Under the pieces are notes generated by a model. That model worked only from the letters and a program-made list of their open reading frames with translations, made no database searches and had not been told where the DNA came from. Position numbers and translations under genes: made by a program. DNA of 64,000 nt from Stegostoma tigrinum (taxonomy: Eukaryota), in NCBI RefSeq assembly GCF_030684315.1, contig NC_081384.1, positions 7,327,945 through 7,391,944 on the forward strand, written 5' to 3'. How positions within the stretch are numbered: the stretch's first letter is position 1; each line of letters opens with the position of its first letter. Of this stretch, positions 1 through 64,000 are shown in pieces.

Positions 1-552
1 ATTTGCATACCTCTTTTTTGCATAGAATAAGATCAAATAAAAGGAAGCCAAAAATATTTATTCAAATTTAAACTTTTATTCTTGTGTATTCCCTTTTTTC
101 CTGCCTTTCATTATTAATTATCATGGAATGATCTGACAGTAAAGCAGGTGTGTGACTTGCACCAGTTTTTGGTCATTAAATATCCATTTGAAAGAATTGC
201 ATGCTTCAGCAATATTTCTGGTTACTTTGCTCAATGCTTCTGCATTTGCTGACCCACATTGAGCTATATTTCTGTGCATGCTTTTGATAACAGTTCCCCA
301 AACAATATTCCAATACAATCACATTTTAATATTTAAAAGTTAATGTCATTCCAGATGCCAACACAAACAAAAGCAGCATAGTAACATTTACTTTGTGGTT
401 ATTAAACACTCAGACAAAAACAAATTACTTCAGGTGTGGGAGGTAGAAATAAAAACAAATGCCCGAAAAGCTCAGCAGATCTGGCAGCATCTAAGGAGAA
501 AGAAACAGAACTGAGTCCAGTATAACCCCTCTTCATTTCCAAGACGAGTCAT

Positions 553-875
553 GGGCAGCGCGGTATCACAGTGGTTAGCACTGCTGCCTCACAGTGCCAG
601 GTGACTGTTTGTGTAGAGATTGTGCTGTGTCCCTGCATCTGTGTGGGTTTGCTCCAGGCGCTCCAGACTCCTCCCACAGTCCAAAGTTGTGCAGGTTAGA
701 TGTATTCGTCATGCTAAATTACTCGTACTGTCCAGTTATTGTTAAGTGGATTAGCCATGGGAAATGCAAGTTATAGGGATAGGGTGGGAATGTAAGTCTC
801 CAAAAATGCTCTTTGAGGGCCCGTGGGGACTTGATGGGCTGAGGGGTCTGCTTCTACACTACAGGGATTCTATGT
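553..875 (+). mobile_element. HE1-type tRNA-derived SINE (elasmobranch)
   Basis: GG..CAGTGGTTAGCACTGCTGCCTCACAG head, CTCCCACAGTCCAAAG core, CR1-like tail; partial duplicate tail to about 1030. Confidence 0.8.
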
Positions 876-1039
876 TGTGCAGGTTAGGTTGATTGACCAT
901 GCTAAATTGTCTGATCCAGGGATGTTTAGGGCATGTAGGTTAGCCGTGGGAAATGCATGATTACAGGAAGAGGATAGGGGGCTGGGTATGGCTGAATGAC
1001 CTGTTTCTGCGCTGTTGGGATTCTACGTTCATAATTAGG

Positions 1040-1915
1040 AAAGCTAATAAAATTATATCTATTTTCTGAAGGAGCTGAATACATAAGTAGGGAGGATATG
1101 GTTCAGTAATACAGAACATTGGTGAGACCATATCTGGAATATGTATGCACTGTTGGTCTTTGGTTTAAGTATGAATGTAAATACATTGGAAGCAGTTCAG
1201 AGAAGGTTTACTAGAATAATATCTGGAATGAACGGACTGTCTTATGAGGAAAGAGCAGATGGTTGTATGTGTTGGAGTTTAGAAGTCTAAGAGGCTACTG
1301 GATTGAAACATAGAAGCTACTGACAGGCCTTGACAAGTTGATGTGGAAGGGATGTTTCCTCTTGTGGTAAAAATTAGAGCTGGGGGTTATGGTTTAAAAA
1401 TAAGGAAATGGCCATTTATGACAAAGATGAAAAATTTTTTTTCTTGGAGAGTTGTATAACTTTGGAACTCTGTGTTCCTTAAATTACGATGGAAGCAGCC
1501 TTTGAACATTTTCAAAGCAGGGTTTTTCTTGATAATTTACCCAATTTGGGTAAATTTTTCATTAGCAAAGACTTGAAAGGTTTCGGAGGTAGGTATGAAT
1601 GTGTGGTGGTAGGTCAGCCATGATAATATTGAAAGCAGAACAAGCTCAAGGGGCTGAGTGGCCTATTCCTGCTCCTAATTCATATGTTTGTGTGTAATCT
1701 CTTTATTCTGAGTGTGGTGACTCTGTGGAATTCTTTACCCCAGAGGGCTGGTGAGGCTCAGACATTCAGGATGTTCAAGATAGAGACGGGTAGGCACTAA
1801 CAACATAAAGCATTATGTTGATAGAGTGGGTAAATAGCGTTAAAGTAAACAAAGATCTAGAATGATAAAACGGGCTCTAGGGGCTGAATGGACTTCTCTT
1901 GCTCATATGTTCCTA
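1040..1915 (+). mobile_element. CR1 LINE 3' fragments (two tails)
   Basis: LVRPYLE...LEAVQRRFTR..SYEER remnants and GGGCTGAATGG...CCT 3' tails. Confidence 0.75.
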
Positions 1916-4900
1916 TTATAGATAAACGCATAATATAACTTATAAATATGAAGATCTTGATGAAAATCTTGTGCCTCAGTGTTCAGGCTGCTGCTGGTCA
2001 CTAAATGCACGTTGACCTCTATTGCTGCTGTCCCAGGAAATTGCTGATGTAATTATTTCAATACACACTTATGTCACTGCACTTCTGATCAAAGGTGTCT
2101 CAGTGAATCAAAGCATTGAATACTGAGATGTGACCATTTGATTGGTTACTATCCACTGCCAGGACAGTATGAGGGATCAGGCGATTACTTATCATAACCC
2201 CATTCTTTCTGAGACTTTAATCAGGATCACAACCCACATTTTGGAGCACTTGTTGTAGACAGTAAGCTACTGAGCTGTCAAGAAGGAGCTACAGATGTAC
2301 CTCGGGCTAAAGGAATCAATGGTTATTAGGGAAAGCAGGGACAGGGGACTGTGTTGAATGATTAGCCACTGAATGTTACAGCAGATTCAAAAGGCTGAGT
2401 GCCCTGATCCTGTTCCTTTTTTTCTATGTTTCTATGTTCTGAGGGGGTCCTGGTCTTCCTTGTTAACATGCCTTCTGATGGAAAGGCATTATTTAGATAT
2501 AGGAGGAAATGAAGACCAGATCAAACTGTGATACCATCATGGCCAAAGAGCTTATCAACACTTGGCCCAGACTTAAACAAGTTGGCAAATTGGGTAGGTC
2601 TGATCACGTGATTAGGTTCAGTCTGACATCCATAGTTTCTATTTATTAGCTAGTGTTCAGAATCAGGAATCAACTGTTGGTGCACCAGACAGAAACGACA
2701 CTGAGACCTACTGCCTGTTGACTAACTCCAGGGATCTCACTGCACGTCACTTTGTCAATCAGGACTTAAACACGGTTTTGTTAATGCCATATCAAAGAAG
2801 CATGACTTTGTAACCAATATTTCAGCTGTGGTACACTGTACATTTTGGTATAAATCAAACTCTGAAGACTTGCAATGGTCTTCCAAAATTGGGAATCAAC
2901 TTATACAAGGAGCCATGGGTATGGGTATGGGTATGGGTAGTCATCATTTTGAAATATTGGCATCAAATGCAAAGGACGAATGTGCCTTGAACTCCCGTGC
3001 ATCTTCACACTGCAGCCCACACCACCTTTTTCCTTATTCCTTCATAGGTTGTGGGCACCACTGACTAGGTCAATATTTATTGTCCATCCATAATTGCCCA
3101 GAGGACAGTTAAGAGTTAATTACATTATTGCAGGACTGGAGTCACATGCAGGCCAGACCAAGTAAGGACAGCAGCTTCCTTCCCCCAAAGATATTAGTGA
3201 ACCAATGGGTTTTGCTATTGTTTGACAATGGTTTCATGGCCATTCTTAAACTCAACCCAAAATTTCTACTGAATTCAAATTCTACCATCTGTTACAAATA
3301 GGATTTGATCCTGGATCCTAATTACCTGAGTGTCTGTATTAATTGGTCTAAAGATAAGGCCATTAGGCCATTGCTTCCCACAACCTGCTTGATCCCTTTT
3401 ATAAGCCAGGTTACTTATATGCTGTGATTTATGGTATATGCAACCTACATTTTAGACTGGTGTGTTTTTTACATTCACTTGTGGGGTGTGGGTGTTGCTG
3501 GCTGGACTGGCATTTATTGCCCATCCCTAGTTTCCCTGGAGCAGGTGGTGCTTAGCTACCTCCTTAAAGTGTTGTCAGGAGTTTGTAGGCAGGCTTCCCA
3601 ACGAGTGGATTGCATCTCCCTAACAGGTATGCAAAACAAGATTTTGGGCTCATGACCTCGATAGCAGCAACAGCTGCCATGGGACTCAGACTGATTGCAA
3701 TTGCTTTCCTTGAAATGCTCAGGTCTTTATGTATTGGAGGGCACAGCCTAATCAGCTGCTCACTGAAGACCACTTGTTGCTGCAAAAAAAATTAGCTTTT
3801 GAAAAGGTATGAATTTGTTTTGGAAAAATGCAGCATTTTCATCAGCAGTTTTCCTATGCTCATCTCTTGCTTCTCCATTCCCAGTCAACAACTAAACTCC
3901 CTGCACCCCAGTTGCATTGAGTGACTGGCCTGTGTTCATCCAGCTCTATATCTTGTTATCTCAGATTCTCCAGCATCTGCAGTTCCTACTATCTCTGCAT
4001 TAAGTGTAACCCTCCTATCGTTCACAACTGAAGTTTTCCCACACATCCCAAATCATTGGAAGCCTTGACACTCCCATTCAACAGCTCTTGTGTTTCCAAC
4101 AGTTTTCATTCTGGGATCACACTAAGTCTAAGGCATTAAAATGCAGTCATTCCAGGAAAAGGTCGAGGAAGCATTGAGGTAGATTGTAAGGAGTATCTTA
4201 AGGGATAGGCGGAGGGGTTTAGGGATGGAATTCTAAGGCTTAATGCTGAGCCAATGGAGGGAGTGATAACCAACACTGGAGCTAAAACCCCAGAACTGGT
4301 GGACCTCTGGGAGCAGGATAGAGTAAACAACTGAATTATTTCTACTGCATCCTGACTGAGGTCAGTTAGCTTGGCTCACTTGATGGCTAGTCTGTGATGC
4401 CAACAGTGAGGGTTCAATTCCCACAATGGCTCAGGTTACCATGAAGGATTCTCTACCTCTTGTGACCTTCAGGTTAGGCCACCACTAGATGTTTCTTACT
4501 AATGAGATATTAGGACTATGATAACTTTACTTTTTTTCTAAAAAAAAACCTACCATGGATTTCTCGTTTGGTTCATGAACTTACTTTACCTGCAAAGCAC
4601 AAAAGTACAAAATGTTTTTGTATGAGTCAGCCACACACTGCCTACAATTTCTGAGCCATAGGAAAGATTTGGAATGAACGGAAGTGGGGGGTATTGCCCT
4701 CACCACCCTGTGGTCATTTAAAGGAAAATATAATTTTTGGGACTTGTCGCTTCAGGTCAGTGACACTGTTTAATGCTTGAATCAGTGGCTGTGTGTACAG
4801 CAGACACTGCAAGTTGCTTGTCTGGCTGTCTTCTCCAGACTTATGTCATCTGGCGCTGCAACATTGATGAGAGTTGGTCCTGTATTCAGAAAGAACAAAT

Positions 4901-5469
4901 GGTGTCACAGACAGATAATGGAAGATAGTGCAAATAGGGAAAATAAATACCAGAGGGAGAGACTGAAGGTCAGAGATCGCGGACAGAGAAAACGCAGGTG
5001 GAGACACTGAGGGCAAAGATCAAGGGAAGATAATCAATAGTGTCAAGAATTCTACAGCCAAACATAATCAGGGCTAGCTTAAGTACACAGGAGACAATCT
5101 CAGTTCCTTAAACGCATTGAGGGGCTTATTAATTACTTCTTGCACACCTGATAATGTCCAAATTATGCATAGTCCTGAAACTCACCCTTCTTACCTCAAC
5201 TACAAATTATTTGTTCATTTAACAACATTTTGTTGTGTGAAATGTTTACTTTAGTCTTTAATAAATCACCTCTCACTACAATACATCCATTAGTAGTAAT
5301 GTGGAAATTGATTGGTGACGTGTTGCTTTAGCTTTGCAAACAAAAAATTTCATTTCCCCTGATCTCTATTCTGTCATATGACCATTTATCCATAGTCCAG
5401 AAAAATCATTCACTATGCAAGGTGGCTCGAGGCACAGTCAAATCACTGAAATGGCAATCTAAGCTCATT

Positions 5470-7260
5470 CTAAGTTAATGTCTCAGAAATTTGTTTTGAT
5501 CTCATGTTATATATTAAATTATGGCAGTCTTGAAAGCTACTAAAAGGCATTATGAAAGGAAACTTGCCACAGATATAAAGATCAATAAGAAGAAATTTTA
5601 TAGTTACATCAAGGGAAAGAGGGTGGTCAGGAGCGATTAGACAGTAGAAACTGCAGATACTGGAGAATCTGAGATAACAAGGTACAGAGCTGGATGAACA
5701 CAGCAGGCCAAGCAGCATCAGAGCAGGAAGGCTGACGTTTCACGCTTAGACTCTCCTTCAGAAATTCTGAAGGAGGGTCTAGGCCCGAAACATCAGCCTT
5801 CCTGCTCCTCTGATGCTGCTTGGCCTGCTATGTTCATCCAGCTCTACACCGCGTTATCTATGGTCAGGAGCAATGTTGGCTCACTAAAGACTGAAAGTCA
5901 GGATGTTGTCAATGACTACAGGGAAATGGCACTTACGGTGAAAAATTACCTTGCCTCAGTATTTACAGTAGGAAAGGATAGCTTGCCAGAATCCAGAGGA
6001 AATTAATAGTGTATTGGGGATAGGAACTGAATAAAATGAATGCAAGTAACCGATAATTAGAAAATTAATGGAACTAACGTGATAAATCCCCAGGACATGA
6101 TTGTTTCCATCCAAGGGTGTTAAATGAAGTAGGGGAACACATTGTAGACGCCCTAACTATAAGCTTTTAGAGTTCTCTAGATACAGGAATAGTTCCTCGG
6201 CAGCAGAAAATTGCACATAGATTTCCTTTTCTGTCCTTCTAACAAAATGGAATGATAAGGAATTACAGACCAATAATATAACATCTGTGGCAGGGAAATT
6301 GTTTGAGTCTGTGTTCAAGGATGGGGGTAAATGAAATCTGAAAATTTTCAGATAAGAGAGTCAGCACGAATTCCTGACTGGTAGGTCATATCTGACAGAC
6401 TTCACTTGAGAAGGTGACTAAAATAGTGAATAGTTGAATATCTATGGATGTTGTGTATATGGACTTACAGAAGCAATTTAATAATGTTTCATATAAGAGG
6501 CTGCTAACTAAGGTAGAGGCCCATAGAATTGCGGCCTACTTGCTGACAGGCTGGGAAATTGGTTGAGTGACAGAATGTAGGGATAATGGGTAGGTACTCA
6601 AATTGGCAGGATGTGACCAATGGTGTCCCACAATGATCTGTGTTATTCACATTATTTATTAACAACTTGGACGATAGCATAGAAAGTAATACATTCAAAT
6701 TTGTTGATGAGACAATTTGGCCAGCATTGAATAAACTGTAGATGACAGCGTAGAATTACAAAGGGATATTAGAGAGACTAAGTGAGTGGGCAAAACTGTG
6801 ACAGATGGAATTCAATGTAAGTAGGTGTGACGTTATCCATTTGGACCAAAAAAATGATAGATCAGAATACTTTCTCAGTGGTATGAAGTTAAGTACAGTA
6901 GATGTCCAAAGAGTCTTGGGGTTTCAGGTTCAAAGATCATTAAAGTGTCACAAACAGGTGCAGAAAATGATCGAGAGCGCTAATGGAATGCTGGGCTTTA
7001 TAGCTAGAGGACTGGAGTACAAGGATGCACAAGTTACACTGAAATTGTAAAATTCCCTGGTTAAATCCCAGAAGGAATACTGCAAGCAGATCTAGGTACA
7101 CACCTTTGGAAGGTTATATTGTTCTTGGAGGGAGTTCTGGTAGGTTTAACAGAATGAAGCCTGGATTTCAGAGGTACGAGGAGAGAGTATACAAATTAGG
7201 CCTGTTTTCTCTACAATTTACAAAGGTAAGTGGTAATCTGATCAAAGTATTCTGACATAA
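5470..7260 (+). mobile_element. Degenerate CR1 LINE ORF2
   Basis: Remnants of GVPQ, W...WQMEFNVSRC.VIH, ANGMLGFIARGLEYK (ORF 6805..7050). Confidence 0.85.
5638..5860 (-). mobile_element. Fold-back Neptune-like terminal element inserted in a CR1
   Basis: About 90-bp inverted arms centred near 5763; TSD TGGTCAGGAGC(G/A)AT at 5624-5637 and 5861-5874. Confidence 0.8.
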
Positions 7261-7429
7261 ATAGAGCATTAAACTAATGATGGCTGGGTTCATTTGTGTG
7301 GAAAATTAAAAAATCAAAGGTAAAGAAGTTAGTAATATCCTGGGTTAGTATTGCGGCAGATTGTTATCAGAAGATTAGGAAAGAACGTGTCCATGTCCAA
7401 GGAACATTGTAAGTCTAAGAAAATTTGAT

Positions 7430-10400
7430 AATAGAGCAACTGTAAGTTTTTTATCTTAATGCATGAATAATTTGGAATCAGGTAAGACAAACTGATGGTG
7501 TAAACCTAGATAAACGAATACGATCTCACAACCATTAAGGAAGCACGGTTACAAGGGAAAAAAAACTGGGAACTTCATATTGTGGGAAATTTGATCATTT
7601 AGAGAGACAGGAAGGATGCAAAAGGTGGTGGGGTAGCACTGTTAATAAGAGATAAATGGACAATAGTTGTGAGAGATGATCTAAGCTAAGATGATGTAAA
7701 GTCCATTTCAGTAGGGATTAATACAAGATGATATTGGTAGTAGTGTACGGAGCCCCAAATGGTAGCCAGTCTGTGGGAAAGACAGTAAATCAACAAATAA
7801 TAGAACCATATAAAAAGAATGCAGCAATAATTATTTCTTCACGTTGATCAGGTTAATCAAGTTGGAAACAATAGCTACAATAATGAATTCATAGCACGTA
7901 TTAGGGAATTTCCAAGAGCAGTATGCTATGGAGCCAATTAGGGAGCAAGCTATCTTGGATCTAGCAATATGTAATAAAGCAGGTTTAATAAATAACAGAT
8001 GCCCTAGGGAGTAGTGATCATAATATGATAGAACATAATATTCAGTCCAAGAATGAGAAACCTGGGTCAGAAACAACAGATTTCATTTAAATTAAAGGAA
8101 TTACAATGCCATGAGGATAGAGTTAGCTTAAGTGAACTGGGCAGATAGATTAGCAGGAATGACAGTTAACAAGTAATGGCTGTAGGGGGCCCTCTCGTGG
8201 TGCAGTGACAGTGTACCTGGACCAGAGGGGCCTGGGCTCAAGGTCCCCCCTCCTCCAGAGGTGTGTAATAACATCCCTGAACAGGTAGGTTAGAAAAATA
8301 CATGAAATTAAACAAAAGGCAGTGGCAGATATTAGAGGAGGTAATTCATGACTCTCAGCAAAACACATCCCAGTAAGGACTAAAGATTCCAAGAGGGAGA
8401 TAAGCCAATCATGGCTAAACAAGGAAGTTAAGGAGAATATTAAGTGGAGAGAAAAAGCGTACAAGGAGGTATACAAGGCTTCAAAGACTAAGATAAATTT
8501 GGGATCCAGCAAAGAACGATTAAGAAGATAATAAAAACCAAAAAATAAAACTACGAGGGAACACTAGCAAGGAATATAAAAACTGACAAGAGCTTGTTTA
8601 AATATATAAAAAGAAGAGAGGTCAAAGTGAACATTCACCCTTTAGAAAATGGATCTGAAGAAAAATAGCAGAGAAGTTAAACATATATTTTGTCCCTGTA
8701 TGTACAGGTGGAAGATACTTCAAACGTTGTATATACTAAAGAATATCATCACCATCATTAAAGTCGTAACATTAGACCAACTAATGGGGCTAAAGCAGGT
8801 AATTACCCTGACCCCAATAACATGCATTCTACAATCCTAAAAGAGGTAGCCGCAGAGAAAGTGCATTCACTGGTTGTATTTTTCCAGACATTTGTTGGAT
8901 TCTGGAGAAGTAACAGAGGATTGGATATCTAATATGACACCCCTATCCATAAGAGAGTGTGCCAAAAAGTGGCTGACTATAGACCAATTAGCTTAGTCTG
9001 TATTGTTGAAGTATCTGAAAATGATTAAGGTAGTAATAGCAGAACATCTGGAATGTAATTAGATTATGAAAAGTCAGTTCTGGCTTTCTGAAAGGGAAAT
9101 CTAGTCTGACTAATTTAAGAGTTTTCAAAGAACTGCCAGCCAGAGTGGATAGAGGGGAACCAATAGATTTGTTGTATTTGGACTTACAGGTGTACAATAA
9201 GGTGCCTCATAAAAAATTTAAGTAAGTGTAAGATCCCCTTGCGTTACAGGCATATACTGCTGTGCGTAGAGAATTGGCTCACAGGGAGGAAACCAAGTGG
9301 AGAGAAGGGGTTTGTTTTCAGATTAGCATCTGTGACCAGTGCAGTTTCATAGAAATCAGTGCTGGGATTACAACTGTCTACAATATATATTAATGAATTA
9401 GAGTAAGGAAGTGAATGAACTGTAGTCAAGTTTATAGATGCCACAAAAATAGGTGGAAAAGAGATTGAATAGAAGTTCAAAATTCTGAGGTGTTTTGAAG
9501 AGAATAAATGAGGAGAAACTATTTGCACTTGCAAGCTAGTTAGTAACTGGAAACCATAAATTTAAGGTATACAGCAAAAAAGAATGGGGGAAGGTGGGAG
9601 AGATAATGGGAACTGCGGATGCTGGAGAATCCAAGATAACAAAGTGTGGAGCTGGATGAAAACAGCAGGCCAAGCAGCATCTCAGGAGCACAAAAGCTGA
9701 CGTTTCGGGCTGAGACCCTTCATCAGAGAGGGGGATGGGGAGAGGGTTCTAAAATAAATAGGGAGAGAGGGGGAGGTGGGCCAAAGATGGATAGAGGAGA
9801 AGATAGGTGGAGAGGAGAGTATAAGTGGGGAGGTGATAGGTCAGTCCGGGGAAGACGGACAGGTCAAGGAGTCAGGATGAGGTTAGTAGGTGGGAAATGA
9901 AGGTGCGGCTTGAGGTCAGAGGAGGGGATAGGTGAGAGGAAGAACAGGTTAGGGAGGCGGGGATGAGCTGGGCTGGTTTTGGGATGCAGTAGGGGGAGGG
10001 GACGAGCTGGGCAGGTTTGGGAGGCAGTGGGGGAAGGGGAGGTTTTGAAGCTTGTGAAGTCCACATTGATACCATTGGACTGCAGGGTTCCCAAGTGGAA
10101 TGTGAGTTGCTGTTCCTGCAACCTTCGGGTGGCAGCATTGTGGCACTGCAGGAGGCCCATAATGGGCATGTCGTCTAAGGAATGAGAGGGGAAGTTAAAA
10201 TGGTTCGCGACTGGGAGGTGCAGTTGTTTATTGCAAACTAAGCAGAGGTGTTCTGCAAAGCAGTCCTCAAGCCTCCGCTTGGTTTCCCCAATGTAGAGGA
10301 AGCCACAACGGGTACAGAGGATGCAGTACACCACACTGGCAGATGTGCAGGTGAACATCTGCTTAATATGGAAAGTCATCTTGGGGCCTGGGATGGGGGT

Positions 10401-10860
10401 GAGGGAGGTGGTGTGGGCCAAGTGGAGCACTTCCTGCGGTTGCAGGGGAAGGTAGCGGGTGTAGTGGGGTTGGAGGGGAGTGTGGAGCGAACAAGGGAGT
10501 CACGGAGAGTGGTGTCTCTGGAAGACAGACCTGGGCAAACCCTCTCTGATGAAGGTTCTAGGCCCAAAGCGTCAGCTTTTGTGCTCCTGAGATGCTGCCT
10601 GGCCTGTGTTCATCCAGCTTCACACTTTGCTATCTTATTATGGGGGAAGGTGGGAATTTATTTTTGAACACTGCAAATTTTATTTGGAATGGACTGAGAA
10701 AATGGTGAAAGCAGATTCAATAGTAACTTCAGAAAGAAGTTGGATAGCTATTTAAAGGGAAAATATTTAAGAGGATTACAGGGGTAGGTCAAAGGTGCAG
10801 CACTGATTGGTTAGCACTTTCATGCTTGAATAGCGTCCTTCTCAGCTGTATGACTCTAAA
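7430..10860 (+). mobile_element. Degenerate CR1 LINE (endonuclease to RT to 3' tail), interrupted by a mini-SINE (about 8184-8300) and the Penelope at 9600-10639
   Basis: AP-endonuclease remnants (DR...KGGGVALLI, PIREQAILDL, LGSSDHNMI) and RT remnants (DYRPISL, DLLYLDLQ); 3' tail at 10656-10860. Confidence 0.8.
9600..10639 (-). mobile_element. Penelope-like retroelement (Neptune-like), 5'-truncated, with GIY-YIG endonuclease end and inverted terminal copy
   Basis: ORF 9864..10430 FTCTSASVVYCILCTRCGFLYIGETKRRL...EHL...VANHFN is a GIY-YIG/CCHH domain; inverted terminal repeat 9600-9730 vs 10541-10635; 16-bp TSD ATGGGGGAAGGTGGGA at 9584-9599 and 10640-10655; inserted into a CR1. Confidence 0.9.
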
Positions 10861-10988
10861 CTAGTTCAGGTCAAAACAAGCTCAGAAGACGATCCCCCGA
10901 CGTAGGTTAAAAAACAACTATGGAACCTGTTACATCGTTGGTTAGATAGATTCTACAGGATGGGTAAAACAGGTCAAGGGGATATGCA

Positions 10989-11214
10989 TGAAAACAGAAG
11001 TTGCTGGAAAAGCTCAGCAGATCTAGCAGCACCTGTGCTGAAAAAAATCAGAATTAACATTTCAGGTCCGATGACCCTTCCCCAGTCACTGGGTCTGAAA
11101 CGTTAACTCTGATTTTTTTCTTCACAGATGCTGCCAGACTTGCTCAGCTTTTCCAGCAACTTCTGTTTTTGTTCCTGATTTACAGTATCCACAGTTCTTC
11201 CGGTTTTTATAAAC
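10989..11214 (+). mobile_element. Fold-back Penelope-like terminal element (subfamily with CAGATGCTGCCAGACCTGCTGAG arm)
   Basis: Inverted arms 10990-11068 / 11092-11170; TSD GGGATATGCA at 10979-10988 and 11215-11224. Confidence 0.75.
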
Positions 11215-12990
11215 GGGATATGCAACTGCTTGACAATTACAAATGTACGCTCCAGAGACATTTCTGATCCATAACAGGGGAATAATACCAATAGAAAGTA
11301 CCTAAACAATAATACCAAACGGTCATTCTGGATTTTGTACATTTTGTAAGTGATGAAATAATATTAAAAACATTGACGCCAGTTTGAAAATGGGTTTACT
11401 AGATTTGAAAAGTACAAAATTACCATGAAATTAGAAACTTCTTTGCCAATAAAATTTCAGTTTTTACTCTTATTCACAAACCTTAATATAAAATATCTAA
11501 AGTCATCAGCCACATTTGGTTATTTACAGATTTAATATGTGCAAACCGATGAAAGGTGTCATACTGACAATATACGCTCCAGATCAAATATTGTTCATAA
11601 CTATTTACACTGGATCCATGTGGATGCAGGCCTGTGTCCATTTTCAGTAAAATTCAGCCTTCTTTACTGCCGTAGTGGCTGAGCGGAAACACACACCATT
11701 TGGCGCTGTGGTTACTGAACAACATATTTGAACCTGTGTGAAGAGAGCATTGGGTGTGTCCTATGATGGTTCAATACTTACAATCCTAGGCAGGCTCTAC
11801 CCCAGCTCCTATTCATATCTTCACCAATCTGAATGTACACAGCAAGTTAAGACCTTAAACTTTCAGAGCAATTGGCACAATGGCAGTTTGACTTGCACTT
11901 CCTCAAGCTCACCTGTCCCGATTGGGGTTGAGGAATTCCAAGAAGCCAATCCAATGAAAGAAAGATCAGACACAAAGTTTATGCACTGAGAGCTGGGGGA
12001 AAGAAAAGTAATATCTTCAAGAAAAATCACAATGCTGTTAGTCATTCTGCACAGAACACAAGTCCTATCCCTAAATCTTATTTCTTATCACCATGATGTT
12101 TTCTAACACTTTATCAACATTTTCTATAATCAAGTTTGCTGCTCATGTCGGATATAATTTTTTTTAATGTCAACTGTCACAATGTCTTCACCTAAAGAAG
12201 CTGAGTAGAACCTGAGTATTTCAGGAATCTCTCTCCAAATTCCATCATTTTGTTATATACACACAAAAATGAATCATGTAACAGGAACTCGCTGATCAGT
12301 GTGTGAACACTTCAGGTCAAGCATGTCAGAGAAACAAAGTGCTGGAGAAACTTAGCAGGTCCAGCAGCCTCGGTGGAGACAGAAACAAAGTTATGTTCAA
12401 GTTAACTCTCTCTCGCTCCACAGGTGCTGCCACCACTCTGTTTTAACGTCAGATTTCCAGCATCTGCAGTATGTTTCTTTTTTCTTAGCATGTGATACCT
12501 TAAGTGTCATATCTGCTTACACGTATAAGTTTCAAACAAAAAAATTACAAGCAGTCACAATTCCCTTGGAATTCCCAGCAGTTTGAGTGTGGTGGCTTTA
12601 AATGGAACAAACCTAATGTCTAAACACCAACAACTGTCCCTCATCCTGCTCAATCTACAAGAGATTTTATAGTCAGTTTTGGAAGTTTGGCTGTGACAAT
12701 TTCTTAGGCATAAGCAGGGTGATTTTACTTATCTTAGCCATTTGTGCATCGGGGGACTAAATGATTTTAGTCCTGATTGATCGCATGTAGGGAATTTGAG
12801 AGGGGAAAAACTAATCTTAACAAGGTGTTTTCTGTGCATTCAAATCCATTTCCCTGAGTATTGATGATTTATAGCCGTTTCTGTTCAGTTAAGTATTTGT
12901 ACAAGGAAAGGCAAAATTGGCCACTAACATCATTCAAACACTGTTCCCTTCTACAGGATTTCAGCTCTTTTTCATATTTAATGGCCCAGT

Positions 12991-13105
12991 TCACTTCTTC
13001 ATGAAGTTCTTCTCCAGGGCAGCAGGTGTTCGCTGAATGGAATGAATATTGCGTTTCACACGATCTTCTAAGGATGACATTGCAGTGCTTTGTAGCTTAA
13101 TTTTG
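12991..13105 (-). CDS. CWC25: CWC25 exon 10 coding part (KIKLQSTAMSSLEDRVKRNIHSIQRTPAALEKNFMKK-stop)
   Basis: 115 nt to TGA; conserved C-terminal SSLEDRVKRN..QRT..LEKNFM; total CDS 1257 nt = 418 aa. Confidence 0.96.
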
Positions 13106-13739
13106 CTGCAAGAGGGGGAAAAAACTTTTAAAATGAAGTCTAAATTCACAAATATCTTTTCAGATGAAATAAACAGCTTTTAAAAAATCTCAAGCAAATC
13201 TATGAAGTCACTACAATTTTGCGAAATGATAATTACAAGGGAATACACCATTGTACAAACATTCACACAAAGGAATAAAATGCTGTTTGTGGACTTAGAT
13301 GATTTGAAGACATTCTTTAAGATTCAACCGAAGAACTCCAGGTTTTTGCCAAGTTGAAAAGATTACCCTCCAATCTCACAGCATTTCTTTAACTGGTGTC
13401 TGGGAAGACATATGACACTGGTTCATCAGAACCACAAAATCCCAACCTCAGTCTAAAATACATTGCTGTTCTGGAGATGATAATAGTATTTTGTTCACAT
13501 AAGAATGTCAAATTCTCATGTGGAATGTAGGAAGTAAAGATCATACGTAGTTTTGGGGTAACACAAGCAGGTTTTGAGGAAAGCAAAGAGCTAGACTAAC
13601 TACGCAGACATGTTAAATCTCACTTTAAAAAATGTAGACTGTTTATGTTTTCACATAGTTGCAGTTTTACAGTTATCAGAAATTTAGACCAACTTGGGAA
13701 GAAAACCAGCAGAGGCTGGAGCATTGGAAATTCCCTTCA

Positions 13740-14110
13740 GTAGGGTGACCTTTTAGAGGTTTATGAAATCATGAACGGCATGGATACAAGATCATTTTCC
13801 TAGGGTGGGGGTGTCCAAAACTAGACGGCATAGGTTTAAGGTAAAAGGGGAAAGATTTTAAAATGACCTGAGGGTAACTTTCTCAAGCAGAGGATGATGC
13901 ATTTATGGAATGAGTTGCCAAAGGAAGTGGTGGAGGTGGGTACAATTACAACAATTAAAAGGCATCTGGATGGGTACATGAATAGGAAAGGTTTAGAGGG
14001 ATATGGGCCAAGTGCTGGCAAATGGAACTAGGTCAGACAGGGATGCTTAGTCAGCACAGACAAGTTGGACTGAAGAGTGCATTTCTGTGCTGTATAACTC
14101 TATGACTAAT
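13740..14110 (+). mobile_element. CR1 LINE 3' end
   Basis: RGDL.EVY.IM...TR.HRFKVKGERF...GNF..QR...WNELP.EVVE and typical tail. Confidence 0.85.
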
Positions 14111-14519
14111 GAGGAGCTTGGAAACACAAAACCAATTCTACAACACTACAGACAGAAGTATGACAAATTCACATCAAATGCTTTCAATTATGAATTTACA
14201 CAGAGGAAATTAGAATGACAAAATGTTAACATAAGTGATTAAAAGTTGGACAGTAAGGTGTTATAGATGTAACTAAAAACTGAAGCTGCATTGGAGAAAG
14301 AAACAGCAAAGTACACAAAACAATCTGTTCCTTTCTGTTCAAAGGACTCGACCAGCAAATAAAGGAGATGACTCCATATTAAACACAAACTATTTGTGAA
14401 TTCATAGGAAAAGAGGTCTAATTCCTATTTAAAAGTGATAAATATGGATCCTGTATAAAGTTATAAATGGTATCTACGTACAACTTTGAATCTCTATAAA
14501 TCACAAATGGACATGTTTC

Positions 14520-14845
14520 TTTATTCATTCACAGGATGAGGGCTTCACAGGCAGCATTTATTGCCCATACTAATTACGCAGAGGCAGTTGAGGGTCTATC
14601 ACATTGCTATGGGTGTAGAGTCACCTGTAGGCCATGTAACAATGGCAGTTTCCCTTCCTAAAGGGCATTACTGAACCAGATGGGTTTTTCTGAAAAATCA
14701 ATAATTAGATTCTTAATTTCAGATATTTTTATTGAATTCAAATTCCACCATCTGCTGTAGTGGGATTCAAACCCGATCCCCAGAACACCATCTGGATCTC
14801 CGGATTAATAGTCCAGTGATAATACCACCAGGCCATTGCCTCCCC
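14520..14845 (-). mobile_element. tRNA-derived SINE family B (other copies at about 3035-3380 -, 15841-16215 +, 22880-23225 +, 27515-27900 -, 59980-60240 -)
   Basis: A box TGGCCTGGTGG, B box GGTTTGAATCC, core CCTTTAGGGAAGGAAA.CTGCC, tail shared with the LINE at 42820. Confidence 0.75.
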
Positions 14846-16997
14846 AGGCATGTATGGAAATGCTAATTCTGAGAAGCAAAGACCATCTTTTAAGGCAAGC
14901 CATTTTTTATCACTGTGAAATTTCACTGTTCCGAAGAAATGATCTATGTCTCATCTCATAAATGCACTACCCACACGGGAAAGATCCTCACAAGAGTAGC
15001 AGATTTTATTTAGTTTAAGTTGAGAATGCAGAACTGTAATTAGCCTCATTCCCTGAGGCATGGATTGCGTCAACTAGAACTTATAAACTGCTTTTCAGAT
15101 AAAGTATGGGATTACAAAAGAATAAAACATTCAAAAGGTGCATTACAGAAGTGCTGAGGCTAAATCTGACAATAAGATACATAAAGGAGCAGATTAAAAG
15201 GAAAAAAGAGGCAGGAAAGGAAATCCATAACTGGGAGTCAAGAAAACTGCTCTCCCCTTGAGGCACTTTGAGGCTGAAAGGCTGTAATGTTGCCTTGACT
15301 AATTTTAGGTCAAACTACTGGTTATGGGTCTGCTGATCCCATTTACATCTCCTCTGACTCGTTTGTTATCCTTTGTTTAGTACCAACATTCCACCGGGAT
15401 TTAACCCCAGCCACCTTGTAAGACCCTCTTTTTCAATCTTTCTGCACCCCATCCTTCAATCCCTGGCTCTGCACTTGTTTAAAAACTTGAATCTTGCTAC
15501 TGCATCTATTTTTGATGTGAGATTTTCAAGCTGAAACACACACTGTTTCCCTTGCTGCCTGATCTGCTGAGTGCTTTAAGCATCGTCCCTTTTCATTGCT
15601 GTGCCTTCCTGATTGGTTACTACTGACCTCTGCTGGATAGCGTGTAGGTGACAACTGGGCAAAGCTTAAATCAAACTCACATCAAGGAAGCTGCCAACGT
15701 TCCTTGTGTGTCTTGGAGGACGGCCAGCTGGCAGTCAGAGCCATATCTAAACATGACATCAGAATAGGAGGGTAAACTTTGACATGACCAAAAACAGAAA
15801 CGCAAGAACATATCAAAAGTAAATGCCATCTCATAACCTTGAGGGAGATGGTAGTGTAATCTACCTGCAGTAGTAAGCCAGAGCCCCAGGCTAATGTGCT
15901 GTAGACTTGGATTTAAATCCCATCATAGCAGCTAGTGGAATTTAAATTTAATTAATAAATCTGGAATATAAATCCAGTACCAGTAATGCTGCCATGAAAC
16001 TATTACAGATTGCCATAAAAATCTATCCAGCTCACTAATGCCCTTTAGGGAAGGAAATCTGCCATCCTTAGCTGATCTGGCCTACATGTGACTCCAGACT
16101 AACAGCAGTATAATTGACTTTTAACTCCCCTCTAAAATAGGCTAACAACCCATTTAGTTGGGGATCACAACAAATGTTGGGTTTCCAGCAATACCCACAT
16201 CCCTTGAAAGAATAAAAGGAAATAATAAGTAAAAAGTACAAATCAAGAGGTTGACAAAAATCACTCTGCAAATTAATCAACATCCACATGTTGAATTAGG
16301 CAACAAAACATTTTCAAGAAAGCTGAAACATTTTTTATTATTATATAGCTCAGAACAAATGCCAATGTGTTCAACCAACCATGATTGTATAGAATGGTGC
16401 AGCAGGCTCGATAGGCTGAATGGCTTACTCCTGTTCCGATGTAAGAGTATCCACTGTTCCTTTTTGGATTGTATTCAAAGGCAAATCCCCAGTGGGGAAC
16501 AACCGAGCTTTAATTTTGGAAAATAAACCTAAACATGTTGTGAAACATTTGAAGCGAGACCTTCTGGCCTAGAGGCAGGGATACTAATACTGTGCCACAA
16601 GACACCAAGAACTCAGCTCTTTTTTAAAAAATGAACCACCACAACCATGACCATGGCAACCAAATCACCTGCTTAACAATTTAGCTCCTTTTCCTTATTT
16701 TATAACAGCCTGCTCAGACAATTATTACACACCTCTGGATTAGAATTAATCCAGGGGCTAAAATAGGCTTTTTGGCTCAGAGTTTCTGGATGCTACACCG
16801 CACCACAGGAGTCCCAACAATGCAGCTCTTTATTTGATAACCAACTTGTTCAGTGACATCATGACCCACTGCTCCAGACAGGTATTCTGCTCTCAGTAAA
16901 CTCTGAACTTGTTCTTTTAAACGGACTTGCATTTCTGAACTGATATTACTTACTGGTACAACATAACTAACAGATCGCAAACCCATTTATTACTTAC

Positions 16998-17159
16998 TGA
17001 AGAAACTTTCCGTCTCTGGTATCCCTTCTCTCCAGTTCCTGCTCCATTTCATCATCCTCTTTGTACCGTCTGATGTTACATTGGCGAGCTTCGTCATTCC
17101 ATTTTGCATCCTCCATCATTTCCTGACGCCTACGTTCCAGTTCCTCAGCTGAAAGTTTA
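16998..17159 (-). CDS. CWC25: CWC25 exon 9 (KLSAEELERRRQEMMEDAKW...DTRDGKFL)
   Basis: 162 nt, conserved KLSAEELE..RQEMM..AKW motif, GTAAGT donor. Confidence 0.96.
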
Positions 17160-19751
17160 CTGTGAAATCAAAGTATAATCAAATCAGAGCACTGGGGTAC
17201 CACGATACAGACTGGGTGGGGTGTAATAAACAGATACAAAGTTGCTACATACCAGGACAGGAGAGGTATTTTCCCCTCTGGTCTAAAGCAAGCCCACCTC
17301 AGCCAGAACTACAGATTTCTATCATCTGTTAGCGACTTACTTTGATTTCTCATCAACAGATATTGATTTAGCTTTTCTAATGTTAGCAAAAATAATGAGC
17401 TGAGCACAAAAAAAATTCCTTTGATAGACAAACACCTGTTGGTATATTTTACCAAGTAAAAATGCTGAGCCAGAAACAGACCATGAAAGTAAACTGAGCT
17501 ACTTCCCTGTTGCAAAGACAGCAAGGAATCAGATCATGGCCATTGGATTACAGTATAACATCTTTCAGCCACTATAGGCTAACTTCACAAGTAGAACAGA
17601 TGCAGATGGGTAGAAAGAAATGGGAATCTAAAGTGAAAACTGAAACTTCTGCAGATGCTCAGCACATCAGCTAACTGGAAAAGAACAATGAATTAACATC
17701 CTGCAAGTTTTACTGAAAGATCATAGGAGAAACATTGTTTCAGATGGTGATTAACGTGACGTGTCCCCAGTACTTTCCTTTCTCTTTTTACCTACATCAG
17801 TTCTCCACAATTTCGAGGCTTTCAAAATGTTTCTACATTGGGCACATGACCTTGTCTGGTACCTCAATGCAGATTTGAGGCAGTGCTGCATTAACAAAAG
17901 TACCAGTTTTAAGATGTGTTACGAAATGGAGATCACAGCAGTTTATAGATGTCAAATTGCACTTGCTTTAGAAGCAGATACCGGTTTTAACTTAACTATT
18001 GATTTTTCAGGCCTACAGTTCCAGGTAAACAGGGCTGATTACATTGGGGATTTAACTAGTTGAATCAGAATGGGACACTTGCTAACAGTTAGGGTCTAAG
18101 AAAAATACAAATTCTTCCCTCACTATTTATTATAGGAGCATTTTGACAGCAACTGCTTTAAAAATAACAATTAGCATGAAGTAGGATAAAATCTCTTCCA
18201 AAAATTAACTTTAAATATTAATTGTTATAATCTTATGTTAATATTATATTTACCTCTCTCTTTCTCAACTGAAAAGAAACTTCATGAAAATTTTGAATGC
18301 TTTTTTATTCCTCATGAAGTTTTCAGCAAGGTTAAAATTCTAAATTATTTTAAAGATTTCTCAAAGTTATTACCCAAAACAGATATTGAGAAAAAGAATA
18401 TACACTTGTGTACAGAACATTTGAAAAATGATTTAAAAATAGAAACAAATAGAAAACTAATTTGTTTGGTATATGTACTTTGCAGGGCCAGACACAAATT
18501 AGAATAAAACAAGTATAATTTAGCAAACATTTTTCTACTCGAAGTAACTGATTCCCGCTTCTAAACACAAAAAGCCATCACCATAAACACAGCTTCCAGA
18601 CTGGTAACTAATGCATTTTCATTACATATATGTGAAGCTGGAAGGTTTTAAAGAGATTTTAATAGCCTTTTACCCTGATTCTCAAATCTGAGTCATAAAA
18701 TTTCAATTTCAAATTTTAATTTAGCAATTGACTAATCATCAATTATAATAGAATCCACAACATTTTTTCTCACACAGTAGCTCCTGACTGATGCAGCTCT
18801 AAGCTAGAAATTCCACATTCATTTCCAAGGAATTCATTATCCCAACAATATCAGATTCTTCAGGCTCCTAGTTAGCTGAGTATTCCTTTGTTGACAGATT
18901 TAAAACTCTGCTCTCTCATTTGTAGTCTATATCTCTCCCTGTCACTTACAGTTTCCTTCATTCTCCCATCTCTCCCTTGCAGCTTTCCCTACTCACCACA
19001 TCCCACTGAAACCTCAGCTTGCCTCCCCAGCCCTTTGCAGTGTTGCTTTCTCAAGCCCCATCACAGCCTCTTTCTTCCCCTCACTCCCCTTGTAGCCTCT
19101 TGCTCTCCCCAACCCAACCAGAGAAGACAGATTCCCACAGATGGCTTTTCACCGTGGTATCTCCAGCAAAACATTTCACAGTCAAGACCCTGCTTCTGCA
19201 GTCAGTACATTCCAGCCTTAGCAACGCAGTGATCCACTCGCTCACCTACTTTCTTTTCTTACCCAAATAGCTGCTTCTCTAATCACAGATTGTTTCTCTC
19301 CTGAGTTTAATGCTGATAAGTTTATTATGAAAGCACAGAAAAGAATTAGCCTATGTTTGGAGGAGCAGCTCCTCAGGGATTCTTTCCATTCCACTTACAG
19401 AAACGCCTTTCCATCATTAGTCAACTCTGTAATCGATTTTCGAGGACATTCAGGGAAGATTTCAGGGCGAATTCAAATGCTGCTCCCATGTACTCTGAAT
19501 GCTGCTGAGGACTTGTGTTAATCTGTATCCACTACAACTGTTGCTGCCTACAGTCTTGTATTTGCTGCTCAATCGACTTTAGATATTTTTTCTCTTACTT
19601 TGAGGCACATTTACAAGATCAATTAAATGTTAATTTATACTTTTTACTCCTTTGTCTCAGTTAATGATCAACATGCTCTTATTTATGAATCTTGAGAGAT
19701 TATTTTAATTAAACCTCCCTACCCAACTTTACGAAACTCCCATTTCAATAC

Positions 19752-19841
19752 CTTGACTGATTAGAATAAGGCCTCCTGTGGGATCCTGCTCTTGATAGGG
19801 ATGACTTTCGAGCTTCGACATTTCCAATTTTGTCATCATAC
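19752..19841 (-). CDS. CWC25: CWC25 exon 8 (YDDKIGNVEARKSSLSRAGSHRRPYSNQS)
   Basis: 90 nt phase 2-2 exon, open frame, TTGAAG acceptor and GTATTG donor; poorly conserved region, so supported mainly by phase and splice sites. Confidence 0.8.
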
Positions 19842-20908
19842 CTTCAAAAACAAAACCTCATTAGAAATGACCTCTACTGGTCCTCCAATAACTGTCTTGC
19901 AGGGTATGGCGTACAGTGTTAGCAGTGATTGAGCAGGTAATGTATCCTTACCTCTCAAGCAGAAGATTGACTAGTGAGTTTTGAGAAGATTGACGGTTTG
20001 TTACAGACCAGAAACTTAAACACAAAACCTTTATCAATGCCCTTGTGCAAGCCTAAAGGAGCGATGCAGTTAAAGGTGCCTTCTTTCAGATAAGACTTTA
20101 AATCAAATTCCCCCACCCCTAGGTCTGCTATTCTAGTTTAATTGTGTCAAAGATTGAGGTTGATTAAGATTGCAGGAGGCTTGATAGTCAGCAAGTTTAC
20201 ATTTTATTTAAACATGGTGAGTACTAACCATGTAATGCTGCTCAATGCTGTTTGCAATCGTATGATCTTGCATTACTTACCATGCCATCTTCTTACACAT
20301 TCACATTCATACACTGGACCTAACCGAATGCAAGAGATCGCATGCAAGTGCAGGGAATCTCCTCTAATCAATGCTTCCTCTTCAACTAACAGTAAACATG
20401 ATTATCTGGTCATTATTCACATTCATATGCATAGGATCTTGTTGCATGTAAAAAGCTATGGCTTTTCCTACATTAAAACAGTGACTAGTTTGCTGTAAAG
20501 TATCTAACGACATCCTGAGTTTGTGTTAGATGCTATTAAAAGTCAAGTCAGTCTTACTTTCTTTCATAACGACAGAATATACCAGTCTTTATTTCTGAAC
20601 TGTGTTGTTTTTGTATTGGTAATGTCAGCAGTATTACGAGTCACCTTAACAGCCTGGCTGGATAGGAAATTGTATCTTAATTATCAGCTAGCATTGGAAA
20701 CTGTGCAGTTATGGACTTCAGGCTGCATCCTTATGTCTTTTACAGTTTAATAGCCTGCCAACACACACTGTTCAGATCTAAACTTGACAGAATGACACGT
20801 AAAGGCAATCTAGCCACAAAACTGCAGCATGAATCCTGGAAAGGAGGGGAGAAAATGAAAGTAAAATAATTGAAAACAATATTAATTGAATTAAAAGGAT
20901 CCCCTCAC

Positions 20909-21126
20909 CGTGGATGCACTTTCGAGTGTCTGGGTGGTGACTGAGATTTTGATCTGGATCTTCTATGACGTGAACCTTCACGTTTGACATCCTTACGAGA
21001 TTGATGTATCACTGTCCTGGAGCGGCTCCCAGACCGTGACCTGGGTCCTCTGGTCTTGTGAGATACTTTAGCTGGGTCAGAAGATGGGGAATGTTGTTGT
21101 TGGATAATGCTGTGAGAATGTTTCAC
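20909..21126 (-). CDS. CWC25: CWC25 exon 7 (Arg/Ser-rich region)
   Basis: 218 nt; equals ORF 20905..21126 (RSRSGSRSR...SRSKSQSPPRH); CTGCAG acceptor, GTGAGG donor. Confidence 0.92.
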
Positions 21127-21429
21127 CTGCAGGGCAAAAAGGATGACTGAAGAGGTGAAGAAATAATCTCAGCACCAAAAATTATTAAAATGAAAAATAG
21201 CATGTTCCTGAATGCGTCCACTAGATTAAGACAAGATTGAAGATGCTGTCTTGTAAGTGAAAGGTTAGTGCTCCATCACATGGTCCTCTAAAACATGCCA
21301 AGAAAATATAACCATTAGTAAGAGAAGTAATTCTGTGTTTAAAATCATGAAAAGTTTTCATAGTTACTGGCAACGGCTGAAGGGTGAACTCGAAGGTCAT
21401 TAGACAAAGAATCAGAGACAATAGGGTGT

Positions 21430-22370
21430 CGTAGAGACATACAGCATGGAAACAGGCCCTTTGGTCCAACTTGTCCATGCCGACCAGATATCCTAAATAA
21501 ATCTAGCCCGATTTGCCAGCATTTGGCTCATTTCCCTCTAAACCCTTCCAATTCATATAGCCATCCAGGTGCCTTTTAAATATTGTAATTATACCAGCCT
21601 CCACCACTTCCTCTGGCAGCACATTCCATTCACATACCACCCTCTGCGTGAAAAAGTTGCCTGTTACGTCCCTTTTAAATCTTTTCCCTCTCAGCTTAAA
21701 TCTACGCCCTCTAGTTTTGGAGTCTTCCACCCCAGGGAAAGGACTTTGTCTATTTACCCTTTCCATGCCGCTCATTTTACAAATCTATATAAGGTCACCT
21801 GTCAGTCTCTGACGTTCCATGGAAAATAGCTCCAGCCTATTCAGCCTCTCCCTACTGTTCAAACCCTCCCACCCTAGCAACATCCTTGTAAATATTTTCT
21901 GAACACTTTCAAATTTCACAACATCCTTCCTAAAGTAGGGAGACATGAATTACACACAGTATTCTAATGGCCTAATCAATGTTCCGTACAGCTGTGACAT
22001 GTCCTCCCAACTCCTATACTCAATGCACTGACCAATATAGGCAAGCATACCAAATGCGTTCTTCACTATGCTATCGACCTGTGACTCTACTTTTAAGGAA
22101 TTATAAACCTGCACTCCAAGGTCTCCCTGTTCAGCAACAGTTCCCAGGACCTTACCAAATCCCGCCCCGAACTGCCTTTCCAAAATACAGTGCCTCATAT
22201 TTATCGAAATTAAACTCCATCTGCCACTCCTCGGTGCACTGATCGGATCAAAGTCCCGTTGTATTGTGGGGTAACCATCTTTGCTGTTCACTACACGGCC
22301 AATGTTGGTGTCATCTGCAAACTTAATTACCATATCTCCTAGTTCACATTCAAATCATTTATATAAATTT
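21430..22370 (-). mobile_element. CR1 LINE 3' part in CWC25 intron 6
   Basis: ORFs 21950..22333 (KFADDTNIG...) and 21503..21775 (TRGRRFKLRGKRF...FFTQRVV..WN.LP). Confidence 0.9.
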
Positions 22371-23490
22371 ATCAAAAGACTTTTTCCCTTTCTGAATGGT
22401 TAGGATTTATAATACACTGGCTAATTACAGTGGGTAGATTTAATAGATGCTTTCAAAAATGGATAAATACGAAATAGATTTGCAGGGACATCTGGAAAAA
22501 TCAAGACAGTGGCTCTAACAGCTCTTCAAGAAAGTTGACAATGATGGGCTGAATGGCTTCCTTTCAACTGGTTCATAAAATCAACAACTGCATGTGTTGT
22601 GACGTCCCCAAATGATGCACCAGATCTCGATTACAGAGTGAAGATTGCAGGATGATTTTTTTTTAATGCTTACTCCTACAGTAGTTTAATTATACAGGGC
22701 TGTTCAGCAGATTTAAAAATCATTAGGGGGCTGTCCAGTCTAAATAAGAGTTGTGTCAGCTAGGCAGAAAATAAAGTGGTTAATGGAACCACGTTAGAAG
22801 AGTAAGGTAATGAAATGATGGTGGCACTTGAATTGGTTGTTTTCTGGAGGAGATTTGATCTGTTATGGACAGATGGTTGAGCAGTTCCAATGTCACTAGA
22901 TCAGTCATCAAGCAGTCCAATCTAACACTCTGAGGACAGCTCGTGGAATTTAAATTCAACTGACTCATCTAGATTATAAAGCATGTCTCAGTAACAAGGA
23001 CTATGAAACCATTATCAATTGTTGTAAAAACCATCTGGTTCACAAATGCTCTTTGGGGAAGGAAATCTGCCATTCTTACCTCATCTGGCCTGTGTGAGAG
23101 TCCAGATCCCCAGCAATAATTTAAGTGCCTCTGACTGTCTTGCAGGCCTTCACTTCAAGTGAAGCTAAGGACAGGCAACCAATGTTGGCCTTGCTATTGA
23201 TGCCCGTGTCCCAGAGAAAAGAAATCGGTGAGCTGAATTTGCTGCAATCATGAAAGAATGATAACTGATCATGTTTCTTGACAGATTTAATAATGGTATG
23301 GACAGCTACATAAGATGCATCACTGCAATCTTAATAAATGATCCATTCTTAAAATATGAACTGGTTGTGATCAGGAACCTCTGCTAGAAGCTATAATACA
23401 AAATGTCATATTGAGAGAATCATTCAATTAAATACTTCTTGTCTCAATCCACTCAAAAACAATACTAAAGAGTCAGAAGTAGCCACGAAC

Positions 23491-23560
23491 CTTTAAGCCA
23501 TACCCAGGCAGTTTCTTTGGAACAGATGTTGATGATGAATTCCTGGACTTTTCATACTTT
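23491..23560 (-). CDS. CWC25: CWC25 exon 6 (KYEKSRNSSSTSVPKKLPGYGLK)
   Basis: 70 nt, conserved PGYGL motif, TTGCAG acceptor, GT donor. Confidence 0.92.
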
Positions 23561-24185
23561 CTGCAAAATATTTAACAAAGAAAAGCAAACATTTACATAT
23601 TTTAAAATAAAAAACGCTTCTTTTTCCCCATTAATTCAATACAAAGTTGCTCTCAACACATGCCTCCCATTTAAACAGGGTCCTTGCACTTCTTGAATTT
23701 CACATGCTCTCAACCTCAGATCATTGCACACTTCCCCATAAACCTGTAACCTTTCCCCCTTCATTAATTCAGCTAATTAACTTTTGATGACAATTTTGGA
23801 TTTGTATTCACCACTCTTGTCAAGTCGTGCATTTCAAAACCTGACTGTTCATTCTGTGCAAGTTCTTCTCTTGCTGCTTCTGGCTCTTTGGTCATTCACT
23901 TCAAATCTATTGAATTAACTCTTTAGCCAATGGAAACAATTCCTGTTCAAATATAGTGTAACAGAGCTGTTTATGATTCAATAATCTCCTGTTGGGCTTC
24001 TCGGCTTGAAGAAGAACGTACTTAAGCTTCTCCATGTAACTGTCATTTATCATCCCTGGAGCCATTTTAATAACTTTCGTATCCTCTACAAAGGTAGCAT
24101 GGCCTCCCTATAGTATGGTGCTCAGAATAAGACCACTATCCCATTGCTAGGACAGCCAGACAGCCCTTATTTATTGATCCCTTAC

Positions 24186-24289
24186 TTTGTGTGATGCTCG
24201 TTATCACTGGAGCTGGATCGTCGATGCTTTTTGTGCTTCTTCTTCTTGTCCTTTTTCTTCTTATCCGTTTTATCCAAGTTTTTTTGCAG
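24186..24289 (-). CDS. CWC25: CWC25 exon 5 (LQKNLDKTDKKKKDKKKKHKKHRRSSSSDNEHHT)
   Basis: 104 nt, Lys-rich segment as in vertebrate CWC25, GTAAG donor, in frame. Confidence 0.93.
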
Positions 24290-24388
24290 CTTTAAAAAAT
24301 ATGCCATAAACATATTTTTATTACATTATAAAAACTTCTTTGATAACGGTTATAATGCTGAAAGAAGGGTGATAGAATATTCGTAGGA

Positions 24389-24512
24389 GATTTTGGGGCA
24401 CAGTGGTAGTAGCCCTCCCTCTGAGCCACGATACCCAGATTCAAGTCCCACCTGCTCCGGAGGTGTGTAATAACATCTCTGAACAGGCTAATGAAAAACT
24501 AGAACTTTTTTC
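24389..24512 (+). mobile_element. About 120-bp tRNA-derived mini-SINE (second copy at about 8184-8300)
   Basis: A/B-box-like head then GAGGTGTGTAATAACATC.CTGAACAGG; 15-bp TSD AGAATATTC(G/A)TAGGA at 24374-24388 and 24513-24527. Confidence 0.7.
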
Positions 24513-25153
24513 AGAATATTCATAGGACGAATGGAAGTGTGTCAAAGGAGGTAGACTAAGTGGAGATATTTTACAAAGAGCCACCTTTTGTGCTCTATGA
24601 TCTCAACAGTTCATGTCCAGGCTTGCAGATTTGTTTGAGCATTAGCTGGTTAGGGTTTGCCCAAAATGTAACTCTTTACCTGATTCTGAATATAGACTGT
24701 AATGGCTTCTCCCACAGTACAGATGTGATAAATAAAACAAGAATAAAAAGCACTATATTTTATTTAACACAATAAATCCCAATTGCTCAGCCACTAAACA
24801 CAACCTTGCATGAACTCAAGCACATTTACCAGAAATATATGCCACAATCAATCATGGGTCTGTGCAGCGATCCCTTTCATGATCGCCACATGGTTGAGTT
24901 CAGAGGATGAGTATCAGATAAAGAAAGATCCTGCTCCATCTGAGATACAGTCCCTGACTGCCCACTTTCCATATCTAAGTCCACATCCAAAGAATGGCAC
25001 CTGTGGAAAATGCAAGGCAGGGTACATGGCAGTGAAAACCCATCACACTACAACACCTTCAAGACACAAAGGAGGAAAATATCAGGGCAGGAACTAGTAA
25101 ACGTAAAAATAAGATGCTGAAAAACGTCATATCTTTCAGCACTTCATAGAACT

Positions 25154-25330
25154 TCAGGGTTTGAAAGAAGATTTGTAGCTTGGGTGCTCATTGTAGATGT
25201 TGATGTGTTCACCAAGTTGGGAGGTTTGACAGCAGACGTTTTGTCCCCTTACTAGGTAACAAGCTCAGTGCTGGGGATGAAACGTCTGCTGTCAAACCTC
25301 CCAGCTCAGCAAACGCACCAACATCTACCC
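25154..25330 (-). mobile_element. Fold-back Penelope-like terminal element (same family as 49108-49340) in CWC25 intron 4
   Basis: Inverted arms around 25195-25250 / 25272-25328; TSD CTTCA(T/C)AGAACT at 25142-25153 and 25331-25342. Confidence 0.75.
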
Positions 25331-25887
25331 CTTCACAGAACTGTTCTCAATACAAAACTAAAGTTAATTTTTCACCCTTTGTGACATTAAATCTGAATAC
25401 AAGTACTTTATTTTTGGAAATCTGCGAAGAATTATATACAAATTTGCCTGACCTCTGTAGCTTGCGTTCATTCAAAATAGCCAGGTGCAATTTTAAAATT
25501 AAAACTCAAAAGAATATAGGTAGTTTACTAGTATGAAGAGAAAGAAGATTTGTTGAAATCATATTTTTTTTCTTTTCAGGAACGGCCAATATTTTGAACA
25601 ATTCTGATTTACAATATTTCAGGTCATTCCTTTTTGTGGAAGAAGATCATTCAGTCACATTCATCATTTAAGGGTGTACTTATTTATATTTGGGTTGCAG
25701 ATATAATCAGATTGAGGCAAAAGGAATAAATCCTGCTTAAAGCTTATGATTTACCAGTGGAAAGAATCTCATAGGTGATCAGATTAAACACTAGTTTAAA
25801 ATGTTCACTAGTAAGGTCACTAATAAGTGTGAAGAGGCACAGGATTAGGAAAAGGGTAAATTGAATACATCAAGAAGCTCCACTTAC

Positions 25888-25957
25888 TATCTCCCTGATC
25901 ATCTTCATTTTCATGGGATTAGATAAAACTTCTCTCTTCTTCTCTTCCTCACGTTTC
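25888..25957 (-). CDS. CWC25: CWC25 exon 4 (KREEEKKREVLSNPMKMKMIREI)
   Basis: 70 nt, TTTCAG acceptor, GTAAGT donor, in frame. Confidence 0.95.
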
Positions 25958-26439
25958 CTGAAAGAGCCAGTTTAAAAATAAATAATACAAGTAGGTTCTG
26001 TTAATGAAGTCAAAATAAAGTGGGTAAAGCAATTACCCAAGAAATTACAGGGTTCTCCATTCTTAGATTCTACACATTTTTATGAAATGATAGGGTAACC
26101 TCTTCCTCCTGCTCTGCACGTGAGTCAACAAACGGTTGCTACAGATGACAATGACTTGACACGTCAGATGGTCCCTTCCCTTCTCTGAAGGAAGTCTTTA
26201 TTAAGTGAGAATACAAACCCAAAACAGCCATGAAAATGCATCCTGCTCACACCTTGCAGCGTGCTACGAGCTACTGACTTTTCTATCACCATTACTTTCA
26301 ACACTCTCCAAAAGACAGCTCCAGCTGACATGCAGCAATCCCACCGAAGTAGCCAAAAACAATAGACGTAAGGAGGCTATTTGATGGTCAGTTTCAAACA
26401 TTTCATCTTTCTTTCTAAAACAAAACCATGGGCTCATAC

Positions 26440-26780
26440 ATCCTAATTTTGGAATCCCCTCCAGTCTAAATGATCGCTAACATTTCTACATTTCTCCAAT
26501 TCTGGAAGCTTGCGTATCCGCGATTAGAACTGACCCACCATTAGCAGCCGTGCCTTTCTGCTGCTTGGACTCAAAGCTCTGGAATTCTATCCCCAATTCT
26601 TTCCACTTCTCTAACTCTCTCCTGATCAAAGGTGCTTCTTAAGCTCTCTTTCTCTTTGACTACACTTTTGGTGACCTGCTTGTGCATCTCTATGTAGTTT
26701 GATGTCAAATTTTGTTTGCAAGGCTCCTGCTAAGAGCATTTGGATATTTTGGGCACATTTTAAATGCAGATTTTTGTTAG
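26440..26780 (+). mobile_element. L2-type LINE 3' tail (similar piece at about 62730-62950)
   Basis: GCCGTGCCTTT...CTCTGGAATTC...CTCTTTGAC.A...TTTTGGT.ACC tail motif typical of L2 ends. Confidence 0.55.
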
Positions 26781-27081
26781 AAAGGGCATTCCAATTGATT
26801 CCCAGTACCAATATAGGGACTTGTCAAGAGAGAAAATCTTTTTGTATTGAAGTGAACTTTAGGATGTTTTACCAACTCCAACCCACAAAAATATATTGAT
26901 ATTATCCACTACAGTTTTGCAACAGTCAGCTGAGATTAGCTAACACAACACAATGAACATGTCCATTAAGTCTGGGACAAGATAATCTCAATCTGTATAC
27001 TTCATTTCCATCACTTGACATCTTAGCTTTTATCTCTAAATCTGAGTTAACATGTATTGAGTAGTGAGCAACTTTTCCCAC

Positions 27082-27318
27082 CTGATCATAAACAGTGGAT
27101 CTTCTCGTATCTTAGATGCCATATCCAATGCAGAGTTAGCCCCTGTTGCGGTAAAAATGGAGCCAGGCAACAGTCCAGTCTCAGAAGAAGGCCCAGACTC
27201 TTCATCCACCATCTTGTCTGTGGCATATTTGTCAATGGGTCTACCGAGCAAGTATTCCTCCTTGTTCACCATACTGCTAGGCCCTTGATACATCCAATCA
27301 AGCCTGTCTGACTTTTTC
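27082..27318 (-). CDS. CWC25: CWC25 exon 3 (KKSDRLDWMYQGP...EEYLLGRPIDK...KIREDPLFMI)
   Basis: 237 nt; overlaps ORF 27036..27293; LDWMY and KIREDPL motifs; frame continuous with neighbours. Confidence 0.97.
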
Positions 27319-28619
27319 CTGCAGACAAAAAAAAGTCAACACTATGTCAGTTTTGCAGCACAAAGCAAATTGAGAAGGCAGCCATATTTCTACAGGAGTC
27401 TTTAAATTAAGAGACTGTTCCACTTTACCATGCAGACAACATATATAAATTCACCATGGAAACATTCAAAAATGGAAAGGTCATAGAACTTGCAAAGGAG
27501 GTCGTTTTCTAAACTTGCGCTTTCATGGGACATAGGCAACAGGACAAGCCCAGCGTCTGTTGCCCATCTGTACCTGCCCTTAAACTGAGGGCTTTGCTTG
27601 GCCATTTTACAGGGCAATTAACAGTCAACCTTACTGATGTTGATCAGAATCTGCACTTAGCTTGACCAGGCAAGGATGGTAAATTTCCTTCCTTCAAGGA
27701 AATAAGTGAACTAGAAGGACTTCACAATAACCAATGACAGTATCAGGCTCATTGCTGAGACAAGTCTTACACTACACGTTTAACAATTTGCATTTAAAAA
27801 TTACCAGCTGCTGTGGTGGAATGTGAACCCACTTCCCTAGAACATTATCCTGGGCCTCTGAATTACTACTCCAATGATATGAACGTGAGACCACCACCTT
27901 CACCTTTCCCGTTCCTCTTTTCCTAATCAGTTTATCATGGCTGTATCAAAGGGCTGTCAAAAGAATCACCCTCCCCTCAGCTTTCTCCCTTTACCTGGTG
28001 ATTCCTTTTGGAATGTAATTTAAAACACTGTACTCTGGATACCAAATGTTCTGACAGTGGAAAGAGTTTAGCCTTATTTATTCTAGTAAAACATTTTATG
28101 ATATTGAATTGATCAAATCTCCTCTTAACATTCTCTACTCAAAGGAGAATCCCTATTTTTTCAGCGGTATTTGGTCCAATTCTAATAAATCTGACTTGCA
28201 ATTTTACCCAAGTCACAAAGGAAGGGTGCCCAGCATTGCAAACAATACTCCAGACGAATGGGTCATTCAGATGCCTAAACAGTGACTTATAATGGTTTGA
28301 CTTAACCTTTTTGGACTTTGATGCTGGTAGGGGTCAATACTTCAAGATTCAAGTACATCTTTTCATAAATGGCTGGATGAGAGTTTATGTATTTTTTTCA
28401 ATTGTATTACATACTAGAAACAAATCATGGCAAAGAAAGTAAGAGAACTCTTTGTCAAAACATCTTTAGTATGGCAGAAAGTGTTCAGTACAGAGAACTG
28501 TTAAGTAAAACACTTTGGGAAGTACATTTTAAGCCGCACAATTTTGCGAGGGGTAGACGATCATTGAGACCTTGTGGTTCATTTGCACACTCTTAAAAGA
28601 CAGCAGGAAACTTGACAAG

Positions 28620-29210
28620 GTAGTTCAAAAAGCATTTGTCTTATTTGGATTTCAACATTGAGGACCAGAATATAAATGCAAGGAGATTATGCTAGAAGTT
28701 TATAAATTATTAGTTAGGTTGCAGCTGACGTTTTCCAACAGATCTGGGCACCAATATTGGGAAATATATAAAGACCATTGAAAGTGTTTCAATGAGGTTT
28801 ACAAAACAACAGCAATGATAAGTGATTTCAGTTTTGTAGAGATATCAGAGAAGCTGTGCTTGTTTTCCTTACAGGAGAGATGGGGAAGGGAATAGTGTAC
28901 AAGAGGTTTCAAAAGGTCAGCAAGTTTTTAACAGAAAAATACAATTCTATCTGACAAGTGGATCAACAATTAGAAGTCACAGATTTATAAGTGTAGCCAA
29001 AAAGCTCTAGAGGGAAGCTGAGATGAATATTTTTCACAGGAGCGGGAAACCTGTACATGAATAGGGAGTAGAAGTATGGGATTTGAGGGTAACAAACAAC
29101 TAGAGCACTGACAAAAAGGAGGGGAGACCAAACAATATTACCGTTAAAACGCCAGCGCAGGTACAACAGGCAGAATGACCTATTGTGCTGTAAGAGTTTA
29201 TGATTCAACA
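28620..29210 (+). mobile_element. Old CR1 LINE 3' fragment
   Basis: Degenerate EYKCKEIMLEVYKLLVR...IFFT and tail. Confidence 0.6.
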
Positions 29211-29616
29211 CGTTACAATTGCAAATTATGCAGGATAGTTAGTTATTTTAAGATTTGAGCTTTATGCAAAGTTGAAAGACAGACTTGCATTTTATAAGGA
29301 GCCAAAACAAAGTAGGTAGAAAAGCTCAGCAGGTCTGGCAGCATCTGTGAAGGAGAAAACAGAGTTAAGTTTTAAGTCCGGTGAGCCTTCCTCAGAACAT
29401 TTTATAAAGTGCTTTTCATAACCATCAGACATTTTGAAGCATTCCACTGATTTTTGTTGCAATCCAAAGGAATTCCAAGGGATCTTCTGCATCCATCCAA
29501 GCAGGCAGATGGGGCTCCAGTTCAACATCTTGCCCGATATTGCTCTTGAATTTTGAACTCATCCTGTTCCCTATTTTGCAGACCTCTCAAACCTCACAAC
29601 CATGTCACCAACTTAC

Positions 29617-29789
29617 TTAACAGCACCACTGTCCTCTGCATAGCGCTGCATCTCTTCACGAGCTCGTTCCTCACGAAGCTCCCTCTGAAGCTCCTCGATC
29701 TTTTTCTTTTCCGCTTCATGTTTCTGTTCTGCTTTCCACACGCGTTCAACATTTTTTAAAGTCTGCGGGTGCCAACTTTTCTTTAGATT
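29617..29789 (-). CDS. CWC25: CWC25 exon 2 (NLKKSWHPQTLKNVERVWKAEQKHEAEKKKIEELQRELREERAREEMQRYAEDSGAVK)
   Basis: 173 nt, AG/GTAAGT boundaries; Cir_N/CWC25 signature KKSWHP. Confidence 0.97.
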
Positions 29790-30129
29790 CTGAAAGTGGC
29801 AAGCAGAAGAAATTAACCTGATTTTCTTTCATGCATGAAAAAGATATCATACAAACAAAAAGCATAACACCAATGTACAAGCTGAGAGAAGTCAATATGC
29901 TTCATGGAACTTTATTTTCTTTCAACAAGGCACTAGGTTTGTTTTCATGTGAACACTTCCCATGTTTTGCTCCAATAGTACTTTCTTCATTCATATTGAA
30001 ATAAGGGATCAGTGCCAAGCATATTTCATTCTTCCAAACTGCTCCGAGATTGAATAAATTTACTTTACTCTTACTTTCTGCCCCATTTCACCCTCTGCCA
30101 ATTCATTATTCATCTCTCCCTTAGCCCAC

Positions 30130-30960
30130 ACCCCACCTCCCTTACCCCACCCCCATTCCTCCCTTCCTCCCACACCCCTGTCCCCCCTCACCCCCTTCCT
30201 CCCACACCCCCGCCCCCCCTCACCCCCTTCCCCCCACACCCCCGTCCCCCCTTCCCCCCCCACCCCCGTCCCCCCTTCCCCCCCTTACCCCCGTCCCCCC
30301 TCACCCCCTTCCTCCCACACCCCCTTCCTCCCACACCCCCGTCCCCCCTCACCCCCGTCCCCCCTTACCCCTTCCTCCCACACCCCCGTCCCCCCTTACC
30401 CCTTCCTCCCACACCCCCGTCCCCCCTTCCTCCTTCCTCCCACACCCCCGTCCCCCCTTCCTCCTTCCTCCCACACCCCCGTCCCCCCTTCCTCCCACAC
30501 CCCCGTCCCCCCTCACCCCCTTCCTCCCACACCCCCGTCCCCCCTTCCCCCCCTTACCCCCGTCCCCCCTCACCCCCTTCCTCCCACACCCCCGTCCCCC
30601 CTCACCCCCTTCCTCCCACACCCCCGTCCCCCCTCACCCCCTTCCTCCCACACCCCCGTCCCTCCTTCCTCCCACACCCCCGTCCCCCCTTCCTCCCACA
30701 CCCCCGTCCCCCCTTCCTCCCACACCCCCGTCCCCCCTTCCTCCCACACCCCCGTCCCCCCTTCCTCCCACACCCCCGTCCCCCCTTCCTCCCACACCCC
30801 CGTCCCCCCTTCCTCCCACACCCCCGTCCCCCTTCTTCCCTTACCCCACAGACCCCTCACCTCCTTCCTCCCTTAGCCGACACCACTTTCCTCCCTCACC
30901 CTTACCCCACCCGACACTCACCCCCTACCCCCCCTCACCCCCATCCCCTCCCCTCCCCTC
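30130..30960. repeat. C-rich (plus) / G-rich (minus) minisatellite in CWC25 intron 1
   Basis: Tandem unit TTCCTCCCACACCCCCGTCCCCCC (24 bp) with 33-bp variants carrying TCACCCCC or TTACCCC inserts; produces the spurious repetitive ORFs at 30060-30860. Confidence 0.95.
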
Positions 30961-30964
30961 TTGA

Positions 30965-31210
30965 AAGAACTGCGCTGCTGCTGTCGGCCTCAGCCTCCAA
31001 CTAAATTAGACATCGGCTCTCTCAACCCTCAACCTCTCCCTAGTCCAACGTCCCCTCTCACGCCGCTAATACTCACCAAGTCCCCACCGCCCATCGCGCC
31101 TCCAACAGACTCTCCGCCGCTTCCAGGCCCCGCTGCTCCTGGATCAGGAACCTCCGCCGCTGCTGCCCCCTGGGCTGGAGGGCGTCAAAACCGTGCAACT
31201 ACCGCTCACC
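30965..31210 (-). promoter_or_regulatory. CpG-rich CWC25 5' end / promoter
   Basis: Local high GC and CpG content around exon 1 in otherwise CpG-depleted DNA; GGAAG ETS-like motif in the 5' UTR region. Confidence 0.55.
31077..31094 (-). CDS. CWC25: CWC25 spliceosome-associated protein, coding exon 1 (MGGGDL)
   Basis: ATG GGC GGT GGG GAC TTG then donor GTGAGT; matches the conserved CWC25 N-terminus; lies in a CpG-rich stretch. Confidence 0.95.
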
Positions 31211-32493
31211 AACAAAGAGATTCAAAAGGTTTGTCAACTCCGAAAGTCTTTTCTCCCCCAGAGCTGCTGGATGCATTGTCCTCAAAGTTGAGTTCAACGA
31301 TTTTAACTCATGAACTCTGCTTCATTTTGATTTGCATTAGAAAATAATCTCATTCGACCGTTCAAGCCTCCTTCGCCAGTCAATATAAAAATTGTTGATC
31401 TGATATGATCTTAACTTCACTTTCCTTCCTGCCATTCATAACCCATGTCCTCCTTACCCATAAAAATAGCCGCCTACATCAACCTCACATACATTCAATT
31501 GTACAACTTCCACTGGTCACTGCAGGCCAGCTACTTTGTACTTGCATTCCAGATGGATGTTGAACCGACAGAATTTTGACAGTGAGAATGCTATCAGGTG
31601 AGTTTCTGAAGAAGGGTCCAACCCAGAATGTCAGCTTTCCTGCTCCTCTGATGATGCCTGCCCTGCTGTGTTCCTCCAGCTCCACATCTTGTTATCTCTA
31701 ACAACAGCAGTGGAAAGCTTCAGAGGAAGATCTTTCTCTGCACCTTTGGAGATGATGGATGGAGAATGTTATGAGAAGCCATGATCCACCCATCTCGGCT
31801 CCATATGCTTTTATTGCCTTGATGGTCCAGATTACAACATGCAAACAACTCAGAATCCTCAGGGGGCTAGACTGTTCTGTTGACTGGAAGGCCATTGTGG
31901 ATCAGATTGCTGTACCATACTAGTATTATATTCAATTCCTGCTCCGCTTGTGATGGATTCAGGTCCTACCTTTCATGGTTGCATGTTGGACCTGCCTTTG
32001 GTCATAGAACTCAAGAAGACCAACTGTAGGCCTTGAACCCACAAAATATCCAAGCCAGAAATACACAGTGTTCAATGTGACCATGGCTGATGTATATAAT
32101 AATTCCATCCATCTGCCTTGATGTTATATCATTTTACACCCTTGTCCAGCAAAGATTGTTGAATGATGATGACAAATGGTGAGGTTAGCATTAGCACCTA
32201 TTAACCAGACTGAAAGATACTTAAAATAAATGTGTGAGCTCTTCAGGCAGAGATTGTCTTCATATGTCACAACCTATTGATTCCAAATTGAAAATAATAA
32301 GCTTATTTTAAAATACCATGCAATGAAAAATTTAAACTTTTCAATTTCTCTTTTATCTTCACCATTTCAGATGGTGCTAAAAGGTCATGATAGGGCACAT
32401 TTTCACAGGTGTCACCTAGCTCCAAGCAGCTGATCATATGGGAGGCTAGTCAGTATGAGTGGCAACAGTTGAGTATGTCATTGACAACATTGA

Positions 32494-32688
32494 AAAACAA
32501 AACCAGAAATTTCTGAAATAACTCAGCAGGTCTGGCAGCATCTGTGGAGAGAAAAGAGAGTTAATGTTTTGAGTCCAGTGACCCTTTTTCAGAACAGCTC
32601 AGATCAATGAAGCAAGTGTCACTCGACTTGAAATGTTAATTCTGCAATTGCTGTTTTTGTTTGTTTCAGAACTCCAACATTTTATTTT
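32494..32688 (+). mobile_element. Fold-back Penelope-like terminal element
   Basis: Same arm sequence as 10989-11214; 14-bp TSD ATTGACAACATTGA at 32480-32493 and 32689-32702. Confidence 0.7.
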
Positions 32689-32930
32689 ATTGACAACATT
32701 GACCCTGCCTTATATAGGATTTACAGAACAGAGTAAGATCATTGGCCTGGCTGGTCAGTTTTTATCCAAGCAGTTATTTTTCTGTTTATGTCAGAGTTGT
32801 TAACATGACCTGAAGATAACCACAACCGTTCAAAGCAAGAGCTTCCCTTGACAAAAGAGAGGTATCAAACACAGAAATACATGGCTCAAATAAAATACAT
32901 AGTTGCAAAATCCTGCCCTTACACACACGC

Positions 32931-32936
32931 TTTATT
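32931..32936 (-). terminator. Candidate polyadenylation signal AATAAA for SPMAP1
   Basis: TTTATT on plus strand about 300 nt downstream of the stop codon. Confidence 0.5.
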
Positions 32937-33233
32937 TTAGGATCTAAGGAGTTCTGTTTTTTTGATCACATACAATATTTTGTTTCCAATGACAGACTTT
33001 GCTTGATAGTCACCGAAGGATCGCATTCAATTTGTTTGCTTAAAAGAAGTCACTTGCTTGAAATACCAACTAAATTAAATCCATAGCGATTGATGGATTG
33101 ATGTTTCATTCCTCCAAAATGTCAAATATCATCTATTGTCCTTGTAAAAAAAATGCACTGCAGCTGATGTTAAAGTTCATGACTTAAAATGTTGCAATCC
33201 TTGCTCTTTTGTCTCTTGTAATTTACACATATG

Positions 33234-33428
<195 letters not shown>

Positions 33429-35904
33429 TTATTGAGTTTTACAAAGAACCTATAGCCAGTCAACCTAGTTGTCCATGTCAGCAGTTGTTCTTCAATTTGT
33501 TAATTCCACCTATTAACCAGCTCCCAAAGTTTTTTTTCTCTGTGATGTTTGCATCAAGCCTCCTTTTAACTGTGTTAATGCCATCTTTATCAATCGCTGT
33601 ATCTGGCAGTGAATTTTGCCTTTACCACTTTCTGGGAAAGAAATACCCCCTTGTTTTTTTTTTGCTTGACTTATCAGTAGCTCTTATATTTATGCCGCTA
33701 CCCCTCATCATCTTGCACTCACCCACAAACGACATAATTCCTCCAAATCCTTTCTACTGAACCTGTCATAGGTAAAGAAGGCCTCTGTCATATCTTTCTG
33801 TCTTGTATTCATCAGGATTTAAATGCAAAATAAAACAGACTTGAAAAAGGGCTTTCCTTCATCAGTACCATTAGGACTAGGCCTATAGCTTATTGAATCT
33901 GCTTCCATTATTTATGTTAATCATGGCAATGCTACCTGCCTCAGCTGAAATTTCCACCTTTCTTCAAAAACCCTTATTGAACACAGAAAATGTTGGAAAT
34001 GCATGTTAGTTTGCATTCTTAAGAGAAAGGATGGTTTATAATGATTCAGATGCAGAACATTCCATAATTTTTTGCTCTTGTGGAATAATTTTATCTTTGA
34101 GGATTGTTTTAGAAGCTCTCAATATGTTCCAGAATTCTATATATTTCTTTTTACTTCAGATAACTTTTTATATGTCTACACGTCAGTTTGTTCAAAATAC
34201 TTTTGTGCGAAGGGAGTTCACCTGACATATTCCAATCATTGGTTTTGCTAAGATTCTAAATTATGATCTTAAGGGCAAGGACCTTCTGGAGTGCCATAGT
34301 GCTTCTTTTGTCACTGTCTGAAGTCAGCAAACTCAGCACAGATGGGGGTCTGTGTTAGGGATTTTTCTCTTCTCTATGATTCAATTATACACCGGGCAGT
34401 GTTATCCTTTGAATCTTAAAAGGAAGACACTTTTGACAAGGCGTCAACAATGAGTGACAGTGATTGGGATTGCCAATATGCTACACGTTGGGCCTTGTTA
34501 GTTGTTCATTATTTGTCACTGCAATCTTTCCCAGTTCGCTCCGAGCTACCAGTAATTATCAGGATCAAAAATTATGGGGTAGACGTCTGCAATTTCCCGC
34601 AGTTTTATCTCACCTCATTTACAAAAATAAAGTCTTTTCACTGTCTTTGCATGTCACCTTGTTTCCAAAGGGGTGACACAACACCTGACAGAAGCAGATA
34701 ATGAGACATTTCATGGGACAATGATGATCAGACAGACGCAGTTGCTATGTCATGTTGCTAGGCACCAAATAACCTCATGTGTCATTAAATTCAGTGGCTA
34801 TTATCTAAACCCCCTGGGAACAACCAACAGGACATTAAAGTGTACACTGGATTCTGTCTGCAGAAAGCAAAGGTATTTTGTTTTTCCCACTCGTAACCTC
34901 AGTCTGAGAATGCAATTCTTCTGTATGCAACCACAGGCAATTTTTTGATGCAATATTGCAGTAATTAGATTCTTTCATGCTGTGCTCATCTCTCCACAGA
35001 AAATCACAATGAAATTAAAATGTTCCTTGGGACCCACAATTCCTCATCATGGAGAGTCTTCTTAGTTAATTATTTTGTGTTGAAATGAGAATTGAAATGA
35101 GAATGTTACAAAATTGAATACTTTCCACTTCAAACCTATCAATATCAACATCCACATTTAGAGCTTTGGTAAAGTTGATTTATCTTGGACATTCTTTATG
35201 AACCTTCATTGTAAATGCATTTGTCACATGAATAAAGTGACAAAGTTCTTCAATGTCACTACTCTAGAGGAAGTTCATTTCATCATTAAAGCAAAGGTTT
35301 TTGCTTTGACTTATTTTGTTGTGTTCATCCCAGGGTCAAAAAACACTTTGGAAAATTCCTACCGCAGAAAATGCTTTAAGCTCATCATTCATTTGATTTC
35401 ATTTGACAGAAGCTTCCAGATGGAAGGAACTTTGAAACTAATCAAGCAGCAGTAAAATATTGCAGATGCTGGAAACCTGAAATAAACACAGAAAATGCTG
35501 GAAATATTCAGCAAGTTAGATAGCAACTGCAGGGCGAGAAACAGAAACAATGCATCAGGTTGATAAATTTTTAGCAGAATTGCAGCTTTCTTTTCCATAT
35601 TTCAACTTATTCATTTTCAGAACTGTCATGTTCACTGCACATGGTCTAAATTAAGATGCTGATCACATTTTCATCATTTTCTTTTCACAATCTGTTGTAA
35701 CCTATCCCATCTGGGAGCACTCTTGACCAAACAGTATTTTAATTATGGATTACATAAGGGACATTAAACATTGATTAGTTAGAAGCTGTAACAAATAGAC
35801 ACAATCAGTATTTTAGTGGTCAGATGTTTTCAGAACTCATGGGGTTAAATTAATTATCAGCTGCCGTGAATCTGAAAGAATATTGCTTTCACCATGGCCA
35901 TTTA

Positions 35905-36520
35905 AGCTTAATGTGCTCCTACACCCTCTAGGAATAATTATAGCACACAAACCAACAGCCACACTTCGCCAGCTACTCGCAAAGATGAGAGACCCCATAC
36001 CTACAATCAGCAGGATGAATATGATATATCAAATACCACGCAGCAACTGTAAGAAGCAATACATTGGAACCTTGGGCAGGAAACTCACCACCAGCATACA
36101 CAAACACCAACTCATAGCAAAACAGCACAACCAACTTTCGCTCATTTCTATTCACTCCGACAAAGAAAGACCAAGTTTACCTGGGACAATGTAACTGTAC
36201 CAGGACAAGCAAACCAAAGACAAGCATGAGAATTCCTGGAAGCCTGATTTTCAACCATTGATGCCAATAACAATAATGTTGAAATAGCCCCCATCTACAT
36301 ACCACTACATGGCAAAACCAGAAACAGAACTACCCACCATAGCAGACTGGATCATATAAATTCAGAGCGGAACAGAACAACAGCACTTCAGCAGAGGCTA
36401 GACAGCTCTGAGGTTGTCACCCAGAAGGGGGATGAAATGTTTGCATGAAAACCAGTCAGCTCGGCAAACCGTGCAACAATTCCAGCCACAACCAAAGCTA
36501 CAGATCTTCACTAAAACATT
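35905..36520 (+). mobile_element. Penelope-like retroelement fragment (second, Poseidon-like family): degraded GIY-YIG plus 3' terminal repeat
   Basis: ORF 35883..36194 contains HKPTATLRQLL...IYQIP..NC.K.YIG..GRKL...IHKHQ; the 3' part (36360-36520) resembles the elements at 25154-25330 and 49108-49340. Confidence 0.8.
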
Positions 36521-37087
36521 AAAGCTTAATATTTCAGCTGAAGGGCAGGTGTTAAGATATTATAATTTTGGGGGTATTTTAATCCAGTTTTGTCATTTCT
36601 ATCTGTATCTAAGAGACCTCATCCTTGCGAACTACAGTTTTCCGTCATTCTGACTGTGGTAAAACCAAGGCTCATTATCCTGTCTGTGAATGGATTAAAA
36701 TTATGCAGTTTCTTGCTTTTCCAGTTTGCCCTCCTGTTTATAATTTCTCGCAATTAAAACGTTAACTTACGTAAGAAGTATTCCATGGAAAACAGGACCA
36801 CTGTCAACTTGGTTCTACCATCCTGCTAGTCGCATGATACATTGACAGAGTCGTTCACAGATCATAGCAATTAAACACTATCTAGATATTAGTTAGTGAT
36901 TTATCACATTATCTGTTGAACATTTTTGTCCTTGTAGTATCTTGCCAGGTGGACTGTGGTCCTTTAGTTAAGCTTCTCAAATACTGGAACCTCCCAAAAT
37001 ATTGGACAATTCAGGATAATCTTTCTGTGGGATTCCCCTAACTAGATGGACTGGAACTTTGCTGGGTTAGATGCTGCTCGAAGTCAG

Positions 37088-37430
37088 ATATCATAGAATC
37101 CCTACAGTGTGGAAACGGGCCATTCGGTCCAACAAGTGTACACTTCCCCTCTGCACAGCATCCCATCCAGACCCACCCCCACCTCCACATCCCATGTCTA
37201 CCCCACCTAACCTAAACATCCCTGGACACTATGGGCAATTTAGCATGGCCAATCCATGTACCCTGCACATCTTTGAACGGTGGGAGGAAACTGGAGCACC
37301 CAGAGGAAACCCACGCAGACACAGGGAGATGTGTGAACTCCACACTGACAGTCGCCCAAGGGTAGAATCAAACCCAGGTCTCTTGCACTGTGAGGCAGCA
37401 GCGCGAATTACTAGGCCACTGTGCCACCCC
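37088..37430 (-). mobile_element. HE1-type SINE (a second, shorter copy lies at about 40318-40560)
   Basis: Reverse complement of the HE1 head and core. Confidence 0.8.
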
Positions 37431-37880
37431 AGTACTCAATGATTTGAAACACACAGAAAATGAAATTGCCGGAGAAACTCAGTAGGTCTATCAGCAACTG
37501 TGGAGAAAAAAGACAGTTAGCATTTCAAGTCTGGTGACCCTTCTTGTTTCTGAAGAAGTGTCATTAGAATCAACGTGTTACCTCTTGTTTTTTTGTCTCC
37601 ATATTTGCTGCCATTCCTGCTGAGTTTCTCCAGCAATTTTTTTGTGTGTTTCACATCTACATTTCCTTGTTTTATCACTTTCATGATTTTTCTTTGATCT
37701 AACCCTTAGTTGTAAATTTTTTCTATAAACAAACAAATCCACTTCCTATCCATATGAACTGTTGGATCCACACTTAAAACAGAATCAATACATTTTATTC
37801 TCCGGCATCTGCAGTTCCTATTATCTCCCTCAATACATTTTATAACAAGACTATTTCTAAGAAGGTATAAAATGATGTAC

Positions 37881-37980
37881 CTGCTCCATACATATTTCTT
37901 TTGCGAAGGTACCTTTGAGCTGGTCCATATTTGTGAAAATAATCCACAAGCCAGCCACTGCTTGATGTCCCACCGTGATC
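37881..37980 (-). CDS. SPMAP1: SPMAP1 exon 2 (DHGGTSSSGWLVDYFHKYGPAQRYLRKRNMYGA)
   Basis: 100 nt, TTTTTATTAG acceptor, GTAC donor; DHGGT..GW.VDY.H..G..QRYL..RN motif. Confidence 0.92.
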
Positions 37981-38249
37981 CTAATAAAAATTATTTATTG
38001 ATTAAATTGTCAAAATGAGTTGAAATAATAAATGAAATAGCCTTCTGCATTCCAGCCAGCCCGACTGAAAAAGAACAGAAATGTATAACAATGATGGGGA
38101 ATGGTTAGCAAATTGCATTTGAACCCAATCCGAAGACAAGGGTGAATTCTGTCTGCTGACTGGTCCCATTTACAGTGAATGTAATCCATTCTTTTAATTA
38201 CCATATCAAATGCATTTAACTGAAGTAAAGAAAAGCTATTGAAATGACA

Positions 38250-38425
38250 GTGATAATAGGAACTGCAGATGCTGGAAAATCCAAGATAACAAAGTGTGGA
38301 GCTGGATGAACACAGCAGGCCAACCAGCATCTCAGAAGCACAAAAGCTGACGTTTCGGGCCTAGACCCTTCATCAGGGTCTAGGCCCGAAACGTCAGCTT
38401 TTGTGCTCCTGAGATGCTGCTTGGC
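38250..38425 (-). mobile_element. Fold-back Neptune-like terminal element in SPMAP1 intron 1
   Basis: 53-bp inverted arms 38317-38369 / 38375-38427 with 2 mismatches; 14-bp TSD CTATTGAAATGACA at 38236-38249 and 38426-38439. Confidence 0.85.
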
Positions 38426-39769
38426 CTATTGAAATGACAACTGACATACCAAAAATAGGAGCAAGTTTGTTCAATGTCTCAGAAAATACAGAAATCGAAC
38501 ACCTGAGTGTCACAGACCAGGCAAATTATAGATTTCTTCTTGTTTTGCCCTAGTTTTGGTGACAAGGAGTACTATGCTCGGCTTCACCATTGTGAATTAA
38601 GCCAGAAATCTATTCAACAACTGCTGCTAAAAATGTGTATGGGTGGGCTTTCTATGTGGACCACAGCAGTTATTTATTCTAATAATCCAGAGGTTAGATT
38701 TATAACCTGACAGACTAATAGTGTAGCATGATGTTATATCATTTAACTACCAATACAACTGGAAATCTAAATTAAATTAATCTGGAACAAAAACCTAGGA
38801 TCAATAATGACAACTATGTAACCACCAGTCTGTTGGAAAAATCAATTTTTTTGGCTACAGACAGTCTTTGTTCATTCATCAATTGGTGGGTCACTTGGAT
38901 TAATCACGAGGAGTCCATTGCTGTCCAATCATATCTTTAAGAGTGGGGAAAAAAGTATTTGGCGTCGTTGGTTTTTAACTGAACACAGGGCTAACCCAGA
39001 GACAAAGGAACAGAATACGATGTAAAGGAAGAAGAAACACTCGAGGAAGGCTAAACAGGAAGAAATCAGAGTTAACTGAAACAAAAAATAAAAACAAAAT
39101 AACGACCAGATAACCGGGGCAGCAAGCATATGAGGCAGACGTTAAGGGAAACGTATGAAGATTCATGGTACAGAATGAAGCTATTTCACCTGTCATGTTT
39201 GTGTCAGCTGAAAAAGAACTGTACAACTTAACCCCATATTCCAGAAACCAGAAATTGCTGAATAAGCTCAGCAGTTTTGAACTGTTCCGAGGAAGGGTCA
39301 CTGGATCCGAAACACTAAATCTGATTCCTCTCTGCAGGTGCTACCACATCTGCTGAGCTTTTCCAGCAATTTCTCTTTTTGTCTCTGATTTACAGCATCC
39401 GCAAATCTTTTAGTTTTTATTTATTGCTGTCCCTCCAGCCCAAGAGCTGGGTGAATACTTCCCTCTAAATCACCATTTCAAAGAGCAGGGGTATTAACCC
39501 CACTGTCCTGCCTAATATTTATTCCTCAATCAACATCGCAGGAAAGCGGATTATATGGTGATTATCACATTGCTGCAGAAAGGAGTTTGCTGAGTGCAAG
39601 TTAGCAACCGTGTGCTCCTTACATTACAGCAATGGCTAAACTGCTGACGTTCTTTTGTTGGGTCGTAAAATGCTTTGAAATATCCTGTGATCTTGGATGT
39701 GATCTTAATGCGTGTCTTTCTTTTTCCCTTTCTTTAATCGTTCTACCGATTGCAGCACTTTAAATCTGT

Positions 39770-39960
39770 GTTAAGGTCGCCACAGTCCCAGAGGATCATA
39801 GGGCTGCTCTCTCATTACAGAGAGGCAATTCTGGCGGTTTAACCTGAAGGTCACCACGCCTCAGGCGGGGTTGAGGTTGATATGGTGGGACCTCAGCTGG
39901 TGCGGGATTTGGACGCACGCTGTTGGCATCCCTCTGCATTGCAAACAAGCTGTCCAACCA
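39770..39960 (-). mobile_element. About 190-bp tRNA-derived SINE family C (copies at about 4345-4530 +, 53965-54130 +, 60740-60945 +)
   Basis: Shared GCCAACAG...GGTTCAATT, GAGGTTACCATGAAG, CAGGTTAAACC and CTCTGGGACT.TGG.GAC.TT motifs. Confidence 0.65.
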
Positions 39961-40678
39961 ATTAAATCTATGTTATCTGGTTATTGATTACCCTGCAAAT
40001 TAGAATTGATCCTTCCTATCCATTTTATCTACATCCCTAATGTATAAGGTTAAATGCAAAAAATACATTCTTAATATGCCTACATTATTAGACATTACAG
40101 TTCTGTGGATGCAGACTCCTCATTGATAGATTATTTATTTCTCCTAAATGAAACGAAGCCAAGTGAATCAATCAACAAAAGATCAAATATCAACCAAATA
40201 TGGGTTTCTGGTTCTCCTTGGATTCTGTGTGAACAGCTGTCATCTCCAGCATTTGTTGATTTCAGTGGATTTCTGACTTGTTTACACTTGTTTTCAAAAT
40301 CTACGCATCACCAGTTCACAGAATCCCTACAATATGGAAGCTGGTCATTTGGCCCATCAAGCCCACACCTACACTCCGAAGAGCGTCCCACCTAGACCCA
40401 CCCCACTACCCATTCCCCGTAACCCTGCATTTCCCATGGCCAAATCCACCTCACCGGCACATCTTTGCACTGTGGGAGGATACCGGAGCACTCGGAGGAA
40501 ACCCACGGAGAGAATATGCAAACTCCACGCAGATAGTCACTCGACGGTTGAGGGAGCAGTGATGGCTTTCACTGCAATAGCGTTTATACTGTGCAGTCAA
40601 CTAGACCATTAATGTTGTTTACACCGTGATCGTCAGCTCCTACAACTCAATTGTTCCAAAGAGCAAACCCGAAGATAC

Positions 40679-40915
40679 CTGGTTGGTCCGTTTGAGAAGC
40701 TTTCTCATTTGATTGCTGTAGAAATTGTACTTAGTGTAAGGGTCAGCCTGGGCGTTGTACGGCGGAATAACATCACACATTTTGGGATTGACGCTGCCGT
40801 ACCCCAAAGCGTTGGAGGCGACGGCTACACCATCTAAGATGAACCCTCTTTCTTTTCTGAAGAGGTCAAACTCCAGGCAACAAACCCCAGGAGGACAGGA
40901 AGAGTTATTGTTCAT
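40679..40915 (-). CDS. SPMAP1: Sperm microtubule-associated protein 1 (C17orf98 orthologue), exon 1
   Basis: ATG in TCACCATG context; encodes ERGFILDGVAV...IPPYNAQ.D...LLKRTNQ, matching C17orf98; GTATCT donor; syntenic position between CWC25 and RPL23. Confidence 0.9.
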
Positions 40916-42819
40916 GGTGACAGCACGGTTTATGTAAAGCCTCAATCCTGTAAATCAGGCACAACTATCTCAAGCCTACTTGGTAATGTCACTTAATGTC
41001 ACAGGGCTCACTATTACGTTTCACTAAATATAAAATTTACCTGGCAAAAAAAAAATTTTTCAAACCTCACAACATCGGCGCCAATCAGATAGAAATACAA
41101 TGAATATTTATTAATAATAGCGTTAGTTTGAAGTTTCTTCACTGATTTACTTTTCCAACCAACACAGATAGATATGTCTGTAGACAATATCTGGTAACAC
41201 CTGGAATAGATAGGAGTTGGCAGGCACCGTTGTCAGTACCTCGGAACGGGCATGATTACACACGGATTTTTAGAAAAGTAATTTTTTTTCCTCATCACAG
41301 CGGCAGGCCTATGGTTACAGTATATTGTTAATCGGTAATGCTAATGTTTAAAGCATCGCCTCGTGCAAGCACCTCTTCAAGACGCACACCAACTTCAGTC
41401 GGGACATCGAGGGGCTGAATGGCATGTTCCCGATTCATATGCTGGCCTTGCCAGTTATAACCATATCCCATAAATAAACAAAGACAGTGGAACAATGAGA
41501 CATCATTAATAATGAAGAGATTACACAGTATGGAGCTGGAGGAGCAGAGCAGGCCGGGCGGCATCAGAGGAGCAGCAAAGTTGACGTTTCGGGTAGGGAC
41601 TATTAATAATGGTGAAAATACTTCATTGGCTGGAAGCACTATGAGATTTCATCATCGCCTTGCTCCCCAGTACCTGTCCACCATCTTCAAGACACAACAT
41701 TGTGCTGAAATACTCTCGACTAGCCTGGGTGGATGCAGCTCCAACAACACTCAAAGGAGCTCAATGCCATTCTGTCTAAAACAGTCCACGTGATTTCGAT
41801 CTATTCCCTCCCTTCATCACCTATGTACGTAGCAGCTATGTGTATGATCCAGAGGAGTCACTACAGCAAGGCTTCCCCAACAACACTTTCTAATCCACAA
41901 ACTCTTCCATTTATAAATTCCCTTCAAAACCATTCTTGCATTGCCATTCCCTCACCGTCACTACGATAAGATCCTTGACTACCTTACAGCACTTGCTGTC
42001 CCTCCAGCCCAAGAACTGTAGCAGTTCGGATTGTACATTTTAACCTAATGATTTGTTTGACAACCTGCAATTGGAGAAATATCCAATTTTGATACATACA
42101 CTTGTACAAGTTCAAACAGAAAGCATAGATCACACTTCAGTGAGGATAAATACAATTTGATAAGTTCACCCAGAAATATTGCTGTTGTTCTCTGCAGCAC
42201 TTTTGGATCTCAAGTTTAAATTCTGTAGGAAAAAAAATTGGTGTCAGTTTCAGAGGATGGTGAAGGAACTAACACAGTTACCAAAATAACCAAAAAGGAG
42301 CCAATTTTGCATTTAACATCTGTGCTCTCACACTGTAAAAGCAACTCACCTTGACTCAATTAACTGCCTTCTTCCAATAAAACTGGCATTGCAACCTCCT
42401 CTCTTCAGGTGCTTACCCAACATATTTTTTCCCCCACAAGGCATCAGTTGAATCTGCCACAACCACACTCTCAAGCAACATATTCCTGATTCAGTCCACT
42501 GAGACAAAAGGTTTCTCTCATGTAGCCATTACTGAATTTGAGAATCAACCTCTGGATCTCAATTCTTTTGCCAACAGGAAATTGCTCTCTATTAACATCC
42601 AAACTCCTCAAATTCTGAAAGGCTCCATCAAAATGCCTTCAATTCTCCAACCTCTACCTGTAACCGAATCTTTTCACATCCAGGACCATTCTCTGAACCT
42701 TTTCAACACCCCAAATGCATCACATCTTTTCTGAAAGATGGTGCCCAATATTGCACACTACATTCCAGTTAAGACCAAACTACTTTTATTCACCCGACTT
42801 CTTTTGTACGCTGCTCTTC

Positions 42820-44770
42820 TTTTTCAATTCATTTGTGTGATGTGGACATCATTGGCTGGGCCAGCATTTCTTGCCCATCCCTAGTTGCCCTTGGGAAAGT
42901 GGTAGAGAGCTGCCTTCTTGAACCGCTACAGTCCACCTGCTGAAGGTTGACCCGCAATGCCATTAGAGAGGGAATTGCAGGATATTGACCCAGCGATAGT
43001 GAAGTAACGGTGACACACTTCCAAGTCGGGATGCTGAATGGCTTGGAGGTGGTGGTGTTCCCATATATCTGATGCCCTTGTCCTTCTAGATGGAAGTGGT
43101 CGCAATTTTGGAAGGTGCTGTCTAAGAATCTTTGGTGAATTTCTGCAGTGCATCTTCTAAATAATACACACTGCTGCTACTGAGCAGAAGTGACGGAGGG
43201 AGTGAATGCTTGTAGATGAAGTGCCAATCAAGCACGCTGCATTGCCCTAGAAGGTGTCAATCTTCTTCAGTATTGTCGGGGCTGCACTCATCTTGGCAAG
43301 TGGGGAATATTCTATCACACTCCTAACCTGTGCCTCATAGAAGGTGGATAGGCTTGGAAGAGTCAGGAGGTGAGTTACCCGCTGCAGCATTCCTAGGTCT
43401 TGTATCCAGTGAGTCCACTTGAGTTTCTAGTCAATGATAAACTCTGGGGCATTGATAATGGGGGGATTCAGTGATGGTAACACTGTTGAATGTCAAAAGA
43501 GTGGTGGCGAGATGGTGTCTTCTTGGAGATGGTCAGAGCCTGGCATGAGTGGCACAAATGTCACTTGCCAGCCCAAGCCTGGATATCAAGCAAATCTTGT
43601 TGCATTTGAACAAGGATTGCTTCAGTATGAGGAGTCACGAATAATGTTGAACATTGGACAAGTATTGGTGATCTTGTCTACTTCTGATCTTATGATGGAC
43701 AGAAAGTCATTGATGAAGCAGCTGAAGATGTTTGGGCTGAGGACACTACCCTAAGGAATGCCTGCAGAGATGGCTTTGAGCTAAGATGATCGACCTCCGA
43801 CAACCATGATTATATTCCTATGTGTCAGGTATGACTCCAACCACCAGTGGGTTTGCCCCCGATTCCCATTGATTCTATTTTTGCTAGGGATCCTTGATGC
43901 TACACTCTGTCCAATACAGCTTTGATATCAAGGGCTGTCACTCTGACCTCACCTTTGAAATTCAGCTCTTTTGTTCATATTGAGGTTAGGAGCAGAGTAC
44001 TCTGGCAGGACCCCAACTGGGCACCAGAGCAGGTGCTGCTCGATAGTACTGTTGATAACACCACCTAGCACTTTGCTGATGACTAAGAGCAGATTGATGC
44101 GGTGATAATTGTCCAGGTTGGTTGGACCCTACTTTTTGTGTACAAGACATCCTTGAGTAATTTTCCCACATTTCCAGGTAGAAACCAGTGTTGTAACTGC
44201 TGGAACAGCTTGGCTAGGGGAGTAGCAAATTCCAGAGGACAAGTCTTCAATACTATTTCTGTAAAGTTGTCTGGGCCTGTAGCCTTTTCAGTATCCAGTA
44301 TCTCCCAACTGTTGCTTGATAACACATGGAGGTAATCGAATTGGCTGCAGACTGCTACCTGTAATGCTGAGGACCACTGGAGGAGGCCAAGATGGATCAG
44401 CCACTCAGCACTTCTGGCTGAAGATTGCTGCAAATGCTCCAACCTTATCTTTCGTACTGATGTGTTGGATCCTTCCATCATTGAGGGTGGGGATTTGTAG
44501 AGCCACCTCCTCTAATGGGAACTGCAGATGCTGGAGAATCCGAGACAACAAAATGTGTCGCTGGATTAACACAGCAGGCCAAACAGCATCTTAGGAGCAC
44601 AAAAGCTGACGTTTCAGGCCTAGACCCTTCATCAGAAAATGTCCATCAGCATTCATGGCTGCATGTGTCAGACTGCAGAGCTTAGATCTAATCTATTGGT
44701 TGTAGGATCACTTAGCTCTGTCTATCACTTGCTACTTTCGCTGGTTGGCATACAAGTAGTCCTGTTTGCT
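42820..44770 (-). mobile_element. Non-LTR LINE (L2/CR1 group, distinct from the other CR1 copies) with Neptune-like insert at about 44512-44637
   Basis: ORF 44083..44481 LDTEKATGPDN..IVLKTC..E.A.PLAKLFQ; GSVLSP..FSCFINDF remnant; a related piece lies at about 56530-56960. Confidence 0.8.
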
Positions 44771-46409
44771 CCTATTCATCTTTATAGATTTACATCAATC
44801 TTGCAACTCTTAAAATATCCTGTTTCCTTCTTTGGCAACATTTTTGACACTGAAGTTGAGGAAACATCACTAGACCTGAAACGTTAACTCTGTTTTCTCT
44901 TCCACAGATGCTGCCAGACCTGCTGAGATTTTCCACCAACATTAGATTTGTTACCGATTTACAGCATCCACAGTTCCTTTGGTTTTTATCCAATATACAC
45001 TGACTTGCTCAGCTGCATTGTCTACATTCTTCAAAAAGGTTACAACGCAACTACATGGAAAAGCATTATTATACTTCATCTCTGGTTCAATGCTTTACTC
45101 AAGATCTAGTAACATCTATTCAAAGACACTAAACTCACTATGAAAAGATACATGAGATAGCACATCTTTTAACTGAAGGAGAACTATTTAAATACTCAAT
45201 TTTGCACATTCGACAATGGGCTTGCAGCTAGTGGAATTTCCCCATCTAAATAAAAGGCTTCCATTGAGACACCTATTATCTCAAACTTTGAAAGCCTAAT
45301 TTGACCAAAGACAAATGATATTGGCACATCATTCAACTGTGAAGAACAAAATCTGACCCTGCCCTTACTCCCTTTTGCACAAGTACACTTTCCAACAAAA
45401 ATTGCTGATCAGGAACCTACATCATGTTTTCTCTCCATGGACCTCAGAGGTGAACTGTCAACTGAATTGCAACGGCTTGTATTGAAATTTCAATAAGCCT
45501 CTGAATTCCAAACAATGATCCACGTAACCACCCTCTTCAAAAATAATCTACTTTAGCTTTTCTCATCAAGGCGCTGCAACATCCGAGGATTCAATTTGTC
45601 AGTGCTAAGACGAGCAATCCTAACAAAAGGCCAAGAGCAAAGGTGAAGGGACACATAAATTTCAGTCCAAGTTCTCCTGTTTGAAGATCAGAGAAGATTT
45701 GCAAACATTTTCAGAATCACTACATGTCCCAAAGTGCTTCAGTCAATTTGTACACCAATACATATGTTGCATCAACTTGGAGAGAAAACCAGAATTAACA
45801 TTACGAGTCTGATAGGTCTGTTTCCACACTGTAGGTATTCTATGATCACTCCTTTAGAACTGATTTCTGTTGTGCTCATGTCATTCCAGACTCAAAAATG
45901 TAAAACTTTCTCTCTCCACAGATGCTGACAAGTTTTTCCAGCATTTGTGCCAACTGCAGATTTACAGCATCTGCAGTATTTGATTTTATAAATTTTGTAT
46001 AAACCTAACTTATGTGACGAATTTGGAGGTGGGTGGGGGCAGTGTAAACAATTTTCATTTGTCCTAAGTTAGACTGTCAATCCAGCCTCAAAATTTGCAT
46101 TTTAACCATCTCCAAACATTCATTCAGGAAATAACATTTTAAATCAACAGATAGATTACAAGTTAACAGCTTGCTTAGCTAAGTCACCTTTTCGGGAGAT
46201 AAAGACAGTGGAATTTCCCAATTACGTAATCTGCAGAAGAGAGACAGTTGATATCAAAATGTAAGACTTGAGTGAAGATTATCAAATAGAGGTTATTTTA
46301 TTTACAAACAGCAAGTGCAAACCACATCTGATTACAGAACGTGCTACAGATAAATTAGAGAACAATTAAAAATAAACTCAATGACTTCTCAAATCTCGGA
46401 GTAAAAATA

Positions 46410-46415
46410 TTTATT
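46410..46415 (-). terminator. RPL23 polyadenylation signal AATAAA
   Basis: TTTATT on plus strand 40 nt after the stop; short 3' UTR typical of ribosomal protein mRNAs. Confidence 0.85.
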
Positions 46416-46454
46416 GAATTGTACAGGTGTTGTTATAGAAAGTGTTTATAATTC

Positions 46455-46556
<102 letters not shown>

Positions 46557-46809
46557 TTATTAGCAAGTCACAAGTTGACCAGGAGACAAATTGCTTAAAA
46601 TATGACAAATGCAACATAGAAACAGATATCTAACTATTGATTAAAGTTAGAGGGAATAATCATTTCTCTTCTATCTGTAAAAGATCAGTGTTAAAATTGC
46701 AACTGTATCAGATGACAGGTAAAATAACAGGCAGCTCTTCCACAGTTCAAGGGGGACCAATCTACATCAAAGACAGGGATGCAGGTCCAATCTACTTCAG
46801 GGTAGTGTT

Positions 46810-47450
46810 AATTACTTGGATGAGGAAAGTGAATGAACTGTCGCCAAGTTTGCAGACGACCAATAGGTGGGAAGGCAAGTGGTGAAGATGATAACTTGTA
46901 ACGGTAAGCAGGGTAAAAACTTGGCAGATGGTATAGAACATAGGGAAATGTGAGGTTACGCACTTTGGCAGGAGGGTAGAGCTGAATATTATTTAAATGC
47001 ATAAAAACACAAAGTTACAGAACAGGGGGACTTGGGAGTCCCTGTGCAAATATCAAAAAGGGAATGGAGTATGAAAGAAAGGATTCTCTGCTAAAACTAT
47101 ATGAAGGAAAGATATGCTGAGATTGGAGATTATCCACCCCAAGGTTCACGAGGTTGATACCAGGCGCGGAGGGACTATCTTTTAAGGAGAGGTTGACTCG
47201 GTCCATACCCATGGAGTTCAGAAAAATAACGAGTAACCTTATTGAAATACACAATTTTTTTCAATTCTTTGCTGCAGGGAGCTGACTCCGGGTCATTCAG
47301 CATATTCAACGGTAAGGCAGGTTTTCCATCAGCGGATTAACAGTCATAGGGAAAAGGCAGGAAAGTGGATTTGAGGATCATCAGATTGGCTGTAATCTCA
47401 TTGAATGGCAGAGTAGGCTCAACGGGCTGACTCCGACGTATCCTGGTTTT
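46810..47450 (+). mobile_element. CR1 LINE fragment in RPL23 intron 4 (antisense to the gene)
   Basis: AKFADD, KCEV.HFG, RFTRLIPG..GLS remnants. Confidence 0.75.
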
Positions 47451-47851
47451 AAGGAAACCAATCTGTTTTACTGGCGTTATTCTTAGCTGCTGGCCAGACA
47501 TTTAGCCAACTCAGTGCAGCACTGGATGGTTTCAGGATTTTGGAAAAAAATTATTAACAATTAGAATTCAATGAGTGAAACAATTTAAGGGACAGCAGCA
47601 TTTATAAATGTCAGGTTCTTTAATTCATATTGAAACAGACCCCCAGCAGCTGATTAAAATTGGGTGAAAAAACCCCAGGAAATTCAAGACTGACTACTTC
47701 CAGTCAGTAGAGGCACAAGATGGATAAGCATTCCAAATCCAGTTGCAAAACGAACTCACTTGCTTCTCACAACCGGAATAAGCCTTCAGCTCATTGCTGA
47801 GATACAATGGGAGAAAAAAAGTGACTGAATCAAGTTTCAGGATTTGCAATG

Positions 47852-47988
47852 GAGTGTCACACCACTACTTGAGATTGTACAGCACATAGCAGCTGCCACC
47901 TCACCCAAAAGCAATGCGTTGCTCTGCCCTTCCGCGACAACTTGATAAGCCATGGAGAAGAGGCAAAGCAAGTGCTTTTAGGAAGGGA
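47852..47988 (-). ncRNA. SNORA21: H/ACA snoRNA, SNORA21 family, copy in RPL23 intron 4
   Basis: Two-hairpin layout; CCCTTCC-TAAAAGCACT...TGTCGC-GGAAGGG; H box AGAGCA (47920-47925); CATTGCTTTTGGGTGA; ACA 3 nt from the end; SNORA21 is the known RPL23-hosted snoRNA. Confidence 0.9.
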
Positions 47989-48003
47989 ACTGTGCAGCGT
48001 TCA

Positions 48004-48315
<312 letters not shown>

Positions 48316-48448
48316 TTATTCCATTGTAGAGCTATGGAACAGAAAGTCATCTTTGTAGTTGAACAACAAACACACAGCAAACTGCACTGAAGTCAGCCTT
48401 GTGAAGCCATTTAAATCACGGCCCCATCTCTTCAAGAATCAGACTGCA

Positions 48449-48583
48449 AACTGTTTCACTGCGGATTGAGATTCTACAACAATGCAGCTGCAATCTCACC
48501 CAAAAGCAATGAATTACTATTCCCATCCCTGACAACTCACTGAGTCACACAGTACAGACAAAGTGCATGCTTTTAGGAGGGTG
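48449..48583 (-). ncRNA. SNORA21: H/ACA snoRNA, SNORA21 family, copy in RPL23 intron 3
   Basis: Paralogue of 47852-47988: TAAAAGCA...TGTC, H box ATAGTA (48515-48520), CATTGCTTTTGGGTGAGATT...AATCTCAATCC, terminal ACA+3. Confidence 0.9.
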
Positions 48584-49107
48584 AACCAGTCAGTAAAATA
48601 CAATCATGATGAAAATCCAAGGTGCAGACTATTCAGCTTTGAAAGGGAACAAGTTATAGATGGCATGACATGTATGTGATTGCCTGAAATAGAAAATATT
48701 AACCCAAGCACCAAATCTGAGGTATAGACAGTCCATAAGTATTACACACATACAAGCACAAAAAAGTGTTCAGACTTCAAATGGCGACACGTTCTTTATT
48801 CTTTGAGTTATTATGTATTATCTTAGTATGCACAAAACAGATTTCACAACTTTGCTTTTGGACTATGAAGTTCAGAAATTGTGAGCAAGTGGCAATATTT
48901 CACACTAAGCATAAACAAGCAATCTTCTGCACCACTCAACAAAGAGAGACAAATATAAACAGTAACAAAACATTACTATGTACACTGTGGATGCCAATGA
49001 GAATATTACACTCAGAGGCACAATATAAAACACATGGAGTCAGTCACTGACAGACCCAAGTAAACCAGGCAATCACATTTAAGCATTATCCAATAATTCC
49101 ATTACGT

Positions 49108-49340
49108 TTCGTCACCATACTAGGTAACATCATCAGTGAGCCTCCAACGAAGAGCTGGTGTTATGTCCCGCTTTCTATTTTCTAAATAGAAAGCGGGACA
49201 TAACACCAGCGCTTCGTCAGAGGCTCACTGATGATGTTACCTAGTATGGTGATGAAACATCTGAAAACGAACCTTCCAGCTCAGTGAGCAAACTCACATC
49301 CAGAACCTCAACCTGAGCTACAAATCTTCTCAAAACTCGC
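49108..49340 (+). mobile_element. Fold-back Penelope-like terminal element in RPL23 intron 3 with hammerhead motifs
   Basis: 75-bp inverted repeat (49106-49180 / 49184-49258); 14-bp TSD TAATTCCATTACGT at 49094-49107 and 49341-49354. Confidence 0.85.
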
Positions 49341-50097
49341 TAATTCCATTACGTACTATCCTCCATTCATTTGAGTTCTAGTAGAAAACTGTTGAGAGCA
49401 AAAAGTAAAAACACATCTGAAGTGCATGCACTGACTTCCCAAATGACCCCAATGCATCCTGAGTGAAGCAATTCAAATGTTAATTCACAGACAGGTTACT
49501 AGTTTTGCTACAGGTTAGTTACAGGTTGTCATTCTAAATGCAGGTGATGCCCACGCTACATTTATAAACTGAATCTAAGGAAAGCAGAATCAGCTTTGAG
49601 TTACTTGAATATCAAGGTTCTCAACACAACCTCAACCAGTTATAAACACCCACATCATCCACTTATTTCCAATGATACTTGAGAATAACCCCACAGTATG
49701 TGACATTGCTACTTGGTCTTGCAATCCAACACACCCCATTCTCTCCTTGGTGTCAACTGCATCTCTTGTCCACATTCAAGAATCAACTAAGGAAAAGCCT
49801 GTCTCCCTGCTACTCTACACCAACTTTATTTAATGAACTGAAGACATGCACAAGATGGAAAAAGGAGATATCCAAATGAACATATGAGTAAAATAGACAT
49901 CTAGGATTCCTCAGTGTATATAAAGCCCTGGAGATTAAAACATGATTTGATAAAAACAACATTACACCCATAGTGCTGTACTTGAGAATTCCCACTGCTG
50001 ACAATGGATTGGACAATTTATACTGATTCAAAGCCACACTTACAGGCTGCAAGATCTTCCACTTCACCATTCCGATTCACTAATTTCAAGGAGCTTA

Positions 50098-50331
<234 letters not shown>

Positions 50332-51131
50332 TCAAAGCACGTCTTGACAATATGCAAGAATAAATGCACACAATCTCACACAAAGATCATTTTAAAATAA
50401 GGCCCCAAATCCCTCTATGCTAAAATATTGAATGCCCAGTAGTAATATAGCTGGACACAATCCTAGAAAAACTACTTAATTTCACCAGAACAGACCTTCC
50501 TACCTTTAGGCAGGAGGGCATGAGTCAGTCCTGCCATTCAATATTCTTGTATTCAATCTACCAACTATACTACCTCTATTTCTTAGGAACCAGAAATCTG
50601 TCAAGAGCAACCTTCAACACATTCATAAGCATCATCCACAGTTCACCGGGATTTTCAAGAACTACAACTCTATGTGAGGGCATTTCTTCTAAATCCAAAA
50701 TAATCAACCTCTCACTTTGAACTGACACACCTATATATAGACTCCTCAAAGCAAAGCAAACAACTATTTAACACTCACTCTCTCAAGCCTTAAGGATTTT
50801 ATACATTTTAGCAGTCTTGCTTATAACATAAAAGCCAGAACAGGTCATTTGGCCCTTTGAGCCTGCTCCACTATTCAACAAAATCATAGCTGATCTGATT
50901 TTAAACTTGACACTACATTCTAATAATCGCTCGTCCCCTTTCATCAAAAATCCCATGAATATGCCTTGGCCCCTTAATATTTCCCAAAGGAAACTCCCCA
51001 CATGCCAGAAATCTGACTAGCAAACTTTTCCTGCATTTCCTTCAAAGGTAATATCCTTTCAGAGACAAAAAGGCCAAATGTAGAATTATTCTGTCTTACC
51101 ATATAGGACTCAGAGACAAAAACATTCTTAC

Positions 51132-51215
51132 CTGTATTATCAGCGCAGTTAATCACAGCCCCCACGGGGAGACCGAGGGAGATGCGAAACTTCGCTCCGG
51201 ACGAACCACCACGTC
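51132..51215 (-). CDS. RPL23: RPL23 exon 2 ([28 protein letters not shown])
   Basis: 84 nt, matches the vertebrate uL14 sequence; AG/GTAAG. Confidence 0.98.
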
Positions 51216-51929
51216 CTGCAACCAAGGAAAATAAAAGATATTTCAGCAGTATGCAACTAATCAAAAGCAACATGGAATTATATTTAGCCAGGACTTGTAA
51301 CTGCTGGTCACTTCCCACAGGCCGTTCTATGATCTTTACATAGGGTAATGCAGATGTGTAACTGAATTCCCAAACAAAGTAATTAAGTTTTCCAACATCT
51401 TCATTAAAGAAAGAGGGCTAGTTTAATGTCAGAAGCTTAGCCAACCTTGTATAATTAGAGGCAGACCTTGTAAACTTGAAATATTAACAGGCAGGTGCAG
51501 GACAATTCAGATCTTGTCTATTACTAATTATTTCCAGAATTCTGTGTTTCTGGGGTAATAATTGATACTGCCATCTAAGCAGAACTTCACAATAAGAAAA
51601 GGTGGGATGTGGAGCATGCAAACTAATCATTTTTAACACCCATGTGTTCCGTTGCTTTGCCTAAACGTCTCCACACAGCAGGCTGAAGTTACAGCATTAA
51701 GACGTCTCCCTTCAAGTGAAAGCCCCAAACAACAGCTTTCTGATAGGGCCTCGCTGCTGAAGTCAACGACATGGAGCGGCCGCCTACGCCTAGAAGGCAG
51801 CCTACTCCCGGCTTCACCCAGATAACCGATGTACACCCTTTCCACGGTATTGCAGCGAATGTTAAACCAGTTTCTCGGTAGGGACCGAACTTTGCAAGTC
51901 TCTCGGCCCCCACGAGCCGGGTTGGATCC

Positions 51930-51940
51930 AACATGGCGGC
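51930..51940 (+). promoter_or_regulatory. YY1-type site AACATGGCGGC in RPL23 intron 1
   Basis: Matches AANATGGCG; downstream YY1 sites are typical of vertebrate ribosomal protein genes; lies within the CpG-rich first intron. Confidence 0.6.
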
Positions 51941-52123
51941 CGCCACGGACACCAGAACAATAAGAGGCTTATTATGTGATAAAGTCCGCTGATTTTTACT
52001 AACAGTCACACCAAGCGATAGCTAAGACAATTGTAATAATGATCCAAATACAAAAACAGGAGTGCCGGCGATATGTAACACGGATGGCAGTGGATTCCAT
52101 TGAGGGTCCCCCCAACCGCTTAC

Positions 52124-52136
52124 CTCTCTTAGACAT
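52124..52136 (-). CDS. RPL23: 60S ribosomal protein L23 (uL14), exon 1 (MSKR)
   Basis: ATGTCTAAGAGAG then GTAAGC; short 5' UTR beginning with a pyrimidine tract. Confidence 0.96.
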
Positions 52137-52144
52137 TGTAATTC

Positions 52145-52280
52145 AGGGAAAGAGACCTAGCACCTTGAATCATGGGATATATCGCCAACACACGCAACAT
52201 GACGTAACGACGCACATTACGCGTGAACAGACACCACGTGACAGCATGTCATGTGACAAAACATGCACAATGCGGAAATA
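52145..52280 (-). promoter_or_regulatory. RPL23 core promoter: TCT/5'TOP pyrimidine tract, AT-rich element near -25, CRE-like, E-box and ETS-like motifs
   Basis: TCTCTTTCCCT at 52155-52145 just upstream of the ATG; GATATAT near 52177-52183; TGACGTAA near 52200; CACGTG 52235-52240; CGGAA near 52273. Confidence 0.75.
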
Positions 52281-52327
52281 TTCATATGCAGAAGATTGAC
52301 AGCATGCGAGGAGGTTATTTACCCTTG

Positions 52328-52732
52328 AGAATAAAATGTGAGGCTGGATGAACACAGCAGGCCAAGCAGCATCTCAGGAGCACAAAAGCTGACGTTTCGG
52401 GCCTAGACCCTTCATCAGAGAGGGGGATGGGGGGAGGGAACTGGAATAAATAGGGAGAGAGGGGGAGGCGGACCGAAGATGGAGAGTAAAGAAGATAGGT
52501 GGAGAGAGTGTAGGTGGGGAGGTAGGGAGGGGATAGGTCAGTCCAGGGAAGACGGACAGGTCAAGGAGGTGGGATGAGGTTAGTAGGTAGCTGGGGGTGC
52601 GGCTTGGGGTGGGAGGAAGGGATGGGTGAGAGGAAGAACCGGTTAGGGAGGCAGAGACAGGTTGGACTGGTTTTGGGATGCAGTGGGTGGGGGGGAAGAG
52701 CTGGGCTGGTTGTGTGGTGCAGTGGGGGGAGT
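52328..52732 (-). mobile_element. Neptune-like 3' fragment directly upstream of the RPL23 promoter
   Basis: Close similarity to 9640-10010; intact hammerhead core at 52391-52418. Confidence 0.85.
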
Positions 52733-53552
52733 TTTGTCTTCACTGTTGGTTATTTGCAACAGCAATTCTGAAGAAGGGTTACTGGACTTGAAATGTTAAC
52801 TCTGTTTCTCTCTCTTTGTCTATAGGTGCTGGCAGACCTGCTAAGTTTCATCAGCGCTTTTTGTTTATTTCAGTTCATTTAGTATCACTCTCCTGTCTTC
52901 TCCCTATCGCCTGCAAGATATTTCATTTTGAGATAATTATGCAGTTTCTCTTCCCCCGTAAGCCATGCTGCCACAGCCTTCTCACAGTCGAAACAATTTG
53001 CTGCAGAAAGTGAAAGCAAAATACAAACAGATGCTGGGAATCTGAAACCAACACAGAGAAGACTGGAGAAATGCAGCAGGTTTGGCAGCATCAGAAAGGG
53101 AGAGTTCACATTTAAAGTTTGGAATGATATGAGGCTACATCAAGACTGTTGCTTTCTGCAAAAAATGCTTTCCTCATGGCATCATTGCTTCTTTTGTCAG
53201 TAGCCTGAAATCCTTTGATTCTTGGGTTTGCCCAAATGAGAATAGTCTCTCCTTGTCTACTGACTTCCTCAAAGCTCTAACCACTTAAAGGATCTCATTA
53301 GCGGTGTTACATGAGTCATTGCAACAAGTTGCAACTTTAAGGATATTGTGCCACCAGATAAGTTGATCTGGAATGAAATCTGGCTGTAATCAGTGCAAAA
53401 ACTCACTAACAAGTCAAAAATCAACCTACAGCCTGAAGACATTGTGAAACTTACATGCAATGGTCACAGTGGAAAGTGTATTTAAAGTATCATTGCATTT
53501 TTAAAAAGCATTTGACTGAAAGCCAAATAGGTACAATGGTTCAATGCAGAGC

Positions 53553-53890
53553 TGGTGGCATGGTAGCTCAGTGGTTAGCACTGCTGCCTCACAGCATTCG
53601 ATTCCACTCTCAGGCGACTGTCTATGTGGAGTTTGCATGTTCTCACTGTGTCTGCGTGGGTTTCTGCTGGGTCCTTCGGTTTCCTCCCACAGTCCAAAGA
53701 TGTACAAGTTAGGTCGATTGGTCATGCTAAATTGCCCCATAGTGTTCAGGGATGTGTAGGTTAGGTACGTTAGCCATGGGAAATGGAGGGTTACAGAACT
53801 AGGCTAAGGGGATAGGTCTGGGTGGGATGCTCTTTGGAGAGTCAGTGTGGACTCTTTGGGCTGAATGACCTGTTTCTACATGGAGGGATC
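53553..53890 (+). mobile_element. HE1-type SINE
   Basis: TGGTAGCTCAGTGGTTAGCACTGCTGCCTCACAGC head, same core and tail as 553-875. Confidence 0.85.
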
Positions 53891-55159
53891 ATATAAAATA
53901 AAACACATTTGACTGTGAATTGAAGCCTGTGGTTCAAATCCTGATGTGAACTTGAAATTTCATCTTAGGGGTTGTTTAACTCAGTTGGTTTGAGATGCAG
54001 AGACACGACATTGTGGGTACATTTCCCCACGTCATAAAGTTCCTGCCTTCTCAATCTCACCTCATTATACTCACTGCCAGTTACTGCTCTCTAAGGAGAG
54101 AGCTGCCCTCTGGCACTATGGTGACTTTTCAGAAGCTTGTGAGACAGAAGGGAATAGAGGAATATGTGGACAGTGATAAATAAAAATAAGGCTAGAATAA
54201 ACACAAGTACAGAGAATATTGTAAGCAATCACACCTTGAAATTAACAAGCACAATCTGATCACAGATTAGTAAGAACTTCCAATGCTGGAGTTAGAGCTA
54301 ACACAGTGTGAGGCTGGAGGAACACAGCAGGCCAGGCAGCAGAGGAGCAGGAAAGTTGACGTTTGAAGGGTCTAGGCCCAAAACAGCAGCTTTTGTGCTC
54401 CTGAGATGCTGCTTGGCCTGCTGTGTTCATCCAGCTCCGCACTTTGTTGTTTCACATCAGGACCTTTCTTCAAAAAATCTGCTCTGCAGGGTTCTGTCAC
54501 CAAGCAAGAGTTTGAATCAAATAAGCCGGTGTTTGATTACCAATATGTCTGCAGAGCTTTAAAAAAAGAGACATTTGAAGAAGACTACTTTGGTTCTGAT
54601 TTTGCTGTGGAAATAATGGTGAGGTTAGTGGTATTCGCGGCTATTACAGAATAAGTGAGATTCCTGTATTTGGCTCATACTCAGTTAAACACAGACGTGT
54701 ACAACTTGCAATCTGAGATACTTTAATTTTCTAGAAGCCCTTTTGTACTATCTGACACTTCTGAAATACATGTAAGACATGATGTTGGCTTGTGTATCTT
54801 TTACATATCGTAGAAAAAGAGACAGCCTTATTGAATAAAGTGTAAATGAATTTAAATTACATACCAGCTCCTAGTTATGTGCAAACAACATTTGCAACAC
54901 TAAAAATGAGATTTTAAATGTGTGATATCTTATTGTTACAACAGTTACTGTTAAAGATTTTAAAATAATTTTTAAAAAATTGTTTCAAATTTTATTTTTC
55001 TCCAATCTCCCATTTTGGACCAAATTTTCACATCGACGGAGAGGTCCTCCATCTGCATGAAAATGCCAGGCCAGAATCCAGAAGCCCTGTCCCTGGATAC
55101 AGTCTTTGCAATATCTTGAGTAATTCTTGGAGGAAATGGGGATGAATCCTAATTTGCAC

Positions 55160-55590
55160 ATAGAGTCATACAGCACGGAAACAGACCCTTGGGTCCAACT
55201 CGCCCATGCTGAGCAAGTATCCTGAACTGAACTGGCCCCATTTGCTTGCATTTGGCTTGCATCCCTCTAAACCATTCCTATTCAGGAACCCATCCAAATG
55301 TCTTTTTAATGTTGTAATTGTATTCACCCCAACCGCTTTCTCTGGCAGCTCGTTCCACACACGCATCACCCTCTGTGTGAAAAAGTAACCTTCGGGTCCC
55401 CTTTATATCTTTCTCCTTTCCAACCTAAAACTATGCCCTCTACCTTTGGACTGCCTTACCCTGGGGAAAAGACCTTGGCTCCTCACCTTATCTAAGCCCC
55501 TCATGATTTTATAAATGTCTTCAATGTCACCCCTCAGCTTTCAACGCTCCAGGGAGGAAAGTCCCAGCCTATCGACATCCTTAATTCCCG
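55160..55590 (-). mobile_element. CR1 LINE 3' end
   Basis: ORF 55166..55369 RVWNELPEKAV...KRHLD; similar to 21430-21860. Confidence 0.85.
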
Positions 55591-57474
55591 TGAAGCACCC
55601 CTCGACATAAAGCAGCAGCTGACTCCAAGCATGTGTATTTTGATTGAAAATGTCAGAGATGCTGATGCTCTGGTACCTGACTCTGAATGAAGCAATACTA
55701 GTCAAGAACAATTTGTGTATAAATAAAAGGTGACTTGGTGATGGGATATTGGTCTCTGACAAGCTGTTTCAGGCCTAGGCATAGGTGTCTTTAAGGAGGG
55801 AACAGGTATCCTTTGCGACTGTTAAACATGGACATGGCTGTGTGTAAACTCATTGTCAAAGAATTGTTAACCAGGACACATTTCTTCTCAAGAGTTACTT
55901 TCTGATTTCTGTGTCTATTTCTTGGTTTAAGGAGCTCTATTTTTAATTCTCATTTCTGTTTATTACATGATTAAGTCATGTGGAACATTACCTTCTAGAT
56001 TTGTGTTGACATGTGGTGAATGGTAATGACTTTTTTTTAAAAACAGTCAGACATTAATTTTACACAGTGACTTCCAAACAGCATTCACAAGAAACTGTGT
56101 GATTTTAGCTAAGTGTCCTGGACGCCATCAGGGAGACAGTTCATTTGGTGCTCGCTGTCTTGGGTTACACAACCAGCAGAGAGCAAAGGGGAAGGGGCCA
56201 AAAACAGGTTCATGCAAGAGAAGAAACATGATAGGAAAGGTGCTTTTAGCAGCATAAAAACATTTTAAAAAAGCAGAATTAGGCCATTCATCCCTGCCAC
56301 ATAATCCAATGGCTGATCTACTCCAAGCCCTCAACCCCTACATTCATGCCAACTCCTCATAGCCTTCAACTCCACAATACTTAAAAAATCTGTTTACCTC
56401 TTCTTTAAATACTTCCAGTGATCAACCTCCACAATTTTATGTCAAAGTCTCCTCAGAATCTTGTATACTCCAATTAGACCTCCAACGACCATCATTTTTT
56501 ATGCTGGGTGTATGTACAACCTACAGAGACTCTTCCCCTGATTTCCATTGATTCCAGTTTTGCCAGGGCTCTTTGATATCACACTCAGACAAATGCAGCC
56601 TTGATGTCAAGGGCTGTCACTCTCACCTCACCGCTGGAATTCAGCTCTTTTGTCCATGTTCGAACCAAGGCTGTAATGAGGTCAGGAGCTGAGTGGCCCT
56701 GGTGGAACCCAAACTGGGTGTCACTGGGCAGGTTATTGCTGAGCAGGTGCTGCTAGATAGTGCTGTTAGTGACACTTTCCATCACTTTACTGATGTTCGA
56801 GATGTATAAGACATACCAGGACAATTGTCCACATTAGAAACTGAAAGAACTACGGATGCTGTAAATCAGAAATAAAAACAGAAGTTGCTGAAAAAGCTCA
56901 GCAGGTCTGGCAGCATCTGTTGTTAGGTAGATATCCCTGTTGTAACTGTACTGAAAAAGCTTGGCAAGCAGCCAAGTCATTGATACAATTATGTCAGCAA
57001 AATGACAAAATGAATGTTTAAATGCCAAGTTAATTACAATATACATGAGTGTGAGGTGGTGTGTTTCGATAGACAGCTATGCCTTGAAAAATAAGAGTCT
57101 AAATGAGACAGAGGTGGATCCAGGATGATTTTTGAGCCAGAGTATATTAGAAGAATATCAAATCTGTGGAAACGGTGCAGAAGAGATTTAATAGAATGAG
57201 ACCAAGGATGAATGACAACAGTTATGTGGGGAGAATAGAGATGTTGGGATTATGGTACCTATAGCACAAAAGGCTACAGAAGAATTTGATTGAGGTGTCC
57301 AAATTATAGTGGATTTCCTCGAGTCAATGGGTCCTTTGCCAAAATAGAACAGTGTGTAAATGATTGTACCAACTGAATGTAGCATGAAGAAATCACTGTT
57401 TTAATGCTGATATTGTTAGTTGAGTTAGATTACACTGAATCAGGTACTCAATAACACTGCACACTTTTGAATTA

Positions 57475-58060
57475 GTGAGATAACAAGGTGTAGAGCTGGA
57501 TGAACACTGCAGGCCAAGCTGCATCAGAGGAGCAGGAAAGCTCCTGTGCCCAAAATGTCAGCTTTTCTGCTCCTTTGATGCTGCTTGGCCTGCTGTGTTC
57601 ATCCAGCTCTACACCTTGTTATCACAGATTGCCCAGCATCTGCAATTCTTACTATCTCTATGTTTGAGTTAGTGACGTTGTCTTTATGTATGGGTCAGTT
57701 TCATGGAGACTGTTGGGTGATGAGGAGCTGGACTGATGTTGTTTTAACTATGAATTTCAACTGTCTGCTGGGAAAGATCCAAACAACTTGGTGATTGCTG
57801 AACCCCAAAGAGTGTTGTTTTCCTGAGTTTTACCAAAGTGTAAACATCAAGAATCAATATGAGACAGATAGTAGGAACTGCCGATGCTGGAGAATCTGAG
57901 ATAACAAGGTGTAGAGCTGGATGAACACAGCAGGCCAAGCAGCATCAGAGGAGCAGGAAAGCCATTTCTGAAGAAGGGTCCCGACCCGAAATGGCAACTT
58001 TCCTGCTCCTCTGATGCTGCTCAGCCTGCTGTGTTCATCTAACTCTACACTTTGTTATCT
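57475..58060. mobile_element. Two adjacent fold-back Neptune-like remnants (about 57475-57660 and 57860-58060)
   Basis: GAGATAACAAGGTGTAGAGCTGGATGAACAC...GGAGCAGGAAAG arms and their reverse complements; CTGAAGA-A-GGGTC-CC-GACCC-GAAA near 57968-57991. Confidence 0.75.
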
Positions 58061-58206
58061 AAGAATTAGTGTGATGTTTGATCAAGGGTGCAATGACATA
58101 ATTGCAACAGCACATTCAGAGGTTTTCCTTTAAGCTACAAGTGTTTCTCAAAACACTATCAATGTGAGGACCAAGAAATTTGCTCAGCCAATATTCCTTT
58201 ATCTGG

Positions 58207-59877
58207 CAATAAATAACAACTGCTGATGCTGGAGTCTGAGATAACACAGTGTGGAGCTGGAGGAACACAGCAGGTTAGGCAGCATCAGAGGAGCAGGAAA
58301 GCTGCTGTTTCGGGTCAGGACCCATCTTCAGAAATGGGGGAGGGGAAGGGGGCTTTGAAACAAATAGTGAGAGAGTGGGTTGGGCTGGGGAAGGTAGATG
58401 GGATGGTGATAGTGATAGTGAGTGCAGGTAGGTAGCAGTGGGGATTAGTCAGTGAGGTGGGAGAGAAGACGGACAGGTCAAGGAGGCAGGGATAAGAGGG
58501 GCTGGGGAAGGTAGGTGCAATGGCGATAGATGAGTGCAGGTAGGCATTGACCAATCCCCACCACTGCCAACTTGATAGAATTCTTTGAGGAAGTGACAAA
58601 GTTGATGGATGAGGGAAGGGCTGTAGATTTCAAATACATTGACTTCAGTGAGGTGTTTGATAAGCTTCCCCATGGTAGGCTGATGGAGAAAGTGAAGTTG
58701 CATGGCGTCCAAGGTGTAGCAGCTGGATGGATAGAGAGTTGGCTGGGCAACAGGAGGCAGAGAGTTGTAGTGGATGGGAGTTTCTCAAAATGGAGAACTG
58801 TGACCAGTGGTGTTCCACAGGGGTCTGTGTTGGGACCACTGTTGTTTGTGATATACATAAATGATCTGGAGGAATGTATAGATGTGTGATTAGCACGTTT
58901 GCAGATGACACTAAGATTGGTGGAGTAGCAGATAGTGAAGGAAACTGTCAGAGATTACAGCAGAATATAGATAGATTGGAGAGTTGAGCAGATAAATGGC
59001 AGATGGAATTCAATCCAGGCAAATGCGAGGTGATGCATTTTGGAAGATCCAATTCAAGAGTGAACTATACAGTAAATGGAAAAGCCCTGGGGAAAACTGA
59101 TGCATAAAGAGATCTGGGTGTCCAGGTCCATTGTACCCTAAAAGTGACAACGCAGGTCGATAGAGTGGTCAAGAAGGCATACGGCATGCTTTCCTTCAAT
59201 GAAGGGGAATTGAGTACAAGAGTTGGTCGGTCATGTTACAGTTGTAAAGGACTTTGGTTCGACCACATCTGGAATACTGCGTACAGTTCTGGTTGCCACA
59301 TTACCAAAAGGATGTGGATGCTTTGGAGAGGGTGCAGAGGAAGTTCACGAGGCTGTTGCCTGGTATGGAGGGTGCTAGCTATAAAGTGAGGTTGAGTAGA
59401 TTAAGATTATTGACACCAGAAAGATGGAGATTGAGGGGTTCCTGATTGAGGTCTACAAAATCATGAGAGGTATAGACAGGGTGGATAGCAAGAAGCTTTT
59501 TCCCAGAGTGGGGTACTCAATTACTACCCGTCACGATTTCAAGATGAGAGGGGAAAAGTTTAAGGGAGATATACTTGGAAAGTTCTTTACACAGAGGGTG
59601 GTGGGTGCCTGGAACATGTTGCCAGCGGAGGTGGTAGATGCGGGCACGATAGTGTCATTTAAGATGTATCTAGACAGGCACATGAATGGGCAGAGAGCAG
59701 AGGGATAGAGATCCTTGGAAAATAGGTGAAAGGTTTAGATAGAGGATCTGGATCAACGCAGGTTTGGAGTGCCAAAGGGCCTGTTCCTGTGAGGTAATTT
59801 TCTTTATTCTTGGTTCTTACCTGCTCCTCTGATGCTGCCCGGCCTGCTGTGTTCCTTCAGATCCACACTGTGTTATC
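58207..59877. mobile_element. Neptune-like fold-back element (58207-58566 and 59819-59877) interrupted by a CR1
   Basis: Left arm, inversion junction near 58540, right arm resumes after the CR1 tail; degenerate TSD CCTTTA(T/C)CTGG at both ends. Confidence 0.65.
58567..59818 (+). mobile_element. CR1-clade LINE, 5'-truncated, relatively young
   Basis: [10 protein letters not shown]...DF...FDKLPH...[39 protein letters not shown]...LERVQR; ends in a TTCTT-type repeated tail. Confidence 0.92.
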
Positions 59878-61899
59878 CCTTTACCTGGACATTTTGTTAA
59901 CCCCTAGAACCTTCAAAGAAGTTAAGAACGTTCATGATAGTTGGGAATTCCGATGTGGCAATTTAGTTTTGGTTTTGGAATGTAGGTGACACCAATAGAG
60001 GCATTTACTGCCCATCCGTAATCACTATAGGTCATTAAGAATCAGTCTCTGGGAGCTGAAAGCCTACGTAGGCCAGGCTGGGTAATGTGGCTTCCTTTAC
60101 TTGAAAGAATTTCATTAATCACTTGGGTTTTTAACGTCAGGTTCATGACAGATTATTTTTCTGCTCCAAAATTTATTGAATCCAATTTCACACTTTCTTA
60201 CTGTGATAGGATTTTTCTGGCCAAATAATCATAACCATGAGACGAATATGGAGGATGATGGGATAGTGTAGAGGGATGGGCTTAGATTAGTTCACAGGTC
60301 GGCGCAACATTGAGGGCCGAAGGGCCTGTTCTGCCCTGTATTGTTCCAAGTTCTATGATATGTCTGAAAATAAAACAAAATCAAACCTTTCAGATTAAAA
60401 TAGAATAGCAAATGTGGCAGATAGGATGGTGACATGAATAGGGGCATGACAGATGGAGTTAAATGTGGACATGTGCACAGTAATTCACTTTGTGAGGATC
60501 AACATCAAAAGACAGTAAACTATAAATGAACTATAAGATGATCCAAAGGGATGATGTGGGGAATTCTGTTCATTCAGGGAATTATCAGGACCTGGAGTGC
60601 TGTCTGGAAGTGTGGTAGAAACTGATTCCATTAATGTTTTGAAGCGGGGCATGGAACAGATACTTGAAGCTAAGGAACTTGTAGGAACTTATTGGTCAAA
60701 AGGCAGGAATGCGAGACTCAGCACAACTGCACTTGGAAAGAGGTTTGGTTAACTTGGCTAGACAGCCAATGCACCAACAGTGTGGGTTCAATTTCTGTAC
60801 CCTTTGAGGTTACCATGAAGATCCTGCTTTCTGAGCCTCACCCCTTGCCTGAGGCACAGAGACGCTCAGGTTAAACCAGCATGCATTGTCTCTCTCTGTC
60901 TCTCTGAGGAGACAGCAGTCCTCTGGGATTATGATGATTTTACACTCTGTGGAGTCAACCTCTCTCTGGGACAAATTGATCTACTGTAATGCAGCTAAAG
61001 TGTACACTATGCAATGGAGGAGGTGTTATAATTTTAGGTATAATTCTATGAAGCTGCTTTGTGTTTATGATCCCTTGCCACTTTCAAACTAAACGTAAAC
61101 AAACAAAAAGTTACAAGATGCTACTCTCACTTATTCAAAGGGCATCACCAACTGTAGCTTCTGGTCCTGCCAGGTGCCTTTTGTTCTCCCTGTCTCCATT
61201 AACCAAACATGGGCCAAAGATGGTCAGCCTGATTCTTTCTACCTGAGTGACAATTCCAGCTTCAATGGTAACTCATTCATCTTGACACAAACTGAAGTCA
61301 TGTGAGATGAAATAAAAGTGTTAAGGGTTTCATTATTTTTTCTTGGGTTGTGTGAAATTTAGGACGGGATACAACAAGAAACTCTTCATATTTCTAAAAC
61401 ATGGGCAAAGCTTGTCTCATGTGCATCGAAACAGACAGACGTATCTTGAAGGAGCCTCAAACAAAACTTTGTGACTCAAGGATGAGTTATGCCCAGCTAA
61501 GCTGTGCACTAGGTTTTGGCCACATTTCCTACATTACATCAGTGACTGGACTTCAATGTACAGGTGGGGTGGTAGGAGTGGGACTTGAATGAACACACAG
61601 CTTTCTGACACACAGTCTGTCAAAGTTACTACTGAAACCTGGCTATCTTCCTCCCAAATCATTCATCCGGAAGCCTATACAATGTTGTCACTGGTACAAA
61701 TTGTGAAGACCGCATCAGTTAATTGCAGCATAGATGGGCCATTAGATCCTTATGACTTGGTAATATGCCAGCCATCATGGTCATTGCTTAACAAGGAAAG
61801 CCAACTCATTTAACCAATGCTAACATTGCATGAACTCCCTGGAGAATTATTTTAGGGGAAAGTGCACATTCAGAGTCTGTGTCAGATATCTATGCTTTC

Positions 61900-62260
61900 A
61901 GCTCCTAAGATATTAGTACTTAATCTAGGCTGGCACTCTAGTACAATGCTGAGGGAGTTCTGCAGTGTCAGAGATGCCATCATTCATTAGAAACATTAAA
62001 CTGAGAGATCCCATCCTCCCAATGGATGTAAATGGCCTCATGACATTATTTCAACAATGAATAGAGTTTTTTTTACCCTTCTATCACAGCCCCAATATGT
62101 ATCTTTCAATCAACATATCTGAAGGCGGATTACCTAGTCAGTTACCACATGGTTAGTTGTTTTGGGAGTTTGCTGTGACTAAATTGGCTGCCAGGTTTTC
62201 CTACATGAGTGATATGTAATTGACTATAAAGTACATTGGGGTATCCTGAAGTCAGTTAAA
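61900..62260 (+). mobile_element. SacSINE1/Deu-domain-like SINE (other pieces at about 19940-20560 and 39480-39725)
   Basis: AATCTAGGCTG.CACT...TGAGGGAGT.CTGCA.TGTC.GAG.TGCC, GGATTA.CT.GTCA, AAATTGGCTGCC..TTTCCTACAT match the Deu-SINE consensus as recalled. Confidence 0.65.
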
Positions 62261-64000
62261 TAATGATTAAACCAGCAGATGGCACCCAAGCACTCCATAT
62301 AGCAACACCACAGTGTGGAGCTAGATGAGCACATTAGGCCAGGCAGCACATTAGGCCAGGCAGCGTCAGAGGAGCAGGATAGTTGACATTTTAGGTCAGA
62401 ACCCTCGCTCCGTGTAGTAATCAACAATTGCAATTCTGATCACACTCCTACGGTATGTGGGAAAGTGAACAGTTAAACAAGAGTAACAGCTAGAAGTCAG
62501 CATGTTCTGTTCGGTTCTTGCTGTGTTTGTTTTAGGAATCCAGTGTTGATTAAAATCGGATAATAGGTTCATAGATCACATTGATTCTGCAAGTAAATAA
62601 TCTAGCATTATATGCTAGAACTCAACTCAAGCAGGAAATCCCTTGGTTTAGCTCCAGAGCATCTCAGTTAGCACAGAAAATTCAAATGCTACATTTTGCC
62701 ATGCATCCTTGGGGAATTGGTGAAAGCCAGATTACAGTATCCAATTACCACCTGCCAACAACACTATGCTTTGATTCCAGCCTCATAGTGCATCCTTTTC
62801 CTCCCTTTGTCCCACTATTGAGAGACAATGCCTTTTGCTGCTTGGTCCTCACTTTCTGAAATTCCACTTCCTTCTTAACATTGTCCTGGCGCCTCCAAAA
62901 ATTAAAGATTAATCTCCAAGATGTGACTACATGTTGTGAGGTGCTTGTAGCGCATTGTCCCAGGGACTAGTAGTGCCTCGGCAGGTTCATCCAAATCTAG
63001 GGGCAAGGTCAGTTCCACCACAGTGTTGTTTCCCAGTCTAACCTGGCCAGCATGGAGGCCCTAATCCGATACACAGGGTAGGGATATGTGATTGCCCTAC
63101 TGACACCTGGCTCCCGAGGCTACTGCTCCATGTGGTGGGAGACTCTCAGAAGGCAATGGAAATGTTTTAGGCATATCCTCAAAGCTAAAGAAGTCAAACA
63201 TGCCCTGATAACTCATGGGAGTGCTGTGCCCTGTGACCAACCGAAATTAGAGAAGATTCACTCCGGAAGGTACCAAATCCATCAAGGCAGTTTGTTGGGA
63301 ACAAACAGAAGTGAAATTGATGAGTTACAGGGCATGGTGAAACCTACATGTAATCCAGCTAGCTAGCCCTATGACACGTAGTGCAGTCTGCAGATCATGA
63401 TTGAACTTATCAGGCATCTCAGAACCCACTGAGATGTTGTGGAATCAAATATTCCTCAATCCGAAAGGATGAAAATAAACATGAGATTTGGAAGGAAAAT
63501 AAAATTGAAGTGTTTGAGCAAAATTACATGTTTCATTTATTTCCTTCGAACTCCAGATAACTAGTTGTCATCATTTTGGAAATAGAGACAAAAGGCAAAT
63601 GATTGGAGATCGAACATCATGTGATGAAATCAACAAGAATTCATCTCAACCAAAGTAGGCAGTTCTGTCTCTCTCCCTCCCTCATGGCCTTTTAAATCCC
63701 TCTTTAAAACCCATCTCTTTGACAAGGTTTTTTGGATATCTTCTCATTATCTTGCTCACTCTCCATTGTGTCCTCACTCTGTTTAAGAAGTTTTATCCAT
63801 CTTCAAAATGCTATGAAAATGCATGGTGTTTTTGCTAAAACAGAAACCCTGGTGTATGAGTAAACAAGGAGTGTGTGTACCATTTCTTACTTTCTGCAGA
63901 GAAGGATGTTTTGTAACTCGGAGGAATTCATTTCCATTGGTAATTGGGCAAGTGACCAGATAATTAACATAATTGGCAAAACAACTGGGGGAGAAACAAG

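Follow-up and report, generated by a model that had tools for sequence, protein, structure and literature searches.

The window analysed here, a whole stretch of 64 kb from the Stegostoma tigrinum genome, raises the question of whether its many short repeats are mobile ribozymes in their own right or pieces of larger elements. A profile search found 44 terminal arms, which make up about 31 insertions, 13 of them fold-backs (Table 1); the same arm models gave 0 matches in the reversed 1.2-Mb genome sample (120 stretches). Thirty-nine of the arms were Neptune-type (subfamilies N1a-d) and five were Poseidon-type. An earlier note on this DNA had described about 20 short, hammerhead-bearing elements of two families. 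All 16 of its example positions fell on or within about 40 bases of terminal fragments, and these were ends of the two GIY-YIG elements of the window or of related subfamilies, but its count was too low and the two families correspond to two clades with at least five subfamilies (four Neptune-type plus the Poseidon-type ones). The term hammerhead-bearing was overstated, since all 11 core hammerhead bases were kept in only 7/44 arms and 6 arms passed a descriptor that included stem II (one match in 20 window shuffles). The four family-1 cores were located on the minus strand where the note had placed them, and the family-2 motif was complete once, the cores at 25166-25328 and 36356-36517 being broken. 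No hammerhead family was detected in the window by an Rfam scan at E<=1, and no same-strand tandem arms were present in it. MicroRNA matches from Rfam in the window were rejected, as they corresponded to fold-back hairpins and all scored under the gathering thresholds. The window repeats are real and of a known kind: they are terminal segments of Penelope-like elements of two types that have been described before.

Table 1. Terminal arms and element copies in the 64-kb window. Positions within arms (such as -4 or +92) are counted from C3 of the hammerhead core.
Position	Strand	Class	Form	Hammerhead core	Target duplication
5639..5862		N1b	Fold-back; long arm from -4, short arm from -2		14 bp
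9599..10527	-	N1a	5'-truncated Neptune-type copy; GIY-YIG ORF end (open frame 9864-10499), 3' repeat with TATA-like box, tail to +128	9699-9726 (-)	16 bp, at 9584 and 10640 (fold-back 9599-10636)
10540..10636	+		Short arm, -6 to +93; completes fold-back 9599-10636	G12 lost	as above
10991..11210		N1c	Fold-back, short + long		about 13 bp
12336..12481		N1d	Old fold-back, short + long
25166..25328		Poseidon-type	Fold-back, long + short	Broken
31603..31709	+	N1b	Single stub, start -3
32495..32644		N1d	Fold-back; second arm cut short
35817..36517	+	Poseidon-type	Decayed copy; endonuclease end of ORF, 3' repeat	Broken (A9 changed)
37453..37675		N1d	Fold-back, short + long
38248..38427		N1a	Young fold-back	38349-38376 (-), intact	14 bp
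39284..39420	+	N1c	Stub, -3 to +133
44513..44636	-	N1a	Stub, -1 to +123	44608-44635 (-), bases complete
44857..44989	+	N1c	Stub, +1 to +133
45769..45989		N1d	Old fold-back
49104..49343		Poseidon-type	Fold-back; joint at about -45	Both present; 49103-49136 (-) complete	14 bp
52327..52731	-	N1a	Young 3' fragment, -313 to +91	52391-52418 (-), intact
52766..52873	+	N1d	Stub, -2 to +100	Bases complete
54259..54448		N1b/N1a	Fold-back, long + short
57477..57659		N1b	Fold-back; short arm from +28, long arm from +17		13 bp
57857..58060		N1b	Fold-back; long arm from +29, short arm from -6
58214..58544	-	N1b	3' fragment; promoter region + tail
445-509, 3922-3997, 29294-29398, 35461-35545, 37797-37827, 41516-41600, 53030-53118, 56835-56920, 59816-59880, 62309-62405			Other single arms		10-14 bp at four of these

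The Poseidon-type fold-back at 49104..49343 sits between exons of a ribosomal protein gene.

The parent elements could be recognised from their frames. Locus L101 contains an 853-aa frame with a reverse transcriptase (RT; RVT_1, E 3e-6), a CX4CX2C linker and a GIY-YIG motif (read by eye); the frame of the 9599..10527 copy is about 90% identical to it and gave a weak Pfam match to GIY-YIG (E 0.09). The linker also precedes the GIY-YIG motif in L102 and in the window frame, while the Poseidon-type frames of L105 and L106 carry RVT_1 and GIY-YIG without it; Pfam found nothing in their decayed window relative at 35817..36517. One ORF with RT followed by the GIY-YIG endonuclease (L101, L105/L106), direct or inverted pseudo-LTRs, a tail of about 36 nt and a target duplication together make up the layout of an endonuclease-bearing (EN+) Penelope-like element. 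A CX2-5CxxC linker between RT and endonuclease marks the Neptune/Nematis clade (PMC8557442), and by its linker sequence family 1 belongs to Neptune or Nematis; we call it Neptune because vertebrates have been reported with Neptune and Poseidon only (bioRxiv 10.64898/2026.07.22.740005). Arms of N1a, N1b and N1c were linked to GIY-YIG bodies. No ORF-bearing parent of N1d was found among 22 core-reaching arms, which are too few to call this subfamily non-autonomous. Tandem junctions place the N1a hammerhead about 165 nt ahead of the ATG, in contrast to the Anolis Poseidon element PAc, in which the reading frame opens inside the hammerhead (Frangieh et al. 2024, PMC11167929); in our Poseidon-type elements a candidate start ATG is found where stem II begins, like that of PAc.

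The abundance of Penelope-like terminal repeats with minimal hammerheads, which the earlier note had expected to be very large, was confirmed: arms number about 1.0-1.3 million genome-wide and make up some 3.7% of the sampled DNA, one 30-mer hammerhead core has 90,316 exact copies in the genome, and the 63 descriptor-positive cores in 1.2 Mb extrapolate to about 170,000. An expansion of Penelope-like elements has also been reported in the whale shark (10.1101/443036).

Among young N1a copies, 27 of the 75 5' ends at risk stopped in -7..+2 and 2 of 48 in -33..-8, and the junction patterns counted genome-wide were 6,123 at -4, 370 at +20, 1,306 at +28 and 781 at +38. The peak at -4 lies 30 nt past a TATA-like box, which was found at -34/-35 in 41/45 long N1a copies, 3/5 N1b and 1/5 N1c. 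Thirty-eight of the 157 N1a arms began in -7..+2, 64 further in and 51 had upstream body; the last two groups may derive from either repeat. The TATA-like box was absent from 106 of the 157. Just before -4 an untemplated G occurred in 81/100 among the matches listed (expected 27%), compared with 21/100 at +28 and 14/100 at +20, also among the matches listed. Without partner-arm context the G was present in 48/67, and in 19/30 of the strictest subset (expected 27%). With such contexts dropped, it was found in 29/62 for N1b (p 7e-4) and 28/72 for N1c (p 0.02), an excess weaker than that of N1a, in which alone the control positions were counted. Runs X6 and X7 include joints into -4 with an extra G that belongs to neither side (L221:1192); these runs are possibly the source of the assembly and thus not independent support. 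Capped full-length L1 insertions are recognised by an extra G (PMC11702581). Here the 5'-end peak at the predicted start, together with the extra G, argues for a sense template. In A. vaga, a TATA motif paired with an initiator-like one has been noted in the repeat (PMC8557442, PMC3846280), whereas Penelope of D. virilis has a TATA-less internal promoter (PMC2377424), so that the promoter type is not general.

At the hammerhead cleavage site, 5' ends in +26..+31 showed a 2-3-fold bump (8/101 at risk) and junctions at +28 were 1.5-1.7 times those at +38, so that some templates may have been cleaved; at +28 itself the insertion ends did not clearly peak. A 4-base palindrome lies across the site and offers microhomology. 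A cleavage-site peak was rejected, the excess over the two control positions being at most small and confounded both by this palindrome and by single-base indels in the matched sequences.

Poseidon 5' ends stopped at -16/-17 in 4/20 loci, about 29 nt past a TATA-like word, all four in fold-backs with a palindromic joint, which is suggestive only. The leader is covered by contigs from two presumed-RNA and two unlabelled runs, but starts, ends and strand are not readable from contigs.

The 3' ends fell at two sites, +92 and +128 in N1a and about +75 and +110 in Poseidon, and two such ends were found in all four Neptune subfamilies. Of 87 direct fold-back pairs (17 unclassifiable), 67/70 combined one long and one short arm, as did 10/10 distant fold-backs, giving 77/80 overall (p 7e-20 against one half). 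Target duplications of 10-19 bp were found at fold-backs; they reached 9 bp or more in 57/87 pairs versus 13/300 random ones, and 10 bp or more in 19/61 single stubs (control 12/300).

We consider it probable that the repeats derive from the ends of autonomous Neptune- and Poseidon-type elements, that most of them are dead, and that many are dead-on-arrival copies that ran off the front of a capped, uncleaved RNA. As far as the DNA alone can suggest, the terminal repeat would act as a TATA-initiator promoter with the RNA start at -4, so that the RNA would open with the hammerhead; start site, cap and promoter are all putative. The RT-endonuclease would cut both target strands and start reverse transcription at an internal position of the RNA, +92 or +128. 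If the RNA had started in the 5' repeat, the copy would be 96 or 132 bases long when it ran off the cap, leaving a stub, whereas on a read-through RNA copying would begin in the 3' repeat and produce a long copy. Extension of both cut strands, one per site, would create a head-to-head joint, that is, a fold-back with a one-sided tail. On balance, and with somewhat less assurance, we favour the complete chain, in which a capped RNA from -4, a protein dimer, two sites 36 nt apart used one per strand and run-off at the cap would have given rise to hundreds of thousands of 100-135-base stubs and fold-backs. If so, Penelope-like elements would make and insert a strong-stop-like product, their template would be sense and uncleaved, the one-sided tail would reflect an asymmetric dimer, and the swamping of these genomes by solo hammerheads would be explained. 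No description of such a run-off or capped-start reading of the stubs was found in the literature searched.

All of the stubs could also be ordinary 5'-truncated copies begun in the 3' repeat, the RT having stalled at a pyrimidine tract or at the hammerhead's 5' border and added an untemplated base before end repair joined the product. Truncation on the 5' side and inversion have been published as the rule for such elements (PMC8557442), the 64/157 N1a arms that begin inside the leader imply that early stops are frequent, and a pyrimidine tract lies immediately upstream in N1a and N1b. However, few ends fell in or just 3' of stem II (6/93 in +9..+25; 370 junctions at +20), and the peak occupies a single base with TATA-initiator spacing. 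Its offset is, moreover, equal across subfamilies that differ in upstream sequence, and it is only at -4 that G is the base added. We regard stalling as an unlikely origin.

The majority sequences of all five subfamilies contain CUGANGA, GAAA and UH, the extra base 9.1, stem II and a palindromic 15.2-16.2. The core was complete in 110/411 sampled arms. Stem I, left undescribed in the earlier note, measures 2 bp in N1a and N1b (43/63 descriptor matches in the genome sample), 4 bp in N1c/N1d and 3 bp with a possible distal helix in Poseidon; the 2 bp fall short of the 4-5 bp expected of a Penelope-like minimal hammerhead. Core columns were invariant (11/11, only N7 varying) across the four Neptune subfamilies versus 52/97 downstream, which indicates that the core is selected in the source elements. 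G12 was A in 20/120 N1a arms, a rate like that at other CpG bases. Non-CpG core bases varied less in N1a (22/978 vs 341/8,059, p 0.002) and in P2a (3/160 vs 63/630); this was not seen in N1b-d. The lower variation among N1a and P2a copies fits selection in the source lineages, and weak selection on the copies themselves would be compatible with it as well. In the stubs the hammerhead is probably inert or silent. Free-energy folds formed stem II in N1a -4..+128 and in P2a and did not in shorter N1a or in N1c, and were rejected as arbiter of the ribozyme fold. In fold-back RNA the two arms are predicted to pair with each other, burying the hammerhead core, and RNA of either strand of the 38248..38427 fold-back is predicted to be one long hairpin.

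These data bear on the suggestion of the earlier note that some of the stubs may move as non-autonomous, retrozyme-like units. On such a reading they would be transcribed, cleaved by hammerheads acting as dimers, made circular and inserted again. Animal retrozymes do derive from such repeats (bioRxiv 10.64898/2026.07.22.740005), the extrapolated 170,000 or so cores are plentiful, and Poseidon-repeat tandems exist elsewhere in this genome, at two loci picked from a motif search: L117, with ten 109-nt units and a 14-bp duplication, and L118, with two units. Head-to-tail tandems with a complete hammerhead in consecutive units were found only there, however, and the 1.2-Mb sample had two loci with same-strand tandems. 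A promoter is missing from most stubs (the 106/157 N1a arms without a TATA-like box), each stub begins at a 5' end of its own and, where a target duplication was found, it was its own too, and the 5' ends do not peak at the cleavage site. In addition, the main family has a stem I of 2 bp, loss of G12 proceeds at the rate of any CpG, the core would be buried in fold-back RNA, and N1a, N1b and N1c are tied to GIY-YIG bodies. The suggestion was thus not supported, and we hold it to be very improbable. Self-priming on an antisense template, argued for the Adineta vaga elements from palindromes at inverted junctions (PMC3846280), would suit the 2-12-base microhomologies common at our fold-back junctions, but a hairpin-primed copy would not yield long and short outer ends in 77/80 nor a cap-like G at the sense-strand start, and we give it hardly any credence.

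The hammerheads resemble those of Penelope-like elements described by Cervera and De la Pena (2014, PMC4209133) in their type I core within a terminal repeat, the extra base at 9/10.1, the G10.1-C11.1 pair and the palindromic 15.2-16.2, so that the extra nucleotide after A9 and the vestigial stem III singled out in the earlier note are both present and already published. Shared, too, are the mostly single, dispersed motifs from truncated copies, with some close opposite-strand pairs, and the 2-bp stem I of N1a and N1b, as in the Drosophila virilis variant of that paper; stem II here has 4-6 bp. Copy number is far higher here, the 90,316 copies of one core standing against about 4,000 motifs in coelacanth and about 9,000 in Xenopus, counts that are not comparable because that descriptor also required stem I. 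Animal non-LTR retrozymes (Li, Clavereau and Pollet 2026, 10.64898/2026.07.22.740005), reported in one chondrichthyan, likewise derive from Penelope-like repeats and carry type I hammerheads, and L117 fits their definition; they are head-to-tail tandems with a ribozyme per unit, whereas the window elements are single or head-to-head.

A minimal hammerhead with an extra base, inverted ends and a one-sided tail is already published, and as a ribozyme or retrozyme find this locus is ordinary in its motif, its oddities and its inverted layout. Penelope-like elements are the closest mobile relatives of telomerase. The value of the repeats is as a very large fossil record of Penelope-like insertion, with about a million ends, from which exact predictions follow (an RNA that begins at -4, a separate start site for each of the two strands, an uncleaved sense RNA) that are testable in an existing in vitro system. 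Counting motifs gives too high a figure for functional hammerheads, and intronic fold-backs are a large potential source of double-stranded RNA.

The insertions share 5' truncation, partial tandems, an inverted 5' copy and target duplications with those of other EN+ Penelope-like elements (PMC8557442, PMC3846280), as well as a one-sided tail, which is 30-40 bp there; unlike them, the smallest forms here are 100-250 bp and the long-plus-short rule was counted (77/80). In PAc (PMC11167929), two internal RT start sites, observed in vitro, define the tail, both target strands are cut and extended, as we propose, a dimer is predicted, and hammerhead cleavage is not needed, uncleaved RNA being the main template. 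Cap run-off and the pairing of start sites within one insertion are proposed here and were not found described for PAc in the accessible part of that paper. L1 insertions and twin priming (PMC11702581) also show an extra, cap-derived G at the 5' junction, priming of both break ends and microhomology end joining. L1 copying starts at the poly(A) end, with twin priming at chance internal sites, whereas both starts are fixed here, about 100-130 nt from the inferred cap.

The window (G000:C41:7327945-7391944, in a genome of 3.2 Gb) contained 44 terminal arms, i.e. single pieces of terminal repeat, as judged by self-comparison and profile models; they represented about 31 insertions, 13 of which were fold-backs with two arms head to head. 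Thirty-nine arms belonged to four Neptune-type subfamilies (N1a-d) and five to a second clade. The earlier note had described about 20 hammerhead-bearing Penelope-like elements (PLEs) of two families; the kind of element was right and all its example positions were correct within about 40 bases, but both the count and the grouping had to be revised, and the hammerhead label was too wide: seven arms kept all 11 core bases (six arms passed a descriptor including stem II, which gave one match in 20 shuffles of the window). Target duplications of 13-16 bp were found at 6 of the 13 fold-backs, and the long element at 9599-10636 also had a fold-back structure.

Across the genome, one exact core 30-mer occurred 90,316 times (reversed control, 0) and the family-2 pattern 353 times. 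In a sample of 120 evenly spaced 10-kb stretches (1.2 Mb), profile models detected 429 arms, or 3.7% of bases, and none in reversed DNA, which extrapolates to a genome total of about 1.0-1.3 million arms; arm density in the window was about twice the genomic mean. The descriptor found 63 cores in this sample, about 170,000 per genome by extrapolation, with 46 in the first 800 kb as against 0-1 in each of five shuffles. This set of PLE members is new and very abundant, and of known kind.

Parents were traced by a genome search with the window's two endonuclease fragments. At locus L101 a frame of 853 aa encoded RT and a GIY-YIG domain together with a CX4CX2C linker; on its borders lay a short repeat in inverted orientation, a 3' repeat plus tail and a target duplication of about 14 bp. 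The frames of L105 and L106 were without the linker. By the RT-endonuclease linker rule used for clade naming (PMC8557442), the parents are classed as Neptune-type (L101) and probably Poseidon-type (L105, L106). Tandem junctions among the loci listed placed the N1a hammerhead in the leader, with the ATG about 165 nt further on. GIY-YIG bodies were linked to N1b and N1c too, and to none of 22 N1d arms. Several young Poseidon copies, in L105, L106, L111, L114 and L115, adjoined, or lay inside, long gag-like and endonuclease-RT frames from a different non-LTR element; a target bias or a shared location may be the reason.

In the numbering used here, C3 of the core is position 0 and the N1a cleavage site would lie between +27 and +28. 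Young N1a 5' ends fell at -7 to +2 in 27 of 75 arms at risk, as compared with 2/48 at -33 to -8, 6/93 at +9 to +25 and 8/101 at +26 to +31. Genome-wide junction counts were 6,123 at -4, 370 at +20, 1,306 at +28 and 781 at +38, with patterns that demanded four non-matching flank bases and filters that pass similar, unequal flank shares between positions. The base preceding -4 was G in 81 of 100 rows among the matches listed; the partner arm could supply 33 of these rows, and G was found in 48 of the remaining 67. In the strictest subset it was G in 19/30 (expected, 27%; control sites, 14-21%), N1b and N1c had a weaker excess at the identical offset, and for two sequencing runs a G belonging to neither side was listed at joints into -4. 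Of 45 long N1a copies, 41 had a TATA-like word at -34/-35. A TATA box lies about 30 nt upstream of the start, and initiator and TCT starts have consensus motifs of their own; the sequence at -4 fits a putative start of either type in N1a-c. Capped full-length L1 inserts bear an extra G (PMC11702581), a feature of the 5' junction that they have in common with the -4 stubs (short single arms). Because of the end peak, the added G, the TATA-like word and this likeness to L1, we infer that the element RNA would begin, capped, at -4; many stubs would be run-off copies of the capped leader, and such copies have no TATA-like box and would not be transcribed by themselves. Such a mechanism was not found in the open-access literature searched.

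The 3' ends lay at about +92 (short arms) or +128 (long arms) in all four Neptune subfamilies, and at about +75 or +110 in Poseidon, in agreement with Anolis Poseidon, whose tail is defined by two start sites used in vitro (PMC11167929). Among 87 direct fold-backs, formed by 174 of 411 realigned arms, 67 were long+short, two short+short, one long+long and 17 unclassifiable; 11 distant pairs with target duplications comprised ten long+short and one unclassifiable. These results suggest that the two strands of one target cut use different start sites; a one-sided tail has already been published as a picture (PMC8557442, PMC3846280). Between +60 and +130 of the N1a-d leader, a similar word, a CCAGC/CAGCA block followed by a T-rich end, preceded both 3' end sites in repeats 36 nt apart; the tail resembles a duplicate of the start signal.

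In the four Neptune majority sequences the core columns were invariant (11/11, versus 52/97 downstream), N7 varied (T, A, G and A) and substitutions in stem II preserved pairing. This pattern places the motif under selection in source elements. Among copies, core bases outside CpG were less variable than downstream ones in N1a and P2a (Poseidon-type), with no significant difference in N1b-d; we attribute this to variation between source lineages, though it favours the earlier view. G12, a catalytically essential base, lies within a CpG and read A, like adjacent CpG bases, in 20/120 N1a and 27/76 N1b arms (8/100 among the first rows of a separate listing). Stem I had 2 bp in N1a and N1b, and for transcripts of three fold-backs the folding predictions gave a single long hairpin whichever strand was used. 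The extra nucleotide and palindromic stem III were indeed present, but are published features of PLE hammerheads, whose dimers cleave weakly (PMC4209133); cleavage was reported for one of nine Xenopus dimers (bioRxiv 2026.07.22.740005), and the Anolis ribozyme is described as requiring protein, yet as dispensable in vitro (PMC11167929).

The window contained exons matching CWC25 and an RPL23-type gene (Pfam Ribosomal_L14). Several fold-backs sat between these exons, where they would yield long double-stranded RNA within pre-mRNA. The RPL23-type gene had both SNORA21-like RNAs between its exons, and LINE-fragment DNA was the insertion site of the stubs at 5639 and 9599.

Coordinates of features in the window and of the L117 array
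Feature	Position	Strand	Remarks
RPL23-type gene exons (Pfam Ribosomal_L14)	window 48001-51417	minus	
CWC25 exons	window 27036-27335	minus	
SNORA21-like H/ACA RNA	window 47852-47988	minus	71.7 bits, under gathering score 80
SNORA21-like H/ACA RNA	window 48449-48582	minus	61.4 bits, under gathering score 80
Decayed RT-bearing LINE fragments	window 5880-7260, 8300-9500, 21428-22354, 58478-59708		RVT_1 at 58551-58889
C-rich long tandem repeat	window 30054-31004		open frames in all three phases; adjoins CWC25 region
L117 array	4155-5250 (G000:C3 near 73.82 Mb)		ten Poseidon-repeat units of 109 nt (about -34 to +75) in head-to-tail order

The suggestion that the stubs move as retrozyme-like units fails for the window; genuine tandem arrays exist elsewhere, for example at L117, where 8 of ten units had the full core pattern and a 14-bp target duplication flanked the array. 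For dimer cleavage, this putative retrozyme-like array is the strongest candidate. L118 held a two-unit version of the Poseidon-repeat array, and L185 three N1a units of 440 nt.
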